58,878 nucleotides of DNA from Gemmatimonadales bacterium (GTDB lineage Bacteria; Gemmatimonadota; Gemmatimonadetes; Gemmatimonadales; GWC2-71-9). How positions within the stretch are numbered: position 1 is the stretch's first letter; each line of letters starts with the position of its first letter. The stretch is taken from the NCBI GenBank assembly GCA_031404115.1, contig JANNGX010000051.1, positions 1-58,878 on the forward strand, given 5' to 3'. The notes beneath the pieces are model-generated. The model did not search any database and had not been told where the DNA came from. It saw nothing but the letters and a program-made list of their open reading frames with translations. Below are positions 1 through 58,878 of this stretch, one piece after another. The position numbers were made by a program, and so were the translations under genes.

Positions 1-240
1 CACCCGCCCGGCAGGCAGCAGGGCAGCGCAGCTCCCTGCGGCGCCCGCGCGGGCCAGCGCTCCCAGGGAGAACCCGGCCACGGCCGCGCCGGCGAGCCAC
101 CCCATCGGGCGGGTATGGGAGAGGAGCAGCAGACCGCCGAGCATCCCGATCGCGAGCACTGGGGCCGGAAAACGCGAGAGGCCGGTCGCGAGACCGGCCT
201 CGAACACCAGAACCAGGAGCACCACCGGGCGAGGCCTCAC
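1..240 (-). CDS. 5' fragment of an integral membrane protein gene running off the window (ComEC/Rec2-like is only a contextual guess)
   Basis: Own translation of the minus strand from GTG at 240-238 gives VRPRPVVLLVLVFEAGLATGLSRFPAPVLAIGMLGGLLLLSHTRPMGWLAGAAVAGFSLGALARAG... over 80 codons with no stop. It is GC3-rich with hydrophobic helices and begins 16 nt after the ComFB-like gene. It is absent from the ORF track because no stop lies inside the window. Confidence 0.35.
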   Translation of the reverse strand, partial: MRPRPVVLLVLVFEAGLATGLSRFPAPVLAIGMLGGLLLLSHTRPMGWLAGAAVAGFSLGALARAGAAGSCAALLPAGRV

Positions 241-256
241 GGCCCCGCCAGGCTCC

Positions 257-543
257 TCAGGGAGTGACCTTCCGCCGGCCCGCCATCTTGCATCGGGGAG
301 ACTCCATGACCCTCCGGACGCCGTCCATCACGGCGACCTCGATCGAGGCGCGATTCTGCTGCTTGTCGAGACTGAGCTCGGTAATGACGGTACCCTCGAC
401 GCTCGCCACGTAGCGGGCCGGCAGCCGGTTGAGCGCGTACACCAATACGTCGGCGCGGCAGACGTCGCAGCCGCAAAACTCCGGGAAGTGGACCAGAAGT
501 GCGTCGTAGGCTTCTGTGACGTGGGCTTCCACCTTGTTTTGAA

Positions 544-547
<4 letters not shown>
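257..547 (-). CDS. ComFB-domain protein (late competence protein ComFB family; family members reported as cyclic-dinucleotide receptors)
   Basis: 96 aa. The motif pattern HFPEFCGCDVCRADVLVYALNRLPARY is typical of ComFB. The ATG overlaps the miaB stop (ATGA at 544-547). Confidence 0.8.
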
Positions 548-1850
<1,303 letters not shown>

Positions 1851-1854
<4 letters not shown>

Positions 1855-2990
1855 GGTCGGACCGACACCCCCAGCGTGAGGAGCGTGGCCCGCTCCGAGA
1901 AGCCCACCCCCCCCTTTCGCCAGACCTGCTGCACCGCCATGTCGATTCCGGCCCGCTCCGCCACAAAGCGGATGGAGGTGCCGATCGAGAGCGCCGTCTC
2001 GGTGGTCTTGTCGCCGAGGCGGAGCGGGAACGGCAGCGTGGCGCGCCGCACGCCGAGCCGGAGTGGCCAGTGCGACATCCGCCTCGGATCGGTCAGGTAC
2101 TCGATCCCCGCCGAGAACTCGGTCATGTTGACGCTCCCGACGCCGCCCAGTCTCATCAGATCGGCGTTGGCAGTGGACCAGTTACGGTAGAGCGCGCTGC
2201 CGGCCAGCAGCACTCGGTCTCCCAGCTGAATTCTGGCACCTCCGGACACGGTAAGCGGCAGCTTGGCGTTGCCGAGCGCCGCGGTGTCCAGCTCCACCCG
2301 GACCCGGTCGTCGGCCCGGACCATGCCCGCCAGGGTGAAGTATTTCCCGATGCGCGCCACGACGCCGGCCGAAACGCCGAACCCCAGGTAGGAGTAGGTG
2401 AACCGTTCGCTGGCCCCGGAGTAGGTCGAGTCAGCGAAGACTCGATGGCTGACGATCCGGTTGGACCCGGTGATCATGTGAAGGCCCAGGCCCCACTGAA
2501 TCGCCCGCGACTGTCGCCAGCCCACCGCGACCCGCAGATCGCTCAGGCCCCCCTGGGAGGAAATGGTGTCGAAAGCCTCGACCGGCTGGTCGCGGAGGAT
2601 CAGCGTGTCGCGGGACGCGAGCACGAAGTTTCGGTCGGTGTAGCCGCTCGCGCTGAGCGAGATCGACAACGGCGTTCCGCCGATGGGCGCGGCCACGAAC
2701 ACCCCCGGATAGCGGTTGTCGCGCGCGCTGGACGAGCCCGCCGGGCTTTCCGAGCGGCGCCAGTTCTGCACCGTCTGGAAGCTCGCGGTGAGGAACACCG
2801 CCTGACCGACCGAAGCTGGATTGAGCGCCGACTCCAGGTCGAACAGGGAGAACCCGCCGCCCAGTCCAGTGGCCCGGACTGAAATCGGCCGGAGCGGAAG
2901 CCCGAGGCCCCGCACCCCGAACTGGGAGGACTGGGCCGCCACCGGCACGGCAACAAGAAGTCCGAGGAGCGCGGTGGCCACGGGTCGCAT
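1851..2990 (-). CDS. putative outer-membrane beta-barrel protein with signal peptide
   Basis: The ORF track gives 1851..3152. I prefer the ATG at 2990 (MRPVATALLGLLVAVPVAAQS, a signal peptide), which shares one base with the stop of the upstream lipoprotein gene. The body has an alternating amphipathic strand pattern rich in G/S/T/aromatics. Confidence 0.5.
1907..1914. repeat. C8/G8 homopolymer near the 3' end of the putative OMP gene (in frame as given)
   Basis: cacccccccct at 1905-1915. It encodes KGGV on the minus strand, 20 codons before the stop. Confidence 0.9.
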
Positions 2991-4198
2991 CAGGGGTGTC
3001 CCGGTCTCGAGGGAAGCGCGTAGGTGATGCGAAGCCGCGGACCGTTGACCGGATCTTGCGAGGAGATGAACTCGGGCCGGCCGAAGCTGCCGCCTTCCGG
3101 CGCGATGCCCATGAGCAGCGTGGTCGGCGCGGTGTTTCCGGGGCCGAACCATGCAGACACGATCGCAAGGATCTCGATGAATTGAACGTCGGTGGAATTG
3201 GCCTTGACCGGGGCGCTCGCGATCAACGCGGCAAGTGCGGGAGACTTGGCACCCAGGTCCACCAGGACTCCTCGCACCTGAAGGGATGCGGGATCGTTGG
3301 GCAACCCCGGCACCGGTACCGCCGGAGTGAGCTCCAGCGTGGCGCGGAGGACGCTCGCGGAATCGCGGAGAAGCCTCGGAATCTCGAACCGGAGAATGCT
3401 GCGGGTCCCGAATTTGCCTCCGACGATCAGCCGGCCGTTCCCGCCTGCCACCGGGACGTCGATCACGTAGTTCGACTTCTCAGCGGGAATGGTCAGTGTC
3501 TGCTTCTGGAGCGCGGTATCGGTCGTGGCGGCCCGGCCGTACCCGATGAACACCGGCCCGCCCTCGTTCGAAAAAGTCGACCCAAGCCTGATTCCGGTGG
3601 CCTGCGCCGCCTTGATCTTGAGCCCCAGGCCGAACCGGCCGGTGTCGGCCACGGGGCCGACCAGGCGGTCGAGCTTGTCGGCCGCAAGGACCAGGCGGAG
3701 CACTTTTCCGTTCTTGAGGGTGTCCGGCACGATCAGCGAATCGATCAGGGTTTCCGGCGTCATCATGGCGTCGAGCGCCGGCAGAGTCACCGTGCTGTCG
3801 AGGTCGGGCGCGATGCGATAATAGAAGATTGTGAGCTGCTTGACCGCGGTATCGCGCGCGATGAGCTGCGCGGTGATGGCCACCGAGTCGAGGGTCACGA
3901 GGGTCTGGGTCCCGCCGATGAACACCGAATCGGACCGGCGGGGAAACGTCGCGAAGGCGCGCGCCTCCAAGGCGGGAATCCCGTCCGACACCAGCAGCGC
4001 CGGGACCTGGTTGGCCCCGATGTAGCCGGTGAAGGAGCTGTCCGTCCCCGGGGCAGCGTGGAGCACCGTGTCCCGGATAATGAGACTCGTGCCGGGACAG
4101 AGTTCGGGGCACTCCGCCGGAGCGGTGAGCTGTTCCTGGCAGCCGGCCAGGACGCCGAGGGCGAGCAGAAGAACCGGGATCGAGCCAGAACGCCTCAC
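2990..4198 (-). CDS. lipoprotein of unknown function
   Basis: 402 aa. N-terminus MRRSGSIPVLLLALGVLAGCQEQ carries a lipobox (LAGC). GTG start overlaps the cdd stop (GTGA). No family recognised. Confidence 0.6.
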   Translation of the reverse strand: MRRSGSIPVLLLALGVLAGCQEQLTAPAECPELCPGTSLIIRDTVLHAAPGTDSSFTGYIGANQVPALLVSDGIPALEARAFATFPRRSDSVFIGGTQTLVTLDSVAITAQLIARDTAVKQLTIFYYRIAPDLDSTVTLPALDAMMTPETLIDSLIVPDTLKNGKVLRLVLAADKLDRLVGPVADTGRFGLGLKIKAAQATGIRLGSTFSNEGGPVFIGYGRAATTDTALQKQTLTIPAEKSNYVIDVPVAGGNGRLIVGGKFGTRSILRFEIPRLLRDSASVLRATLELTPAVPVPGLPNDPASLQVRGVLVDLGAKSPALAALIASAPVKANSTDVQFIEILAIVSAWFGPGNTAPTTLLMGIAPEGGSFGRPEFISSQDPVNGPRLRITYALPSRPGHP

Positions 4199-4593
4199 GC
4201 GAGCAACTCCTTGCCGAAGGCGTCCGGCAGCAAGTCGCGGATGCGCCAGCGTTTCGATTGCGATGGACCTACCGATTCCACTTCCAGCTCCGATCCGAAT
4301 TCAGCCAGCACCTGGCGACAGGCACCGCACGGAGGCCCCGGCGGCTCCGAGTCCGTGGCGATGACGATGCGCCGGAATCGGCGGGCCCCCGCGCTGACCG
4401 CGGCAAACACCGCCGCACGCTCGGCGCAGATGGTCAGGCCGTAGGACGCATTCTCCACGTTGCAGCCCAGGTAGACCGTCCCGTCGTCGGCTTCGAGTGC
4501 CGCGCCGACCCGGTACTTCGAGTAGGGACAGTAGGCCCGCTCCTGCATGCCGCGCGCAGCCACTACCAGGCGATCAGCCACCCCAGACCTCAC
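4195..4593 (-). CDS. cdd: cytidine deaminase
   Basis: Motifs CPYSKYRVGAAL, CAERAA and PCGACRQ (zinc ligands). The start is uncertain: GTG at 4593 or 4581, or ATG at 4548. It overlaps the deoB 3' end. Confidence 0.9.
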   Translation of the reverse strand: MRSGVADRLVVAARGMQERAYCPYSKYRVGAALEADDGTVYLGCNVENASYGLTICAERAAVFAAVSAGARRFRRIVIATDSEPPGPPCGACRQVLAEFGSELEVESVGPSQSKRWRIRDLLPDAFGKELLA

Positions 4594-5743
4594 GAAGAAA
4601 AGACCGTCCCGCCGCGAGGGGGGCGACCCCCAGAAATTCCGCGACCGTGGCCCCCATATCCGCGAAAGTACGGCGCTCCCCGACGGAGACGGCCCGGACC
4701 CGGGGACCGTACACCAACACCGGCACCCGCTCTCTCGAATGGTCGGTCGAAGGGGTGGTCGGGTCGTTCCCGTGATCGGCTGTAAATATAACCAGGTCTT
4801 CCTCTTGCACGGCTTCGAGCATCCCGGGTAGGGCCCGGTCCAGCGCCTCGAGCCCGCCCAAAAATCCCGGGACGTCGTTGCGGTGACCCCAGCTCTGATC
4901 GAACTCGATGACGTTCACGAACAGGAAGCCCGAGGTCATGGTGGTCAGCGCCTGCCGGATCAGACCGTATGCCTCCGCGTTGGTGGCGGCATGGGTGCTC
5001 GTAATGCCCCTCCCCGCGAACAGGTCATCCACCTTTCCGACCCCGATCCGGGGTATCCCGGCGTCTTCCAGACGATCGAGCAGGGTCGTCCCGGAGGGCG
5101 GCAGACTCACGTCCTTGCGATTGGCGGTCCGGACGTAGGCTCCGGGCGGTCCCGCGAACGGCCTCGCAATGACCCGGGATACGCCGTGCGGCCCGGCGAG
5201 CATCTCGCGCGCCGCGATGCAGGCGGCGTAGAGCTCAGGCAGCGGCACCGTGGCCTCGTGCGCCGCCACCTGGAACACGCTGTCCGCGGAGGTGTAGACG
5301 ATCCACTTGCCGGTGGCCTGATGCTCCGCTCCATACTCGGTGATGATGCCGGTGCCCGAGGCGGCCTTGTTCCCCAGAACACCGCGGCCGGTGCGCCGGG
5401 AGAATTCCGCGATGACCTCGGCGGGGAAGCCGGCCGGGTACGTCGGAAAGGCCTGGGCGAGGATGACACCGCACATCTCCCAATGGCCGGTCGTGCTGTC
5501 CTTGCCGGGGCTGGCCGGCTGGGCCGTGCCCCACGCGGCCGTCGGCGGATCCACCGCGACCACGCCCGGGAGGGGAGCGCATCGTCCGAGACCGAGCCGC
5601 GCCAAATTGGGGAGCTCGATGCCCGAGGCGGCACGCAGGGTGTTGCCCAGGGTATCGCTGCCCTGGTCTCCATAGGCCGCGGTGTCGTGGGCGGGGCCGA
5701 TGCCGAGCCCGTCGAGCACGATGATCGCAGCCCGGCGCGCCAC
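4574..5743 (-). CDS. deoB: phosphopentomutase
   Basis: 389 aa. N-terminal IIVLDGLGIG and C-terminal FTADHGNDPT metal-binding motifs of the DeoB / alkaline-phosphatase superfamily. Confidence 0.9.
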   Translation of the reverse strand: MARRAAIIVLDGLGIGPAHDTAAYGDQGSDTLGNTLRAASGIELPNLARLGLGRCAPLPGVVAVDPPTAAWGTAQPASPGKDSTTGHWEMCGVILAQAFPTYPAGFPAEVIAEFSRRTGRGVLGNKAASGTGIITEYGAEHQATGKWIVYTSADSVFQVAAHEATVPLPELYAACIAAREMLAGPHGVSRVIARPFAGPPGAYVRTANRKDVSLPPSGTTLLDRLEDAGIPRIGVGKVDDLFAGRGITSTHAATNAEAYGLIRQALTTMTSGFLFVNVIEFDQSWGHRNDVPGFLGGLEALDRALPGMLEAVQEEDLVIFTADHGNDPTTPSTDHSRERVPVLVYGPRVRAVSVGERRTFADMGATVAEFLGVAPLAAGRSFLREVWGG

Positions 5744-5744
5744 G

Positions 5745-5999
5745 TCAGTGCCCCCCGGTCTGCACGAACCGAAATCGCAGTGCGGTGAGCGCCTGAGTCA
5801 GCAGTTGCTGTTCATCGGGCTCGAGGTGGCCCTGGGTCTTGGCCTCGAGCATCACCAGAGTGTCGATCAGGGCCTGCGCGATCTGGCGGGTGGTGGCCTT
5901 GCCCGCCAGCGCCTCGGCGCCGGGCGGAAGGGTGCCCGCCAGCGCCGATTCCGCCTGCTGGGCCAGCCCGAGAACGAGCGAGACAAATTGCGGGTTCAT
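5745..5999 (-). CDS. DUF1844-family small protein
   Basis: 84 aa. The pattern FVSLVLGLAQQA...IDTLVMLEAKTQGHLEPDEQQLL...LRFRFV is typical of DUF1844. ATG overlaps the alr stop (ATGA). Confidence 0.7.
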   Translation of the reverse strand: MNPQFVSLVLGLAQQAESALAGTLPPGAEALAGKATTRQIAQALIDTLVMLEAKTQGHLEPDEQQLLTQALTALRFRFVQTGGH

Positions 6000-7117
6000 G
6001 AATCATTCCGATACCGCCGAGTCACTCTCGGCGTCAGCATGGTGAGCAGCTCGTAGGAGATGGTTCCCGCGAGCCCGGCCTGGTCGTCGAGCGAAACGAG
6101 GCCGCCGAAGAGTACCGCGGTGTCGCCGATGTTCACGGGAGTGTCCTCGACGTCGACCATCACCATGTCCATGGTGACGCGGCCGACAATCGGAACGATC
6201 ACCTCGTTGATCTCCACGAAGCCGCGCCCGCCCAGCGCCCGGGGCACCCCGTCACCATACCCGATGCCGATGGTGGCGATGGTGGTGTCCGCTTCGACTT
6301 CGGCCTCCGCCCCGTAGCTGACGGTGTCGCCCGGTCGGAGGCGACGCAGCGCCACGACGCGGGCGCAGAGCTTGACGACTGGTTCGGGCTCGAGGCTCCC
6401 GGCACGGGCGCCGTAGAGATAGATGCCCGGGCGAGCCAGATCGGCGCCCAGCTCCGTGCCGTACTGGGCGGCCCCGCTGCTGGCCAGGTGGATCATCGGT
6501 GGCCGGGAATCGAGCGCCGCCCTCACCTGGTCGAAACGCTCCACCTGCTCGCGGGTGGCATTTTCGTCGGAATCGGCCGAATGGAAGTGGGTAAAGAGGC
6601 CCTCCCACCCCGCCGCCCCACGCAGGCGCTCCGCGAGCGCGGAGATCAGCGATGCATCGTGCCAGCGAAATCCGGCCCGGCTCATTCCGGTGTCGATTTC
6701 GACGTGGAACGGCCCGGCCTCGGCGGCGAGCCAGGCATCGAGGGCGGGGAGATCTCCGATGACGGGCCGCAACTGGTCCACGCGAAACTGAGCGACCTGA
6801 TCGGATCCGAGGGGAGAGAACACCAACAGGGGGCGAGTAATACCCGCGCCACGAAGCCGGGCACCTTCTTCGGGAGTGGCGACACCATAACCCCACGGCG
6901 CGATCGCCTCGAGGGCGCGCGCCACGGGCACGGCGCCGAGGCCGTAGCCATCGGCCTTCACCATCGGGAGGAGGGGAGCGCCGATCAGCTCCTGGAAGCG
7001 GCGCGCATTGCGGACGATCGCCCCGAGATCAACGTCGAGCCAGGCGCGGTCCGGGGCGTCCGGATTTGACTTGGTCACGGCAGGGGGTAGAATACCGGCC
7101 CGGGAGGGTAAATGCAA
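5996..7117 (-). CDS. alr: alanine racemase
   Basis: PLP-lysine motif MVKADGYGLG and full-length fold-type III pattern. The ORF-track start at 7117 is TTG; an in-frame GTG at 7078 (VTKSNPDAPDRAWLDVDL) is equally plausible. Confidence 0.9.
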   Translation of the reverse strand: MHLPSRAGILPPAVTKSNPDAPDRAWLDVDLGAIVRNARRFQELIGAPLLPMVKADGYGLGAVPVARALEAIAPWGYGVATPEEGARLRGAGITRPLLVFSPLGSDQVAQFRVDQLRPVIGDLPALDAWLAAEAGPFHVEIDTGMSRAGFRWHDASLISALAERLRGAAGWEGLFTHFHSADSDENATREQVERFDQVRAALDSRPPMIHLASSGAAQYGTELGADLARPGIYLYGARAGSLEPEPVVKLCARVVALRRLRPGDTVSYGAEAEVEADTTIATIGIGYGDGVPRALGGRGFVEINEVIVPIVGRVTMDMVMVDVEDTPVNIGDTAVLFGGLVSLDDQAGLAGTISYELLTMLTPRVTRRYRNDS

Positions 7118-7894
7118 GAGAATTCAGCGCTTGGACGCTCGATGGCGATGGTTCGGGACCTCCGGAACCGGTGCGCCTGGGATCGGGTTCAGACTCGCGA
7201 CACCCTGCGACCGTACCTGCTCGAGGAAGTCCACGAACTGGACCAGGCTATCGGCTCGGGAAACCCCGCCGCCATCCGGAGCGAGGTCGCGGATCTGCTT
7301 CTCCACCTGGCCTGGCAGCTGGTGCTCGCGGAGGAGCAATCGGAATTCACGGCCGACGATGCCGCGCACGATCTCGAAGCCAAGATGAAGCGCCGGCACC
7401 CCCATCTCTTCGAGCTGGGGCCTCGGCAAAAGTGGGAGACCCTCAAACGGCAGGAGCGGGAGCAGGAGGGCCGACGGCCCGGCGTCCTCCGGGGGCTGCC
7501 CCCGACCCTGCCCGAACTGCTCATGGCCCAGCGGCTCCAGGAGCGCGCGGCCGGAGTGGGATTCGACTGGCCCGACACGGCCGGACCCGCCGCCAAGGTC
7601 CGCGAGGAGCTCGCCGAGGTCGAGGCGGAGCTCGATACCGGCATCCGCTCGGCCGATCGGCTCGATCACGAGATCGGCGATCTGCTGTTTTCGGTGGTGA
7701 ATCTGGCGCGGAAGTCTGGGGTTCACCCCGGCCCGGCGCTTGGGCGCGCCAACGAGCGGTTCCGGGAGCGGTTCGGCGTGGTAGAGCGCCTCGCCGCCGA
7801 ACGGGGGATCGACATTCACTCGGCGGGGCTCGAGGTGCTGGATCGAATGTGGGACGAGGCTAAGGCGGAGCGCGGCGGACAATCTCCAGTCTGA
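7112..7894 (+). CDS. mazG: nucleoside triphosphate pyrophosphohydrolase MazG
   Basis: 260 aa with two MazG repeats (LRNRCAWDRVQT..LLEEVHE and GFDWPD...EELAEV..EIGDLLF). GGGAGGG lies 4 nt upstream of the ATG. Confidence 0.9.
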   Translation: MQENSALGRSMAMVRDLRNRCAWDRVQTRDTLRPYLLEEVHELDQAIGSGNPAAIRSEVADLLLHLAWQLVLAEEQSEFTADDAAHDLEAKMKRRHPHLFELGPRQKWETLKRQEREQEGRRPGVLRGLPPTLPELLMAQRLQERAAGVGFDWPDTAGPAAKVREELAEVEAELDTGIRSADRLDHEIGDLLFSVVNLARKSGVHPGPALGRANERFRERFGVVERLAAERGIDIHSAGLEVLDRMWDEAKAERGGQSPV

Positions 7895-10001
7895 GCTCGG
7901 TCCACCCTCCGACCTGATAGTACCGCACCCTGAATCGGTGCGTCCCCCCGGCGATGGAGGCCGAATCGAGCGCCGATTCGTGTGGCGCCCAGTTGTTGAT
8001 GACCTGTTTGTCGTTGACCCACACCAGGATCCCGTCGTCGCTGATCGTCCGGATGGTGTACTCGCCCGGCGGGAGCGCGATCGTGGCGGTGGCCTCGAGG
8101 GCCCAGCGCTCCAGCGGCAGGCCGGCCACGAGCGGCCGGTACCACATATAGTCGAGGCGCGAAGCCTGTCGGGTCAGGAGGGGCACGGTCCGGAGCAGCG
8201 CCTCGAACCCTTCGGGCTTGTTGCGCAGGTCGGTGCTGTCGCTCCAGGCGTAGAAACGTAGCGCCCAGTTGGCCTCCGGCTCGTGCCGCGCGAAGGAGAA
8301 CCGGTACGGCTGGCCCCGCCCTCGCCGCACGCCTCGGGGCGAGACGGTCTCCTCCCCGCGATACTCCAACGCGAGGACCCACTCACCGGGAGAGGTTCCC
8401 GCGGGCGTCACGCGAATCGTGTCCCCCACTCTCCCGGAGGTCTTCGAGAGTGCGCTCACCCCGTGCCGGTTCACCACCCGCCAGACGCCGGGCGGACCCA
8501 GCACGGCAAGGTGCAACGGATCCGCGCGCAGGCTGTCCACCGGCCAGAGCCTGGGCGAGCGCCAGTCATAGGGACCCCATTCGTCCACGACCATGGCCGA
8601 GCGGTCACGGAGGGCCAGTGCGGAGGCCGGCACCCCGGGCTCCACGCCCGGCAGGTCCGGAACGAGCGCCGCGTCGGCAGCGTCCAGGGTCGGCAGCACG
8701 CACTCCCCGGTTGCGGTCGGGAGCGAGTCGTTCCCCGCGACGGTTACGCCAGTACTGTTTTTTTCCTGGACCGTGATCCGGTTCCCCACGAAGACATTCC
8801 GTTCAATCCGGTAGTCCCGGCTCCGGGTATCACGGTGCTTCGGGTAGCCCCAATCCGACGGCTCGATCGGGTTGGCCCAGAGGCTGATCGCGAGGGAGTC
8901 CCCGTGAAAGCGATTCGAGGCCAGCCGATTATCCTGTCCATGCTCGATGGCTACCCCGATGCGATTTCTGATGAAGCAATTCCCGACCACTGTGGATTCA
9001 AAACTGTATCCGCCCCAGAGGCCGTAGTCGCTGCCCTCGGCACGATTCCCGATGAACACGTTCCGGCTGAAGGTTGCCTCCATCGAATTGGCCGGCGCGA
9101 AGCTGAAATCGTTTCCGAAGAAGACGTTGTCGTTGGCGCCTCCCGCACCGGTGTCCATGGTGCTCTGCCCGGCCCAGAGAAACAGCCCGTCTCCACCGTG
9201 GGTCGCGGAATTCCAGGCTACCACGTTTCGGTTGCTCTGTTCGTACAGCAGGAGCCCGGCGGAATCCTGGCCCCGCCGATAAAAGCGGTGACTGTAGCCA
9301 CGCACGTCGAAATCGATCCGGTTCCGGACGATGGTATTGTCGCTGGAGCGATAGAGCCCGATGCCGAGGCCCGAGTTGAACGAGAAGTCGTTGTTTTCGA
9401 TGCGCAGACTGTCGCTCCGGGTGAGCATCAGCCCGTTCATGCCCTGGAGTGCGCGGTTGCCGCGGATTTGCCCACCGCGCACACCCACCAGGAAGAACGC
9501 CCCGGCGTAGCGCAGCCACTCCTCCTTCTCGTTCTGGTGGAACGAGAGCCAGTCCACCAGACTTTCATGCTCGATCTGGCTGTAGAGCCGGGGCTTCCAG
9601 TTGTAGCTGGCGTCGTTGTTCACGAGCTGAAGCCCGCGAGTATTTCGGGCGTAGATCGCGATCCGGTAGCCCCGGATCTTCGCGTTCAGGATCCTCACGC
9701 TGCGGCCCCCGTCGACCCGGATCGCAACGCCCCGGGCCGCGTCGGGATCGGCCAGCGGGTTGAGCCCCTCCAGCGTGGCGCCCGCGAAGTCCACCGTGAT
9801 GTCGTTGCCGCGGATGGTGATGACGGAGGAATCGAGCGATGCCGGAGCCGAGAGCCGGTAGGTGCCGGCGGCGATGCGCGCCGAGCTCGTGATCACGAGC
9901 CCGGGCCGGAGCGTGACCGTAGGAAGCCCCGGGCTCGCCTGCGCGTCGAGGGCGCGGGCCGCCAGCAGCAGCATCGTCCCTACCGACCCCACCGTCCTCA
10001 C
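7860..10001 (-). CDS. secreted right-handed parallel beta-helix repeat protein with C-terminal PA14-like domain
   Basis: The ORF track gives 7860..10244, but that overlaps asnS. GTG at 10001 gives a signal peptide (RTVGSVGTMLLLAARALDAQA). Repeated N/G-rich about 22-aa turns are typical of NosD/CASH beta-helices. The C-terminus GEYTIRTISDDGILVWVNDKQVINNW...RVRYYQVGGW is PA14-like. Confidence 0.7.
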   Translation of the reverse strand: MRTVGSVGTMLLLAARALDAQASPGLPTVTLRPGLVITSSARIAAGTYRLSAPASLDSSVITIRGNDITVDFAGATLEGLNPLADPDAARGVAIRVDGGRSVRILNAKIRGYRIAIYARNTRGLQLVNNDASYNWKPRLYSQIEHESLVDWLSFHQNEKEEWLRYAGAFFLVGVRGGQIRGNRALQGMNGLMLTRSDSLRIENNDFSFNSGLGIGLYRSSDNTIVRNRIDFDVRGYSHRFYRRGQDSAGLLLYEQSNRNVVAWNSATHGGDGLFLWAGQSTMDTGAGGANDNVFFGNDFSFAPANSMEATFSRNVFIGNRAEGSDYGLWGGYSFESTVVGNCFIRNRIGVAIEHGQDNRLASNRFHGDSLAISLWANPIEPSDWGYPKHRDTRSRDYRIERNVFVGNRITVQEKNSTGVTVAGNDSLPTATGECVLPTLDAADAALVPDLPGVEPGVPASALALRDRSAMVVDEWGPYDWRSPRLWPVDSLRADPLHLAVLGPPGVWRVVNRHGVSALSKTSGRVGDTIRVTPAGTSPGEWVLALEYRGEETVSPRGVRRGRGQPYRFSFARHEPEANWALRFYAWSDSTDLRNKPEGFEALLRTVPLLTRQASRLDYMWYRPLVAGLPLERWALEATATIALPPGEYTIRTISDDGILVWVNDKQVINNWAPHESALDSASIAGGTHRFRVRYYQVGGWTELRLEIVRRAPP

Positions 10002-10029
10002 TAGCCTCCGTCCTCCTGTCTTCCCGGTC

Positions 10030-11325
10030 CTACGGATACAACCGGTGAATCTGCCGGGGAAAGGCAATCGCCTCGCGAATATGCGGGATGCCGCAGATCC
10101 ATGCGACCGTCCGCTCGACGCCCAGCCCGAACCCCGAATGGGGGAAGCTGCCGTACTTCCGGAGATCCAGATACCAGCGGTAAGCCTCGGGATCGAGCCC
10201 CTGCGCGATGATCCGCGCCAGCAGCTTGTCGTGGTCGTCCTCACGTTGCGAGCCGCCGATGATCTCGCCGCAACCTTCGGGTGCCAGGCAATCGTTGTTC
10301 AGCACGGTGCGGGGGTCGGCGGGATTCTCCTTCATGTAGAACGCCTTGATTTCCCGGGGATAATTCATGACGAACACCGGCTTGTCTGAATCATTGGAGA
10401 GCAGCGTCTCGTCTTCGGCGCCCAGATCGTCGCCCCACTGACGCTCGCTGCCAAGTCCTTGCAGCCGCGCAATGGCGTCGGTGTAGCTGATGCGAGGAAA
10501 TGGAGGGGTAATCTTTTCCAGCCGGGCCGGGTCCCGTTCCAGCTCCTTGAGCGGCTCGGCAGCACGCTCGAGTGCCCGCGCCACGATGAAACTCAAAAAG
10601 TCTTCCTGCAGCCGCATGTTGTCGTCTGAATCGTTGAATGCTACCTCCGGCTCGACCATCCAGAACTCGGTGAGATGGCGCCGGGTCTTCGACTTCTCGG
10701 CCCGGAACGTGGGTCCGAAGCAATACACCTTGCCCAGCGCGGCGGCCGCCGCCTCCACGTAAAGCTGCCCGGTCTGAGCCAGGTACGCCTTGCCGAGGTC
10801 GAAATAGTCGGTGGCGAAGAGCTCGCCGGCCTGTTCTCCGACCGAGCCGGTGAGGATCGGCGTATCGACGTGGGTAAAACCCCGCCCATCGAAGAAGTCG
10901 TGGATGGCCTGCACCACGATATGCCGCACCTTGGCAATGGCCACCTGGCGGCGGCTCCGCAACCAGAGGTGTCGGTGCTCGAACAGAAACTGGGTGCCGT
11001 GTTCCTTGGGGGTGATCGGGAAGTCCACGCTGGGGCCGATGACTTCCAGCCCCGTGGCGGTGAGCTCGAATCCGCCCGGGGAGCGCGCGTCCTCCTGCAC
11101 CTGCCCGGTGACGGACACCGAGGTCTCGTGGGTCAGGGTACCGAAGACCTCCCAGACCGCCTCGGAAACCTCCTTCCGGGGAAAGACCGCCTGGAGATAC
11201 CCGGTACCGTCGCGCACGACCAGGAAGGCGATCTTGCCGCTGGACCGGATAGTCACCACCCAGCCCCGAACTGTAACAGTCTGTCCGGCGTGCTGGCCCA
11301 ACTGGTTGATATAGACCGACGCCAT
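10030..11325 (-). CDS. asnS: asparagine--tRNA ligase
   Basis: Class II motifs FRAEKSKTRRHLTEFWMVEPE and GGSQRE, and an OB-fold N-terminus VTVRGWV. I prefer the ATG at 11325 (MASVYINQL) over the TTG-initiated extension to 11442. Confidence 0.93.
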   Translation of the reverse strand: MASVYINQLGQHAGQTVTVRGWVVTIRSSGKIAFLVVRDGTGYLQAVFPRKEVSEAVWEVFGTLTHETSVSVTGQVQEDARSPGGFELTATGLEVIGPSVDFPITPKEHGTQFLFEHRHLWLRSRRQVAIAKVRHIVVQAIHDFFDGRGFTHVDTPILTGSVGEQAGELFATDYFDLGKAYLAQTGQLYVEAAAAALGKVYCFGPTFRAEKSKTRRHLTEFWMVEPEVAFNDSDDNMRLQEDFLSFIVARALERAAEPLKELERDPARLEKITPPFPRISYTDAIARLQGLGSERQWGDDLGAEDETLLSNDSDKPVFVMNYPREIKAFYMKENPADPRTVLNNDCLAPEGCGEIIGGSQREDDHDKLLARIIAQGLDPEAYRWYLDLRKYGSFPHSGFGLGVERTVAWICGIPHIREAIAFPRQIHRLYP

Positions 11326-11537
11326 CTGCGGAAGCGCTCGTAAATGATGAGAGAAACGCGAAGGAGGCCTGATTGTAGCCTTGGGCACGGAAAGGGTCAA
11401 CGCGGCTTCATCATAGAGGAGAACCCGGGCCGCGGGTGGCAAGGAATCGAACGGTGTCAGCTTTCTCGAATCTTGCAGCCGGTTGCGCGATAGCCGATAC
11501 TAGCTACCCCAACGCACTCGCTCATTCGAGGTGACAT

Positions 11538-11774
11538 ATGCCCGACATGCAAGCCCGTCTCAAAGCCGAATTCAGCCTCCGGTATCCCCGCCTGAGCTCC
11601 GGAGTCTGGTATGATGTCTCGCCGATCTTTCCCGGGGTCACCGTCCGTCGGGTGGATATCTTCGGGCGGCGCATCGCGCGGCTCAAGACCACGCGCGACT
11701 TCGAAACGGTCCAGGCCGCCCACTTCGAGTTTGGGCTCCCCAGGGCGCAGGAAGCGGAACGGGCCACCGCCTAG
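11538..11774 (+). CDS. hypothetical small protein
   Basis: 78 aa with GC3-rich codon usage. GAGGTG lies 5 nt upstream of the ATG. It sits in the only sizeable lower-GC intergenic region. No family recognised. Confidence 0.45.
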   Translation: MPDMQARLKAEFSLRYPRLSSGVWYDVSPIFPGVTVRRVDIFGRRIARLKTTRDFETVQAAHFEFGLPRAQEAERATA

Positions 11775-11788
11775 CCCGGCCCCGCGAC

Positions 11789-11810
11789 CCCCGGCGCCCT
11801 AGCGCCGGGG
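11789..11810. terminator. perfect 9-bp GC hairpin between convergent genes (no U-tract)
   Basis: ccccggcgc (11789-11797) / loop ccta / gcgccgggg (11802-11810). It contains the stop codon of the DUF1295 gene and lies 15 nt after the stop of the + strand ORF. Confidence 0.3.
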
Positions 11811-12584
11811 TGGCCGGGGAACAAACGCGCTGGTCCGCCGGACGTACTCCCGGTATGCGGGCTTGGTAGCCTCGAGCGTCTTTTCGAGCAGGGCCACGCC
11901 CGACACCTTCATGAGCAGAAACGTCATCACGGCGGGACCCATCGCGGTCCACCACCCGTGCGCAGCCGCCGCGAATCCGAAGTAACCCCACCAGAGCAGC
12001 GCATCACCGAAGTAGTTCGGATGCCGGGTATAACGCCACAGCCCCGAGTCGAGAACCTTGCCCGTGTTGGCGGGGTTGGACCTGAACCGTGTCAGCTGCC
12101 GGTCGCCGATCGACTCGAACCCGAAGCCGGTTACCCACAGCAGGACTCCAAGGCCGATCCAGACGGCTCCATCGCTCCCCGCAGACCGAAGCGCCACCAG
12201 CAGTGGCATGGCGATGATCCAGGCGAGCCCGCCCTGCAGCAGGAATACGGTGAAAAGGCTGACCCACCAGAATTTTGCCCCGTGACCGGCGCGCATGTGC
12301 TGGTAGCGGTGGTCTTCTCCGTGCCCCCAGTTCCGGCGCGTCAGGTGGAGCGACAGCCGGAGACCCCAGAGGGTGACCAGAACCACCAGCAGACGGGCAC
12401 GCCACGACGCCTGGGTCCACCCACCAGCCGTTCCGAGATAGAACCAGCCCACCACCACGAATCCCAGGCCCCAAAAACGATCCACCAGGCTGGCATCCCG
12501 GAGCGCCACGCTCGCGAGCCAGATGGCGGTCATCATGCCGAGCAGGAGGACGAGGCCGGAGAGGGCGGCCTGGGCGGTCGTCAT
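11799..12584 (-). CDS. DUF1295 / steroid 5-alpha-reductase-like membrane protein
   Basis: Multi-TM protein with the C-terminal signature RYTRHPNYFGDALLWWGYF. I prefer the ATG at 12584 (MTTAQAALSGL) over the longer ORF-track start at 12653. Confidence 0.8.
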   Translation of the reverse strand: MTTAQAALSGLVLLLGMMTAIWLASVALRDASLVDRFWGLGFVVVGWFYLGTAGGWTQASWRARLLVVLVTLWGLRLSLHLTRRNWGHGEDHRYQHMRAGHGAKFWWVSLFTVFLLQGGLAWIIAMPLLVALRSAGSDGAVWIGLGVLLWVTGFGFESIGDRQLTRFRSNPANTGKVLDSGLWRYTRHPNYFGDALLWWGYFGFAAAAHGWWTAMGPAVMTFLLMKVSGVALLEKTLEATKPAYREYVRRTSAFVPRPPRR

Positions 12585-12680
12585 TGGAGTTTCCCGGTAT
12601 GTTTCAGGGAATATTGCCGACTCGAGACCGCCATTCCATGGATCTGACCTCACTTCTGGCCCGGCGACTCGGAGCCCGGA

Positions 12681-14750
12681 TTACCCCACCCGGAACAACG
12701 CTTCCGCCTTGGGATACCGCAGGAGTGCCCGCTGCTTCAGCTGGGCGTGCCCCGGACGCTCCAATCCCGTATCCGATTCCAGTATCTCCCGCGCCATCTC
12801 ACGGGACACGGTCAGCAGGTCGGTATCCTGGGGGAACCGGGCTACCCGGATGTCCGCCATGCCGGATTGTCGCTGGCCCAGCAGGTCGCCCTGGCTCCGC
12901 TCGGCCAGATCCAGCTCGGCGATCTTGAAGCCGTCGGACGTGGCCGCGAACGCGGTGAGCCGGGGCGACTCCCGTTCCGCCAGGAGAATGCAGTGGCTCT
13001 CCTCAGCACCCCGGCCCACCCGGCCCCGGAGTTGGTGCAACTGGGCCAGCCCGAACCGTTCCGGGTTCTCGATGAGCATGAGGGTGGCGTTGGGCACGTC
13101 GATTCCCACCTCCACCACCGTCGTGGCCACCAGCACCTGCACCTTCCCCTCCCGGAAGTCTTCCATCACCCGGTCCCGTGCCTCCGGCTTGAGCTTGCCG
13201 TGCACCAGACCCACCGAGAGCCCGGGCCACCGTGCCGTGAGTGATTCGGCCATCGTAGTCGCGGCGCGCAGGTCGGCCTTCTCGGTTTCCTCGATGACCG
13301 GGAGCACGACATAGGCCTGGCGCCCAGCCATGCATTGGGTGAACACGAATGCCAGGACCCGATCCCGCTGCTTCCCGCTGCGCACCGCGCTTCGGACCGC
13401 GCCGCGCCCCGCCGGCTTGGCCTTGAGCACCGACATATCGAGATCGCCGTACCGGGTGAGCGCCAGAGACCGGGGGATTGGCGTGGCGGTGAGCAGGAGC
13501 ACGTCGGGGGACGAGCCCTTCCCGATCAGCGCCGCGCGCTGCTCCACGCCGAAGCGGTGCTGCTCGTCGATCACCACCAGGCCCAGGCGCCGGAACGCGA
13601 CCGTGTCCTGCATCAGCGCGTGGGTGCCCAGCACCACACTCGCTTCCCCGCTCCGTAATCGCTCGCGGACTCGCGACTTCTCGGCGACACTGAGCCGCCC
13701 GGTCAGCAGCTCCGGCACGATGCCGAGCGGCGCCAGCAGCCGGGTCAGCGTGGCCTGGTGCTGCTCGGCCAGGAGCTCGGTGGGCGCCATGAGGGCAGCC
13801 TGATAATCGTTTTCCACCGCGAGCAGCATGGCAAACAGTGCCACCACCGTCTTGCCGGTGCCGACGTCACCCATGAGCAGCCGGTGCATTCGCAGTGGCG
13901 CCACCATATCCGCGGTAATCTCCCGCAACGCCTGCCGCTGATCGGAGGTCAGCTCCCACGGCAGCGCTTCACGAAGCGCGCTGGTGAGTTTGCGCCGCAC
14001 GACGAACTGCACGCCAACCCGGCCGCGCTTGGCGAGAAATCGTGCCCGGCCCAGCATGAGCTGCAGGTCGAACAGCTCATCCAGCGCCAGGCGTCGGCGG
14101 CCCCGCTCCGCGTCGCTGACCGTGGCCGGCCGGTGGACCGCGCGGAGCGCCTCAGGCAGCGTTGGGAGGTCGAACTTCCGGCGCAATTCGGCGGGGAGGA
14201 TTTCGGGGCAGCACGCGACCATCGCATCGAGATGCCGGTCGATCAGCGCGCGAATCACCTTGTGGGAGAGCCCCGCGGTAGCCGGATAGACCGGGAGCAC
14301 CTTACCCTGCTGCCAGGCCGATGCTTCGCTATCCTCCGGCTCGGCCAGGATGATGAATTCCCGCGGGGCCATCTGGCGTCCGTGATAAAACCGGATCGGA
14401 CCCGCCACCAGCAGCGTCTGGCCCACCTCGATGGTGCGGTCGAGGAACGCCTGGCCGGGCCAAACGCATTCGAGCGCCCCGCTCTCGTCGCGCAGCACCG
14501 CGTTGAAAATCCGGAGCCCCTTGCGGGTCGGGAGCACCCCTTTGGCCACCACCCGCCCCACGCAGGCGATGTCGTTTCCCACCGTGGCGCGGGCCAGCGG
14601 CGTGACCGATGAGGCGTCGACGTAGCGGTGCGGAAGGTGCCAGAGCAGGTCCTGCGCGGTCGAGACACCGAGACGATCCAGCGCCTCCGCGCGACGCTCG
14701 CCGATGCCCTTCAGAAACTTGACCGGCGTGTCCAGACGCAGGGCCGGCAC
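12681..14750 (-). CDS. recG: ATP-dependent DNA helicase RecG
   Basis: 689 aa with an N-terminal wedge/OB region, helicase motifs GDVGTGKT and DEQHRFG, and QLHQLRGRVGRG. Confidence 0.95.
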   Translation of the reverse strand: MPALRLDTPVKFLKGIGERRAEALDRLGVSTAQDLLWHLPHRYVDASSVTPLARATVGNDIACVGRVVAKGVLPTRKGLRIFNAVLRDESGALECVWPGQAFLDRTIEVGQTLLVAGPIRFYHGRQMAPREFIILAEPEDSEASAWQQGKVLPVYPATAGLSHKVIRALIDRHLDAMVACCPEILPAELRRKFDLPTLPEALRAVHRPATVSDAERGRRRLALDELFDLQLMLGRARFLAKRGRVGVQFVVRRKLTSALREALPWELTSDQRQALREITADMVAPLRMHRLLMGDVGTGKTVVALFAMLLAVENDYQAALMAPTELLAEQHQATLTRLLAPLGIVPELLTGRLSVAEKSRVRERLRSGEASVVLGTHALMQDTVAFRRLGLVVIDEQHRFGVEQRAALIGKGSSPDVLLLTATPIPRSLALTRYGDLDMSVLKAKPAGRGAVRSAVRSGKQRDRVLAFVFTQCMAGRQAYVVLPVIEETEKADLRAATTMAESLTARWPGLSVGLVHGKLKPEARDRVMEDFREGKVQVLVATTVVEVGIDVPNATLMLIENPERFGLAQLHQLRGRVGRGAEESHCILLAERESPRLTAFAATSDGFKIAELDLAERSQGDLLGQRQSGMADIRVARFPQDTDLLTVSREMAREILESDTGLERPGHAQLKQRALLRYPKAEALFRVG

Positions 14751-14752
14751 GG

Positions 14753-15679
14753 TTAGCCGCCGCCTTCTGCCAACTCCTCCGCGAAACTGACCGGGTCGAA
14801 CACCTCGAGGTCGGTGGCTTGCTCGCCGGTGCCGAGGAAGCGAATCGGCAGCGCAAGCTCTCGACGGAGCGCCACCACCGCGCCCCCCCGCGACGTCCCG
14901 TCGAGTTTGGTGACGATGAGCCCGGTGGGATTGACCGCCTGGGTGAAGAGCTTTCCCTGCTGCACCGCATTCTGGCCCACGCTCCCGTCGAGCACCAGCA
15001 GGGTCTCGTGCGGAGCGCCCGGCGCCTTTCGGGCGATTACCCGCACCATCTTGCTGAGCTCTTCCATCAGGCCCTCCTGCGTATGCAGGCGGCCGGCCGT
15101 ATCGATGATGGCCACCGTCATGGCGCGCGCCTGGGCCGCTTCGATCGCGTCGAACGCCACCGCGGCGGGATCGCCGCCCGCCGCGCCCGAGACGCAGGGC
15201 AGGCCGAGCCGCTCCGCCCAGATCTCGAGCTGGGCCACGGCGCCGGCGCGGTAGGTGTCCGCCGCACCCAGCAGGACCCGCTCACCCTGCCGCAAGAGGC
15301 GCCGCGCCAGCTTCGCGATCGAGGTGGTCTTGCCGGCCCCGTTCACTCCGACCACCAGGATGACGGTGGGCCCGGACGGTGCCCGCGCAATGGCCCCGGG
15401 ATCTCCAGGGCTGGTGAGCAGCTCGATGAGTTTGGCCACCAGGGCGGCCTTGAGGTCGTCTTCACTCTTGAGCCGGCCGCGACGTACGCCGTCTTCCAGC
15501 ATCTCCACCAGATCCATCGTGGCGGGCAGGCCAAAGTCCGACTCCAGCAGGAGCCGCTCCATGGCCTCGATGTCGGCGGCCTTGAACCCGCGGACCATCG
15601 CGCCGACGTCGGTCAGCGCGACCCGCTTGAGGCGGGCCCAGAGGCCGAGTTTTTTCCGTTCGGTTATTCGATCAGCCAT
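14753..15679 (-). CDS. ftsY: signal recognition particle receptor FtsY
   Basis: NG domain motifs GVNGAGKTTSIAKLA, DTAGRL and TKLDG. Confidence 0.95.
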   Translation of the reverse strand: MADRITERKKLGLWARLKRVALTDVGAMVRGFKAADIEAMERLLLESDFGLPATMDLVEMLEDGVRRGRLKSEDDLKAALVAKLIELLTSPGDPGAIARAPSGPTVILVVGVNGAGKTTSIAKLARRLLRQGERVLLGAADTYRAGAVAQLEIWAERLGLPCVSGAAGGDPAAVAFDAIEAAQARAMTVAIIDTAGRLHTQEGLMEELSKMVRVIARKAPGAPHETLLVLDGSVGQNAVQQGKLFTQAVNPTGLIVTKLDGTSRGGAVVALRRELALPIRFLGTGEQATDLEVFDPVSFAEELAEGGG

Positions 15680-15702
15680 TGCTCGTCACTGGTCACTGGT
15701 CA

Positions 15703-17490
15703 CTATCGCAGCCCAAGCCTTCTCCGCGCCAACCATTCCCCTGCAAACGCCACCACGCCGAGCCCGAACAGCCAGAGCCAGCCGCGTACCGGCACTCGGC
15801 CCCCGGCGGGGCGCTCCACCGCCTCCCGCGCGGCCAGCGTGCGCTCTCCAGGGAGCCATTCGTCCGAATACTCCTCCACCACAACCGTCCCCTGCCCTCC
15901 ACCCGTCAGACGATAGCGCCAGGTGCCGGGCGCCAGGATCACCTCGGCGCGTCCGGCCCCGTCGAACCCGAGCGTGTCGGTTCGGGAACCCGAAGCGCCG
16001 GTCAGCTCCACCGGCGTCGCTTCGGCGGAGCCGGGACCATTCCACTCGAAGATCACCGGGCGCCCCCGCTGCACCACCTCATGGATCACCCGGGCGCGTC
16101 CCGCCGCCGAGTCGGCGCCGCCCAGGAGCCACGCGAGCGACGACGCCACCAGACCGCGGTAGCCCTGCTCGCTGCTCCCGCCCCGAAATGCCCAGCGCCA
16201 GAGGCCCTCAATTCCCATGACGATCCGCCGCACCCCGGCGGAATCGCGACCGACCATGGCCGGGCGCACCGTGCCCCGGCGCCCGGCCTGCGCGGAGAGC
16301 CCGGTCCAGTCGGCCGGACCGACCATCAGCTCGCCGACGGCGGTGCCGGGGGGAAAGGAGTCCACCGCGACACCGGCGAATGCGCCGCTCACCGGCGAGA
16401 CGGACGGTACCGACAGATACCAGTCGCCCGCGCTGCCCGACAGCGCACCGATTCCGGGCCAGAGCCAGCGCCCGCGTGCTCGTGAGGGGCGCGCTGCGGC
16501 CCCGGTCTCCCCAAACGAGACCAGCACATCGGCGCGGCGCGCGGCGTCGTTCACCTCGGCCGTGGGCACCGGCTTGAGGTCACCGGCCCGGCGCCAGCGC
16601 CCGCGCTCGGTTTCCAGGTAGCCGCGCACCGGGAGGGCCGCGACGTCCCGCAGCGTTTCGAGCAGAAAGCGGCTCTCCCACGTGGGTGGGCTCGCCAGCA
16701 ACACGATCCCCGGAGTCGGGACGATGGTCACGACGAGATTTCGGACGTCATTGCGCGGCTCCGCATCACTCGCACCGGTCACGGCGATGTTCAGCACATG
16801 CGACCCCGGAGCCGCCGGGGGGAGCGGCCCGGCGAGCACGATGCGGCCGCGGCCACCGGCATCCAGGACCAGGGCGCCGCGCAGCCAGAGGCGGTCACCC
16901 TCGGTGACTTCGATGCCGAGCCTCCACTCGCGCGGAGGTCCGAAGGCCTGCGCCTCCACCTCGAGGCGGAGCGTATCGGCGGGCGTCAGGCGGCTCGTCC
17001 CCGAGGCGCGCACCAGGGCCACGTCGGACACGACCTGTCGGGGCAGCACCCTGATGGTAGCGCCGGTGAGTAGATCGGCCGGGAGCGCGTCCGCGTCTTC
17101 GACTTCTCCGTCGGTGAACACCACCACCTCGCGCCCCCCGCTCCGCGCGCCGGCGATTGCGGCGGCGAGCCGCGACCTTCCACCGGAAGGAGTCGTGTCG
17201 CCGGGGAGCGCCCCCACCAGGCGGACATCCCCGGCGGCGCGCGCCTGGGCCCGGGCTTCGGCCCACTGCCCCCCGGCGGCCTGCATGCTGAGCGACGCAT
17301 CGAGGAGCACGGTCGGACGGGGGGACGGGCGAACGGTCGGACAGGACGCGTTCACCAGCAGCAACGTCACGGCGCCCCAGCCGACCCCACGGCAGAGGGC
17401 GGGAATCCAGATGCGCTCGCCCCAGCTCTCCAGGAGGCGATACGAAAGGACCGCCGCGGCTGCGGCAATCAGGACGATCAAGAACGGCAT
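15703..17490 (-). CDS. membrane protein with N-terminal double-TM domain and VWA-like (DxSxS) region, C-terminal TM anchor
   Basis: 595 aa. MPFLIVLIAAAAAVLSY...GWGAVTLLLVNA forms two TM helices, followed by VLLDASLSM (MIDAS-like). The C-terminus GWLWLFGLGVVAFAGEWLARRR is a TM anchor. This resembles BatA-like aerotolerance-type proteins. Confidence 0.55.
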   Translation of the reverse strand: MPFLIVLIAAAAAVLSYRLLESWGERIWIPALCRGVGWGAVTLLLVNASCPTVRPSPRPTVLLDASLSMQAAGGQWAEARAQARAAGDVRLVGALPGDTTPSGGRSRLAAAIAGARSGGREVVVFTDGEVEDADALPADLLTGATIRVLPRQVVSDVALVRASGTSRLTPADTLRLEVEAQAFGPPREWRLGIEVTEGDRLWLRGALVLDAGGRGRIVLAGPLPPAAPGSHVLNIAVTGASDAEPRNDVRNLVVTIVPTPGIVLLASPPTWESRFLLETLRDVAALPVRGYLETERGRWRRAGDLKPVPTAEVNDAARRADVLVSFGETGAAARPSRARGRWLWPGIGALSGSAGDWYLSVPSVSPVSGAFAGVAVDSFPPGTAVGELMVGPADWTGLSAQAGRRGTVRPAMVGRDSAGVRRIVMGIEGLWRWAFRGGSSEQGYRGLVASSLAWLLGGADSAAGRARVIHEVVQRGRPVIFEWNGPGSAEATPVELTGASGSRTDTLGFDGAGRAEVILAPGTWRYRLTGGGQGTVVVEEYSDEWLPGERTLAAREAVERPAGGRVPVRGWLWLFGLGVVAFAGEWLARRRLGLR

Positions 17491-17517
17491 GGGGGAATAA
17501 TAGGAGGGCGGACGCTG

Positions 17518-18765
17518 CTACTCGGCCCGGAGGATCCCGGCGCCCTGGCCCGCCGCGCCCAGGGTCCGCTCCAGTCTGGCGCGCTCCGCCAGAAACAGCG
17601 GCAGCAGCCGGCGCTCGAGCGGTTCGCCTTCTCCCAGGTTGACTCGCCGGGAATCGCGCGCAGCGCCGTGGATCCGAAACTCGTAGTGAAGGTGCGCGGC
17701 GCTCGCCAGGCCTGTGGCGCCGACGTACCCGATGACATCGCCCTGCTGCACCCGGCCTCCCGCGCGGAGCCCCCGCGCGAACCCGCGCAGGTGCCCGTAC
17801 CGGGTGGTGATCCCGTTCCGGTGCCGAAGCTCGACCAGGTTGCCGTAGCCGCCGGTGCGTCCGGCACGGAGCACCGAGCCGTCGCCCGAGGCCAGCACGG
17901 GAGTGCCGCTCTGAGCCGCGTAATCGGTGCCTTCGTGCCGGCGAAAGATGCCGAGGACGGGATGGAAGCGCGATCTCGAGAAGCTCGATGAGATCCGGCG
18001 AAATTCGACCGGCGCGCGCAGGAAGGCCCGGCGCAGCGAGTTGCCCGATTCGTCGAAGAACCGCACCACGTGCTCCACTGGCTCGAACCGGAACGCCTTG
18101 AGGTGTTTGCCGGACGTGAGGAGATCCGCGGCCAGGATAGCGCCGGCGCGCACCTCGCCTTCCTCGGAAACCTCGCGGTGCAGCAGCACCGCAAAGCTGT
18201 CACCCGGCTGAATATCCCGGTTGAAATCCACCGACCAGGCGTACACATCCGCCAGATCCCAGGCCAGTTTGACCCGGTTGCCCGCATCGAGCACATCGTC
18301 GGGGATCAGGGCATCCAGTGCTTCGTAGAGGGAGGACTCGATGGGCCCCTCGATCCGGACCACCTCGGAGCGCCAGGCCACCGGATGCCGCGAGGCGGTC
18401 CAGGTGTCGGCCGCACGATAGGCGGCGAGCCGCTCTACCGCGCTGGTTCGGAGGGAGATGCTGCTGGGATGATCCTGCCCCGCTTCGCGCCGGAAGAACA
18501 CCACCAGCCCGGCCGGGAGCCGCCGAGCGTCGAGCCCGACCCGCTCGAACATCCCCACCAGCACGGCGCCAGCCAGACCCTGGCGGCCGAGCAGGTCGCT
18601 CAGGGTCTCGCCACTCCGCAGAGTGTCGCTGGTCTCGTGGAACGCCGTCTTGACCACGATTGGCTCGGCCACGGTGAGCCTGACCCACGGCCACCACCCC
18701 GTCAAAGCCAGCCCGGCAGCCGCGACCAGCACAGCGATCGCCGCGGCGATACGAAGCCGCCCCAT
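17518..18765 (-). CDS. M23/LytM-family metallopeptidase with N-terminal membrane anchor
   Basis: HEGTDYAA (HxxxD) and AAHLHYEF (HxH) are both present, with GYGNLVELRH between them. The ATG at 18765 shares one base with the ftsZ stop. The ORF-track start at 18768 is TTG. Confidence 0.85.
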   Translation of the reverse strand: MGRLRIAAAIAVLVAAAGLALTGWWPWVRLTVAEPIVVKTAFHETSDTLRSGETLSDLLGRQGLAGAVLVGMFERVGLDARRLPAGLVVFFRREAGQDHPSSISLRTSAVERLAAYRAADTWTASRHPVAWRSEVVRIEGPIESSLYEALDALIPDDVLDAGNRVKLAWDLADVYAWSVDFNRDIQPGDSFAVLLHREVSEEGEVRAGAILAADLLTSGKHLKAFRFEPVEHVVRFFDESGNSLRRAFLRAPVEFRRISSSFSRSRFHPVLGIFRRHEGTDYAAQSGTPVLASGDGSVLRAGRTGGYGNLVELRHRNGITTRYGHLRGFARGLRAGGRVQQGDVIGYVGATGLASAAHLHYEFRIHGAARDSRRVNLGEGEPLERRLLPLFLAERARLERTLGAAGQGAGILRAE

Positions 18766-19961
18766 CAATCCATCTGACGCCGGATAAACGTCGGTATCTC
18801 CATGTCGGAGACTTCGGGCTGCACCGTGGCGCTGCGCGACGGCGTGCTGGTGCGGGGGGTGACCGTCCTGGGGCCGCCCGCGGGGGCCGAACCGCCGCCG
18901 CCGGCAGCGGCGCCGCTACCCGGGCCGCCCCCCGCCGCCGCCCGCTTCTTCTCGGGGAAATGCAGCACGCCCACGCCGCGCAACGGCATCTGCTCGCCGG
19001 TGATGGCGCGGTCGAACCCGGTGGCGATGACCGTGACGCGGATCTCACCCTGAAGCGAGCTGTCGGTGCAGGAACCGAAGATGATTTCGGCCTGATCACC
19101 CGCGGCGTCGTGGATGATCTCGCTGATCTGGGTCACCTCGCCCATGGTGATGTCGCTGCTGGTGATGTTGATCAGCACGCCGGAAGCGCCGGCGATCGAA
19201 ATGTTGTCGAGCAACGGGCTCGCGATGGCCTGCTGGGCGGCTTCGAGGGCCCGATTCTCGCCCATGCCGCTCCCGGTTCCCATCAGCGCGGAGCCGCCGT
19301 TCTGCATCACGGTGCGTACGTCGGCGAAGTCGACATTGATCAGGCCGGTGCGGGTGATGAGGTCGGCGATGCCCTGGGTGGCGTTGAGCAGGACCTCATC
19401 GGCCTTCTTGAGGGCGTCCTCGAACTTGAATCCCTTCCCCACCACTGCCATGAGGCGCTCGTTGGGCACTACGATCATGGTGTCCACACCCCGGCGCATT
19501 TCCATGATGCCCGTTTCGGCCTGCTTCATCCGCTTCTGGCCCTCGAACAGGAATGGCTTGGTCACGATTCCCACGGTGAGGGCGCCGATGTCCCGGGCCA
19601 TCTGCGCGATCACCGGCGCCGCGCCGGTGCCGGTGCCGCCGCCCATGCCGCAGGTGACAAACACGAGGTCGGCGCCCTGCATGGCGGCCAGCACCTCGTC
19701 GCGGTTTTCCTCGATGGCCTGGCGGCCGATCTCAGGGCGCGCCCCGGCGCCCAGGCCCCGGGTGAGCTTCTTCCCGATCTGCACTTTCAGGTCCGATTTC
19801 GATTTGGTGAGCGCCTGGGCGTCGGTGTTGACGGAGATGAACTCCACCCCCACCAGGCGTTCCTCGATCATCCGGTTGACGGCGTTGCCGCCACCGCCGC
19901 CGATGCCGATGACCTTCATCCGGGCGTGCTGACCAGCGCTCTCTTCGAGTTCGAAAATCAT
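18765..19961 (-). CDS. ftsZ: cell division protein FtsZ
   Basis: GIGGGGGNAVNRM and the tubulin signature GGGTGTGAAP, plus a conserved C-terminal peptide DMEIPTFIRRQ. I prefer the ATG at 19961 (MIFELEES) over the ORF-track start at 20069. Confidence 0.97.
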   Translation of the reverse strand: MIFELEESAGQHARMKVIGIGGGGGNAVNRMIEERLVGVEFISVNTDAQALTKSKSDLKVQIGKKLTRGLGAGARPEIGRQAIEENRDEVLAAMQGADLVFVTCGMGGGTGTGAAPVIAQMARDIGALTVGIVTKPFLFEGQKRMKQAETGIMEMRRGVDTMIVVPNERLMAVVGKGFKFEDALKKADEVLLNATQGIADLITRTGLINVDFADVRTVMQNGGSALMGTGSGMGENRALEAAQQAIASPLLDNISIAGASGVLINITSSDITMGEVTQISEIIHDAAGDQAEIIFGSCTDSSLQGEIRVTVIATGFDRAITGEQMPLRGVGVLHFPEKKRAAAGGGPGSGAAAGGGGSAPAGGPRTVTPRTSTPSRSATVQPEVSDMEIPTFIRRQMD

Positions 19962-19980
19962 TGGCCGGGCCCTCGCGTTC

Positions 19981-21234
19981 TCAGAAGAAGTCCTGAAGCC
20001 ATCGTTTGACTGGAGCGAAATACTTGTCGACCCCGGCGCCGCGTTTCCCGCCCTCGGGAAACCCGCCACTGGTCATGACCTGTTTTGCGCCGTAGCGGAG
20101 CAGCCCCACCGGCACCGCCATGCGGGGGGACTCGACGCTGTCCACCAGCCCGGTGAGGCCGTCCCCGGGCGTGCCGACCCGGACCGGCATGGCGAACACT
20201 TCGCGAGCCAGCTCCACGATGCCGGGAGCCTGGGCGCCGCCACCGGTAAGGATGATGCCCGCGGCGAGCCGCTGGCGGTAGCCCGCGCGGGAAATCTCGT
20301 CCAGCGCCAGCTCGAGCAGCTCCTGCAGGCGCATGTGCATGATGTGCGCGAGCACCTGGCGATGCGCCGACCGGGCGCCCTGGCCCGGCGTGCCGGGAAG
20401 CTGGAAGACATCGGTGTCGGGCACCATCGGCTCGTACGCGGCGCCAAACCGCTCCTTGATCCGCTCGGCGTCCAGCTGGGTAACCTGCAGGCCGGCCACC
20501 AGGTCACTGGTGACATGCCCGCCGGCAAACATCGAGCTCGCGGTGTGGCGGATCTTGCCGGCGTGGAAAATCGAGACGTTGGTGGATCCGCCACCCAGCT
20601 CGACGATGGCGCAGCCCAGCTCCCGCTCGTCGGGCGTCAGAACCGCCATCGACGCGGCCACCGGCTCCAGGACGAATTCCCCCACGTGGTATCCGGCCTT
20701 CTCGACACACTTGCGAAGGTTCTGCACCGCGCTCGAGAGGACCGTCACGAGGTAGACTTCTGCTTCGAGGCGCGAGCCGGTCATCCCGATGGGCTCGGTG
20801 ATGCCCTCCTGCTGGTCGATCAGGTAGTCCTGGGGAATCGCGTGCAGCAGTTCGTGGTCCCGGCCGAACGAGATATTGCTGGCCACGTCGTTCACCCGCG
20901 CCACGTCGGTGGTGCGGATCTCACTGCCGGTCACTGAGACCACCCCGTGAGAGCTGCGCGCCGCAATGTGCTCGCCCGCCACGCCGCAATACACCGTGCC
21001 GACCTCGACGCCGGCCATGATCTGGGCGTCCTTCATGGCCTTGGCGATGGCGCGCGTGGTTTCGTCGATGTCTCGTACGACACCGCGCCGGACCCCCGCG
21101 GTGCGCTCCGTCGCGGCACCCAGTACCCGGACCCGCGGGTCGCGCACGTCGCCGGTGACCTCGCCGACCAGCGCGACCACCTTGGTGGTGCCGAGATCGA
21201 GCCCGGCCACGAGGAGCCGGGGAGGCTTGGTCAT
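19981..21234 (-). CDS. ftsA: cell division protein FtsA
   Basis: 417 aa, actin-like ATPase pattern (GLDLGTTKV, ELGGGSTN), C-terminal amphipathic helix. Confidence 0.95.
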   Translation of the reverse strand: MTKPPRLLVAGLDLGTTKVVALVGEVTGDVRDPRVRVLGAATERTAGVRRGVVRDIDETTRAIAKAMKDAQIMAGVEVGTVYCGVAGEHIAARSSHGVVSVTGSEIRTTDVARVNDVASNISFGRDHELLHAIPQDYLIDQQEGITEPIGMTGSRLEAEVYLVTVLSSAVQNLRKCVEKAGYHVGEFVLEPVAASMAVLTPDERELGCAIVELGGGSTNVSIFHAGKIRHTASSMFAGGHVTSDLVAGLQVTQLDAERIKERFGAAYEPMVPDTDVFQLPGTPGQGARSAHRQVLAHIMHMRLQELLELALDEISRAGYRQRLAAGIILTGGGAQAPGIVELAREVFAMPVRVGTPGDGLTGLVDSVESPRMAVPVGLLRYGAKQVMTSGGFPEGGKRGAGVDKYFAPVKRWLQDFF

Positions 21235-21902
21235 GCGCCGGCTCCGCGGACCACGATGCGCGAGGCGAATCTCGCGTCGAGCTCGCGCCAGGTGCGACCC
21301 TTGCGGGCCAGGTAGTCGGCCACCAGCACCAGGTGGCGAATCTCCTCGCTGGAAGCGCCGGCGCGGAACCAGAGCCGCCCCGTGGCCAGATCGAGTGCCA
21401 CGTCCCGCTTGACCCGGGCGGCGCGTTCCACCCTCGCGAAGAGATCAGGCTCGGTCTCCCGCATCCGCGCCAGCAACCCGGCGACCGCCGAATCGGCTTC
21501 GGCGAGCGGAAGATCCTCGGCGGGACGCGTGGGATCAAAGGGCAACTCGCGACCGGCCTGATCGAGCAACACCAGCCGTCCATTCCGCTCGGACAGCGCC
21601 ACCGGCTCGGCCTCGCGAACCGTCACCCGGATCGTGCCGGGCAATCGGCGGCTCACCCGGACCTCGAGCACACCGGCCACCTGCGCCGCGCGCCCCGCGA
21701 GCGCCTTGGTGCCGTCGAAGATGCTGGCGCCCCTCGGGACTGCGAGGGCGCGGGCCATGGCCGCCGGAGTGAGGTAGTGCGCGCCAACCAGCTCGACCCG
21801 CTGGATCGAAAAGAAGGGGAGTTTTCTGAGCAGCTTGAATCCACCCACCCCGGCCAGGAGCAGCAGGACGCCGGCGCCCGAGAGCAGCAGGACTCGCTTC
21901 AC
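21231..21902 (-). CDS. ftsQ: cell division protein FtsQ (POTRA)
   Basis: 223 aa. N-terminal TM helix followed by a POTRA-like IQRVELVGAHYL. Its position between murC and ftsA and overlaps at both ends support the call. Confidence 0.8.
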   Translation of the reverse strand: MKRVLLLSGAGVLLLLAGVGGFKLLRKLPFFSIQRVELVGAHYLTPAAMARALAVPRGASIFDGTKALAGRAAQVAGVLEVRVSRRLPGTIRVTVREAEPVALSERNGRLVLLDQAGRELPFDPTRPAEDLPLAEADSAVAGLLARMRETEPDLFARVERAARVKRDVALDLATGRLWFRAGASSEEIRHLVLVADYLARKGRTWRELDARFASRIVVRGAGA

Positions 21903-23272
21903 GAGGCCACGACCAGATCGCGGACTTCGCGACTCACCCGGTTGATGTCCCCGGCGCCGAGGGCGAGGAGCAGGTCTCCCCGATACAGTTCGGCGGCGAC
22001 CCGCCGGGCCAGCGCCTCGCGAAGCGGCTCATAAATGACGTGGGCCCCGTGGGACCGCGCCGACTGGGCCACCAGCGCTCCGGTGATTCCGGGAATCGGC
22101 TGCTCGCGGGATGGGTAGACATCGGTCACGATGGCCAGATCTGCCGTGGCGAGCGCCTGGCCCATTGCTTCGTGGTGTTCCCTGGTGCGGGAGAAGAGAT
22201 GCGGCTGGAAGAGGGCCACGAGCCGCCGGTCCGGGTAGGCCTGGCGCGCGGCGGCCAGCGCGGCGCGGAGCTCGGTAGGGTGGTGGGCGTAGTCGTCGAC
22301 GATGACCACACCGCCGAATTCGCCAAGCCGGTCGAACCGCCGCCCGACGCCGCGGAACCTGGCCAGCGCCTCGAGCGCCGGCTCGGGATTTCCCCCCAGC
22401 GCCACCACCACACCCATAGCGGCCGTCGCGTTCCGGAGATTGTGGATTCCCGGGACGACCAGGCGAAGCGGGAGAGTGGTGCCGGTAGGCAAGGTGAGCG
22501 TGGCGGATGTCCCGTCAGGTGTGGTGTCGATGGCGTCGAGACGCAGGGCCGAGGCATCCGGTCCGAACCGCCAGACCCGCTCCTGGGGAAGCCGGGCCGC
22601 CACCCGCTCGGCGCCGCCGGAGTCGTTTCCCACCAGCACGCGCTCGGCGCGGGCCGCAAAGGTCACGAAGGCCCCCTCCAACGCGTCCAGGGAACCGTAG
22701 CATTCGAGGTGATCGGATTCGACGTTGTTCACCACCGCGATGGTTGGATGAAGCGAGAGAAAGGCCTGGTCGTACTCGTCCGCTTCCACGACGAATAAAT
22801 CGTCACCGCCGAGCCGCGCGTTCCCGCCCCACGCCTCCACTCGTCCACCGGCCAGGCCCGTCACCCCGAAGCCGGCCGCCGCCACCGCCTCGGTGGTCAT
22901 GGCGGTGGTGGTGGTCTTTCCATGCGTGCCTGCGATGGCCACGCTGCGGGCCCTCCCGATGAGGCCGGCAAGCGCCTCTTTCCGCGGGATGACCGGGATG
23001 TTTCGCGCCCGGGCCGCTGCGACCTCGACGTGACCCACTGGAATGGCGGCACTCACGACCACCGCCCGCGCATCTCCGACATTGGAGGCGTGGTGACCCG
23101 CGAAGACCCGGGCACCCTGATCGACCAGGTCACCGCACCCGCTGGGATCGGCATCGGACCCGGTGACGGCGAGTCCCCGCTTCAGAGCGATGGCTGCCAG
23201 CGCACTCATCCCGGCGCCCCCGATCCCGACGATGTGCAGCGGCCGGGGATCCGAGGGGAGAAAGAGGTTCAT
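21899..23272 (-). CDS. murC: UDP-N-acetylmuramate--L-alanine ligase
   Basis: IVGIGGAGMSALA, GTHGKTTTT, Mur ligase middle and C-terminal domains. Confidence 0.95.
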   Translation of the reverse strand: MNLFLPSDPRPLHIVGIGGAGMSALAAIALKRGLAVTGSDADPSGCGDLVDQGARVFAGHHASNVGDARAVVVSAAIPVGHVEVAAARARNIPVIPRKEALAGLIGRARSVAIAGTHGKTTTTAMTTEAVAAAGFGVTGLAGGRVEAWGGNARLGGDDLFVVEADEYDQAFLSLHPTIAVVNNVESDHLECYGSLDALEGAFVTFAARAERVLVGNDSGGAERVAARLPQERVWRFGPDASALRLDAIDTTPDGTSATLTLPTGTTLPLRLVVPGIHNLRNATAAMGVVVALGGNPEPALEALARFRGVGRRFDRLGEFGGVVIVDDYAHHPTELRAALAAARQAYPDRRLVALFQPHLFSRTREHHEAMGQALATADLAIVTDVYPSREQPIPGITGALVAQSARSHGAHVIYEPLREALARRVAAELYRGDLLLALGAGDINRVSREVRDLVVAS

Positions 23273-23321
23273 GATGGATGGTCTAATCTAAAACAGCACC
23301 GCAACTTGGGAAAGGCCGCCC

Positions 23322-24428
23322 CTACCCCGAAAGAATCCCGATACGAGCCGAAATCTGGGCGGCGGCGTCGGGCCGGCCCCGGCGTCGGGCCGCACTCGCC
23401 ATCAAGGCCAGTCGCTCGGGGGATTCCAGTAGCTGGCCCACCAATCCGCGCTCCAGGGCGGCCGGGAAGTCCTGCTGGGGGACGTAGATCGCCGCGCCGG
23501 CCTGGTCCATCACGCGGGCGTTCGGGGTCTGATGATCCGCGGCGGCGGTCGGGAGCGGGATCAGGATCGAGGGTATTCCCCAGGCAGCCAGCTCCGCCAC
23601 CGTCATCATTCCCGCCCTGGAAATAGCCAGGGTCGCGACGGCATAGGCGTCCGCCATGGGGTCGAGAAAGTCGAAGACGTGCGTGGCGGGCGGTGCATGC
23701 CGGCCACGAAAATCGGCATGGGTGGCTCGGCCGGTGGCCCAGAGAATTTGAATCCCGTCCGCGCCGCCGGAGTCGATCCATGCGGCGACCGCCTGGTTGA
23801 TGAAGAGTGCTCCCTGGCTCCCCCCGGTCACCAGGAGTACCGGACGCGAGGGATCGAGATCGAACCGGCGGAACGCCGCGGCGCGGAGCCCCGCGTCGGG
23901 CGGCGCGATGGGATTGCCGGTGTCGAGCACCACGGTCGCGGGCCCTGGCGTCAGATACCGGCGCGCTTCCGGCACGCCGAGCCAGATTTCCCGAACCCGC
24001 GGCGAGAGCCACCGGGTCGCGATCCCGGGATAGGCGTTCTGCTCCTGGATGGCGGTGGGAATCCCGCGACGCGCCGCACGCCAGACCACCGGGCCCGACG
24101 CGTACCCGCCCGTGCCGATCACCACCGCCGGTCGCTCGCGGTCGAGCAGACCGTCCACCGCTCGAATCAGGCGCAATGCCAGGAAGGGCCAGCGCAGGTT
24201 CTTCCACCATTGACGCCGGTAGATCGGTTCGGCGGGCAGGAGCTGGAAGGGAAAGTCACGGCGGGGCAGCAGGATCGCTTCGACCCCTCGGGAAGCGCCG
24301 GCCAGCACGATTCGCCAATCGGGGTGCTCCTGCCGGAGTCGCGCCGCGATGGCGAGGGCGGGCATGAGATGGCCGCCGGTGCCTCCTCCTGCGATCAGGA
24401 CGGTGAGCGGCAACCGGTCACCGGTCAC
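23322..24428 (-). CDS. murG: UDP-GlcNAc:lipid I N-acetylglucosaminyltransferase MurG
   Basis: LIAGGGTGGHLMPALA and C-terminal GGSQGA. I place the start at GTG 24428, overlapping the ftsW stop (GTGA). The 611-aa ORF-track version extends through ftsW in another frame. Confidence 0.93.
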   Translation of the reverse strand: MTGDRLPLTVLIAGGGTGGHLMPALAIAARLRQEHPDWRIVLAGASRGVEAILLPRRDFPFQLLPAEPIYRRQWWKNLRWPFLALRLIRAVDGLLDRERPAVVIGTGGYASGPVVWRAARRGIPTAIQEQNAYPGIATRWLSPRVREIWLGVPEARRYLTPGPATVVLDTGNPIAPPDAGLRAAAFRRFDLDPSRPVLLVTGGSQGALFINQAVAAWIDSGGADGIQILWATGRATHADFRGRHAPPATHVFDFLDPMADAYAVATLAISRAGMMTVAELAAWGIPSILIPLPTAAADHQTPNARVMDQAGAAIYVPQQDFPAALERGLVGQLLESPERLALMASAARRRGRPDAAAQISARIGILSG

Positions 24429-25546
24429 TGCCTCACCCGTTTTCCCCGCGCTCTCCCGATATTGATCAGCACGCCCACGGAAACGAGCGTCATCACCAGT
24501 CCGGAGCGGCCGTAGGACATGAAAGGCAGGCCGAGGCCGGTGGTGGGCATCAGGCCAAGATTCACGGCGGTGTGGAGCAAGGCGGCCAGCGCCACCGTGG
24601 CCGTGATGCCGGTGGCCACGTACTGACCGAACGGATCGAGGGCCGTTCTCGCGATGCGGAATCCCAGCCAGCAGAAGATCGCGAACAGCAGCGCGATCAC
24701 CGTGACGCCGAGAAATCCCCACTCCTCCCCGATGGTGGCCGCGAGAAAATCGGAGTAGCCATACGGCAGATACCGCATTTTGAGCTGACCGTGCCCGTAG
24801 CCCACCCCCAGGGCGCCGCCCGAGCCAAAGCCCAGGATCGCCTGGGTCAGCTGAAAGTCCGACTGGCCGCACGGCTCCAGGAAACACTTGAGTCGGGTGA
24901 GCCGGTACGGCTCTGCCCAGATCAGGGAGATGCCGGCGAACACCCCGGCGACACCGAGCAGGAGGAAGTGGCCGATCTTGGCTCCGGCCGTGAACAGCAC
25001 CACTCCGCCGATCAGCGCCACCAGCACGGCCGTGGAAAGATTGGGCTCGAGCAGAATGAGCAGCGACACGAGGCCGATGACCAGCAGGAAGGGGAACAGT
25101 CCCTTCTTGAAGCCGCGGACCGCGTCGCCCTTTTTCGCGGCGAGCATCGCGGCCCACACCACCACCGCGAAGCGGGCGACCTCCGACGGCTGCACGGTGA
25201 TCGGGCCAAAGGCCACCCAGCGATGGGCCCCGTTGCGAAACGGGCGGATCGTCTCGGGGAACGGCAGCAGGGGAATCAGCAGCAACCCGACGGCACAGAG
25301 CAGAACCGGCCAGGCCAGCGTGCGCCAGCGATGGTAGTCCATTCGAGACACGATGATCATGACCACCGCGCCGGCCAGGGCACCAACCAGCTGCTTCAGG
25401 AAAAATCCGAAAGCGCCCTTCTCGAGGGTGGCGGCGGCGTAGAGGCTCGCGATGCCGAACACCGTCAGGACCGCCGTGACCACCACGAGCAGCCGGGTTT
25501 CCCAGCGGAGATCGCCGGGATCGCGCAGCGGCGGGGCCGTTACCAT
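24425..25546 (-). CDS. ftsW: SEDS-family lipid II flippase/polymerase FtsW
   Basis: 373 aa, about 10 TM helices, typical SEDS motifs (QPSE, GLPFMSYGRS). Confidence 0.9.
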   Translation of the reverse strand: MVTAPPLRDPGDLRWETRLLVVVTAVLTVFGIASLYAAATLEKGAFGFFLKQLVGALAGAVVMIIVSRMDYHRWRTLAWPVLLCAVGLLLIPLLPFPETIRPFRNGAHRWVAFGPITVQPSEVARFAVVVWAAMLAAKKGDAVRGFKKGLFPFLLVIGLVSLLILLEPNLSTAVLVALIGGVVLFTAGAKIGHFLLLGVAGVFAGISLIWAEPYRLTRLKCFLEPCGQSDFQLTQAILGFGSGGALGVGYGHGQLKMRYLPYGYSDFLAATIGEEWGFLGVTVIALLFAIFCWLGFRIARTALDPFGQYVATGITATVALAALLHTAVNLGLMPTTGLGLPFMSYGRSGLVMTLVSVGVLINIGRARGKRVRQ

Positions 25547-26895
25547 GACTCGACGATCTCGCGGAAACGGCGGCCGCGCGCCTCGTAGTTGGTGAACATG
25601 TCGTAACTGGAGCAGGCCGGCGACAAGACCACCGCGTCTCCGGCGCGGGCCAGCCCCCTGGCCCGCGCCATGACCGCGTCGAAGCTGCCCTCGGTCAGCA
25701 CCGGGGTGCCCAAGCCCGCCAGATCCTGCACGATGATCGGCCCCGCTTCACCGAACGCAATCACCGCGCGGCACCGGCCCGCCAGGAGCGCCCCGAGGCG
25801 GGTGTACGGCTCGCCCTTGTGGCGGCCGCCGAGGAGCAGCACGAAGCTCCGGGTCACCGCCCGGATCGCCACCTCGGTCGAGGCGATATTGGTGGCCTTC
25901 GAGTCGTTGATCCAGAGTACCCGGTCCAGCTCGCGCACCGGTTCCATCCGATGCGGGAGCGCGCCGAAAGTCGCCAGGCCCTTCGCGATCTCCGGGAGGC
26001 TCACCCCGGTGGCCTGGACGGCGAGCGCCGCGGCCAGTGCGTTGGCCACGTTGTGATCGCCCATCAGGCCCAGCTCCGTCCGCGGGAGCAACGCCTCCGC
26101 GCCGATCCGGAGGAGCCCGGCCGCGGCGTCGAACCAGCCATCGGTTTCGTGGACGACCGAGAAGCGGAGATGCCGTCCCGCGACTCCGTGCACCAGCACC
26201 CGCGAGGCCGCATCATCCTCATTGGTCACCCAGACCGAATCGGCCGAGGCGCACTGAAAAAGGCGTCGCTTGTCTTCGTAGTACTCGCCGAGCGTGGCGT
26301 AGCGGTCCAGATGGTCGGGGGCCAGATTGGTGAGCACGCCCACATCGGGCTCGACCCGTCGCATGTCGTGAAGCTGAAACGAGCTCAGCTCCACCGCGAG
26401 CCACTCCGGTGGCACCGGTTCCAGCGCTATTTCGCAGAGCGGCGTGCCGATGTTGCCCGCGGTTTCCGCGTGGCATCCGGTCGAGGCGAGCAGGTGGCCG
26501 ATCAATGCGGTGGTGGTGGTCTTGCCGTTGGTTCCGGTCACCGCGATGTACGGAACGCCGTCGAGCGCTTCGAGGCCGAGCTCCGCCTCGGCCTGCACCG
26601 GCACTCCCCCGCGGCGCGCCGCCACCAGGGGCGGGGCGTCGGGCGGCACGCCCGGTGACACGATGCAGAGGCCCGCGTTGCCGATACGGACCAGATCGTG
26701 TCCGCCAAGGTCCACCGCCGCTCCCATGGTGCGAAGCCCGCGTCCCAGCTCCTCCAGCGCCGGGAACTTCCCCGCGTCGGAGGCGTAGACCGGGCGGCCG
26801 GCCCGGAGCAGGAGCCGGGTGGCCGCCACGCCGCTCCGTCCCAGCCCGATGACCGCCACTTCGCGGCCATCGGGTGCGATGCGGTCGGGTTTCAC
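25540..26895 (-). CDS. murD: UDP-N-acetylmuramoylalanine--D-glutamate ligase
   Basis: VIGLGRSGVAA and GTNGKTTTT. Start at GTG 26895, overlapping the mraY stop (GTGA). The 829-aa ORF-track version is an out-of-frame run through mraY. Confidence 0.93.
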   Translation of the reverse strand: MKPDRIAPDGREVAVIGLGRSGVAATRLLLRAGRPVYASDAGKFPALEELGRGLRTMGAAVDLGGHDLVRIGNAGLCIVSPGVPPDAPPLVAARRGGVPVQAEAELGLEALDGVPYIAVTGTNGKTTTTALIGHLLASTGCHAETAGNIGTPLCEIALEPVPPEWLAVELSSFQLHDMRRVEPDVGVLTNLAPDHLDRYATLGEYYEDKRRLFQCASADSVWVTNEDDAASRVLVHGVAGRHLRFSVVHETDGWFDAAAGLLRIGAEALLPRTELGLMGDHNVANALAAALAVQATGVSLPEIAKGLATFGALPHRMEPVRELDRVLWINDSKATNIASTEVAIRAVTRSFVLLLGGRHKGEPYTRLGALLAGRCRAVIAFGEAGPIIVQDLAGLGTPVLTEGSFDAVMARARGLARAGDAVVLSPACSSYDMFTNYEARGRRFREIVESW

Positions 26896-28019
26896 CTGAG
26901 CTTGAGGGTGGCCAGCGCCAGCAGTGCGCAGAAAATACCGAGGATGTAAAACCGGGTCACCACGGTGGTTTCGGCCCAGCCCTTCTTTTCGAAATGGTGG
27001 TGAAGCGGCGCCATCCGGAACACCCGGTGCGCATCGGCGTACTCCCGGCCCCGGGTGCGCTTGAACCACTTGTATACGCCCATCTGGAGCATCACCGACA
27101 CCTGTTCCGCCACGAAGACGCCGCCGATAATGAGAAGCAGGAATTCGGCCTTGAGCAGAATGCTCACCGTGCCCAGCGCGCCACCGATGGCCAGGCTTCC
27201 GGTGTCTCCCATGAAGACCTGGGCCGGATGGGCGTTGAACCAGAGGAAGCCCAGCGCCGCCCCCATCAGCGCCGCGCAGAACACCGTGAGCTCCCCCGAC
27301 CCGGGCAGGTAGTAGAACTGCAGGTAGGTGGTGGTGTCGACCCGGCCGAATACATAAGCGAAAAAAGCGAAGGCGGCCGCCGCGATGGCGGTGAGTCCCG
27401 CCGCGAGTCCGTCCAGGCCATCCGCCATGTTCACCGCGTTGCTGCTCCCGGTCACCACCACCGTCACGAAGGTCACATAGAGCCACGGCGCCAGCACCAG
27501 CACGGTGTACTTGATGAAGGGGACCGTGGTAGCGCTTCCCGGGATGGTCCCGGGAGCCACCACCGGGTCGTAGAGCAGGTAGCACCCCAGCGCCACTCCG
27601 AACAGGCATTGGCCCACCAGCTTCCACTTGGCCACCAGTCCCCGGGACTTTCCCTCGACGATTTTCAGGTAGTCGTCCAGGAACCCGATGGCACCGGTCC
27701 AGAGGGTGGCCAGAATTGCGACCACGACGAACCGGTTGTTGAGCGGAGCCCACAGCAGGGTCGGGATGATCGTGGCGAGCAGGATGATCAGTCCGCCCAT
27801 GGTCGGCGTGCCCCGCTTGCCCTGGTGGCTGGCGAGGCCTTCGGAACGAACCACCTGCCCGATTTTCTTCTCGCGGAGCCGGGCGATGATGGAGGGCCCC
27901 ACCAGGAACGCGAACAGCAGCGCCGACAGCATCGCCCCCGCGGCGCGGAAGCTGATGTAGTTGAAGAGATTGAAAATGATGTGGTCGCGAGCGAGGGGAG
28001 CCAGGAGATGATACAGCAT
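26892..28019 (-). CDS. mraY: phospho-N-acetylmuramoyl-pentapeptide transferase
   Basis: 375 aa. MLYHLL, KKGTPTMGG, NAVNMADGLDGLA, HHHFE. Confidence 0.97.
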   Translation of the reverse strand: MLYHLLAPLARDHIIFNLFNYISFRAAGAMLSALLFAFLVGPSIIARLREKKIGQVVRSEGLASHQGKRGTPTMGGLIILLATIIPTLLWAPLNNRFVVVAILATLWTGAIGFLDDYLKIVEGKSRGLVAKWKLVGQCLFGVALGCYLLYDPVVAPGTIPGSATTVPFIKYTVLVLAPWLYVTFVTVVVTGSSNAVNMADGLDGLAAGLTAIAAAAFAFFAYVFGRVDTTTYLQFYYLPGSGELTVFCAALMGAALGFLWFNAHPAQVFMGDTGSLAIGGALGTVSILLKAEFLLLIIGGVFVAEQVSVMLQMGVYKWFKRTRGREYADAHRVFRMAPLHHHFEKKGWAETTVVTRFYILGIFCALLALATLKLR

Positions 28020-28025
28020 GGCGCC

Positions 28026-29378
28026 TCAAGTCGTGGAGGACGACGAGCGTGCCACAAGATCAGGGAGGACCCGTTCCAACGCAACGCCCCGGCTGCCCTT
28101 GAGCACTACCAGTTCATTGCCCTCGATGCGCGCCGCGAGCTTCGGCGCGAGCAGCGTGGCGTCCGGGGCGGTGAGGAGGCGGTTGCCCAGTGCGGCGCGG
28201 TACGGCTCCAGGGCCGGAACGAAATCGCCGACGGCCGCCAGCAGGTCTGGCCGAAGCCCGACCAGCAAGGCGGCGATTTCCGAGTGGTGTGCCGCCGACG
28301 ACTCGCCCAGCTCGCGCATGGTTCCGGCCACGAACACCAGCCGCCGCTTGCCCCGGAGCGAGCGCGCCAGCTCGATCGCCGCGCGAAAGGATGCCGGGTT
28401 GGCGTTGTAGGCGTCGTGGAGCACGGACAGCCCCCCGTGCTGCGAGAGCTCGCCCCGGCCCCCCGGAAGCGGGAGCGCCTCCAGGCTTCGCGCTACCCGG
28501 GCCGGGTCGAGCCCGAGCGCCTCCGTCACCGCCCAGGCGAGCATCGCATTTCCCGCCTGATGTTTCCCGCGCGCGTCCAGCAGGAAACGCTGATCACCCA
28601 CCGACAGCCGGGGGCGGCCATCCGCGGTCATCTCGACGCGGAGGGGCACCCGGTCCGCGTCCCGAAGCCCCGCGGTGATGACCTTTCGTGCCCGCTGGCG
28701 CGCCAGGTCGGCCAGCCCGGACGGCTCGGTGCCCACCAGCGCCAGCGGTACCCCGTCCAGAAGCGAGAGCTTTTCGTTGAGCACGCCCTCCCCGCTGCCG
28801 AAGCCTTCGAGATGCCCCGCCGTCACGTTGGTGATGATGGCGATACTGGGCTCGATGACCTCCCGATGGCGGGCCATCTCCCCCTGCAGGCTGGCGCCCG
28901 CTTCGACCACCAGTGCCTCGGTGTCGGCCGGCGCCTCGAGAATCGTGAGCGGAACGCCGATCAGATTGTTGAGGTTGATCCGGGTGGCCCAGGTGCGGTA
29001 CCGGGTCCGAAGCGCCTGCGCCAACATTTCCTTGGTGGACGTCTTGCCGTTGGTTCCGGTGATCGCGATGACGGGACCGGTGATGGTCTTGCGTCGCGCG
29101 TGAGCCAGATCGCCCAGGGCACGGACCGTGTCGTCCACCGGATAGAGCGCCAAGCCCGGAACCGGAGCGGTGCCGCGGCGCACCACCGCCCCGGTAGCGC
29201 CGGCTGCCTGGGCGCCGGGCAGGAAGTCGTGCGCGTCGAACCGTTCCCCCTTGAGCGCCACGAACAGGGCACCCGGCGCGATCGCGCGGGTGTCGATCGA
29301 AATGCCGGAGTAGACGGCGTCGGTGGCGGGGCCGGACAGGCCCAGGGCGGCGCGGACCACACGATCGCTCCATTTCAT
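28026..29378 (-). CDS. murF: UDP-N-acetylmuramoyl-tripeptide--D-alanyl-D-alanine ligase
   Basis: ITGTNGKTSTKEM, Mur ligase pattern. ATG overlaps the murE stop (ATGA). Confidence 0.93.
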   Translation of the reverse strand: MKWSDRVVRAALGLSGPATDAVYSGISIDTRAIAPGALFVALKGERFDAHDFLPGAQAAGATGAVVRRGTAPVPGLALYPVDDTVRALGDLAHARRKTITGPVIAITGTNGKTSTKEMLAQALRTRYRTWATRINLNNLIGVPLTILEAPADTEALVVEAGASLQGEMARHREVIEPSIAIITNVTAGHLEGFGSGEGVLNEKLSLLDGVPLALVGTEPSGLADLARQRARKVITAGLRDADRVPLRVEMTADGRPRLSVGDQRFLLDARGKHQAGNAMLAWAVTEALGLDPARVARSLEALPLPGGRGELSQHGGLSVLHDAYNANPASFRAAIELARSLRGKRRLVFVAGTMRELGESSAAHHSEIAALLVGLRPDLLAAVGDFVPALEPYRAALGNRLLTAPDATLLAPKLAARIEGNELVVLKGSRGVALERVLPDLVARSSSSTT

Positions 29379-30862
29379 GGCATGCCGCCGTCGCTCGAAT
29401 CTCGTCCCCGGCCGCCGAGCAGCGCAGCCACGATCTCCTTCTCGTCGAACGGCCGGTACTCTTTCCCGATCACCTGATACGTCTCATGGCCTTTGCCTGC
29501 CAGGAGCACCGTGTCGCCCTCACGGGCCTCCTCGAGCGTCTGCCGAATGGCCTCGCGCCGGTCGGCGACCCGAAGGTGGGGCGCGCCCGGGGGCAGTCCC
29601 GCCATCACCTCCGCGAGGATCGCCTCCGGGTCCTCGGTGCGGGGATTGTCCGAGGTGACGACCGCCAGATCGGCCAGGGTGCCCGCGATCTTCCCCATCA
29701 GAGGCCGTTTGCCCCGGTCCCGGTCGCCGCCGCAGCCGAAGACGACGATGAGCCGCCCCGGCGTCACCGGCCGCAGCGCCCCCAGGGCCCGCTCCAGCGC
29801 GTCCGGAGTGTGGGCGTAGTCGCGGAGCACCACGAAGGGCCGCGAAGCCAGCCGCTCCATACGGCCGGGCACCTGAGGCGCCGTATTGAGCCGGTCGACC
29901 ACCGCGCCGAGCGAATGCCCCATGCCCAGCGTCACCGCCGCGGCCGCGAGGGCATTGGCCACATTGAATTCACCGGGCAGCGGCAGGCACACTTCGGCGC
30001 TGCCGAACCGTCCCTGCACCCTGAACCGGGAGCCGGTGGCCTCGAGGACGGGATCGGTGGCGCGCAGATCGGCATCAGGCTGAAATCCGAATGACACCAG
30101 ATTCGTGGTGCGGGGAATCACCCTCCACGCCGGGTCATCGGCATTGACGGCGACGGCCGCATCCCGGGCCGCGAGGTTCAGCAGCTTGAGCTTGGCGGCC
30201 AGGTAGTGCTCCATCGTCCGGTGATAGTCGAGATGGTCGCGGGTCAGGTTGGTGAACACCATGCCCTGGAACACGAGGCCGTCGAGACGGCCCTGATCCA
30301 GGCTGTGCGAGGACGTTTCCATCACGACGGAGCGCACGCCGCGATCGCGCAGCGCCGCGAGCGTGGCCTGCAGATCCACCGGACCCGGCGTCGTGAGGGA
30401 GCCGGCCATGGAAGGCACTCGCGCGCCGGCGCCATCGAATGCCCCCAGGGTCCCGAGGCTGGCGGTGTCCTGCTGCTGATTGAGCAGGTGGCGCACGATG
30501 CCGGTGGTGGTGGTTTTCCCGTTGGTGCCGGTGATGCCGACCAGGGTAAGCGAGGCGCCGGGATCGCCGTACCACGCCCGCGCCAGCGCGATGGCCGCCC
30601 GGCGGCCCTCGCCCACGATGATCTGGGGCACCCTCGCTTCGACCGGTGCCTCCACCACGACCGCCGACGCACCGCGCGCGACCGCGTCCGGCACGAAGCG
30701 GTGCCCGTCGGACTCCGAACCCCGCACCGCGACGAACAACGCGCCCGGCACCACGCTGCGGCTGTCGGTGGTGAGCGCGCCGAAATCGGGCAACCCCTCC
30801 GGCGCAAAGCGGAGCAGTCCTTGCCTCCGAAGCGCCGCGATCAACGGAGCCGGTTCGGTCAC
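29375..30862 (-). CDS. murE: UDP-N-acetylmuramoyl-L-alanyl-D-glutamate--2,6-diaminopimelate ligase
   Basis: TTDSRSVVPGALFVAVRG, GITGTNGKTTT, and a DNPR motif (TSDNPRTEDP) suggesting meso-DAP specificity. Start at GTG 30862, overlapping the ftsI stop. The 853-aa ORF-track version is an out-of-frame extension. Confidence 0.93.
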   Translation of the reverse strand: MTEPAPLIAALRRQGLLRFAPEGLPDFGALTTDSRSVVPGALFVAVRGSESDGHRFVPDAVARGASAVVVEAPVEARVPQIIVGEGRRAAIALARAWYGDPGASLTLVGITGTNGKTTTTGIVRHLLNQQQDTASLGTLGAFDGAGARVPSMAGSLTTPGPVDLQATLAALRDRGVRSVVMETSSHSLDQGRLDGLVFQGMVFTNLTRDHLDYHRTMEHYLAAKLKLLNLAARDAAVAVNADDPAWRVIPRTTNLVSFGFQPDADLRATDPVLEATGSRFRVQGRFGSAEVCLPLPGEFNVANALAAAAVTLGMGHSLGAVVDRLNTAPQVPGRMERLASRPFVVLRDYAHTPDALERALGALRPVTPGRLIVVFGCGGDRDRGKRPLMGKIAGTLADLAVVTSDNPRTEDPEAILAEVMAGLPPGAPHLRVADRREAIRQTLEEAREGDTVLLAGKGHETYQVIGKEYRPFDEKEIVAALLGGRGRDSSDGGMP

Positions 30863-32850
30863 CTCGGCTTGTCCGGTGTGGCGACCAGCACGACGGTCTT
30901 TCCCGCGGGCAGCGAGTCGCCGGCCGCGGGAACACTTCGGGTCACGATGCCACTGCCCTCTACTCGCACCCGAAGCCCGCGCTGATGCAGCGCGAATGCA
31001 GCCGAGCGCACCGAGCGCCCGGCCACCTCGGGCACCACCACTGTGGGCTGCTGGGCCGGCCTCGCCGGAGGAAGCGGCAGCCGCACCGCCGTCGGGAGCG
31101 GGGCTCGCGCCTCGACCACGGAGCGCCGGCCCGGCCGGGTGGGCGGGGGAACGCTCTCGACGTCGGCGTCCACCAGCGCGCCGCGGTCGATGACGCTCCT
31201 TCGCGCCGCCAGTGCCTGCCGCAGCATTTCCGCGGTGAGCGGTGCCGCGATCACGCCGCCGTAGTAAGCGCCGGTGTGGGGCCGGTCGATGGTGACCACC
31301 GCCACGAGCTGGGGGTCCCTGGCCGGAAAGATCGCCGCGAACGAGGCGCGGTACTCCCCGCTGGCGTAGCTCCCGTTTTCCAGCTCCTTGGCCGTGCCGG
31401 TCTTGCCGATGATCCCGAAGCGAAGCTGCGACTGCCCCCCGGTGCCGGAGTCGCTGGCGGCGTCGGCCAGGTAGCCGCGGATTGTGGCGGCCACCTCGGA
31501 AGAAATCACCCGCCGTACCACTTCGGGCTGATGCCGGTACCGGACCCGACCTTCCAAATCCCGGATCTCCTTGATCAACGTGGGCGCCAGTAGCACGCCG
31601 TCGTTGGCGAAGACGCCATAGGCCGCGGCAAGCTGCACCGGAGTGACCTGTAGCTCGTAGCCCATCGCAATGCTCTGCGCGCTGTACCCCTCGCGCCAGC
31701 GATGGGGCCGGGCCAGGACGCCGGCGGCCTCGGAGGGGAACTCCACGCCCGTCGGGGATCCGAAGCCGAACGCCCGGAGCATCTCGAACTGCTCTTCCGA
31801 GCGGAGCCGCGAGGCAAATTTGGCGACCGCGATGTTGCTGGACACCTGGATGGCACGCGCCAGCGTCACCGGCACTCGCTGTGCGTGCGTATCGTGAATG
31901 GTACGGGTGTGCCCGCCGGCGGTGGGGTAGGTCCACGCGCCGTTCTCGCCGGACACGGTCTCGGTGCTCTCGACCCGGCGCAGAGTCAGCAACGCCGCCG
32001 CGGTGAATGGCTTGGCCGTCGAGCCCGGCTGGAACGCGCCGGTGAACACCGAGGCGGAGGTGGCGGCGCCCGAGGCCGATCGCGAGGCAAGCGCCAGCAG
32101 CTCGCCGCTGCGATGATCCAGGAATACCACATCGCCCGCCTCGGCCTTGAACTCCTTGAGGGCCTGGATCAGGGCGTGCTCCGCGATGCCCTGCAGTTCG
32201 GCATCGAGCGTGAGGGTCACATCATGTCCCGGCACCGGCTCGCGGATCAGCCGATCGGGCGATTCGAATTGCCGGCCCGAGGGGTCCTTGAGGTCAACGG
32301 TGAGCCCCGGCACCCCCGCGAGCACCGAATCCAGCGCCCGCTCGAGCCCCGATTCGCCCGCGCCGCCATCACCCGAGACGGCACCGATGATCGGCCCGGC
32401 GAGAATACCTCCGGGATAGGCGCGGCTATAGGTGGTCTGGAGATGAATGCCCCGGAGCTTCCGGAGCCGGGCCACCTCGAGCGCGGTGTAGGGACCGTGA
32501 AAATACGGATAGCGCGGCGTGCCGCGGCGGAACATGCGGCGGAGTGAGTCGGCCGGCACCCGGAGGTCTGCGGCCATCCGGCGGATCAGCAGCGCCGTGT
32601 CCGTGACCTCCTGGAGCGCCAGCTGCACCCGGTACTTCGGCTGGGAAATGACCAGCGGCGTGCCGTTGCGATCATAGATCGTGCCCCGGCTGGCGGGGAG
32701 CTCGACCTGTTTGGTGCGCTGCTGCGCCGCTTGACGGGCCAGCTCCCCGCCGCGGACGAGCTGGAGCCAGCCGGCCCGCGCCACCACCAGCACCAGACCC
32801 GCACCGAATGCCACTTGCAGGGCCACGATGCGAGCGACCGGCTTGGCCAT
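30859..32850 (-). CDS. ftsI: class B penicillin-binding protein (FtsI/PBP3 type) with one C-terminal PASTA domain
   Basis: 663 aa. N-terminal TM anchor, transpeptidase motifs STAKPF, SSN and KTGTA. The last about 62 aa, TVVVPEVAGRSVRSAAFALHQRGLRVRVEGSGIVTRSVPAAGDSLPAGKTVVLV, are PASTA-like. Confidence 0.9.
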   Translation of the reverse strand: MAKPVARIVALQVAFGAGLVLVVARAGWLQLVRGGELARQAAQQRTKQVELPASRGTIYDRNGTPLVISQPKYRVQLALQEVTDTALLIRRMAADLRVPADSLRRMFRRGTPRYPYFHGPYTALEVARLRKLRGIHLQTTYSRAYPGGILAGPIIGAVSGDGGAGESGLERALDSVLAGVPGLTVDLKDPSGRQFESPDRLIREPVPGHDVTLTLDAELQGIAEHALIQALKEFKAEAGDVVFLDHRSGELLALASRSASGAATSASVFTGAFQPGSTAKPFTAAALLTLRRVESTETVSGENGAWTYPTAGGHTRTIHDTHAQRVPVTLARAIQVSSNIAVAKFASRLRSEEQFEMLRAFGFGSPTGVEFPSEAAGVLARPHRWREGYSAQSIAMGYELQVTPVQLAAAYGVFANDGVLLAPTLIKEIRDLEGRVRYRHQPEVVRRVISSEVAATIRGYLADAASDSGTGGQSQLRFGIIGKTGTAKELENGSYASGEYRASFAAIFPARDPQLVAVVTIDRPHTGAYYGGVIAAPLTAEMLRQALAARRSVIDRGALVDADVESVPPPTRPGRRSVVEARAPLPTAVRLPLPPARPAQQPTVVVPEVAGRSVRSAAFALHQRGLRVRVEGSGIVTRSVPAAGDSLPAGKTVVLVATPDKPR

Positions 32851-33152
32851 CAGCGGACCCGGGGGGTGCCGGTGGTGAGGGAATCCACCTTGAGGTAGGT
32901 GTTCTCGCGATCGGTGGGACGATGCAGCCCCGCTTTTTCCATCTTCGGCACCAGGACGGCGCGGCTGGTGGCGAGCTTGATCTGTCGCTCGAGGTCCGAC
33001 TTGGCGCCGAGCAGCTCGGTCTTCCGGTCTCTAAGCTCGCGCAGCTGCTGCGCCACCAGCAAGGCCTCGCGCTGCCGGGTGACGACCGCCGCGGCGATGC
33101 CCAGAAAGAGCAGCAGCCACAGCACCAGCCAGTGACGGCCTCTAAGCGTCAT
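32850..33152 (-). CDS. ftsL: cell division protein FtsL-like (single TM + coiled coil)
   Basis: ATG at 33152 (MTLRGRHWLVLWLLLFLGIAAAVV..., 100 aa). Position between rsmH and ftsI supports the call. It shares one base with the ftsI start and overlaps the rsmH end by 11 nt. The longer ORF-track version (to 33431) runs inside rsmH. Confidence 0.6.
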   Translation of the reverse strand: MTLRGRHWLVLWLLLFLGIAAAVVTRQREALLVAQQLRELRDRKTELLGAKSDLERQIKLATSRAVLVPKMEKAGLHRPTDRENTYLKVDSLTTGTPRVR

Positions 33153-34122
33153 GCGCGGTCCGGAAAATCCGGAGCCGGGCGCTCCGGGCGCGCGAGTTGT
33201 CGGCGACTTCCATGGGATCGGGCACCACACCGCTCCGGGGCGCGGCCACGCCGAGCGGGCGACCGCGACAGGTGCAGACGGGTTGCTCGGACGGGCAGAT
33301 GCAGGCGCGGCTCCACTCGTGGAAGGCGTGCTTGACCACTCGGTCTTCGCCCGAATGATAACTGATGACCGCGAGGCCCCCGCCGGGCACCAGTGCGTCG
33401 CGCAGGGCGGGAAGCGCCTCCACCAGGCCATCGAGCTCCTGGTTCACGGCGATCCGGAGCGCCTGGAAGATCCGGGCAAAATCCTCGGGGCCCGATCGGG
33501 GGCCCAGGACTCCGCGAATGGCGTTGACCAGGTCGTCGCTGACCGCAAAGGCCCCGTGCTCGCGACGCCGCACGATCTCGCCGGCGAGCCGGTGGGCCCG
33601 GCGCTCGTCGGCCCAGTCGGCGAGCCAGGCCCGAAGGGTGTCCTTGGGCACGGTATTGAGGAGGTCGGCGGCGGTCGGACCCTCCGCGCCCATGCGCATG
33701 TCGAGCGGGGCGCCCGGGCGGAAGGTGAACCCGCGCCCCTCTTCGTCCAGCTGCCGCGACGAGACGCCGAGGTCGAGCAGAATGAAATCCGGATCGAAGT
33801 CGTGAATCTCCGCCAACGCCTCTTCGCTCGCGAACGGAGCGTTCAGGTAACGGATCCCGGCATCACCCAGGCGGGCCCGTGCGATCCGGATGGCCTCGGG
33901 ATCGCGATCGATGGCCAGGAGGTCGATGCCGGCCTCGCGGAGCGCCTCGGCGTGACCGCCGTCGCCCAGCGTGCCATCGACCCCGCGGCGAGAGCCGCGC
34001 GCCGCATCCACCACGGCCTTGAGCAGCACGGGCCGGTGAAACCCCGAATCCACCGGGACCGCCCCCTCGGGGGCCTCCGGCTCGGGGGGCGCCGGAACTG
34101 CAGTTGTCTGTTCGTCGGTCAT
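33142..34122 (-). CDS. rsmH: 16S rRNA (cytosine1402-N4)-methyltransferase RsmH/MraW
   Basis: HRPVLL, DGTLGDGGH, DLGVSSRQLD, ISYHSGEDRVVK. Confidence 0.95.
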   Translation of the reverse strand: MTDEQTTAVPAPPEPEAPEGAVPVDSGFHRPVLLKAVVDAARGSRRGVDGTLGDGGHAEALREAGIDLLAIDRDPEAIRIARARLGDAGIRYLNAPFASEEALAEIHDFDPDFILLDLGVSSRQLDEEGRGFTFRPGAPLDMRMGAEGPTAADLLNTVPKDTLRAWLADWADERRAHRLAGEIVRRREHGAFAVSDDLVNAIRGVLGPRSGPEDFARIFQALRIAVNQELDGLVEALPALRDALVPGGGLAVISYHSGEDRVVKHAFHEWSRACICPSEQPVCTCRGRPLGVAAPRSGVVPDPMEVADNSRARSARLRIFRTAHDA

Positions 34123-34145
34123 GTGCGCGCTCCCTGGAAAGACTT

Positions 34146-34172
34146 CACCCCGCCCGGTGCCCGGACGGGGTG
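34146..34172 (-). terminator. GC-rich stem-loop just downstream of tRNA-Asp (weak U-tract)
   Basis: caccccg (34146-52) pairs with cggggtg (34166-72), with inner ccgg/ccgg pairing. On the minus strand it is followed by AAGTCTTTCC. It lies between tRNA-Asp and the rsmH start. Confidence 0.35.
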
Positions 34173-34181
34173 AGTCGGGAG

Positions 34182-34256
34182 CGGGGCTGACGGGGCTCGA
34201 ACCCGCGACCTCCGCAGTGACAGTGCGGCACTCTAACCAAGCTGAGCTACAGCCCC
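34182..34256 (-). tRNA. tRNA-Asp (anticodon GTC)
   Basis: Hand-folded cloverleaf of GGGGCTGTAGCTCAGCTTGGTTAGAGTGCCGCACTGTCACTGCGGAGGTCGCGGGTTCGAGCCCCGTCAGCCCCG: 7-bp acceptor stem, anticodon loop CTGTCAC, T-loop TTCGAGC, 75 nt. CCA is not encoded. Confidence 0.9.
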
Positions 34257-34291
34257 TGCTGCGAAGCCTCTAAAGGTAGAGGGGCCGGGCG

Positions 34292-36109
34292 TCACTTGCA
34301 ATACGCCTTGTGCATCTGTGCGAGCCGCGGACCGTAGCCCACGACGCCCGCTTTGTACTTGTCGACCGCCTCGGGATTGATCGATCTGCCAAGATCGAGC
34401 GCCGGACCGGCTTCGTCCATCAGCGCCTGCATCTGTTTGACGATATCGCACGACTTGGTGCTCACCGCCTGCGCATCCAGGCCGGACCCCGAGACCACCG
34501 CCGCGATGCCCAGCACGTAGTTGGCGAGGGCGTTCACCTGGCTCCCCTTGGGGGCCAGCCTGGCCGCAGAGCGGGAGGCTTCCAGCGCCGTCGGGAGATC
34601 GGACTGCAGCACCGCCAGCGCCGCGCGGGCCACCAGGTTGGCGTAATTCATTTTGGCCTCGTCGTCGCCAAGCCGCTCGATGTAGCTCGAGAGGGCCAAC
34701 GCATCCTTGAGGCGATTGCCGACGATGAGCCCGTTGATCACCCGGAGGACCGGGGTCACGTCCGCCGAATCCACCGCCATCAGCCGCTGGGTGACGGCCA
34801 CGGCACTGTCCACGGGTCCGGCCAGGGCGTAGGCCTGCGACAGCTGGCCCAGCAGCGTCCCGTTGCTGGGGAACTTGTTCGAGCCCTGGCGCGCCCACCG
34901 CAGGAACCGCGTGCTGTCGACCACCGCCATCTCGCGGCTGAGATGCACCACCGAATCCCGATTCACCTGCACGCCGGACGAATCGACCTTGAAGCGTACC
35001 GTGGAATCGATCGTCACCATGGCGTTCTTGTAGGGAAGCGACGTGGCGTACGTCATCTTGGTGTAGAACGTGGTGTCCGCCTTGGTGCTGTCCAGCGCGT
35101 ACACCTGCTCCAGCGCGTCCACCGCGCACTTATTCTTCTCCGGCTTGCTCTGCACGATGCAGGCGCCGAACTTCAGGTCCCAGAAATCGGAGTTCGCGGG
35201 ATCGAGCTTGATGCCCTCGTCCGCCACATCTTCCGCCGCGTCCGGCCGCCCGTAGTTCTGGAACAGCCGGAAGGCCTCCTTGCGCAACGCCTCGTTGGTG
35301 GGCGCGACGCGGAGCAACTCCTTGAACGTCTCGATGGTCTGCGTGCTGTCGCCCTTGGCCTGGTACTGTACCGCCAGCGCGGTCCAGGCATCGAGCGAGA
35401 GGCGATCACCGTTGGTGGCGGCCTTCAGGTGGGCGATGACGCTGTCCACCGGCGCCTTGTCCTTGATCGCAATCTGCGCCAGGCAATACTCGGCCAAGCC
35501 GTGATGCGGTACGATGCGCAGCGCCTTGGCCGCCGCTTCCCGGGCCTTGACCGTGTTGGTGCTCCGGAGGTTTTCGCAGTTCTTGGCCTCCGGCAGCGCC
35601 CGGAAGGCCGGGCCGAGCGAATCGCCGACCTTCTGGCCGAACTCCTCGAACGACTGATTGGGCAGCTGGGTCACGCGAATCATCTGACCGGCATCGTCGG
35701 TCAGGCCGGCGAGCCGCGCCTCGACGGTGAAGCGCCCGCCGTCACCTTTGAGCAGATTGGAAATCACCATCACCCGCGCGTTGAGCGAGGTGGCGAGCTG
35801 CCGGGCCACCAGCGGAGGCAGCACCGCGTCCACCGGGTAGGCGTACTGCTGCAAGGCCTCGTTCATCTGCTCCCGCGTGATCGCCTTGAACCACTTGTCG
35901 CTCACGTTGGAAACCCGATCCCGCATCCCGCTCCCGATGCGGACCGCCGGGGCGGAATCCGGGGCCGAGAAGCTGAAGGGATTCGCGACCAGAAGGCGCG
36001 GCAGGTTGGCGATTTGCGGAGGCGGCCGGCTGGAGCGCAGTTGGGCCACCGAGGGCACCATCGGCAGCGTCACCGCAGCGGCGGCGAGAACGAGAGGGGT
36101 CAGGCGCAT
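34292..36109 (-). CDS. secreted TPR-like helical-repeat protein of unknown function
   Basis: Start at 36109 gives a signal peptide (MRLTPLVLAAAAVTLPMVPSVAQL). TPR-like stretches occur, e.g. ALAVQYQAKGDSTQTIETFKELLRVAPTNEAL. The gene lies between two tRNA genes. Confidence 0.6.
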   Translation of the reverse strand: MRLTPLVLAAAAVTLPMVPSVAQLRSSRPPPQIANLPRLLVANPFSFSAPDSAPAVRIGSGMRDRVSNVSDKWFKAITREQMNEALQQYAYPVDAVLPPLVARQLATSLNARVMVISNLLKGDGGRFTVEARLAGLTDDAGQMIRVTQLPNQSFEEFGQKVGDSLGPAFRALPEAKNCENLRSTNTVKAREAAAKALRIVPHHGLAEYCLAQIAIKDKAPVDSVIAHLKAATNGDRLSLDAWTALAVQYQAKGDSTQTIETFKELLRVAPTNEALRKEAFRLFQNYGRPDAAEDVADEGIKLDPANSDFWDLKFGACIVQSKPEKNKCAVDALEQVYALDSTKADTTFYTKMTYATSLPYKNAMVTIDSTVRFKVDSSGVQVNRDSVVHLSREMAVVDSTRFLRWARQGSNKFPSNGTLLGQLSQAYALAGPVDSAVAVTQRLMAVDSADVTPVLRVINGLIVGNRLKDALALSSYIERLGDDEAKMNYANLVARAALAVLQSDLPTALEASRSAARLAPKGSQVNALANYVLGIAAVVSGSGLDAQAVSTKSCDIVKQMQALMDEAGPALDLGRSINPEAVDKYKAGVVGYGPRLAQMHKAYCK

Positions 36110-36180
36110 TCCGAACAACCTCCCAAAAGAACCGCCCAAGCTGGGCGGAGGACCCCGCGTCCGGTCGGATCGCGGGAGCA

Positions 36181-36254
36181 TGGGCGAAGAGGGATTCGAA
36201 CCCCCGACATCCTGCGTGTAAGGCAGGCGCTCTGAACCGCTGAGCTATTCGCCC
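36181..36254 (-). tRNA. tRNA-Val (anticodon TAC)
   Basis: Hand-folded cloverleaf of GGGCGAATAGCTCAGCGGTTCAGAGCGCCTGCCTTACACGCAGGATGTCGGGGGTTCGAATCCCTCTTCGCCCA: anticodon loop CTTACAC, T-loop TTCGAAT, 74 nt. Confidence 0.9.
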
Positions 36255-36343
36255 GGGGCAAACTGCGCCGGCATCCCCGGGACTGTGAATAGGGGACGTG
36301 TTTGGTCACTCGCCACGCACCAGCGGCGAGGCCGGCCGGCGTT

Positions 36344-36535
36344 TCAGAGTGCGATAGCCAACGGGAAGAGCACGCAATAACCAAGCACCAACAGCACGGC
36401 CGCGAGGCTCGCCGCTCCGGCGCTGAGCGTAAGATAGCCCGCGACGAGGCAGACCGTTGCCGCCACGAGCATGATCACGTTCCGGCGACCCAGGAGGCCT
36501 CGACGCCCGCTGACGTTCGGTTCTGAAGAAGCCAT
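36344..36535 (-). CDS. small two-TM membrane protein (63 aa)
   Basis: ATG at 36535 gives MASSEPNVSGRRGLLGRRNVIMLVAATVCLVAGYLTLS..AAVLLVLGYCVLFPLAIAL. It starts 13 nt after the stop of the preceding gene and is the last gene of the che/mgl block. Confidence 0.45.
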   Translation of the reverse strand: MASSEPNVSGRRGLLGRRNVIMLVAATVCLVAGYLTLSAGAASLAAVLLVLGYCVLFPLAIAL

Positions 36536-36548
36536 AAGTCTTTGAAAA

Positions 36549-37385
36549 CTAAGGCGCTGGACCGGCTTCATCAAGCGGCTCGCCCTCCGTCTCGACGGGG
36601 ACCGTCCAGCCCTGGTCCAGAGCCAGGCGGCGCGGACGGTCCCGACGGCGGCGATACCAGTACGCCCAAATTACCGCTCCTGCGATAATCAGCCAGAACC
36701 CCCCCGCCACGGCCCAGACTACCAGCCCGTACCGGCTCCGGACGTCCTTTCGCCACTCCACCTCGAACTGCGCCGTTCGAGAACCGGTCGTGGCCAGCAC
36801 CGCGTCATCGAATCCTTCCCCAGCCGCGAGCCGGGAAAGGAGCGGGACCAGCGAATGCTCCGGATGCCGGCGCGCCAGCATGGTCACTGCCGAGGCTGCC
36901 AGGCCGTACGCCGCCTGCGCAGTCGAGGCGTTGGCGCGGAGTGACCGGTCAAGTTCGAAGAAACCGGGGATGGCGCCGCGCGCGACGGTCAGATTGAGCT
37001 GGAGGAGCTCGAAGCGGTCCCACTCGCCCGCCGCCACCGCGGCGTACCCTTCATCGAACCAGAGTGGCACCCGCACCCGCACGGCCGCATGCAGGGCCAA
37101 GTGGGCCAGCTCGTGCCGGAGCGTGCGGTGCGGATCGCCGGCGTCCACCCGGATCACGATGGTGCGGGCTCCGGGGAGCGCGAATCCCGCGCCCCAGGAT
37201 GGGGCTCGGCCCTCCATGACCGAATCGAGCGGCGCGGCGCCGCGCACGACGATGAGCCGGAGCGGCCCCGGTTCGCGGCGGCCCAGTCCGTACCAGACCC
37301 GCGGCACCCCGGCCTCCTCGCCCAGGCCGATGGCGAGCGGGAGGTCGGCCTTCCGGGCCGTGACCTGGACCTCGCCAACCCGCAC
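36549..37385 (-). CDS. gluzincin-like (HExxH ... WFDEGYA) putative metallopeptidase with C-terminal TM helix
   Basis: RHELAHLALH followed by PLWFDEGYAAVAAGEW resembles the M1-like MA-clan pattern. The C-terminal YGLVVWAVAGGFWLIIAGAVIWAYWY is a TM helix. The start is ambiguous: GTG 37574 or 37502 overlaps the upstream gene by 148 or 76 nt, and the next canonical start is GTG 37385. Confidence 0.55.
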   Translation of the reverse strand: MRVGEVQVTARKADLPLAIGLGEEAGVPRVWYGLGRREPGPLRLIVVRGAAPLDSVMEGRAPSWGAGFALPGARTIVIRVDAGDPHRTLRHELAHLALHAAVRVRVPLWFDEGYAAVAAGEWDRFELLQLNLTVARGAIPGFFELDRSLRANASTAQAAYGLAASAVTMLARRHPEHSLVPLLSRLAAGEGFDDAVLATTGSRTAQFEVEWRKDVRSRYGLVVWAVAGGFWLIIAGAVIWAYWYRRRRDRPRRLALDQGWTVPVETEGEPLDEAGPAP

Positions 37386-37426
37386 GCCCAGGTATCCGGA
37401 CGGCGTGCCTTGCAGGAGCGCCAGGC

Positions 37427-38290
37427 TCAGGAGGAACCGGAGCGAGGCACCTCCTCGCCCCTCGCGGTCGTGTCGAGAAGCTCCTGACAGCGGCGGGCCC
37501 ACGGTGCGAAGCGATTGGCTCCCGCACCCTGTTCCCAGGTAGCCCGGGCCGTATCGCGCTGCCCGGCGAACCACTGGGCCCGGCCGAGATCGTAGTAGGC
37601 CTCGATCAGGTTGGGTCCCAGCACCAGCGCCTTCTTGAGGAAGGACTCGGCATCGGCCATCATGCCGCGTTCCAGGTACACCAGGCCGAGGTAGTAGTTC
37701 GCGTACAGCGTGGCCTTGCGGTCGTTGTCGAGCCGGATCACCCGGGACAGGTGTTCGATGGCCTCGCCGAAAATCTTCTTCTTGAGGCAGATATAGCCGA
37801 CGTTCACGCGGGCCAGCGCATTGGCCGGCTCTTTGATCAGCACCTTCGAGAAGGTGACGAGCGCGTCGTCGTACTGCTCCGACAGCATCTCGGCCCAGCC
37901 GAGCAGGGAGAGCGCCTGCGGGTCGCCCGGGGAGAGTTCCAGCGCGCGGTTGAGCGCCTGGATCGCTCCCGGAGGATCCCCGAGCGAAATCAGGCTCCAG
38001 CCCTTTTCGATGTAGGTCGAGGCGCCCAGATGATCCCGGTGCAGCTGGGGCACCGGCGCCGCGCCCGCGTCGCTGGCTGACTGCTTGTAGCGGTCCACCA
38101 GGCCACGGATCTCTTCCTTGAGCTCCGCGAGGTCGCCCAGCGCGCCATCCACGCGCTTGAAGAAGCCGATGATCCGGCGTTTGACCTCCTCGCGCTGGAG
38201 CCGGGCCGGCGAGGCGTCCAGGGCGGCGGCGATGTCCCGGAATTCCTCCCGGAGCGCCGCCACGATCGGATCGGGAGTCGGACCGGTCAC
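37427..38290 (-). CDS. TPR-repeat protein (287 aa)
   Basis: N-terminal helical region followed by 4-5 TPR units (e.g. AIQALNRALELSPGDPQAL, AIEHLSRVIRLDNDRKATLYANYYLGLVY). GTG overlaps the cheD stop (GTGA). Confidence 0.7.
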   Translation of the reverse strand: MTGPTPDPIVAALREEFRDIAAALDASPARLQREEVKRRIIGFFKRVDGALGDLAELKEEIRGLVDRYKQSASDAGAAPVPQLHRDHLGASTYIEKGWSLISLGDPPGAIQALNRALELSPGDPQALSLLGWAEMLSEQYDDALVTFSKVLIKEPANALARVNVGYICLKKKIFGEAIEHLSRVIRLDNDRKATLYANYYLGLVYLERGMMADAESFLKKALVLGPNLIEAYYDLGRAQWFAGQRDTARATWEQGAGANRFAPWARRCQELLDTTARGEEVPRSGSS

Positions 38291-38778
38291 AACTCCACTT
38301 TTCCGTGCTCGTAGGACGAGACGATGACCCGGCCGGTGTCGAGGTCGAAATCCACCGAGCGACCGAAGTCGCGGCCGACCGCCTCGCCGACCACCTGAAT
38401 GCCGTGCCGATGCAGAACTTCGCGTGCGGCGTGCACGTTCCGCTCGCCCATCTGGATGGTGCCGGCCGGCTGGAGCGAGGCGAACATGCTGGCCCCCCCC
38501 ACGAGCCTCGCGGTGAGCCGCCGCGACACGGCGCCCATCGCCAGGACCCGCTCGTTCAGGAGGGCCACTGCCGTCGGCGCGAAGCGGCCGGGGGCATCGG
38601 CGCGGGGCCGCCCGACGTTGGTGGAAGGCAGCAGCACGTGGGCCAGGCCGCCCACCTTGGCCATCGGGTCGTACAAGATGACGGCGACGCAGCTTCCCAG
38701 CGCCAGCGCCGTGAGCGTGGCAGGCGCCTTGGCCACCTCGATCGCCGAAATGCCGACGAAGATCCTCGGGGCAGTCAC
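38287..38778 (-). CDS. cheD: chemoreceptor glutamine deamidase CheD
   Basis: 163 aa from GTG 38778, overlapping the cheR stop (GTGA). Motifs LTALALGSCVAVILYDP, GGLAHVLLPS and IGERNV-like MGERNV. The ORF-track version (to 38961) runs into cheR. Confidence 0.9.
   Translation of the reverse strand: MTAPRIFVGISAIEVAKAPATLTALALGSCVAVILYDPMAKVGGLAHVLLPSTNVGRPRADAPGRFAPTAVALLNERVLAMGAVSRRLTARLVGGASMFASLQPAGTIQMGERNVHAAREVLHRHGIQVVGEAVGRDFGRSVDFDLDTGRVIVSSYEHGKVEL
38493..38500. repeat. C8/G8 homopolymer inside cheD (in frame as given)
   Basis: ggcccccccc at 38491-38500. It encodes VGGA on the minus strand. Confidence 0.9.
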
Positions 38779-39593
38779 GGCGCCCTCCGGTAAATGCGAT
38801 GAGTGATATCGACCGGCACCAACCGGGGCTCCGGCAGTGCCACCAGCGATTCGGTGCGTCCCAGCATTAACAGCCCGCCCGGTGTGAGGGCGCGGAAGGC
38901 GGAATCGAGGACCCGGCGCTGGCCTTCCCGTCCCAGGAAGATCAGCAGATTCCGGCAGCAAATCAGATCGCAGGATTCCGGCGCGGTCGCGACCGTCGTC
39001 AGGTCTTCCCGGCGAAACGTGAGGCGGGAACGCAACTCGGATTCCACTTCGAAGCAGCCGTCATGGATGCTGCCGTGGTTGCGCGCCATGACCTCCCGGA
39101 TCGCCACGGCGGCCGGTGGCTGATAGAGACCCGCTTCGGCCTGGACCAGTGCCTGGGGATCCACATCGGAGGCGTGGACCCGGATCCGGTCGGCCGGGAT
39201 CCCGCCCTGCCGCACGGCGTGATCGGACAGCAACATCGCGAGCGTCCACGCCTCCTCCCCCGTGGCGCACCCCATGCTCCAGGCGGTAATCGCGCCGCGA
39301 GCCGTGCCGGTGCGCTCGGTTTCGAGCACATCCCTGAGCCGCTGCCAGCTGTCCGGGTTTCGGAAGAAGCCGGTGACCCTCACCGAAATCGTGTGCAAGA
39401 GACGATCCACTTCGCCGGGATCCTCCCGCAGCATGGCGGCGTACGCGAGCAGGGAATCGGCGCGGAGCGCGCGCATCCGCACCTCGATACGGCGAACCAG
39501 GCAGGAGTCCTTATACCACTCGAACCCCGCAGCCCCGCTCCGGGCCAGCTGATCGATTACCGCCACGAGTCCCAAGTCCTCGCGCCCGGTCAC
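38775..39593 (-). CDS. cheR: chemotaxis protein methyltransferase CheR
   Basis: 272 aa from GTG 39593, overlapping the upstream stop (GTGA). FFRNPDSW, WSMGCATGEEAWTLAMLL, DLICCRNLLIFL. Confidence 0.9.
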   Translation of the reverse strand: MTGREDLGLVAVIDQLARSGAAGFEWYKDSCLVRRIEVRMRALRADSLLAYAAMLREDPGEVDRLLHTISVRVTGFFRNPDSWQRLRDVLETERTGTARGAITAWSMGCATGEEAWTLAMLLSDHAVRQGGIPADRIRVHASDVDPQALVQAEAGLYQPPAAVAIREVMARNHGSIHDGCFEVESELRSRLTFRREDLTTVATAPESCDLICCRNLLIFLGREGQRRVLDSAFRALTPGGLLMLGRTESLVALPEPRLVPVDITHRIYRRAP

Positions 39594-41203
39594 GACATCC
39601 GCAGGGTATCGAGGTTGGCCCGGGCGAGCTGGTGCCCGGGGTTCAGCGCCACGGCGCGCTCCCAGCATTCGCGGGCCCGGGGACCATTGCGCTCCCGGAA
39701 GGCAAGATTGCCCAGCTTGAAATAGACATCGTCACCGAGGGTGGGATCGAGTGCCGTGGCACGCTCGTAGAGCGTCGCCGCATCCTCGTAGCGGCCGGAG
39801 CGGTAACAGAGGTCGCCCAGGTTCTTGAATGGCTGGGGCAGCGAGGCGTCTTCGGCGATCGTTTGCCGGAGCATGGTTTCCGCTTCCGCCACCGAGCCGG
39901 TTGCCTCCATGAGCACGGCGCAATTATTCCGGAGCACCACGTCCTCCGGATGCCGCTCGGTACCCTCGAGCGCCAGGCCAAGCGCGTACTCGAGATCTTC
40001 GGTGCCGACCGCGGCGCGGGTCGCGGCCCAGTACCAGAGCGCGGGCGGCGGATCCCGCAGCAGTTCCCGGGCCCGTTGCAGTCGCTGGCGCGCCACGCCA
40101 GCGTCGTGGCGTTCGAGCGCCAGGATACCCCAGCTGGTGTGAATCCTCGGATCGTCCGGCGCGCGGCTGGCGGCTTCCGCCAGCACGGTTTCGGCCTGGT
40201 CGAGCCGGCCCATGTGCTCCAGCGCCACCCCCAGGTTGTGCAGCAACGCGGCCCGGGGTCCGCTCCGGTCCAGCGCCTGACGGAAGTGGTCCGCGGCCTC
40301 GGCCCACTGATGCTGGCGCGCGGCAATGAGCCCCAGATAGAACGGAGCGCTTCCTTCGGCCGGGCGGAGCTCGGCCACGCGGCGGAACTCCCGCAGCGCC
40401 TCGTCCAGCATGTCGGTGCGGTAGAAGGCGACGCCAAGGTTGCGGTGCTCCTCGATCTGGGCCTCGAGCAGTCGCGATGGCGCCGCCATCGAGGACACCC
40501 CGACCTTGTGCGCGAGCCCGGCGGTCACCAGGCCGTAGAGCGCCTGCCCCGCTTCGAACTCGGAGAGGCCCGACGCGTCGATCACGGCCCGCAGGTCGCG
40601 GCGACCGTCCAGAAGCGGGAGTATCCGCCGCTGCGCCTCGGTAAACTCGGACTGGTGGCCGGCGACTTGGCCCTCGAGAGCTGAGTAGATCAGGTCGAAG
40701 CTGGGGATCTTCTTCTCTATCAGGCTCCATTCGTCGACCCGGCGCGCGCCTTCGAGGAGCAGCGATTCGGGATTGATCTTCTCGAGCAGATCTTCCGAAT
40801 CGGGGTGGACGCCGGCCTCGAAACTGAAGGTGCCGGTGTTCCAGCCAAAGAGCGAATACACCGCTTCGTCGATCTGGATCCGCACGAACCGGCGGAGTCC
40901 CTCCGGAGCCAGGATCCCGAGGTTGACCAGCAGGTCGCCGATCCGGCGGCCGGGCGCGGTGTCCTGCAGCGCGAGGGCCTGATCGAGCTGGGCCCGGGTG
41001 ACGGTCCCGGTCGCGAGCAACATGTCGCCCAGGCGGTCCCGGCGATTCGTGATCGCGGCGTACGTGATCCAGCCTTCGTCGAAGAAAATCGAGCCGTGAC
41101 GCTGGCGGTCCGCGACGGACAGGCAGCCGGTACGCCTGCCCAGGAACAGGAGCTGGATCACATCGGGAAGGCTGGCCTCCTTGAGACTGCCCTTGATGGC
41201 CAT
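39590..41203 (-). CDS. PATAN (DUF4388) domain protein fused to TPR repeats (537 aa)
   Basis: The N-terminus MAIKGSLKEASLPDVIQLLFLGRRTGCLSVADRQRHGSIFFDEGWITYA is a canonical DUF4388/PATAN start. The C-terminal half has about 7 TPR units. No receiver domain. Its ATG shares one base with the stop of the AAA+ gene. Confidence 0.75.
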   Translation of the reverse strand: MAIKGSLKEASLPDVIQLLFLGRRTGCLSVADRQRHGSIFFDEGWITYAAITNRRDRLGDMLLATGTVTRAQLDQALALQDTAPGRRIGDLLVNLGILAPEGLRRFVRIQIDEAVYSLFGWNTGTFSFEAGVHPDSEDLLEKINPESLLLEGARRVDEWSLIEKKIPSFDLIYSALEGQVAGHQSEFTEAQRRILPLLDGRRDLRAVIDASGLSEFEAGQALYGLVTAGLAHKVGVSSMAAPSRLLEAQIEEHRNLGVAFYRTDMLDEALREFRRVAELRPAEGSAPFYLGLIAARQHQWAEAADHFRQALDRSGPRAALLHNLGVALEHMGRLDQAETVLAEAASRAPDDPRIHTSWGILALERHDAGVARQRLQRARELLRDPPPALWYWAATRAAVGTEDLEYALGLALEGTERHPEDVVLRNNCAVLMEATGSVAEAETMLRQTIAEDASLPQPFKNLGDLCYRSGRYEDAATLYERATALDPTLGDDVYFKLGNLAFRERNGPRARECWERAVALNPGHQLARANLDTLRMS

Positions 41204-43164
41204 CAGCGAAGCTCCGCCAGCAGCCGGTCGGCGACCGCGGGCCAGTGCATGACGGTCTTCTCCGGGCTTCGCACCTGCCCCATGCCCGGCGTGAGGATGC
41301 CGCTCCCGCGCCGGGGGTCGGGGCGCCGCACGCCGCGTGACAGGCCGATGTCCATCACGTCGAGGACTTCGCGCGCGAGGGCGGGGCTGGGCTCGACCTG
41401 CTGCGCCGCGGCCTCACCCAGGACCCGTTGCACCATGCCCTGCACCGCGCGCACCGAGTCGGCGGGACGAGCGGCGAGGAAGTCGGCGAGGGCTGCGTCG
41501 TCCGCCGCGGCGGAGCCGGCCAGCAGCCGCTTCACGACGGCGAGGCGGACCTCGCGGTCGGGAGACGGCAGCTCCACCGCCAGGCCGCCGCCCAGTCGTG
41601 CCAGGAGGCGACCGTCCAGCCCCTCGAGTTCTTCGAGCGGCCGGGTGGTGCTGAACACCATCTGACGGCGACCTTCGGTCAGCTCGCCGATCAGGAGGTT
41701 GAGCTCGTCCTGAGCGGCGCGATCGCCGGCCAGCAGATGCAGGTCATCGAGCAGCAGCGCCCCGACCCAGCCATAGCGATGCCGCCAGGACGCCAGCGCG
41801 TCGGGGTCCGGAAGGGCCCGAACCTCCGCGGCGAACGCGTGGCTGCCCAGGCAGGCGACCGGCGCCACCCCTGCCACCGCCAGCGCATTGCCCAGCGCGT
41901 GGAGGTAGTGGGTCTTTCCAGTACCGCTCGCCCCGATCACCACCAGTGGAGAGTAGCGCCGCCCCGGCTCGGCGATGATGTCCCGCGCCGCCATCATCGG
42001 GAGCCGAATCGACGGGCCTTCGGCGAAGTCTTCCCAGCGGTAGTGCGAAAGCGGGGCGGTCAGCGGGGCGCTGCGCGATCCGGCCTGCGCCACCAGCGCG
42101 CGGGCGGCCGCCACCTGGTCGGGGTCTCGGAACACTTCGGCGCCGGCGAGATCCGGCGCGAGCTGCGCGGCCTTCGCGCCCAGGGCAATGATCTCCGCGG
42201 CATCCGACTCGTAGGCGGCGAGGACCGCCTCGGGGTCGCCCGGCGCCTCATCGGCGAGCAGCGCCTCGAGACGCCGGGTGCGCAGCCCCTCCCCGCCCCA
42301 GCGCAGCAACGCCTCACCGATGCGCCGGCGCCAGCGGTCCACCTGTTCGGAGAGCCCGGCCGAAACCTCCGACAGGAACGCCCCGAACTCGTCACCACCC
42401 AACCCGGCCGGCACCGCGTCGGCCTCGACCTGAGGAACCGGCGCCACCGGCGCGCCGATCAGGAGCAGCGCATCGCGAGGGGAGAGCGGCAACGCGGTGG
42501 CCTCCTGAAATGCCACCAGGCGGGAGAGCGCACCCGTATAGTCGCGCATCGAGGCGAACTCGGCGTCGGCCACTGCGCGGACCACGTCATCGAGCAGCAC
42601 GGTCTCGTGCCCGTGCAGCCGGCGACGGAGGATCGCGTAGCGGGCCTCCGCGCCGGGCAACGAGAGCTGCACCGTGGTGCCCTCGCCGAGCCGGCGCAGC
42701 AGCCGGGCGTCCAGACCGGTCAGTTGCTCCACCGGCACGGAGGTGGCCACCACTACCTCGCGCCCCGCGCCGCGCCGCCCGTCCAGGAGGTCCGCAACCA
42801 GGCCCTGACAGTCCTGGTGTCGCGCCAGGTGCTCGAGGTCGTCGATCAGCACCAGGTCGGCGGCCTGGAGCTCGGCCCGGCACATCTCGCCTCGGGCCAC
42901 GAGAAGCGCCGACCGGTAGCGCTCGGCCAGCTCGCCCGGGTCGAACGATTCGACGACGGCGGTCGGATGCTGGGCCCGGATTCGACCGGCGATCGCCTGG
43001 AGCAGCTCGGTCTTTCCACTGCCGGAGGAGCCCACGATCACCAGCGGCGCAAAGGGGACGCCGCTCGCGTCGGCCACCGCGCGCGCGGCCGCCGCCGCGG
43101 GCCGGTTGGCCGCATCGAGCACGAAGGTCTCGAAGTCGGGCCGAGCCGTCAGCACACTGGTCAC
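41203..43164 (-). CDS. tandem DnaA/Hda-like AAA+ ATPase (two domain-III-like modules, no DnaA domain IV)
   Basis: 653 aa. Module 1: FETFVLDAANRPA, PLVIVGSSGSGKTELL, LVLIDDLEHL, VVVATSVPVEQLTGLDARLLRRLGEG. Module 2: PLVVIGASGTGKTHYL, LLLDDLHLLAGDRAAQDELNLLIGEL, MVFSTTRPLEELEGLDGRLLARLGGG. GTG overlaps the mglA stop (GTGA). Confidence 0.75.
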   Translation of the reverse strand: MTSVLTARPDFETFVLDAANRPAAAAARAVADASGVPFAPLVIVGSSGSGKTELLQAIAGRIRAQHPTAVVESFDPGELAERYRSALLVARGEMCRAELQAADLVLIDDLEHLARHQDCQGLVADLLDGRRGAGREVVVATSVPVEQLTGLDARLLRRLGEGTTVQLSLPGAEARYAILRRRLHGHETVLLDDVVRAVADAEFASMRDYTGALSRLVAFQEATALPLSPRDALLLIGAPVAPVPQVEADAVPAGLGGDEFGAFLSEVSAGLSEQVDRWRRRIGEALLRWGGEGLRTRRLEALLADEAPGDPEAVLAAYESDAAEIIALGAKAAQLAPDLAGAEVFRDPDQVAAARALVAQAGSRSAPLTAPLSHYRWEDFAEGPSIRLPMMAARDIIAEPGRRYSPLVVIGASGTGKTHYLHALGNALAVAGVAPVACLGSHAFAAEVRALPDPDALASWRHRYGWVGALLLDDLHLLAGDRAAQDELNLLIGELTEGRRQMVFSTTRPLEELEGLDGRLLARLGGGLAVELPSPDREVRLAVVKRLLAGSAAADDAALADFLAARPADSVRAVQGMVQRVLGEAAAQQVEPSPALAREVLDVMDIGLSRGVRRPDPRRGSGILTPGMGQVRSPEKTVMHWPAVADRLLAELR

Positions 43165-43763
43165 AGCGCCGATGGCCTGACGGCCAGTCGCTGGAGGACG
43201 AGGCCCGAGAGCGCCTTCAGGGTTTCGAACACCCCGGCGCCGTGGAGCGCATCGGCCGTCTGGCTCGGCACGCCACGAAAATTGAAGGCGTCGTCCAGGT
43301 CCGCTGGCGCCAGGATCAGATCGGGCGGAAGGTCCTGCTTGTTGTACTGAAGCACCAGAGGGAGCTGACGGATGTCCACGCCCTGTTCGAGAAGGTTTTC
43401 CTGCAGGTTCTGGAAGCTTTCCAGGTTGTCGTCGAAGCGGCGCGCCTGGCTGTCCACCACGAACACGACCCCGTCGGCACCCTGGAGCACCAATCTTCTG
43501 GTGGCATTGTAGTACACCTGGCCCGGCACGGTGTAGAGCTGGAACCGGGTGGTGAAACCGGAAATCATCCCCAGTTCGAGCGGGAGAAAATCGAAGAACA
43601 GGGTCCGATCCGACTGGGTGGCCAGCGACACCATGTTGCCCCTTCTATCCTCGGGGACCCGGCCGTGGATATAGAGCAAGTTAGTCGTCTTCCCGCATCG
43701 CCCTGGCCCGTAGTAGACCAGTTTGCAGGTGATTTCGCGGGTGGTGAAGTTTACCAGCGGCAT
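43161..43763 (-). CDS. mglA: Ras-like small GTPase MglA
   Basis: 200 aa, colinear with Myxococcus MglA. Motifs KLVYYGPGRCGKTT (P-loop), DRTLFFDFLP (intrinsic Arg region), YTVPGQVYY (Thr instead of Asp in G3, an MglA hallmark) and QYNKQD (NKxD). Confidence 0.92.
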   Translation of the reverse strand: MPLVNFTTREITCKLVYYGPGRCGKTTNLLYIHGRVPEDRRGNMVSLATQSDRTLFFDFLPLELGMISGFTTRFQLYTVPGQVYYNATRRLVLQGADGVVFVVDSQARRFDDNLESFQNLQENLLEQGVDIRQLPLVLQYNKQDLPPDLILAPADLDDAFNFRGVPSQTADALHGAGVFETLKALSGLVLQRLAVRPSAL

Positions 43764-43767
43764 GGGG

Positions 43768-44229
43768 TCATCGCCCGAACAGCGCCCGAAGGCTGCTGTT
43801 CAGTTCGGCTTCGAAGTCTTCGGCCAGCACCTGGCGGGGCGGCTCGTCGGCCGGCGCCGCGTTCGCCAGGTCCATGGCCATGCGGGCAAAAAAGAGCTGG
43901 ACCAATCCGAGTGATGTCTCCCCGCCGAACACCACCAGCCCCAGCCAGCGCCCCCGCGGGGTTTCGAAGGCGGCCAGGTAGACTCCCACCGCCGACCCAT
44001 GGTGAACCACAGCGCCCAGCGGACGGGAGCCCATCACCTTGGCGAGCTCGAAGGTGGAGGCCATGATGCCGGCGCCGAGCGCCGCCGCGGACATGACGTC
44101 GAGCGCCCGCGTGAACCCGTGCTGCGCCACCACCTGTCCCGAGGAGGTCATGAGGAGGGTGACCCGCGCGGCGGATTCGGCGAGGAAGGTCGTGAGGGGC
44201 GCTTCGACCCACGCCTCCAGCGCGCGCAT
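43768..44229 (-). CDS. mglB: Roadblock/LC7-domain protein, MglB-like (candidate GAP of MglA)
   Basis: 153 aa with a Roadblock pattern (VTLLMTSSGQVVAQHG...AAALGAGIMAS...GLVVFGGETSLGLV). It lies 4 nt upstream of mglA, the classical mglB-mglA order. Confidence 0.8.
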   Translation of the reverse strand: MRALEAWVEAPLTTFLAESAARVTLLMTSSGQVVAQHGFTRALDVMSAAALGAGIMASTFELAKVMGSRPLGAVVHHGSAVGVYLAAFETPRGRWLGLVVFGGETSLGLVQLFFARMAMDLANAAPADEPPRQVLAEDFEAELNSSLRALFGR

Positions 44230-44570
44230 CAGGCCGCCCGCCCGGCCGCGTCGAGCAGCCCCAGTCGCAGCTCGCCGGCGTTCACGTCCGGCGCCGCCAC
44301 GGCGACAATGAGCAATCCGCTCTGCCCCGGCGCGGCAAACAACGACCCGCTCGTCCCCGCCAGATGCATCATCACCGGTTCGGGCTGGCCCAGGGCGATG
44401 GTGACGCTCCGCATCCGCCCGGCCAGGCTCGCGGCGAGCGCCGCCACGGCGGAACCATCGACACCCTCCATCAGGGTATCGGCCACGACGAGCCCGTCAT
44501 CCCGCGACACGATCAGGACTCCGCGTACGCCGGGGATGCGGGTCAGCGCGGCGAGGACGGCGACGAGCAT
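44229..44570 (-). CDS. second Roadblock/LC7-domain protein (113 aa, MglC-like paralogue?)
   Basis: ATG at 44570 gives MLVAVLAALTRIPGVRGVLIVSRDDGLVVADTL...GLLIVAVAAPDVNAGELR, a typical Roadblock pattern. It has one-base overlaps at both ends. Confidence 0.7.
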   Translation of the reverse strand: MLVAVLAALTRIPGVRGVLIVSRDDGLVVADTLMEGVDGSAVAALAASLAGRMRSVTIALGQPEPVMMHLAGTSGSLFAAPGQSGLLIVAVAAPDVNAGELRLGLLDAAGRAA

Positions 44571-45364
44571 CAGACCAGTTCCTCCAGCCACCGTCGGGCG
44601 GACGAGGCGGCGCGCTCCGCCAGGAGCGCCAGCCGCCCCGCGGGAATCTCGCGCGGCCGCATGACCAGCAACACCGAATCGCCGGTGGGAGCCCGGAGCT
44701 CCAGGTGCGCCGGCCCGCCCTCGAGCGCGATGCGCCGCCAGGGACCGAGCCCGAGCAGCCGCGCGGCCCGCTCCGCTTCCCTGGTGACGCCGGCCAGGGC
44801 CGCGGCCACCGCGTCGCCGGCATCGGCCCCGTTCGCGTCGCTCACGCCGCCGGCGAGTACCCGCCCGTCGCGATCCACCAGGAGCGCCTGCCCCGGCTCC
44901 GGCTCCAGCGCGCGGGAGGGATCGGGAGCGGGTTCGGTGAAGCCGGGAACCAGCCGGGCGCCGGTGGCGCCACGCACCCGGTCGAGCGCGCTGCGGAGCA
45001 CCGCATCTTCGGGGGCCAGTTCGACCGCGCGCTCCAGGTAGCGAAGGCTGCGAGAGTGATCGCCGGCCCGGTAGCAGAGGAAGGCCAGGCCCTTGTGCGC
45101 GCCGATGTGCCCGGGGTCGAGCCGGAGCACCGTCGTCCAGGCGTCGAACGCCAGGTCGCCCTCGCCGCGGTCACTTCGAATCCGGGCCAGCAGATCGTAG
45201 GCCCCGGCCATTTCGGGATAACGGGCGGCACCCTGCTCGGCCACGGTCAGCGCGGATTCCAGCTGGGCGCGGCGTCGCAGTGCTTCCGCGAGCGGAAGGA
45301 ACGCCAGGCTGGAGGGATCCCGGGCCAGCTGCGTCGTCAGCGCCTGGATGTCGTCCGCGATCAC
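44570..45364 (-). CDS. TPR - Roadblock/LC7 fusion protein (264 aa)
   Basis: The N-terminal about 130 aa are TPR units (LPLAEALRRRAQLESALTVAEQGAARYP..., AFDAWTTVLRLDPGH...). The C-terminal about 100 aa are Roadblock-like (ALLVDRDGRVLAGG...AVAAALAGVTREAERAARLLGLG...SVLLVM). GTG overlaps the upstream stop. Confidence 0.65.
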   Translation of the reverse strand: MIADDIQALTTQLARDPSSLAFLPLAEALRRRAQLESALTVAEQGAARYPEMAGAYDLLARIRSDRGEGDLAFDAWTTVLRLDPGHIGAHKGLAFLCYRAGDHSRSLRYLERAVELAPEDAVLRSALDRVRGATGARLVPGFTEPAPDPSRALEPEPGQALLVDRDGRVLAGGVSDANGADAGDAVAAALAGVTREAERAARLLGLGPWRRIALEGGPAHLELRAPTGDSVLLVMRPREIPAGRLALLAERAASSARRWLEELV

Positions 45365-46509
45365 TTCGCCCCCCGCAATCGTTGCACGAGATGGCGGGCC
45401 GCGGGCACCACGCCGCTCACTTCCTCCACATGCGATTCCTCATCGGTGGCCTTGGCCGGGAGCGCAAGCCAGGCCTCGAAGCTGTGCACCGACTCGTCGA
45501 GCCGCCCGGCGCCCAGCAGTGCCCAGGCGAGCAGCCGGAGCGGCTTGGCGCCCCCGGGATCGAGCCGCACCGCTTCCCGCAGCGCGCGCTCGGCCTCGGG
45601 ATAGCGCCGCTCCGCCAGAAGAATCGCGCCCGCCAGCACGTGGGTACGCGGATCGTCCGGGAAGGCGTCGAGCGCCGCCTGCGCCGCCGAGCGTGCCGCC
45701 TCGCCATTGCCGGCGCGAAGCTGCTCCTCACCCTGCCGGAGCAGGGCCTCGGCGTCGGCCCGCGGCGCCGCGCGCGCCGAGTCCAGCGCGGGGTCACGCA
45801 GCACAATAACGCCGGCACAGGCGAGGCCGAAGAGCGCCCGCGCCACGTCGAATTCCGGCTCCCCGAGCGACAGCGCGATGGCCTGCACGTCGCGTTCCCC
45901 GTCGGCCGCGGAAATGACCCGCCATTCGAACGGCGTCAGGCTGAGGGACCCCGCTTCGTTGGAAACCGGGGGCGCCAGCCGCGCGATGACCCCGACGTGC
46001 GCCACCCGGGCCTGGATCCGCGACCACTCGTCGATCCGCCGGGCGCCCTCGAGCAGGAGGTGCTCCACCGAAATGCGCAGATCGGTTTCCCGGGGGATTG
46101 CCTCGGGAGCGCACTCCTCGAAAATGAAATACCCCTCGGACCAGCCCAGCATGGTGAACACCACGTCCTCGATATGGGCCCGCACCTGCGTGGTGAGCTC
46201 GCGGGCACCGAGGGCGCCCGCCGCCACCAGGATCTCGCCGATGCGGCGCTGGTCGCCCTGATCCTGCGCGGCGCGGGCCTGGAGCAGATCCTCTTGCCGG
46301 ATTTTGCCGGCGCGCAGCAGCGCCGTGCCAAGCGGGTGCGGATTCGACTGAATTGCTGCGGCCACCACCGCAGCCTCGTGGAACCAGATGGTGCCCTCGT
46401 TCTGGCGGAGCTCGGATGTGATCAGGAGCGCGCCGGTCTTCCGGCCCAGGTCGAGCAGCTGGAAGACATCGTGAATGCCCAGCTCGCGGAGCGGCCCCTG
46501 AATCGCCAT
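45361..46509 (-). CDS. PATAN (DUF4388) domain protein fused to TPR repeats (382 aa)
   Basis: N-terminus MAIQGPLRELGIHDVFQLLDLGRKTGALLITSELRQNEGTIWFHEAAVVAA, with C-terminal TPR units. It is a paralogue of 39590..41203. Confidence 0.75.
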   Translation of the reverse strand: MAIQGPLRELGIHDVFQLLDLGRKTGALLITSELRQNEGTIWFHEAAVVAAAIQSNPHPLGTALLRAGKIRQEDLLQARAAQDQGDQRRIGEILVAAGALGARELTTQVRAHIEDVVFTMLGWSEGYFIFEECAPEAIPRETDLRISVEHLLLEGARRIDEWSRIQARVAHVGVIARLAPPVSNEAGSLSLTPFEWRVISAADGERDVQAIALSLGEPEFDVARALFGLACAGVIVLRDPALDSARAAPRADAEALLRQGEEQLRAGNGEAARSAAQAALDAFPDDPRTHVLAGAILLAERRYPEAERALREAVRLDPGGAKPLRLLAWALLGAGRLDESVHSFEAWLALPAKATDEESHVEEVSGVVPAARHLVQRLRGAK

Positions 46510-46510
46510 C

Positions 46511-49201
46511 TCAGGCCTCGCTGCCCTGGAGGATGTGGGCCAGCTCGCGAGCCGAACGCGCCTGGGCCCGCGCCGCGGCAGCGAGCGAGCCGGTCGGCTC
46601 GAGCGCCACCACCCGCTCCCAATCGGAGACCGCGGCGCCGAACCGGCGCAGCCTGGCCTGCCCCACGCCCCGGTGAAAAAGGGCGGTCACGTGCTCGGGG
46701 TGAAATCGGAGCACCCGGTCGAAGGCGGCGATGGCATGGTGGGAGCGTCCCTCGTCGGCCAGCGTACGACCGAGGAGCACCAGCGCCTCGAGGGCGTACG
46801 GCTCGGCCAGCAGCAGATCGACCAGGAGGCGGGTGGCTTCCTGGGTAAGCCCGGTCCGGCGGAGCAGATCGCCCAGCGCGAGGCCCGCGTCGAGAAAGGT
46901 CGGCAGGAGCTCGAGGGCGCGCTGATAGGCGGCGCGCGCCGCTCCCGGCCGCTGCAGCTCCTCTTCGACGACACCCTTCTCATACCAGGCCTGCACCAGC
47001 GATGGATCCAGCTCCAGGGCCCCAGTGAGTGTGTCCAGCGCCCCTTCCCGGTCGCCCTGCTGGCGCAGCACGCTCCCACGCAGCAGCAGGAGATCGGGAC
47101 GCCCCGGCGCGAGGGCCGCGGCCCGGGCCGTATCCATCGCCGCGCCGTCGAGGTCGCCGATCAGCTGGCGGGCCCGCGCCCGCATCACGAGGGCATCGGC
47201 GTGGTTGGGCGCGAGGGCCGCCAGTCGCTCGGCCACCGCGATCGCGTCGGACCCGCGGCCCAGGGCCACCAGGGCGGCGGCCTCTCCCTGGAGAATCTCC
47301 ACGTCGTCCGGAGCGAGCGCACTGGCCTCCCGGTAGCGCTCCAGCGCCTCTCCGAACAGGCCCCGCTTGGCAAAGACGTCGCCCAGCAGCGCAGCACCGG
47401 TGGCGGGCGACGCCCCGCGCTGCACGGCCCGGTGGACCTCGGCCGCGGCGGTGTCGAGCAGACCCTTGCCGATGAGATCGCGAGCCAGCGAATACGGATC
47501 ATCCCGCGGCGACGGCGAGACCGCCGCCGGCTGATCGGGGGCAAGCTGTCCGAACAGCCCGTCGAGCACACCCGGATCGAAGGCGAACCCCGGCGTCGAC
47601 GCCAGCACTCCCGGCATGGCGGTGAGCGATGGGGGTATCGGGAGCAATGATTCTTCAAACTGGAGCTGGATCGCCAGCGCATACGATTCCGGGACGTAGA
47701 ACGAGTCGAGCTCCAGTGCGCGCCGGGTTTCCCGCAGCGCGTCATCGAAGGCGCCAAGCTGGCTCAGGGCGAAGCCCAGGTTGTAGCGCGCCGAGGCGTT
47801 GTTGGGATCGCCCTCCACCGAGCGGGCAAAGGCGTTCCGCGCGTCCTGGTGGCGGCGCAGTTCCATCAGCACCAGCCCGATGCCGTTCCACGCCGCGGCG
47901 TCACCCGCCCGTTCCGCAACCAGGCCTCGATACGCCTCCAGCGACGGCTTCAGCTCCCGCCGTTGCAGGTGCAGCAGGCCGAGGTTACGGCGGGCCCCGG
48001 CAAAATCGGGCCGGGCCCGGAGCGCGGCGTGAAGCGCCTCCAGCGCCGGCCCGGTATCGGCGTCGCTCGCGCCCGCCACCCCCAGGTTGTTCCAGGCCAG
48101 CGCGTAGGTGGGATCGGCGTCCACCGCCTTCCGGTAGGAGCCGCGGGCCTCCTCGCGCCGTCCGGCCTGGTGCAAGCAGACGCCCCGCTCGTTCCAAAGC
48201 TCGGCATTCCCGGGCTGGCGCTCCAGCAGGCGGTCGTAGAATTCGATGGCCGCGCCGAAGTCCTTCCGGAGCAGGTGGGTCTCGGCCATCGCCTCGAGCG
48301 CGGTGGCTTCGTCCTCGCCGGACTCGAGCGCCAGCCGGCACTCCCGCAGCGCTTCGGTGAGATAGCCGCGCTTGCGGAACGCCACCGAAAGGCTCAGGTG
48401 CGGCTGCAGCGAAGCCCCCTCCCGCCCCGCGGCCGCCGAAGCCCCTCCCCCGACGGGCCTGCGGGGGGCGGCGCCGCGCTGCGCGCCGATCAGGAGATTG
48501 GGTTGGGCGGTGCCGAGCGAGGGATTGAGCCCGATGGCGCGCCGTGTGGCCGAGCGCGCCGCTTCGTGATGGCCCAGGTCTCCATAGAGGAAACCGAGGA
48601 TGTAGTGCACCTCGGCGTGGTCGGGATTGAGCGCGACCGCTTCCGTGAGGACCGTCAGCGCCTTGTCGTTGAGGCCCCGGTTGTAGAGTGCCCGACCGAG
48701 GCAGAGCCGCGCTACCGAGCTGCGCGGATCCACCTCGCAGGCGCGCTGGAACCACTCGGTGGCCAGCTCCGGACGACCGCGAGATTGTTCCACCAGGCCG
48801 AGCTTGATCAGCGCGGTCGCGTCGGCAGGGTCGCTCCGGAGCAGTTCCTCGTACTGCTCCGCCGCCTGATCCTGTTGCCCCAGCGCGACGTAGGCGCGGG
48901 CCAACTCCAGCCGTGCGTTGCGGGCATTGGGGTCTCTGGCCAACTGCTCCCGAAGGTCGCCGATGATCGTGTCGTAGTACCCCGACTCCCGCTGCACCGT
49001 CTCGAGGTTGTCCTGGGCCACCCGCATCTCGGGATCGAGTTCCAGCGCGCCGCTGAACGCCGCGATGGCCTCCGGGATCATCCCCCGTTCGTAATAGAAG
49101 ACGCCGAGATTGTTTTGGGCGCCCGCATCGGAGGGGTCGATGCGCCGGGCCAGCGAGCGGAGAGCGTCGGCTTCCCGGCCGGTCGGTGCGGCCGCCGGCA
49201 T
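46511..49201 (-). CDS. large TPR-repeat protein (896 aa)
   Basis: More than 15 TPR units throughout (e.g. AIAAFSGALELDPEM, AAEQYEELLRSDPADA, AIEFYDRLLERQPGNAELWNERGVCL). No TM helix, HAMP or methyl-accepting signature seen. Confidence 0.8.
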   Translation of the reverse strand: MPAAAPTGREADALRSLARRIDPSDAGAQNNLGVFYYERGMIPEAIAAFSGALELDPEMRVAQDNLETVQRESGYYDTIIGDLREQLARDPNARNARLELARAYVALGQQDQAAEQYEELLRSDPADATALIKLGLVEQSRGRPELATEWFQRACEVDPRSSVARLCLGRALYNRGLNDKALTVLTEAVALNPDHAEVHYILGFLYGDLGHHEAARSATRRAIGLNPSLGTAQPNLLIGAQRGAAPRRPVGGGASAAAGREGASLQPHLSLSVAFRKRGYLTEALRECRLALESGEDEATALEAMAETHLLRKDFGAAIEFYDRLLERQPGNAELWNERGVCLHQAGRREEARGSYRKAVDADPTYALAWNNLGVAGASDADTGPALEALHAALRARPDFAGARRNLGLLHLQRRELKPSLEAYRGLVAERAGDAAAWNGIGLVLMELRRHQDARNAFARSVEGDPNNASARYNLGFALSQLGAFDDALRETRRALELDSFYVPESYALAIQLQFEESLLPIPPSLTAMPGVLASTPGFAFDPGVLDGLFGQLAPDQPAAVSPSPRDDPYSLARDLIGKGLLDTAAAEVHRAVQRGASPATGAALLGDVFAKRGLFGEALERYREASALAPDDVEILQGEAAALVALGRGSDAIAVAERLAALAPNHADALVMRARARQLIGDLDGAAMDTARAAALAPGRPDLLLLRGSVLRQQGDREGALDTLTGALELDPSLVQAWYEKGVVEEELQRPGAARAAYQRALELLPTFLDAGLALGDLLRRTGLTQEATRLLVDLLLAEPYALEALVLLGRTLADEGRSHHAIAAFDRVLRFHPEHVTALFHRGVGQARLRRFGAAVSDWERVVALEPTGSLAAAARAQARSARELAHILQGSEA

Positions 49202-49205
49202 CGCG

Positions 49206-49829
49206 TCAGTTGACGATGCGAATCGAGTCGAAAATCGCCTGCAGGGCGGGAGGGTCCGGCATCAGGAGGAATTGCCCGGTGAGCGCCCGCGCGGAGCCCT
49301 CGATCCGGAACGTGGTCTCGACGCAGAACAGCGCATCCCGCTCGTGCCCGAAATTCAGATACGCCGTGGTGAGCACCGCCCCGGCGAGGTCCACGACCAG
49401 GGCCGGCACCGAGGGCACCAGCATCATGCCGAGAAAATCGGAGAGGGCATTCAAGTACGCGGAACAGAGGATGTTCCCGGTTTCCTTGATGGTGGACTGC
49501 TCCATCGCGTCGAAGCCGGCCTGACCGGTACGGGGGCGGCGCAACAGCATCTCGCAGAGGGAGTAGGCCGACTCCTGATCCAGGACCACCAAGGTGCGGC
49601 CGGTCAGGTCGCCCATCACGTGCATCAGCACGCCGGCGATCACCGCGTCCGACGGGCCCACCAGCTCGGCCACTTCCTCGAGCCGGCGGACGCTCACTTC
49701 GGGCACGCTGATCATGATCTTGCGGCTGGTCATCTGGGAAAGCGCCGTGGCGGCGTGGCCGGCCCCGATATTGGCCACCTCCCGCAACGCGTCACGCTCC
49801 AGGTCTGACAGAATCCTCCGGTCTGCCAT
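49206..49829 (-). CDS. cheC: CheY-P phosphatase CheC
   Basis: Two CheC/FliY active-site repeats, ERDALREVANIGAGHAATAL and EQSTIKETGNILCSAYLNAL. ATG at 49829 is preceded by GGAGGA. The ORF-track start at 49841 is GTG. Confidence 0.85.
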   Translation of the reverse strand: MADRRILSDLERDALREVANIGAGHAATALSQMTSRKIMISVPEVSVRRLEEVAELVGPSDAVIAGVLMHVMGDLTGRTLVVLDQESAYSLCEMLLRRPRTGQAGFDAMEQSTIKETGNILCSAYLNALSDFLGMMLVPSVPALVVDLAGAVLTTAYLNFGHERDALFCVETTFRIEGSARALTGQFLLMPDPPALQAIFDSIRIVN

Positions 49830-49841
49830 CGAGTCCTCCAC

Positions 49842-51420
49842 CTAGAAGAGAGCGGCCGGATCCAGAATGAGCGCCGGTGAACCGTCGGGCAGAATCGTGG
49901 CGCCGCCCACCCAGGCCGGCAGCCCGAGCGGGGCGGCGAGCTGCTCCACCACGACGTCCTGTTGTCCGAGCAACGCGTCCACGACCAGGGCGGCCCGCCC
50001 CCCCGCCGGCGTCCACCACGACCACCGGTCGGCGGCCCTTTCCTGCTCGGGTCAAACCGACGACGTCCCGGAGATCCGCCGTGGGAAGCGGCGACCCCCG
50101 TAAGGTAACCTCGGACTCTGCCTGCTCATGCACGGCCGCCTCGGCCAGCACCCCGAAGGGAATCGCGTATCGCTCGTCCTCGACACCGACCAGCAACGCC
50201 CGCAGAATCGCCCGGGTCACCGGGAGGTGCATCAGGAAGGTGGTGCCCCGCCCCGGCACCGTCTTGAGCTCCATCCGGCCACCCAGGGAGCGGACCCGCG
50301 TGAGCACGGCATCGATTCCCACGCCGCGTCCGGAGACGGAAGTGACGTGGGCCCTCGTCGTGAATCCGGGGTGCGCCAGCAGACGAAGCAGCGCCACGGC
50401 GTCCGGCACCGGAGCGCCGGCCTCGAGCAAACCGCGTTCCACCGCGCGGTCCCGAACCCCGGCGCGGTCGATCCCTCGGCCATCGTCCGCCACGGTGACG
50501 GTCACCTCGTCCCGCACCCGCTCGGCCCGGAGCCGGATGGTGCCTTCGGAATCCTTGCCGGCGGCGACCCGCTCCGCCCCGGTTTCCAGGCCGTGGTCCG
50601 CGGCGTTGCGAAGCAGGTGGGTGAGCGGCTCGGTGAGCGCGTCCAGCACCGAGCGGTCTACCTCGATGTCGGTGCCCTGAAGCTCGAGCCGGATTTCCTT
50701 GCCCAGCTCGCGACCCAGGTCCCGCACCATGCGGGGGAAACGGTCGAACACCTCGTCGACCGGCGCCATCCGGGCCCGGAGCACCCCGCTCTGGAGGCCG
50801 GCCACCAGCGCCGAGATCCGGCCACTGACCTGTTCCAGATCGGAGCCGATCTCGCGATCGGCGATCGCCGAGAGCCGGTTACGGGCCACCACCAGCTCCC
50901 CCACGTCGTTCACCAGGGAATCGAGCCGCTCGAGGTCCACCCGTACCTGCCGCGCGACAGGGCGGACCGGGGCGGTGACGGCGGTACTCAGCCGGGCATC
51001 GCGGCGCCGCTCCGGAATCGGGATTTCGGCGGTTCGCATTTCGATCGTGGGAACCAGCCGGAAGAGTGCTTCGATCAGCTCGAGGTCCACCACCGGCGTG
51101 TCTCCGCGGCCCACCGCTTCCACCCCTTCGGCCAGCGCGTCCACCGCCCGGAAGAGGCCATCGATGATGGCCCGCGATGGCTCGACCGTGCCCTCCCGGA
51201 TGCCGGCCAGCAGTTGCTCCGCCGCATGGGCCAGCTCGGACACCGGGTCGAAGCCCATTGCCGCCGACGAGCCCTTGATGGAATGGAACGCACGAAAGAG
51301 CTCGGCCACCGGAGTGGACGAGCCGGGATTACGCTCCAAGGCAAGGAGCAGCTCGTTGCAGCGCTGGAGGTGGTCGCGACTGTCGGAGAGGAAGAGAGCG
51401 GTATACCGGGCGAGATCCAC
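49842..51420 (-). pseudogene. cheA: chemotaxis histidine kinase CheA, reading frame interrupted at a C7/G7 tract (true frameshift, slippage site or sequencing error)
   Basis: Hpt (FHSIKGSSAA), dimerisation and HATPase (NAADHG, DDGRGID, GRGVGID, GRGTTF) regions are intact in the frame ending at 49792. After ...VVVVDAGGG the text becomes arginine/glycine junk. The -1 shifted frame continues as RAALVVDALLGQQDVVVEQLAAPLGLPAWVGGATILPDGSPALILDPAALF*, a perfect CheW-like domain end with TAG at 49842-44. Confidence 0.85.
49998..50004. repeat. C7/G7 homopolymer at the cheA frame break
   Basis: gcccccccg at 49997-50005. Removing one C fuses the two cheA frames seamlessly. Confidence 0.9.
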
Positions 51421-51426
51421 CGCAGC

Positions 51427-51789
51427 TCACCCGAGCAATCGCTGCACCGCTTCAAGCACCCGCGACGGCTGGAAGGGCTTGACCACGAAATCCTTGGCGC
51501 CCGCCTGGATCGCCTCGACCACCAGTGCCTGCTGTCCCATTGCGCTGCACATCAGGATCTTGGCCTCCGGGTGGTCCTTGCAGATTTCCCGGACCGCTTC
51601 GATGCCGCCCATGTCCGGCATGACGATGTCCATCGTGACGAGATCGGGTTTGAGCTGGCGATATTTCTCCACCGCCTGGGCGCCGGATTCCGCCTCGCCG
51701 ATCACCTCGTACCCGGCCTGGGTGAGAATGTCGGTAATCATCGTCCGCATGAAGATCGCGTCGTCGCAGACGAGCACGGTATGGCCCAC
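51427..51789 (-). CDS. cheY: single-domain response regulator CheY
   Basis: 120 aa. VLVCDD, TMDIVMPDMGG (phospho-Asp), MCSAMG, VVKPF. GTG start with AAGGGGG upstream. Confidence 0.9.
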   Translation of the reverse strand: MGHTVLVCDDAIFMRTMITDILTQAGYEVIGEAESGAQAVEKYRQLKPDLVTMDIVMPDMGGIEAVREICKDHPEAKILMCSAMGQQALVVEAIQAGAKDFVVKPFQPSRVLEAVQRLLG

Positions 51790-51806
51790 GGTGGCACCCC
51801 CTTCGT

Positions 51807-52184
51807 TTACGCCTTGGTCGCTTCGGGCCGGAACAGTGGCCGGACCAGGGCTTCGACGTCGAGCATCGCGAGCCGGCCGGCGGTTTCGGTAGCATGGAGG
51901 TCTTCCACGTCATCCACTTCGATCGCGACCCGTCCGTCGTACATCGCGAGCACGAGCAGGTAGTCGCTGGCACCGCTCTCGGACTCCGCCAGGAGCGCGG
52001 CCCCGCTCACCACCGTGACCAATCCACCCCGAACGTTGACCACCCCCCGAATCTGGGCCGCCGCTCCAGGAATGCGAATAACCCCCGGCGCGGTGACGAC
52101 CTCGCGAACCGCCGCGACGGGGACTGTAAAGCGCCTGGAGCCGACGCGACACACCACGACACGCCCGCCGGCGGCATTACTCAT
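51807..52184 (-). CDS. cheW: coupling protein CheW
   Basis: 125 aa, CheW-like pattern (RFTVPVAAVREVV..IRGVVNVRGGLVTVV). ATG overlaps the rluD stop (ATGA). Confidence 0.9.
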   Translation of the reverse strand: MSNAAGGRVVVCRVGSRRFTVPVAAVREVVTAPGVIRIPGAAAQIRGVVNVRGGLVTVVSGAALLAESESGASDYLLVLAMYDGRVAIEVDDVEDLHATETAGRLAMLDVEALVRPLFRPEATKA

Positions 52185-53074
52185 TCGGATCGATACCTGA
52201 AGAAGTCAAAATAGGTAAGCCCCGCTGTTGGAGCAACTTGGCCCTGGGAGGACCGGGCCAATTCGAGCGCCTCATGAAGGTCCGCAGGCCATTCCGACGC
52301 AAAGGCCATGCGGGCACCCGTGATCGGGTGCTTGAACACCAGCTCGGCGGCATGCAATGCCTGCCTCGGCGTGGCCCGCTCGAGGCGGTCAGCGGCCTGC
52401 CGCCCGGGACCGGCCATCCGTCTGGCCCCGCCGCCGCTGTAGACCGGGTCTCCCACCACCGGATGACCGGCGTGAGCCAGATGGACCCGAATCTGGTGGG
52501 TGCGGCCGGAGTGCAGCTCGGCGCGAACCAGGTCGCACACGTCGAAGCGCGCCAGCACGTGCACGTCGGTCCGGGCGGCTCGGCCGTCCTCCCGGACCAT
52601 CATCCGCTTCCGGTCGGTGGGACTCCGCGCCATCGGGGCCTCGATCACCACCAGCGACTCGTCGAAGTGACCCCAGGCCAGAACCGCGTAGCCCCGCTTG
52701 ACCTGCCGGGCAGCAAGGGCCGCGCTGAGACGCCGGTGCGCCAGATCGGTCTTGGCCACCACCATGAGCCCGCTGGTGTCCCGGTCCAGTCGGTGGACGA
52801 TGCCGGGCCGGCCTTCCGCTCCTCCCGAAAGCGTGGTGCCGCGGGCCACCAGCGCATTCACCAGCGTGTCGTCCCAGTGCCCCGGCGCCGGATGAACCAC
52901 CAATCCGGCGGGCTTGTCGATCACCGCGAGGTATTCGTCCTCGAAAACCACGTTGAGCGCCAGCGGATTGGGCGCGAGGGTGCGGGGCGGCTCGTGCTCC
53001 GGGAAGGAGACTTCGACCAGGTCCCGGTGCTCGGGAATACGCGAGGCCCGGACGACTTTTCCATTGACCCGCAC
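52181..53074 (-). CDS. rluD: 23S rRNA pseudouridine synthase, RluD/RluA family (coding sequence probably extends upstream to about 53191, see findings)
   Basis: VIDKPAGLVVHP, HRLDRDTSGLMVVAK, RTHQIRVH. The in-frame S4 motif ERIDRFLADQLALSRTQAARIVAAGSVRVNGK lies upstream of the first canonical start. Confidence 0.9.
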   Translation of the reverse strand: MRVNGKVVRASRIPEHRDLVEVSFPEHEPPRTLAPNPLALNVVFEDEYLAVIDKPAGLVVHPAPGHWDDTLVNALVARGTTLSGGAEGRPGIVHRLDRDTSGLMVVAKTDLAHRRLSAALAARQVKRGYAVLAWGHFDESLVVIEAPMARSPTDRKRMMVREDGRAARTDVHVLARFDVCDLVRAELHSGRTHQIRVHLAHAGHPVVGDPVYSGGGARRMAGPGRQAADRLERATPRQALHAAELVFKHPITGARMAFASEWPADLHEALELARSSQGQVAPTAGLTYFDFFRYRSE

Positions 53075-53198
53075 CGAACCCGCCGCGACGATACGGGCCG
53101 CCTGGGTCCGCGAGAGAGCGAGCTGGTCGGCGAGGAATCGATCGATGCGTTCGGCCGTCGCGGCCGCGACAGAAAAGGTAACGGGAGGCAGCGGCGGC

Positions 53199-53711
53199 TC
53201 AGGCGGACGGCGCGGTGTGGCTCCGCGACCGGCGCGCGTCCTCGAGCCAGAGCGACATGGCGAGGGCGATCGCGCCGCAACTCACCCCCATGTCGGCCAC
53301 GTTGAAGGTCGGCCAGCGGTGCGCGCCGATGCCCACATCGATGAAATCCACCACCCCCTGCGCGGAGCGAATGCGGTCCACCAGATTCCCCGCGGCCCCG
53401 CCGGCCACCAGCCCGCAGGCCACCTGACGCATATAGTCCCGGGGCGCGCTCGACCTGGCCAGGCGATACAGCAGCACGACGGCGAGCACCGCCACGCCGA
53501 GGAAGATCCAGCGCGACCAGGGCCCCAGATGCAGCCCGAACGCCGCCCCCTGGTTGTAGACCAGCCGGAACTGCACCCAGTCTCCGAGCACCTCGACCGC
53601 CGGGACGGGCAGCAGCGACTGCTCCGCCACGCGCTTGGTGACGAAATCGATGACGAGAAGGACCGACGCAATCGCCCAGAAAAGGCGGCGGCCCTCAGCG
53701 GCGCTTCTCAT
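53199..53711 (-). CDS. lspA: lipoprotein signal peptidase II
   Basis: YNQGAAFGL, NLVDRI, VVDFIDVG, TFNVADMG. I prefer the ATG at 53711 (MRSAAEGRRLFWAIASVLLVIDF). Confidence 0.9.
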   Translation of the reverse strand: MRSAAEGRRLFWAIASVLLVIDFVTKRVAEQSLLPVPAVEVLGDWVQFRLVYNQGAAFGLHLGPWSRWIFLGVAVLAVVLLYRLARSSAPRDYMRQVACGLVAGGAAGNLVDRIRSAQGVVDFIDVGIGAHRWPTFNVADMGVSCGAIALAMSLWLEDARRSRSHTAPSA

Positions 53712-54078
53712 CTTCCTCCTTCTCCTTGCACGTAATGCAGAGCCGCGCGTGCGGAAGCGCATCGAGCCGCTCGAACGCGATCTCCTGGCCGCACTGATGG
53801 CACTTGCCGAACTTGTCGGGCTCCCCGTACAACCGCCGGAGGGCCTGGTTCACGTGCCAGAGATAGCGCCCCTCCTGCGAAGCAAACAGGAACTGCTTTT
53901 CCCGTTCCATCGTGTCGGTACCCTGATCCGCCATGTGGAACGAGTAGGAGGAGAGGTCCCCGTCGGACGACTGCAGCGTGTTGTTGAAAGACTCGTCGTA
54001 GTACCCCAGCTCCTTCATGACCCTGGCACGCTCGTCGAGGAGCCGCGATTCGAGATACGTCAGCTGCTTCTTATTCAT
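53695..54078 (-). CDS. DksA/TraR-family C4 zinc-finger protein
   Basis: 127 aa. CHQCGQEIAFERLDALPHARLCITC four-Cys finger with an N-terminal coiled-coil region. ATG overlaps the ileS stop (ATGA). Confidence 0.85.
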   Translation of the reverse strand: MNKKQLTYLESRLLDERARVMKELGYYDESFNNTLQSSDGDLSSYSFHMADQGTDTMEREKQFLFASQEGRYLWHVNQALRRLYGEPDKFGKCHQCGQEIAFERLDALPHARLCITCKEKEEDEKRR

Positions 54079-57000
54079 GGCCGTTCCGTGAGTGTTGAGC
54101 CGGTTCTGAGGTCTTCCGCCGGATGGCGGGCGACCGCAATGACTGCGCGGTGGCCGTCGATCTCCACCGTTTCCTGTCGATTCGGCGCCGGGGCCGCCGC
54201 GCCGACGTGCAGCGCCCGCGCCAGCGTGTCGCCGCGGATGGCCGCGTCGTGGGCCCGCACCGCGTCCAGCAGCGCGGGCGGGCCGTCCACCCAGAGCTCG
54301 ATGCGAGTCGTGTACTCGTACCCCGCGTCTTTCCGGAGGCGCTGGACCCGATTGACGATTTCCCTCGCCACACCCTCGGCCCGCAGCTCATCGGTGAGCA
54401 CGGGATCGAGCGCCGCCACATAGCTGCCGGCGCTCTGCACCAGCCAGTCGGTGGTGACGTCCCGCTCAACGGTGATGTCCCCGGGCCCATACTCCCATAC
54501 GTCGACGCCGCCGTTCAGGTGCACCGTACCGCCCGCCTCGACCGCGCGGAGCTGGTCGGCGGTGAGCCCCGAGGCCGCGGCGGCGGCCTCGGGCGTGCGC
54601 TTGCCGTAGCGCTTGCCCAACGCCCGGAAGTTGGGCTTGGCCCGCAGACGCACCAGCTCCGCATCCGACGACACCACCTCCACCTCGCGCACGTTCACCT
54701 CCTGCGCGAGCAGGGGCAGCATCCCGCGGAACCGCGCGCTGTCGGCCGCGCGGGGCACCGCCACCCTCATCCGGGAGAGCGGTTGCCGTACCTTGAGGCT
54801 CATCTCCTCGCGCGCCGCGCGCGCCAGGGAGGCCAGCCGCCGGACGGCGCCCATCGCCGCTTCGAGCTCCAGGTCACGGGGGCCCCCAGGCACCGGGAAC
54901 GTCGCCAGATGCACCGACGCGCCGGTCAGCGCCCGGTGGAGCCAGTCGCTGGCGAACGGGGCCGCCGGAGCAAGCAGGCGACTGACGGTGACGAGCGCGT
55001 CATGGAGTGTGCGCACCGCCGCCGGTTCCGCCGCCTTGTCGGGGGCCCAGAAGCGGGAACGGGAGAGCCGGACGTACCAGTTGGAGAGATCGTCCAGGAA
55101 GGCGATGATCGGCCGGACCCCGTTGGTGGGGTCGTACCCTTCCCACGCCGCGACCGTGGCGGCGACGGTCCCTTCGAGCCGGCTTCGGAGCCAGCGGTCC
55201 AGCGGGGTCTCCACGGCCTCGTCGCGCTCCGGGACTGCTCCGCCCGCATACAGCTGGAAGAACGTGTAGGTGTTCTTCAGCGTCTGCAGAAACGAACCGG
55301 CCAGCTCGTTCACGGCGCCGGCGTCGTATCGCTTGGTGCCCCACACCTCGCTGGAGGCCAGCAGGTAGAGCCGGGCGACGTCGGCGCCGTGCCGCTGGAT
55401 CAGGTCCCACGGATCCACGATGTTGCCGAGGCTCTTGGACATTTTCTTGCCCTGAGCATCGAGCAGGAGGCCGTTCACCACCACGTGCGTGTAGGACGCG
55501 CGGTCGAAGACACCGGCGCTGATCGCCAGGAGCGAGTAGAACCATCCCCTGGTCTGGTCCAGCCCTTCACAGATGAAGTCGGCCGGAAAGTGACGCTCGA
55601 ATTTGTCGGCGTTTTCGAACGGGTAGTGCCACTGCGCGTATGGCATCGACCCCGAATCGAACCAGGCGTCGATGACCTCGGGTGCCCGCCGCATGGTACC
55701 GCCCTCCGGCGCGGGCCAGGTGAGCTCGTCGACTCCCGGCTTGTGGGGGTCGAAGTCCCTCGGCAGCGGCCGGCCCAGCCGGGCGGCCAGTTCCTCGTAG
55801 CTCCCGATCACTTCGACGACACCCGGGTCCCGGTCGGACACCCACACCGGTAACGGCGTGCCCCAGTACCGGTCCCGCGAGAGGGCCCAGTCCACGTTGT
55901 TGCTGAGCCAGTCTCCGAAGCGGCCGGACCCCACCTCCGGAGGATGCCAGTCGATGGCGGCATTCAGCTCGACCAGCCGGTCCTTGATGGCACGGGTGCG
56001 CACGAACCAGGAGTCTCGCGCGTAGTAGATCAATTTGCTCTTGCAGCGCCAGCAGTGCGGATACTCGTGCACGTACTGTTCGGTGCGGAGGTGGCGCCCC
56101 TCGGCCTTGAGCCGGCGAATGATCAGCTCGTTGGTCTCGTCGGCGGTGACCAGCTTCCCCTCGAGCTCGGGCCACGTGGTGCCGGTGAACGTGCCGTCGG
56201 CCGCCACCGGACGCAGTAACGCGAGCCCGTGCGCCTGCCCTGCCTCGTAGTCGTCCGCGCCGAAGGCCGGCGCCAGGTGAACGATGCCGGAGCCGTCGGC
56301 GGCGGTGACGAACTCCCCGGTAATCACGATCGAATGCTGTCGGTCTGCCGGGAGCGGCACCACGTCGAGCGGGCGGATGTAGCGCAGACCCTCGAGCGCC
56401 TTGCCGGGGAACGGATCCCCAATCAAGGTCAGCTCGGTCTGCAGGATCCCGGCCAGCGCCTCGGCCCTCGCCGCGGCGAGGATCACCTTGCGCCCGTCGG
56501 CTGGTGTGCCGGTGCGCCCGACGAGGAACTCCCCGTATTCTAGGTCCGGCGCCACTGCCACCGCGACGTTCGATGGCAGCGTCCACGGCGTGGTGGTCCA
56601 CACCACCAGCTCGCGTCCGCTGCCGTCCTCGAGCGGAAAAGCCACGTAGATCGACTTGTCCTGGACCTGGTCGTAGCCCAGCGCCAGCTCGTGGCTCGAG
56701 AGCACGGTGCCGCAGCGGGGACAGTAGGGCAACACCCGATGACCCCGCACCAGCAGGCCCTTCGAATGGAGCTGCTTCAGCAGCCACCACACCGATTCGA
56801 TGTACTGCGGCGTGCAGGTGATGTACGGGTGCTCGTAGTCGAGCCAGTAGCCGATCCGATCGGAGAGCTCCTGCCAGTCCTTCACGTAGGTGAAGACGCT
56901 CTCGCGGCAAAGCCGGTTGAACTCGGCGATGCCGTAGGCCTCGATGTCCTTCTTGCCCTTGAGCGCGAGCTTCTTCTCGATTTCGATCTCGACCGGCAGA

Positions 57001-57281
57001 CCATGGGTGTCCCAGCCGGCAATGCGGGTCACCGAGTGGCCCTGCATGGCCCGGAACCGGGGGAACAGGTCCTTGATAGTGCGGGAAAAAACGTGGTGGA
57101 TCCCCGGGCGACCGTTGGCGGTAGGCGGGCCCTCATAAAAAACGAAGGGTGTCCCGCCCTTCCGGGCGTCCTGCACCCGTTGGAAAAGACCCTCGGCCTT
57201 CCAGCACGCGAGCAACTCCCGCTCCATGGCGTCGGCACCCTGGTCGGGCCAGGCGGGGAAGCGGGTTGCGGACGCGGTCAT
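54075..57281 (-). CDS. ileS: isoleucine--tRNA ligase (long form, probably type 2)
   Basis: 1068 aa. PPTANGRPGIHHVFSRTIKD (HIGH region), KMSKS, CP1 editing insertion. ATG overlaps the divIVA stop. Confidence 0.97.
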   Translation of the reverse strand: MTASATRFPAWPDQGADAMERELLACWKAEGLFQRVQDARKGGTPFVFYEGPPTANGRPGIHHVFSRTIKDLFPRFRAMQGHSVTRIAGWDTHGLPVEIEIEKKLALKGKKDIEAYGIAEFNRLCRESVFTYVKDWQELSDRIGYWLDYEHPYITCTPQYIESVWWLLKQLHSKGLLVRGHRVLPYCPRCGTVLSSHELALGYDQVQDKSIYVAFPLEDGSGRELVVWTTTPWTLPSNVAVAVAPDLEYGEFLVGRTGTPADGRKVILAAARAEALAGILQTELTLIGDPFPGKALEGLRYIRPLDVVPLPADRQHSIVITGEFVTAADGSGIVHLAPAFGADDYEAGQAHGLALLRPVAADGTFTGTTWPELEGKLVTADETNELIIRRLKAEGRHLRTEQYVHEYPHCWRCKSKLIYYARDSWFVRTRAIKDRLVELNAAIDWHPPEVGSGRFGDWLSNNVDWALSRDRYWGTPLPVWVSDRDPGVVEVIGSYEELAARLGRPLPRDFDPHKPGVDELTWPAPEGGTMRRAPEVIDAWFDSGSMPYAQWHYPFENADKFERHFPADFICEGLDQTRGWFYSLLAISAGVFDRASYTHVVVNGLLLDAQGKKMSKSLGNIVDPWDLIQRHGADVARLYLLASSEVWGTKRYDAGAVNELAGSFLQTLKNTYTFFQLYAGGAVPERDEAVETPLDRWLRSRLEGTVAATVAAWEGYDPTNGVRPIIAFLDDLSNWYVRLSRSRFWAPDKAAEPAAVRTLHDALVTVSRLLAPAAPFASDWLHRALTGASVHLATFPVPGGPRDLELEAAMGAVRRLASLARAAREEMSLKVRQPLSRMRVAVPRAADSARFRGMLPLLAQEVNVREVEVVSSDAELVRLRAKPNFRALGKRYGKRTPEAAAAASGLTADQLRAVEAGGTVHLNGGVDVWEYGPGDITVERDVTTDWLVQSAGSYVAALDPVLTDELRAEGVAREIVNRVQRLRKDAGYEYTTRIELWVDGPPALLDAVRAHDAAIRGDTLARALHVGAAAPAPNRQETVEIDGHRAVIAVARHPAEDLRTGSTLTERP

Positions 57282-57829
57282 GCCTGTCGGCGATAGGCCC
57301 GCTGAAGGTCGTCCGCCGCGGCCGCGTCGCCCGCATCGCCGCCCAGCACCGCGAGCTCGGAGATCTGCCGCTCGAGCAGCTGGCGATAGCTCTGGAGGTA
57401 GCCCTGAAACTGGCGGCGGGCCAGATCATTCCCATGGGCCAGGCGCTGCTCTTCGTTACGGGCCTGCTGGAGCAGCCGCTCCACCTCGGTGCGCGCCTCG
57501 AGCAGCATCTGGTCCGCCTGGGCTTGGGCCTCGCGGAGCATGACCTCACGCTCGCGCTCGACCTGCACCTGGCTTTCGGTGCGGAGCTGCTGGGCCGAGA
57601 TCAGCGCGTCGTTCATGGCGCGATCCCGATCGCGGTAGGACTTGAGCTGTTCACTCATTCCCTTGATCCGCTCGTCCAGCTGCACCCGGTCCCGGACCAG
57701 GCGGTCGATCTCCTCGGCCATGCGCTGCTTGAACTCCTCGACCTGCGTGGGGTCGTAGCCACGGAGTACGCGCTGGAATTCCTGTGCGCGCACGTCGTGC
57801 GAAGTCAGATGGAACGCGTCGTCGGTCAT
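57278..57829 (-). CDS. divIVA: DivIVA-domain protein
   Basis: The N-terminus LTSHDVRAQEFQRVLRGYDPTQVEEFKQRMAEEI is a canonical DivIVA lipid-binding head, followed by coiled coil. Confidence 0.85.
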   Translation of the reverse strand: MTDDAFHLTSHDVRAQEFQRVLRGYDPTQVEEFKQRMAEEIDRLVRDRVQLDERIKGMSEQLKSYRDRDRAMNDALISAQQLRTESQVQVEREREVMLREAQAQADQMLLEARTEVERLLQQARNEEQRLAHGNDLARRQFQGYLQSYRQLLERQISELAVLGGDAGDAAAADDLQRAYRRQA

Positions 57830-58509
57830 TGGCGTTCTCCGAAGAGCAAGGTTCCCAGACGTACCATGGTCGCGCCCTCCTCCACTGCTGCCGGAAAATC
57901 TCCCGACATGCCCATCGACAGCTCGGGCAACCGGTGCCCCGCGGCCTGCATCTGCTCGCGGAGCTCGCGGAGCCGGGCAAAGGCTTGGCGCTGGATCCGC
58001 TCGTCGTCGGTCAACGCCGCCATGGTCATCAGCCCCTGGGGCTCGAGCCGGGGCAGCGCCGCGATCCGGTCCAGCAGCTGTACCAGGGCGTCCGGCGCCA
58101 CCCCGGTCTTCTGCGCCTCACCGGAGCAGTTCACCTCGACCAGCACGGACTGTCGGCTCCCCTCCGGCACCCGGCGGTCGAGTTCCGTGGCGAGATCCTC
58201 CCGATCGACCGAGTGGATCAGCGCGAACCGGCCGACCGCGTGCCTGGCCTTGTTTCGTTGCAGCGATCCGATCAGGTGCCAGCGCACCGGAACGCCGGTC
58301 AATTGATCCTGCTTGGCCAGCGCTTCCTGGACCCGATTTTCTCCAACATCCTCAAGTCCGGCGGCGAGCGCGGCTCGAACCGCCTCGGGGCCGTGGGTCT
58401 TGGTGACCGCCACGATGCGAACCGGATGGGTCCACCCGCCACGGGCCTGATGGAGCCGGATTCGATCACGGACAGAGGCCAGCCGCGGCGCAAGGCCCGA
58501 GAAATCCAT
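57826..58509 (-). CDS. yggS: YggS-family pyridoxal-phosphate homeostasis protein
   Basis: 227 aa. VAVTKTH (PLP Lys), GENRVQEA, WHLIGSLQRNKA, ELSMGMSGDF. Confidence 0.9.
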   Translation of the reverse strand: MDFSGLAPRLASVRDRIRLHQARGGWTHPVRIVAVTKTHGPEAVRAALAAGLEDVGENRVQEALAKQDQLTGVPVRWHLIGSLQRNKARHAVGRFALIHSVDREDLATELDRRVPEGSRQSVLVEVNCSGEAQKTGVAPDALVQLLDRIAALPRLEPQGLMTMAALTDDERIQRQAFARLRELREQMQAAGHRLPELSMGMSGDFPAAVEEGATMVRLGTLLFGERQ

Positions 58510-58878
58510 AACCCTAGAATTTAATGGGAGTTACCTCTTTGTAGAAGGGATCTTCCGGGTAGTGGGCATTCGTCTCCGAGCAGACCCTTGCGATCGTCGC
58601 CATTGTTTCGCAGCGACGCCACCGCGATCCTCAAAGCGCTCTCGCCAAGGCGCGTCCCTCACGCGGCCGATGCCCGAGGGGTGGGGCGCAGGCAGCGCAC
58701 TGGGGCCGGAACTCGAGGACGGCGACCCAGGAAAGGGAGCAGTGATGACCTCGCGTTTCCTCATGATCGCGCTGGATGGGGCGGACGGTGGGCTGCTCGA
58801 TCGCCGTCGGGGCGCATCAAGGCCAGGATGCTGGAGCGGGTTGAATCCATGCTACGCGAACTGACCGATGCCGATCCC

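Follow-up and report, generated by a model that had tools for sequence, protein, structure and literature searches.

A Che-MglA-PATAN gene cluster with a tandem DnaA-like ATPase in Gemmatimonadales: a candidate c-di-GMP-sensitive polarity system

Does a run of genes that places a Che phosphorelay beside an MglA-type GTPase, two PATAN-TPR proteins and a double DnaA-like ATPase encode one system and, if so, upon what would it act? The question is raised by a 58,878-nucleotide stretch of a Gemmatimonadales contig (hereafter the window; GCA_031404115.1, JANNGX010000051.1), in which ORF listing and translation bore out the order originally predicted, i.e., 17 consecutive genes on the minus strand between positions 36344 and 52184 (Table 1). 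Each of the predicted domain assignments also held in profile searches (Pfam, NCBIfam and PDB). The locus matters in that a Che phosphorelay, a Ras-like polarity GTPase, predicted c-di-GMP scaffolds and an uncharacterised double DnaA-like ATPase are joined in one order-wide cluster of Gemmatimonadales soil bacteria.

Table 1. Features of the cluster and of its borders, in window coordinates.
Feature	Position	Strand	Basis
terminator-like GC hairpin (36148-36132) + T-rich tail	36122..36148	-	consensus scan, sequence
tRNA-Val(TAC), directly 3' of last gene	36181..36254	-	ARAGORN; Rfam tRNA 73.8 bits
63-aa protein, two hydrophobic segments	36344..36535	-	hydropathy
Peptidase_MA_2 protein (HExxH; HELAH)	36549..37385	-	Pfam E 6e-14; hydropathy
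287-aa TPR protein	37427..38290	-	Pfam TPR; start overlaps cheD stop
cheD	38287..38778	-	Pfam CheD E 2e-26
cheR	38775..39593	-	Pfam CheR + CheR_N
PATAN-TPR paralogue 2 (PATAN2), 537 aa	39590..41203	-	Pfam DUF4388 E 3e-35 + TPR
MshEN-type tandem 24-residue motifs, PATAN2 insertion	40874..41035	-	residues 57-80, 87-110; motif match
tandem DnaA-domain-III AAA+ (AAA2x), 653 aa	41203..43164	-	Pfam Bac_DnaA, two stretches; alignments
MglA, group 1	43161..43763	-	PDB M. xanthus MglA E 3e-70, residues 1-193 (full length)
MglB homologue, 153 aa	43768..44229	-	PDB M. xanthus MglB E 3e-9, T. thermophilus MglB E 7e-6; NCBIfam MglB
Roadblock/LC7 protein	44229..44591	-	Pfam Robl_LC7 E 9e-11; PDB Roadblock proteins
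TPR-Roadblock fusion, 264 aa	44570..45364	-	Pfam TPR_2 + Robl_LC7 E 3e-7
PATAN(DUF4388)-TPR paralogue 1 (PATAN1)	45361..46509	-	Pfam DUF4388 E 4e-28
all-TPR protein, 896 aa (TPR896)	46511..49201	-	Pfam: TPR families only
cheC (CheY-P phosphatase)	49206..49841	-	Pfam CheC E 6e-23; NCBIfam Thermotogales CheC E 6e-50
cheA as assembled, 542 aa	49792..51420	-	Pfam: Hpt with H46, dimerisation domain, HATPase, half P5/CheW domain
G7 homopolymer, cheA frame break	~50003..50011	-	tblastn of intact CheA from L001, L004-L006 changes frame here
cheY, single-domain receiver	51427..51789	-	Pfam Response_reg E 7e-32
cheW, short, 125 aa	51807..52184	-	Pfam CheW E 2e-16
rluD (pseudouridine synthase), upstream neighbour	52181..53074	-	Pfam PseudoU_synth_2; alignment to relatives' rluD

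Junction lengths were computed with the best-supported start codons. Stop and start codons overlap by 1 or 4 nt at 8 of the 16 internal junctions, and six others have gaps of +17, +6, +4, +1, +4 and +13 nt; the gap before the peptidase gene, whose start is uncertain, is about +41 nt, and that between cheA and cheC is 0 to +12 nt after correction of cheA. At the borders between modules the values are +4 nt (cheC/TPR) and, as overlaps, -4 (PATAN2/cheR), -4 (cheD/TPR), -4 (MglA/AAA2x) and -1 (AAA2x/PATAN2). The tight packing extends upstream of the cluster, since the ATG of cheW and the stop codon of rluD overlap (4 nt shared, ATGA); the S4-like N-terminal coding sequence of rluD runs further upstream than its first canonical start codon. 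At the other end lie the tRNA-Val gene and a hairpin at which the transcription unit likely ends, so that the borders differ from those first proposed. The 17 genes do share one strand, but this is nothing special: of about 50 window genes that could be identified, mazG (7112-7894) alone lies on the plus strand, and co-orientation therefore carries little weight. Moreover, Gemmatimonadota have a conserved region of ~600 kb with high strand bias (PMC11237797), and because the whole region is co-oriented and syntenic in the phylum, these two features are weak evidence for a single transcription and translation unit. The real evidence for one unit, as far as the sequences indicate, lies in the start/stop overlaps and in the module-wise gain and loss of genes.

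Such gain and loss can be read from 38 species-level Gemmatimonadales loci spanning the whole region. Gene order is colinear in all of them, with the che genes invariably forming two blocks around the Mgl/AAA+ genes, and AAA2x is carried by more than 500 species genomes; the neighbourhood is thus conserved, as predicted, although its apparent conservation is inflated because synteny and co-orientation are generally high in the region (PMC11237797). All AAA2x members with an organism name belong to Gemmatimonadota, and many cluster-bearing genomes bear isolate names in soil-catalogue style. The original prediction had placed a GTPase/Roadblock/AAA+ unit at the core. However, MglA, MglB, che and the remaining Roadblock genes come and go, whereas the AAA2x-PATAN-TPR pair persists. 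One locus (L003) lacks TPR896, PATAN1, cheR and cheD, two (L069, L071) lack MglA and MglB, and another (L085) lacks any Roadblock gene, all of them keeping AAA2x-PATAN2. Only Roadblock, AAA2x, PATAN-TPR and peptidase genes occur in L084 and L091, the latter with a small downstream ORF, and contig P0251, without Roadblock, has only AAA2x, PATAN-TPR, peptidase and such an ORF. The persistent core is AAA2x and the PATAN-TPR protein that follows it, with a start/stop overlap, in every Gemmatimonadales locus and in most of the deeper relatives examined; the pair stays together through most of the family, even in clusters without MglA and che. All that remains in deeper Gemmatimonadota is Roadblock, AAA+, PATAN-TPR, peptidase and small membrane protein. 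Blocks of the cluster recur outside the chromosomal context of the window: in L090 (54% GC), next to thiE/accC and not rluD/dcw, AAA2x and PATAN-TPR are linked to cheR, cheD and cheB, after which comes the orthologue of the 287-aa TPR gene. In L089 (a Gemmatimonadota contig, 49% GC) the TPR896 orthologue adjoins the AAA+ gene.

The two modules of AAA2x are joined by a conserved helical linker that contains APDLAGAE.F.DPDQ and are followed by a conserved, disordered C-terminal tail. Its AlphaFold2 model (pLDDT 86) resembles DnaA domain III with a target-normalised Foldseek TM of 0.87-0.88, and neither domain I nor domain IV of DnaA was found in Pfam, PDB and Foldseek comparisons. The N-terminal module scores as Hda-like in the NCBIfam search, and no Hda-type clamp-binding motif was seen by eye at the N-terminus; in alignments of the C-terminal module the Walker A, Walker B and sensor-2 arginine are invariant, the box VII arginine being nearly so. 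The protein is only 44% identical across loci, versus 81% for MglA and a median of 90% for CheY, the most conserved of the cluster proteins. A colinear, distantly related homologue (L086) is fused to a receiver domain in a locus of Hpt, REC, hybrid-kinase and HD-GYP genes, and this fusion supports a putative output role of AAA2x in signalling. Elsewhere, and in line with a link to type IV pili, DnaA-like AAA+ modules occur in fusion with MshEN within pilD, pilB, pilT, pilC, pilS, pilR loci (L087, L088); not being colinear, these proteins were rejected as AAA2x orthologues.

The PATAN-TPR proteins are predicted to be c-di-GMP-binding scaffolds. In PilB, MshE and PilF, c-di-GMP is sensed by an N-terminal MshEN domain, and the PATAN2 insertion is, judging from profile and motif matches, homologous to this domain: it scores 51.4 bits against NCBIfam NF053729, a c-di-GMP motif model with a cut-off of 38, it matches MshE-N (5HTL, E 1.7e-9) and PilF (6f8l, E 1e-10) in PDB, and its motifs are conserved in 66 orthologues. 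In PATAN1, motif analysis found them degenerate, the first motif included. In Synechocystis, the output domain that contacts PilB1 and PilC is a PATAN domain (10.1101/2021.06.11.447907).

Among the other products, MglA carries the P-loop GPGRCGKTT, R53, T78, Q82 and NKQD. The Pfam search gave no match for the MglB homologue, and the Roadblock/LC7 gene likely starts with the ATG at 44570, which would yield 113 aa. The peptidase protein, with a single, C-terminal hydrophobic segment and 278 aa if the uncertain GTG at 37385 is its start, is kept in minimal modules, as is the 63-aa protein, which is conserved in 36 of the 38 loci. The Pfam match of CheW is confined to positions 2-94 of a 138-position model, and CheY has residues D9, D10, D54, S82 and K104. 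The likely cheC start is the ATG at 49829, with GGAGG ahead of it; cheR starts with the GTG at 39593, overlapping the PATAN2 stop (GTGA), and cheD with the GTG at 38778, overlapping the cheR stop. The system had been regarded as self-contained. Nevertheless, no MCP gene was found in the cluster, be it that of the window or of any relative examined (Pfam searches, relatives' loci); cheB and two cheW genes, placed between cheD and the 287-aa TPR gene in 27/38 relatives, are missing in the window and have been lost in its lineage; and cheA, intact in relatives, is frameshifted in the window assembly. The relatives match one frame up to residue 472 and another from residue 475, and deletion of one G gives a 525-aa CheA that stops just before cheC (end at 49842-49844); the frameshift is either real or introduced by the assembly. 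In the NCBIfam search, CheA and CheY matched haloarchaeal models best and CheC a Thermotogales model, and by these the Che module most resembles systems with CheC/CheD, which usually serve flagella or archaella.

Reasoning largely by analogy, we consider it an even call that the cluster constitutes one Gemmatimonadales-wide, Frz/MglAB-like and c-di-GMP-sensitive polarity system, probably targeting type IV pili; most likely, it would steer pilus-based surface movement or cell polarity. As part of the same reading, the cluster would have been built by accretion around an older core. Comparative genomics shows this core to be AAA2x, devoid of a DNA-binding domain and apparently coupled in translation to PATAN-TPR, followed by the HExxH protein with its membrane anchor and by the small membrane protein and, in deeper lineages, preceded by an MglB-like Roadblock gene. 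It likewise shows what Gemmatimonadales have in addition: group-1 MglA with its MglB, two Roadblock proteins besides MglB, another PATAN-TPR, the long TPR protein, and a CheC/CheD-type relay of CheW, CheA, CheY, CheC, CheR and CheD, which most relatives extend by CheB and two CheW. CheA would be driven by MCPs encoded elsewhere, and CheY-P would act on the PATAN-TPR scaffolds, which would amount to the PATAN-REC (PatA-type) output regulators of cyanobacteria divided over two proteins. As in Myxococcus, MglA-GTP and MglB would set the active pole, with the extra Roadblock proteins as tuners; PATAN2, downstream of AAA2x, would sense c-di-GMP through its MshEN-like insertion, while AAA2x, probably a DnaA-like oligomer docking on TPR proteins by its conserved C-terminal tail, would supply an ATP-dependent assembly, disassembly or timing step. 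The most likely target would be the type IV pilus motor (PilB/PilC), and the output would set the direction or polarity of surface motility or switch it on and off.

Type IV pilus polarity is under MglA control in Myxococcus, Bdellovibrio and Thermus. The pilus target rests on analogy, since neither the window nor any of the Gemmatimonadales loci examined contains a pil gene. In Gemmatimonadota, genes for type IV pili are reported from all environments but marine, flagellar genes are rare in soil members, and cultured Gemmatimonas species are flagellated (PMC10581226). Counted against the proposed system were the CheC/CheD resemblance to flagellar/archaellar systems, the flagellated Gemmatimonas and the cheA frameshift, together with the position of the cluster, flanked by divIVA-ileS-lspA-rluD on one side and the dcw cluster on the other, which also fits a cell-cycle role.

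It seems unlikely to us that the cluster is a juxtaposition of independent modules, i.e., a flagellar CheC/CheD-type operon interrupted by, or lying beside, an unrelated Mgl/PATAN/AAA+ module, both held by regional synteny and orientation. The single reversed gene of ~50 in the window, the equally syntenic housekeeping flanks rluD and rsmH, the strand-biased region conserved in the phylum (PMC11237797), the best matches of the Che proteins to flagellar or archaellar-type systems and the flagella of cultured Gemmatimonas would all fit such a juxtaposition; but stop/start overlaps cross the module borders, the che genes enclose Mgl/AAA+ as two blocks in 38/38 loci, cheR, cheD, cheB and the 287-aa TPR travel with AAA2x-PATAN-TPR in the other context of L090, and the cluster is widespread in lineages reported without flagella.

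Just as improbable, in our view, is a controller of cell cycle or division polarity, whose DnaA/Hda-like AAA+ protein would modulate DnaA, the division site or pole identity on Che, MglA and c-di-GMP signals. The cluster, and even minimal modules, directly follow yggS, divIVA, ileS, (lspA) and rluD, and the Gemmatimonadales cluster directly precedes rsmH, ftsL, ftsI ... ftsZ, though neighbourhood within a core-gene region is weak evidence and the core in L090 and L089 sits away from division genes. Likewise, both AAA+ modules have the fold of DnaA domain III (TM 0.87-0.88), the N-terminal one being Hda-like, yet AAA2x lacks DnaA domains I and IV and shows to the eye no N-terminal clamp-binding motif. 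The cell cycle is controlled by c-di-GMP and polarity factors in other bacteria, e.g., Caulobacter, which offers a precedent; against such a controller, PATAN, group-1 MglA and MshEN are tied experimentally to type IV pili, not replication. More doubtful still is that the same logic serves another envelope machine (e.g., for secretion, exopolysaccharide export, gliding or adhesion), with the HExxH and small membrane proteins as its effector end. These Peptidase_MA_2 and small hydrophobic proteins are part of the minimal core, and motifs of the MshEN type have regulatory roles in type II secretion ATPases and in the glycosyltransferase NfrB as well (PMC12448109), NfrB being a weak match in the NCBIfam search; nonetheless, no such machinery lies in or beside any locus examined, and the PATAN and MglA precedents favour type IV pili.

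As to the novelty of this presumed Frz/MglAB-like polarity system, our literature search found no paper describing the composite cluster as a unit, but a part of it, 'PATAN>MglA>-PATAN>' at Gemmatimonas aurantiaca GAU_1409, is already listed (Table S2 in Wuichet and Sogaard-Andersen, 2015). Only this part had been tabulated earlier.

With the Frz and MglA/MglB systems of Myxococcus xanthus (RomR/RomX, MglC, RomY, SgmX) the cluster has in common a Che-type phosphorelay and a group-1 MglA, matched over its full length (E 3e-70) and with R53, T78 and Q82, as well as an MglB Roadblock GAP homologue, extra Roadblock proteins, long TPR proteins and motility polarity as the likely output. In Gemmatimonadales, however, a single packed cluster holds all components, while Myxococcus mglA sits away from the genes for its partners (PMC4316618). 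The Gemmatimonadales cluster also differs in having CheC and CheD and in lacking a FrzCD-type MCP, a CheA-REC hybrid (FrzE) and FrzZ. We know of no Myxococcus counterpart of the two PATAN-TPR proteins and the tandem DnaA-like AAA+. The Streptomyces conservons (CvnA-D) likewise encode a kinase, a Roadblock protein and an MglA-family GTPase together, but here the GTPase is a group-1 MglA, the relay is CheA-based, and no comparable unidentified protein is found among the 17 products.

The cyanobacterial Tax/Pix systems with PatA-type (PATAN-REC) regulators resemble the cluster in that Che-like genes are co-encoded with PATAN proteins, with PATAN as a candidate effector-binding domain and a connection to c-di-GMP. 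In Gemmatimonadales, by contrast, PATAN is fused to TPR and the receiver is a separate CheY; MglA, MglB and AAA+, absent from Tax/Pix, are added, and no pil genes lie near the cluster. PATAN2 residues 57-110, with two tandem 24-residue motifs, recall the MshEN domains of V. cholerae MshE, T. thermophilus PilF and PilB, although the motif pair is inserted within a PATAN domain and not at the N-terminus of a secretion ATPase, its binding being predicted. Finally, each half of AAA2x is a DnaA domain III in both sequence and fold, a feature shared with DnaA and Hda, but the modules, free of domain I and of DNA-binding domain IV, form a tandem duplication that comes with a helical linker specific to the family and with a C-terminal tail that is conserved. 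AAA2x is also encoded among signalling genes, and one of its relatives is fused to a receiver domain.

Seventeen consecutive genes occupy the minus strand of the window in exactly the order given by the original prediction, and profile and structure-database searches of the 17 products upheld all of its domain assignments (see the table). Window genes were identified by homology; third-position GC mixes up sense and antisense frames at this base composition (about 69% GC). Judged by the naming of its nearest protein and locus relatives, the window belongs to a Gemmatimonadales member. When the best-supported start codons are used, stop and start codons overlap by 1 or 4 nt at 8 of the 16 internal junctions, and the other gaps measure 0-17 nt, with the exception of about 41 nt 5′ of the peptidase gene, where the start is uncertain; the predicted packing, with gaps of 17 nt or less, therefore stands everywhere but there. 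Co-orientation, in turn, carries no evidential weight, because all of the roughly 50 genes identified in the window share the minus strand with the sole exception of mazG. This fits the high-strand-bias region reported from Gemmatimonadota, a conserved stretch of about 600 kb in which nearly all genes have one orientation (PMC11237797).

Neither of the predicted operon boundaries could be kept. Upstream, the ATG of cheW overlaps the rluD stop codon (ATGA), so that the packed array starts before cheW. Downstream, the last cluster gene is followed by a tRNA-Val gene and then by a terminator-like GC hairpin with a T-rich tail, which together form a plausible 3′ boundary; beyond it lie a gene for a secreted-looking TPR protein with a signal peptide (605 aa) and a tRNA-Asp gene. 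An Rfam scan of the window returned both tRNAs and no other match, and promoter and terminator scans within the cluster gave nothing above shuffle expectation bar the hairpin after tRNA-Val, these scans being uninformative at 69% GC. A frameshift in the downstream TPR gene, read as 629 aa, was considered and discarded, since the conserved out-of-frame segment is the noncoding tRNA-Val gene itself; its sequence is conserved in a relative's locus (L005), where it mimicked an out-of-frame coding segment.

Features of the window and of relatives' loci, with the cluster products in gene order
Feature	Sequence	Position	Strand	Description	Basis
Cluster	window	36344-52184	-	17 consecutive genes
CheW	window	51807-52184	-	short, 125 aa; positions 2-94 of the 138-position Pfam model	profile search
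CheY	window		-	single-domain	profile search
CheA	window		-	Hpt, dimerisation, HATPase and partial P5	profile search
cheA frame break	window	~50003-50011	-	G7 run inside the P5 (CheW-like) domain
CheC	window		-		profile search
TPR896	window		-	896 aa, TPR throughout	profile search
PATAN1	window		-	first of two DUF4388/PATAN-TPR paralogues	profile search
TPR-Roadblock	window		-	fusion protein	profile search
Roadblock	window		-	separate Roadblock protein	profile search
MglB	window		-	153 aa
MglA	window		-
AAA+ protein	window		-	653 aa, two Bac_DnaA AAA+ modules
AAA+ C-terminal tail	window	41203-41300	-	residues ~620-653
PATAN2	window		-	second DUF4388/PATAN-TPR paralogue	profile search
CheR	window		-		profile search
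CheD	window		-		profile search
TPR287	window		-	287-aa TPR protein	profile search
Peptidase	window		-	Peptidase_MA_2/HExxH, single C-terminal hydrophobic segment
63-aa protein	window		-	two hydrophobic segments
tRNA-Val(TAC)	window	36181-36254	-	3′ of the last cluster gene
Hairpin	window	36148-36122	-	after tRNA-Val
tRNA-Asp(GTC)	window	34181-34256	-	after the secreted-looking TPR gene
mazG	window	7112-7894	+	only plus-strand gene
RluD N-terminal part	window	53074-53281	-	S4-like, in frame 5′ of the first ATG/GTG/TTG
Upstream flank	window	52181-58509		yggS, divIVA, ileS, dksA-like gene, lspA, rluD
Downstream flank	window	17518-34122		complete dcw cluster (rsmH, ftsI, murE/F, mraY, ftsW, murC, ftsQ, ftsA, ftsZ), then M23 peptidase
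Long ORF	window	1851-3152	-	433 aa, no Pfam match at E <= 1e-5; overlaps the next by ~160 nt
Long ORF	window	2990-4198	-	402 aa, no Pfam match at E <= 1e-5
Long ORF	window	15703-17490	-	595 aa, no Pfam match at E <= 1e-5; lies where the GC content of the window peaks (73%)
794-aa protein	window	7860-10244	-	NosD/right-handed beta-helix and PA14 domains, amid housekeeping genes
AAA+-receiver fusion locus	L086	9249-12939		see text
Giant-protein locus	L087	2681-13179		see text
Giant-protein locus	L088	4309-15923		see text
Bactofilin genes	L089	1765-2667		two genes, ~3 kb upstream of the TPR-AAA+ pair

The state of cheA, listed without a defect in the original prediction, needs correction. The CheA proteins of four relatives (L001 and L004-L006) follow one frame of the window up to residue 472 and another from residue 475, the break falling on a G7 run; the relatives are intact at this point. 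Removal of one G yields a 525-aa CheA with a full P5 domain and a stop directly before cheC; the 542-aa product is thus an artefact of the shifted frame, as are the 38-50 nt by which it overlaps cheC. The indel would be either an error of assembly or sequencing or a true frameshift, possibly prone to slippage. The short first CheW recalls Myxococcus FrzB, which is truncated and does not bind CheA, and the window's lineage is without the two full-length cheW genes seen in relatives. In rluD, the stretch upstream of the first usual initiation codon runs for about 69 codons without a canonical start, which points to an error or to initiation at a non-canonical codon.

The conservation of the neighbourhood, a check proposed with the original prediction, is clear. 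Relatives of the AAA+ protein are encoded in at least 517 genomes (one genome scanned per species), and the best 80 of these loci are all labelled Gemmatimonadota with one exception, probably a mis-binned contig. When 23 window proteins were compared by tblastn with 83 loci, all 38 loci spanning rluD to the peptidase gene were colinear and co-oriented, with median identities of 90% for CheY, 81% for MglA, 44% for the AAA+ protein and 35% for CheW. In 27 of the 38, cheD is separated from the 287-aa TPR gene by three extra genes, cheB and two full-length cheW; the window therefore holds a derived, cheB-less 17-gene form of a cluster of about 20 genes. The system is not the self-contained one that had been proposed: profile searches of the window found no MCP, cheB, pil or flagellar genes, and cheB is present in most relatives.

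Since the housekeeping genes flanking the cluster are as syntenic as the cluster itself, evidence independent of synteny was sought. Gene losses turned out to be modular: L003/L010 is without TPR896, PATAN1, cheR and cheD, L069 and L071 are without mglB and mglA, and L085 has lost cheR and all three Roadblock genes and retains PATAN1, MglA, AAA+ and PATAN2, an arrangement that agrees with the G. aurantiaca GAU_1409 entry 'PATAN>MglA>-PATAN>' (Table S2, Wuichet and Sogaard-Andersen 2015). In deeper lineages (L084, L091 and the contig of the relative's protein P0251), a minimal module directly after rluD comprises genes for an MglB-like Roadblock protein, the AAA+ and PATAN-TPR proteins, the peptidase and usually a small ORF; che genes and mglA are absent from these modules, and the P0251 contig is without the Roadblock gene as well. 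In L090 (54% GC), the AAA+, PATAN-TPR, cheR, cheD, cheB and 287-aa TPR orthologues form a block that adjoins thiE and accC, in a chromosomal context wholly unlike that of the window. Furthermore, in L089 (49% GC, Gemmatimonadota by the protein name of its source) a long-TPR homologue lies directly upstream of the AAA+ gene. All this identifies the AAA+/PATAN-TPR pair as the persistent core, and the Che and Mgl parts as additions travelling with it. The GTPase/Roadblock/AAA+ core of the original prediction thus survives only in its AAA+ member, joined now by PATAN-TPR; mglA, Roadblock and che genes are lost in some lineages. The locus L089 also carries two bactofilin genes, and bactofilins of Myxococcus act together with an MglA paralogue. 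A function in anti-phage defence was rejected: PADLOC matches were only short and at the level of Walker A, and the cluster is passed on vertically within a stretch of the core genome.

Group-1 MglA proteins (Wuichet and Sogaard-Andersen 2015) are marked by similarity to M. xanthus or T. thermophilus MglA along their whole length, a P-loop, an intrinsic arginine finger, a threonine in place of the aspartate of G3 and a catalytic glutamine, and by a neighbouring gene for a cognate MglB of the Roadblock type. The cluster GTPase, which matches M. xanthus MglA (PDB 6hjh) over its full length (residues 1-193, E 3e-70), carries the P-loop GPGRCGKTT, R53, T78, Q82 and NKQD, and is a bona fide group-1 MglA. 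The gene 4 nt upstream of mglA encodes a 153-aa product without a Pfam match that is related to MglB structures in the PDB (E 3e-9) and to the NCBIfam MglB model, and by homology it is a putative MglB GAP, a stimulator of GTP hydrolysis, for this MglA. An MglC-like identity was dropped for the 113-aa and the TPR-fused Roadblock proteins, which gave generic Roadblock matches only.

Both PATAN (DUF4388) copies are fused to TPR repeats and have no REC domain. Inside the PATAN insertion of PATAN2, two tandem 24-residue motifs, RLGDMLLATGTVTRAQLDQALALQ and RIGDLLVNLGILAPEGLRRFVRIQ (residues 57-80 and 87-110), fit the published MshEN motif RLGxx(L/V/I)(L/V/I)xxG(L/V/I)(L/V/I)xxxxLxxxLxxQ. The NCBIfam model NF053729, which describes MshE-related c-di-GMP-binding domains, scores 51.4 bits against PATAN2 (cut-off 38), and the motifs align with the N-terminal domain of V. 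cholerae MshE (5HTL, E 1.7e-9) and with the c-di-GMP-binding domains of T. thermophilus PilF (E 1e-10). A comparison of 66 PATAN2 orthologues shows conservation of motif 1 and of most key positions in motif 2, but not of the first arginine in the latter; in PATAN1, the first motif is degenerate and matches only in part. The PATAN domain with its MshEN-like insertion is thus a likely candidate c-di-GMP receptor; receptors of the MshEN class bind this messenger with high affinity. A Synechocystis study (10.1101/2021.06.11.447907) shows PATAN to be the output domain binding PilB1 and PilC; it also notes that certain PATAN proteins carry a GspE_N/MshEN annotation and that PATAN genes often have mglA and mglB as neighbours. 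In the open-access full-text literature, we found no statement or test of c-di-GMP binding by a PATAN insertion.

The AAA+ protein matches DnaA in the PDB (E 7e-25). In an AlphaFold2 model built with 53 homologues (mean pLDDT 86), each half superposes on DnaA domain III (Foldseek, target-normalised TM 0.87-0.88, rmsd 2.4-2.6 Å); because the pTM is low (0.46), the orientation of the two domains is uncertain. The Pfam models Bac_DnaA_C (domain IV) and DnaA_N have no match in this protein and do pick up a true DnaA (P0237) in the same kind of search; the absence of domain IV means that the AAA+ protein is not a DnaA initiator. Its C-terminal module keeps Walker A, Walker B and the sensor-2 arginine in every member and the box VII arginine in nearly every one; some members have lost the Walker A lysine of the N-terminal module. 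A helical linker bears the conserved motif APDLAGAE.F.DPDQ, and the C-terminal tail is predicted to be disordered, with invariant G622, E635, K636, W641 and P642; we infer that it may serve as a peptide ligand or short linear motif for a TPR partner.

An exhaustive HMM search recovered many full-length, colinear family members, with similarity falling off, and all those with an organism name are from Gemmatimonadota. L086 encodes a colinear homologue that has a receiver domain attached at its C-terminus. Hpt, REC, Hpt and REC genes come next, and upstream, in the opposite orientation, lie genes for a hybrid kinase and an RR-HD-GYP phosphodiesterase; this setting argues that the family is a signalling output and not a replication factor. 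The tandem non-replicative DnaA-like ATPase appears to define an uncharacterised component family. Two further loci (L087 and L088, 56-63% GC) encode giant proteins of about 920-1990 aa with MshEN and widely spaced DnaA-like modules, along with PilD, PilB, PilT, PilC, PilS and PilR homologues. As a fusion link between the AAA+ protein and pili they were rejected, their modules lying about 1400 residues apart and not colinear with it by BLASTP; not being colinear orthologues, they offer an analogy and weak support only.

Upon the parts list, gene coupling and evolutionary modularity, which are established, a mechanism can be drawn whose steps are mostly inferred. MCPs encoded elsewhere would act through CheW to activate CheA, with CheR, CheD and CheC, plus CheB in most relatives, providing adaptation and signal termination. 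Phosphorylated CheY would be the diffusible output and would act on the PATAN-TPR scaffolds, the two together forming a split counterpart of the cyanobacterial PATAN-REC regulators. The active pole would be set by MglA-GTP with MglB and tuned by the two accessory Roadblock proteins, PATAN2 would be the entry point for c-di-GMP, and the tandem AAA+ protein would perform an ATP-dependent assembly or disassembly step; the proposed target of the system is the type IV pilus motor.

Where studied, PATAN, group-1 MglA and MshEN each act on type IV pili. In soil Gemmatimonadota flagellar genes are rare, and type IV pilus genes are reported from every environment except marine (PMC10581226). These precedents, taken with this gene distribution, favour the pilus motor, by analogy the most likely target. 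Against it, however, count the absence of pil genes near any Gemmatimonadales locus examined and the best NCBIfam matches, which are to haloarchaeal CheA and CheY and to Thermotogales CheC; systems of the CheC/CheD type usually serve flagella or archaella. A role in the cell cycle or in division competes with the pilus motor as a live explanation, and draws its strength from the position of the cluster between divIVA-ileS-lspA-rluD and the dcw cluster. A wider reading, which we regard as rather doubtful, is that the Roadblock/AAA+/PATAN(MshEN)-TPR/membrane-HExxH module would be an ancient machine specific to Gemmatimonadota, in which the DnaA fold, removed from replication, acts at the pole as a scaffold or switch that depends on nucleotide, and that Gemmatimonadales would have made of it a hub where three inputs meet in cis, namely a Che phosphorelay, a Ras-like GTPase cycle and c-di-GMP.

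As for novelty, earlier work recorded group-1 MglA in Gemmatimonadetes and PATAN genes beside some mglA genes. In open-access full text, we found no account of Che genes lying in cis, of the AAA+ family, of the minimal core or of an MshEN-like insertion in this context; the composite is not mentioned in the Guzzo 2015 and 2026 MglA papers, and the calcium transcriptome paper on G. phototrophica contains nothing specific to the cluster. The composite is therefore apparently undescribed in this literature, as predicted, apart from the PATAN/MglA/PATAN stretch already tabulated for G. aurantiaca. The earlier interpretation of a conserved signalling-to-polarity system stands with it in part, shorn of its self-containment, boundaries, state of cheA and choice of core.

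A whole lineage at phylum level encodes together a relay, a GTPase with its putative GAP, extra Roadblock proteins, candidate TPR and PATAN effectors and a candidate second-messenger sensor, and the side-by-side genes constitute a ready list of interaction partners that can be tested in cultured Gemmatimonas species. To our knowledge, the wiring of a chemosensory system to a Ras-like polarity switch is known in detail for Myxococcus only, where the components are scattered over the genome and the links were found genetically. If the wider reading given above is true, the cluster would represent a new class of controllers of polarity or motility in bacteria, and would be the first operon in nature to join a chemosensory system physically to MglA and MglB. 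The cluster also indicates a duplicated, non-replicative family of DnaA-type ATPases as a signalling component. Gemmatimonadota rank with the most abundant phyla of soil, and we are aware of almost nothing on their cell biology.

The actinobacterial conservon combines a membrane kinase (CvnA), a Roadblock protein (CvnB), CvnC, whose function is unknown, and a group-2 MglA (CvnD). The cluster is not a conservon, because its GTPase is assigned to group 1 and it has no CvnA-type membrane histidine kinase and no CvnC, every one of the 17 products being otherwise identified. With DnaA, the AAA+ protein shares the domain III module, whereas domains I and IV are absent. The CheC/CheD (F1-like) set consists of CheA, W, Y, B, R, C and D with cognate MCPs and a flagellar or archaellar output; the cluster has CheA, CheW, CheY, CheC, CheR and CheD, but no MCP, and CheB only in relatives. 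Pil-Chp (Tfp) systems are encoded with pil genes and possess the kinase ChpA with multiple Hpt domains and a REC domain, the regulators PilG and PilH and the MCP PilJ, whereas the CheA of the cluster has a single Hpt domain and is accompanied by one CheY, and the window has neither an MCP nor pil genes. Regulators of the PatA type carry an N-terminal PATAN domain and a C-terminal receiver in one protein; in the cluster, no PATAN-REC fusion occurs and the two PATAN copies are joined to TPR. Finally, the Frz-type (ACF) operon encodes the cytoplasmic MCP FrzCD, the CheA-receiver hybrid FrzE and the dual-receiver FrzZ, while an MCP signal domain is absent from all 17 products, CheA is without REC and the lone receiver is a 120-aa CheY. 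The cluster would work like the Myxococcus Frz-MglA/MglB and cyanobacterial Tax/Pix-PatA circuits but belongs to neither.

Follow-up and report, generated by a model that had tools for sequence, protein, structure and literature searches.

Tandem DnaA-domain-III protein encoded directly downstream of mglA in a polarity gene cluster of Gemmatimonadota

The window analysed here, a stretch of 58,878 nucleotides, contains an open reading frame at 41203..43164 whose strand had been left unstated in the original prediction. The minus strand is the coding strand, and the predicted GTG start and 653-residue product were confirmed, with TGA as the stop codon. The reading frame is complete as judged from the ORF list, its translation, Pfam matches, homologues and the overlaps with neighbouring genes, and its product, a tandem DnaA-domain-III protein, is given the working name DnaA2x. 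At the start junction (minus strand, ...gcgctGTGAccagt...), the GTG at 43164..43162 overlaps the TGA of mglA at 43163..43161, and at the stop junction (...cttcgcTGATGgcc...) the TGA of DnaA2x and the ATG of the gene at 39590..41203 have one base in common. Both overlaps that had been claimed, GTGA at the mglA stop and the single base downstream, can thus be read directly from the minus-strand letters. The same 4-nt start and 1-nt stop overlaps are present in homologous loci (L001, L003, L087, L088 and L089), and another locus (L173) retains the 4-nt start overlap only. The window has a GC content of 69 % and long ORFs on both strands.

All neighbouring genes described here are likewise on the minus strand. 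The gene upstream of DnaA2x (43161..43763, 200 aa) matched MglA structures in the PDB, with E=3e-70 to M. xanthus MglA (6hjh) and 4e-64 to T. thermophilus MglA, and by these sequence matches it is a true MglA. Beyond it lie an mglB-like gene for a 153-aa Roadblock GAP (43768..44229; PDB MglB E=3e-9, with a weak match to NF052242), followed by Pfam-assigned genes for a Roadblock/LC7 protein (44229..44591; Robl_LC7), a TPR and Roadblock protein (44570..45364; Robl_LC7, TPR), a PATAN(DUF4388)-TPR protein (45361..46509) and a TPR protein of 896 aa, TPR896 (46511..49201). A proximal, accessory chemosensory part, also assigned through Pfam, consists of cheC (49206..49841), cheA (49792..51420), cheY (51427..51789) and cheW (51807..52184). 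On the other side, the gene that shares a base with the DnaA2x stop encodes a second PATAN-TPR protein of 537 aa (Pfam DUF4388 E=2.5e-35), which carries an MshE-type c-di-GMP-binding motif at residues 57-108 (NF053729 at 51.4 bits, against a cut-off of 38). The distal part of the cluster (36549..39668), which is syntenic in loci L001-L024, comprises by Pfam cheR (38775..39668), cheD (38287..38961), a TPR protein gene (37427..38290) and a Peptidase_MA_2 protein gene (36549..37574). RomR and RomX are not encoded in the window cluster.

Pfam Bac_DnaA (PF00308) matched DnaA2x in two stretches (E=1.9e-51), and phmmer comparison with domain III of B. subtilis DnaA (8bv3) identified one copy of this domain at residues 5-237 (module 1, 42454..43152; E=2e-21; also delimited by AF2 secondary structure) and another at residues 373-605 (module 2, 41350..42048; E=6.8e-25; also delimited by Foldseek), each about 28 % identical to DnaA domain III. 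Module 1 aligned to 8bv3 with no gaps across residues 5-221, the beta2-beta3 insertion included, and the best Foldseek match was again B. subtilis DnaA domain III (8bv3_A; TM 0.89, rmsd 2.4 Å). The DnaA model TIGR00362 scored 265.9 bits with the two modules summed, below the NCBI equivalog cut-off of 343.9 and spanning only profile positions 105-336 of 437, while the Hda model TIGR03420 reached 96.2 bits against a family cut-off of 194.8. Among PDB sequence matches, E-values were 1e-21 to 1e-25 for DnaA, 4e-3 for Hda and 0.35 for DnaC. Sequence and predicted structure together confirm that both halves are DnaA domain III, far closer to DnaA than to Hda, DnaC or IstB; of the earlier label "DnaA/Hda-type", the DnaA part stands and the Hda part does not. 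The profile and structure searches on the halves placed them in the DnaA branch of the AAA+ initiator clade and not in an unrelated P-loop family.

The translated sequence of module 1 contains Walker A GSSGSGKT (residues 45-52, nt 43009-43032), LVLIDDLE (104-111) with Walker B LIDD, ATSVPVEQLTGLDARLLRRLGEG (140-162), box VII RLLRRL and the sensor-II segment MRDYTGAL (206-213) with R207. Module 2 contains Walker A GASGTGKT (411-418, nt 41911-41934), LLLDDLH (470-476) with Walker B LLDD, STTRPLEELEGLDGRLLARLGGG (505-527), box VII RLLARL (R519, R523) and VRAVQGMV (571-578) with sensor-II R572. The positions aligned with the DnaA arginine finger are R158 in module 1 and R523 in module 2, and all catalytic residues are present in both modules of the window protein. 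Translation, Pfam and phmmer agree with the claim of two consecutive DnaA-domain-III-like modules, each with a P-loop, Walker B and box VII. In the AF2 model, helices lie between the second and third strands of both modules (H76-88/H92-101 in module 1, H441-449/H454-465 in module 2), a predicted two-helix beta2-beta3 insertion that is a mark of the AAA+ initiator clade; the features of this clade (DnaA/Orc-Cdc6/DnaC-IstB), a helical insertion and a box VII arginine, are both present. The full-length model had a pTM of 0.42, which leaves the relative placement of the modules undefined.

As had been predicted from the letters, the helix-turn-helix domain IV is absent: Pfam returned no match to Bac_DnaA_C (PF08299) in DnaA2x at E<=0.01, and a canonical DnaA (P0228) used as positive control scored 1.3e-25. 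Domain I (DnaA_N, PF11638) likewise gave no Pfam match, module 1 beginning at residue 5, and no Hda-type beta-clamp-binding motif (QL[SP]LPL type) was seen in the translated N-terminus (VTSVLTARPDFETFVLDAANR…); N-termini are short and variable in alignment A1. The ssDNA contacts are not retained, as I190 and K222 of B. subtilis DnaA align with R84 and H116 in module 1 and with V and D in module 2. Neither dnaN nor an origin-type setting was seen in the window or in any locus annotated gene by gene. Because domains I and IV are missing, the score lies below the equivalog cut-off and the gene sits in a polarity operon instead of a dnaN neighbourhood, the conclusion that DnaA2x is not the chromosomal initiator is supported in part, with the reservation that a separate canonical dnaA was not shown in the same genomes.

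The apparent linker between the modules is in fact a conserved domain. After a variable spacer that is predicted to be disordered (residues 238-256, 42397..42453; pLDDT <50 across residues 244-257, length-variable and poorly conserved in alignment A1) comes a helical, family-specific middle domain of about 110 residues (257-365, 42070..42396), delimited by alignment A1 and a stand-alone model, with 20 invariant columns in that alignment and the signature DEFxxFLSxV…W…G.(R)T.RLE.LL…APDLAG…FRDPD. Modelled alone, it gave a pLDDT of 87.8 and a pTM of 0.74, with no Foldseek match in the PDB at E<=10 and no sequence match in Pfam or the PDB. Only about 48 residues, largely disordered, follow module 2, and a disordered stretch leads into a conserved C-terminal motif at residues 631-653 (41206..41274), V-[RK]-S-x-E-K-[MI]-[VI]-x-x-W-P-x-x-x-D-R-L-[IL]-x-E-L-R, or in short form EK-x-V-x-x-WP…DRLIEE. 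In the alignment of 162 full-length sequences (161 relatives and the window protein), K636 is kept in 152, W641 in 156 and P642 in 151, and the motif is retained even in relatives at 24-28 % identity.

The nucleotide sites are also widely conserved in these 162 sequences. Module 1 keeps the Walker A lysine in 151, the first Walker B aspartate in 153 (with 8 more having Glu) and the sensor-II arginine in 127 (with 26 more having Lys); the corresponding numbers for module 2 are 153, 156 and 148. Both Walker A lysines are present in >90 % of the sequences, and almost every sequence has at least one intact Walker A/B site. The sensor-II arginines are mostly kept, but the box-VII arginines are lost in some lineages. 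One clade (P0070-P0083) no longer has a working ATP-site sequence in module 1 (GSREGAGSE, IDG/IEG), and its module-2 arginine is replaced by Leu, with the module-1 arginines and the module-2 site intact. Another (P0192, P0208, P0217, P0226, P0227 and others) has lost the module-2 site; the module-2 box DDRLRSRFE remains canonical there, and the module-1 site is intact. Of the 18 sequences with an impaired module-1 site, 12 lack the module-2 arginine as well, and the odds ratio linking site and arginine across modules is ~9.5, compared with ~0.9 for the same-module control; this co-variation comes from few independent lineages only. Intermediate lineages (for example P0121, P0126, P0135, P0144 and P0160) have lost the module-1 arginine box with both ATP sites present, which indicates that two-way trans-catalysis is not universal.

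Relatives with the same single ORF of about 650 aa make up >150 cluster representatives at 24-90 % identity, and those that are named are nearly all from Gemmatimonadota. Databases call them DnaA or "DnaA/Hda family protein", and JGI and others use "chromosomal replication initiator protein DnaA". The predicted genomic association with mglA held from both directions: the cluster of ~17 genes is retained in 24/24 loci found through DnaA2x, and DnaA2x is directly downstream of mglA in 73/73 metagenomic loci found through MglA, counting evaluable loci only. In the main family, the mglA association is essentially invariant. One otherwise syntenic locus (L089) is without the proximal Che genes, which makes these accessory. 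Identity between loci is 33-66 % for DnaA2x versus 71-92 % for MglA, and by this sequence comparison the ATPase evolves faster than its neighbours, a point against the interpretation given below. Where loci extend far enough, the cluster is flanked by divIVA…rluD on one side and by the mraW-ftsI-mur division cluster on the other.

The conserved mglA adjacency breaks down in the most distant relatives (L084, L091, L172). Distant relatives are located in chemosensory clusters and in pilus clusters. Each of the five distant loci examined has a PATAN gene (L084/L085, L086, L091) and/or a large TPR gene related to TPR896 (L084/L085, L172) next to DnaA2x, and MglA is not adjacent. Given that MglA is missing beside these relatives, the direct partner may be a protein other than MglA. 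A type IV pilus cluster elsewhere encodes fusions of DnaA-III modules with MshEN domains, which bind c-di-GMP; with the MshE-type motif in the next gene of the window, this was counted as a hint in favour of the interpretation below.

Building on the identity, architecture, conservation and gene linkage established for DnaA2x, our best explanation, held at roughly even odds (about 0.5), is that it is a non-replicative switch or scaffold of the MglA–PATAN–TPR module that is gated by ATP and associates with itself; its oligomerisation, partners and cellular role are inferred. It would be a dedicated, co-translated subunit of the MglA/MglB/Roadblock–PATAN–TPR polarity and signalling module of Gemmatimonadota, acting as an ATP/ADP switch like DnaA and not as a motor. 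The box-VII arginine of one module would contact the ATP of the other in trans, a proposal made without arginine-to-site distances but favoured by the cross-module co-variation of site and arginine. Such contacts may drive the protein to assemble head to tail as an oligomer or short filament, for which there is no experimental or structural evidence. On this assembly, the middle domain and the C-terminal WP peptide would be exposed so that MglA and/or the PATAN-TPR and TPR proteins could dock, although no partner has experimental or structural evidence behind it, and the assembly would dissolve upon ATP hydrolysis. An ATP-gated layer would thereby lie on top of the MglA GTP switch, with c-di-GMP input possible via the PATAN-TPR protein. 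As in the original prediction, the coupling of a nucleotide-dependent switch or scaffold to MglA is still inference. More speculatively, and only tentatively, DnaA2x may be a self-polymerising, ATP-driven polar landmark or timer working with a Ras-like GTPase, a DnaA-type ATPase released from DNA and repurposed. If true, ATP (DnaA2x), GTP (MglA) and c-di-GMP (PATAN-TPR) would jointly set polarity, division-site choice or budding in Gemmatimonadota, and the replication-initiator clade would have its first function that does not involve nucleic acids. Linkage to the mglA cluster points to an undescribed non-replicative job for a DnaA-type ATPase, and a literature search found no paper describing a tandem DnaA-like ATPase, nor one treating MglA, DnaA and Roadblock together.

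The tolerance of whole lineages for one destroyed ATP site, or for loss of one or both box-VII arginines, would also fit a nucleotide-binding pseudo-enzyme or static scaffold that bridges TPR, PATAN and MglA proteins without a switching cycle, its ATP structural or not bound at all, and the non-ATPase middle domain and C-terminal peptide are among the best-conserved parts. We regard this as unlikely, however, given the retention of at least one Walker A/B site in almost every sequence and of both lysines in >90 %, and a window protein with every catalytic residue in both modules. A role in replication is harder still to support. DnaA2x could partner the true DnaA in the manner of Hda or as a decoy, tying initiation to polarity and division by co-oligomerising with DnaA domain III to cap filaments or stimulate ATP hydrolysis, and the resemblance of its modules to that domain (~28 % identity, TM 0.89), the kept box-VII arginines and the position of the cluster between divIVA…rluD and mraW-ftsI-mur all allow it. 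This is improbable in view of the unseen clamp-binding motif, the Hda score of 96.2 bits against 194.8, the absence of replication genes from every locus annotated gene by gene, and neighbours that are invariantly MglA, PATAN and TPR genes, with distant relatives in chemosensory and pilus clusters.

Two AAA+ modules per chain, and many p97/Cdc48 chains in Foldseek at E ~1e-13, could instead suggest a type-II-like tandem remodeller (p97, NSF, ClpB) that disassembles polarity or pilus complexes as a double ring. The p97 alignments, though, have rmsd 17-22 Å and TM 0.25-0.34, meaning that the separate modules match and their arrangement does not, and sequence and structure put both modules in the initiator clade, so that this reading is very unlikely. 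Members of the initiator clade form open helical assemblies without substrate-threading pore loops. That the gene is the real DnaA of the organism, a mis-assembled or fused gene, or a shadow ORF might be raised by the DnaA names that pipelines give its relatives and by a GC-rich genome with long ORFs on both strands. These options are effectively refuted by recurrence of the same single ORF across the cluster representatives, the missing domains I and IV and the score below the DnaA equivalog cut-off; strong homology is, moreover, confined to the minus-strand frame.

Finally, the switch or scaffold proposed here can be set against known systems. Like DnaA itself (B. subtilis 8bv3/8btg, A. aeolicus 1l8q/3r8f), each DnaA2x module has a complete domain III fold with Walker A/B, sensor I, box VII arginine, sensor II lid and two-helix insertion. 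DnaA2x differs in that domain III is duplicated, domains I (DnaB/partner binding), II and IV (DnaA-box helix-turn-helix) are missing, a helical middle domain and C-terminal WP peptide are added, ssDNA-contact residues are not retained, and the context is an MglA polarity cluster and not oriC/dnaN. Hda/HdaA, which acts in regulatory inactivation of DnaA, shares with DnaA2x a DnaA-domain-III-only composition without a DNA-binding domain and a functional arginine finger (there are no activity data for DnaA2x), but has only one module and a beta-clamp-binding motif at its N-terminus, where DnaA2x has two modules and no such motif was seen. The M. xanthus MglA–MglB–RomR/RomX and Bdellovibrio MglA–TPR (Bd2492) systems have the same GTPase and Roadblock GAP, extra Roadblock proteins, TPR partners and a link to a Frz-like chemosensory system (PMC4316618, PMC3441718), whereas the window cluster carries PATAN-TPR proteins and the tandem ATPase and is without RomR/RomX; the literature retrieved on these systems mentions no AAA+ or DnaA-like component. 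PATAN response regulators are described in Synechocystis (bioRxiv 10.1101/2021.06.11.447907), and PATAN-domain regulators have been linked to MglA/MglB genes and to type IV pili (Makarova et al. 2006, cited in PMC4316618), a likeness to the window, where PATAN genes flank mglA. A published table for Gemmatimonas aurantiaca T-27 lists GAU_1409 as 'PATAN>MglA>-PATAN>', which implies that a single gene, not named and left undiscussed, separates mglA from the PATAN gene. Inferred from the synteny of DnaA2x loci and not from T-27 sequence, this intervening gene is most likely the tandem DnaA-like ATPase.

DnaA2x, the tandem DnaA-domain-III protein of this cluster, is encoded by a 653-aa open reading frame that begins with GTG on the minus strand (41203..43164). 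Its translation contains two P-loops (GSSGSGKT, aa 45-52, and GASGTGKT, aa 411-418), two Walker B boxes (LVLIDDLE and LLLDDLH) and two stretches resembling DnaA boxes VI/VII (ATSVPVEQLTGLDARLLRRLGEG and STTRPLEELEGLDGRLLARLGGG). All of the motifs read in the original prediction are therefore present, and the observation itself was confirmed, with the strand, previously unstated, being minus. The predicted overlaps with the neighboring genes were also seen in the minus-strand sequence, where the GTG start overlaps the TGA of the upstream gene (...gcgctGTGAccagt...) and the last base of the DnaA2x stop codon is the first base of the next gene's ATG (...cttcgcTGATGgcc...). Near the two junctions, a simple scan detected nothing resembling a promoter or a terminator. 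The upstream gene encodes an authentic MglA (E=3e-70 to the M. xanthus protein) and the gene preceding it MglB (E=3e-9); DnaA2x is transcribed together with MglA and with the PATAN-TPR protein that follows (39590..41203), and is coupled to both in translation. Homology and family matches all came from minus-strand frames, and plus-strand ORFs were outside the searches. Long plus-strand ORFs lie antisense to real genes, such as a 640-aa ORF opposite DnaA2x (41428-43350, plus strand); such shadow ORFs are typical of a genome with 69 % GC.

Profile and structure searches place both halves of the protein in the DnaA clade, as predicted, while the likeness to Hda that had been put beside it is much weaker. 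The Pfam model Bac_DnaA (PF00308) matched two stretches of DnaA2x (E=1.9e-51), and neither Bac_DnaA_C nor DnaA_N had a Pfam match in the protein. With the NCBIfam models, the DnaA profile TIGR00362 scored 265.9 bits against a cut-off of 343.9, covering only profile positions 105-336 of 437, Hda 96 bits (cut-off 194.8) and IstB 55 bits (cut-off 200). Module 1 (aa 5-221) aligned without gaps to domain III of B. subtilis DnaA at E=2e-21 and module 2 (aa 374-601) at E=6.8e-25, whereas the best Hda structures matched module 1 with only E=4e-3 and DnaC with 0.35; the two modules share 31 % identity with each other. In an AlphaFold2 model built from 36 family members (mean pLDDT 83.8), each module has an AAA+ core of five strands and a lid. 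Between its second and third strands, each also carries the insertion of two helices that is the hallmark of the initiator clade. The top Foldseek match in the PDB was again B. subtilis DnaA domain III (TM 0.89, rmsd 2.4 Å), followed by the Aquifex and Thermotoga DnaA structures. In terms of membership, DnaA2x fails as DnaA (no domain I or IV, score below the cut-off) and as Hda, and passes as a member of the initiator clade. IstB/DnaC kinship was set aside as far weaker than that to DnaA, and NACHT, STAND, ABC and FtsK were rejected as P-loop-only matches, none near Bac_DnaA, although a few lie marginally above their Pfam gathering scores.

Module 2 is followed by only about 30 disordered residues and a short helix, which leaves no room for domain IV and, with the missing Bac_DnaA_C match, bears out its reported absence. 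The residues of B. subtilis DnaA that contact single-stranded DNA, I190 and K222, align to R84 and H116 in module 1 and to V and D in module 2, and as they are replaced in both modules, a DnaA-like grip on single-stranded DNA is unlikely, judging from the alignment. DnaA2x is thus a DnaA-type double ATPase without DNA-binding domains, and, going by its domains and profile score, it can in practice be ruled out as a true initiator or an artefact. In a rough neighbor-joining tree, module-1 sequences of the main family group together, as do module-2 sequences, so that the tandem arrangement looks ancestral to the family.

Conservation was assessed with 36 relatives (44-88 % identity) and with a larger alignment of 162 full-length sequences, made up of the window protein and 161 relatives. 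What had passed for a linker between the modules proved to be a conserved helical domain (aa ~257-365), for which the 36-sequence alignment shows 20 invariant positions and the signature DEFxxFL…W…G.(R)T.RLE.LL…APDLAG…FRDPD; its conservation in the alignments equals that of module 2 and exceeds that of module 1. Modeled alone, the domain is predicted with confidence (pLDDT 87.8, pTM 0.74), and this model had 0 Foldseek matches in the PDB at E<=10; Pfam returned nothing below 0.1 for the domain, and the best hit of a profile search against PDB sequences was a designed protein (E=0.039). The protein ends in a second conserved element, V-[RK]-S-x-E-K-[MI]-[VI]-x-x-W-P-x-x-x-D-R-L-[IL]-x-E, in which K636, W641 and P642 are each kept in >150/162 sequences and which is retained even in relatives of 24-28 % identity, with no Pfam match in the last 55 aa. 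Lying behind a disordered tether, this peptide looks like a docking motif, as far as its sequence can tell. The operon encodes six TPR-containing proteins, and a TPR protein as its ligand is only a guess.

The window protein has the full set of AAA+ catalytic residues in both modules, and across the 162 sequences the sites are mostly kept, with the finger arginines more variable. The Walker A lysine is present in 151/162 sequences in module 1 and 153/162 in module 2, the first Walker B aspartate in 153/162 (with glutamate in 8 more) and 156/162, and the sensor-II arginine in 127/162 (with lysine in 26 more) and 148/162. The box VII arginines corresponding to the DnaA finger are R158 in module 1, kept in 133/162, and R523 in module 2, kept in 125/162 and replaced by leucine in 20. 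In one clade (P0070-P0083), the module-1 site is destroyed (GSREGAGSE; IDG/IEG) and leucine occupies the module-2 finger position, with the module-1 arginines and the module-2 site retained; in the nearest relatives of this clade, the module-2 finger is already gone and the module-1 site is still there. In a second clade (P0192, P0208, P0217, P0226, P0227 and others), the module-2 site is destroyed, and a textbook DDRLRSRFE box in module 2 accompanies an intact module-1 site. Over all 162 sequences, loss of the module-1 site had an odds ratio of about 9.5 with loss of the module-2 arginine and about 0.9 with loss of the module-1 arginine. This pattern would be expected if each arginine served the ATP site of the other module, head to tail, although it rests on few independent events and some lineages have lost the module-1 arginine box and kept both ATP sites. 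If both arginine interfaces are used, DnaA2x must associate beyond the monomer; no inter-module geometry could be obtained from the AlphaFold2 model (pTM 0.42).

A search of 5.8 billion proteins yielded 410 matches to DnaA2x. The best 120 of these are mostly ~640-690 aa long (a few are shorter fragments), share 44-90 % identity and, where a source is named, come from Gemmatimonadales/Gemmatimonadota MAGs. They are labeled 'DnaA/Hda family protein', 'ATP-binding protein' or, at JGI, 'chromosomal replication initiator protein DnaA'; P0002, P0005, P0007, P0142 and others are relatives named DnaA by automated pipelines. An exhaustive search of 50 %-identity representatives gave 153 proteins at E<=1e-30, with full-length relatives down to 24-30 % identity. 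As the pattern of one genome scan (A3 alignment, K[TS]H[LY]LH..GN) is common to true DnaA, only its loci L004-L024 hold family members, and L025-L083 are mostly ordinary dnaA.

The predicted association with mglA was upheld from both sides. Cluster order is identical in 24/24 loci obtained via DnaA2x, across which DnaA2x shares 33-66 % and MglA 71-92 % identity. From the MglA side, 80 metagenomic loci were collected with the window MglA (71-95 % identity), and in all 73 with at least 300 nt 3' of mglA, DnaA2x begins at the mglA stop codon. Among the 24 loci, one contig is labeled Acidimicrobiia and one 'bacterium', both with full Gemmatimonadota-type synteny; the former (L020, CAXMUQ010000073.1, uncultured) carries the complete cluster at 40-78 % identity to the window proteins and is probably a mis-binned contig, not an actinobacterial occurrence.

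In the window, the cluster (33142-58509, minus strand) is wedged between yggS…rluD and the mraW-ftsI-mur division and cell-wall cluster. Read along the minus strand, the 5' flank yggS, divIVA, ileS, a dksA/traR-like gene, lspA and rluD is followed by cheW, cheY, cheA and cheC; then by a TPR gene (896 aa; 46511..49201), a PATAN-TPR gene (382 aa; 45361..46509), TPR-Roadblock, Roadblock, mglB, mglA, DnaA2x and the second PATAN-TPR gene (537 aa); then by cheR, cheD, TPR, Peptidase_MA and TPR genes; and finally by mraW, ftsI and murE/murF…. Related loci that reach far enough have the rluD and mraW flanks as well. No receptor (MCP) gene is among the annotated cluster genes, and the cluster could conceivably serve division or budding instead of motility. 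A terminator-like GC hairpin with a T-run (36132-36148, minus strand) lies just 3' of the Peptidase_MA gene and falls in the 5' end of the listed 629-aa TPR ORF (34292..36181). The operon may end here, with the TPR gene probably starting further downstream; the evidence is weak because such scan matches are rarer than expected by chance.

Some relatives (L003:11168-13097, L173:10794-12739 and several of L008-L024) have cheB plus one or two copies of cheW inserted between cheD/cheR and the distal TPR gene, where the window has neither; the chemosensory part of the cluster is thus variable in content. One locus (L088) is without cheR/cheD, and another (L089) carries the whole module between rluD and mraW with no che genes. 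One divergent branch (about 28-29 % identity), in which the module-2 site is dead, has the gene flanked by PATAN-TPR on one side and by Roadblock or rluD on the other. For the most distant branch (24-26 %), whose nearest named relative is 'Candidatus Cloacimonetes bacterium 4572_55', the genes that precede it are cheW-cheY-cheA-…-cheC-TPR-PATAN, and the contig carries neither MglA nor MglB. From these contexts, the large TPR protein and PATAN look like the oldest partners of DnaA2x, with the MglA/MglB/Roadblock set fixed in the main Gemmatimonadota family. A distant member (L172:3765-12094; GCA_003697105.1, 'Gemmatimonadetes bacterium'), of about 25 % identity in a tblastn comparison, directly follows a gene like the 896-aa TPR gene; two bactofilin genes lie about 5 kb upstream of it, and no MglA, MglB or PATAN is nearby.

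The reading of DnaA2x as a switch or scaffold coupled to MglA is supported as far as computation reaches, and its mechanism remains inferred. DnaA2x would switch between ATP and ADP states and self-associate head to tail, like DnaA-ATP but without DNA. When associated, it would display the middle domain and the WP peptide to MglA and/or the PATAN-TPR and TPR proteins, and could so gate the polarity complex in its assembly or its location. It might instead be a static scaffold, to which the clades with one destroyed ATP site are relevant; across the family, the nucleotide sites are under purifying selection, as are the private helical domain and the C-terminal peptide. A coupler to DnaA or replication would draw on the kinship of the modules with DnaA. 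A p97-like remodeller would have two AAA+ modules per chain, which is merely what the p97/Cdc48 Foldseek matches reflect; at rmsd 17-22 Å, that arrangement was rejected.

For the proposed switch, a link to c-di-GMP modules of the PATAN/MshEN type is hinted at by other bacteria, in which DnaA-III modules are fused directly to MshEN domains in a pilus cluster (pilD … pilB). The PATAN-TPR protein downstream of DnaA2x has a motif for c-di-GMP binding of the MshE type (aa 57-108, nt 40880-41035, minus strand), which scores 51.4 bits with NF053729, well above the cut-off of 38; the upstream PATAN-TPR protein (382 aa) has only a sub-threshold match to it (25.7 bits). The fusions, found at L090:2681-13179 (JGI 3300068090; including P0177) and in P0193, join DnaA domain III without domain IV to c-di-GMP-binding MshEN domains in proteins of 921 aa and 1876 aa, alongside a 246-aa single-module protein; those of L090 belong to a type IV pilus-like cluster, with a prepilin peptidase on one side and a PilB-type ATPase on the other. 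They are a second, unrelated non-replicative context for DnaA-type ATPases, and the MshEN paper makes no mention of DnaA fusions.

Initiator-clade AAA+ proteins (DnaA, Orc/Cdc6, DnaC, IstB) are known as proteins devoted to loading machines onto DNA, and a conserved family that keeps the ATP switch and has lost every DNA-binding element would broaden the known roles of the clade. In DnaA2x, both the architecture and the functional context are new for DnaA-type ATPases, and the family is already in databases under misleading names; its widespread automatic annotation as 'chromosomal replication initiator protein DnaA' can lead astray the counting of dnaA genes and the prediction of origins in MAGs of Gemmatimonadota. 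Searches of the paper library found nothing that pairs MglA or PATAN with a DnaA-like ATPase, and combinations of MglA/DnaA/Roadblock and Gemmatimonadota were also blank. A survey of prokaryotic small GTPases gives Gemmatimonas aurantiaca T-27 GAU_1409 as 'PATAN>MglA>-PATAN>', which leaves a single gene without a name between mglA and PATAN. Because of the observed synteny, this gene is very probably the same tandem ATPase, unremarked in the survey; a cultured species thus appears to carry the cluster, which, if so, makes the idea experimentally approachable. The association of DnaA2x with MglA is robust and unexpected for the DnaA and polarity fields alike, its mechanism being inferred only. 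In contrast to RomR/RomX-type MglA systems, the Gemmatimonadota cluster is without RomR/RomX, and DnaA2x may supply a missing organiser of MglA systems in this phylum.
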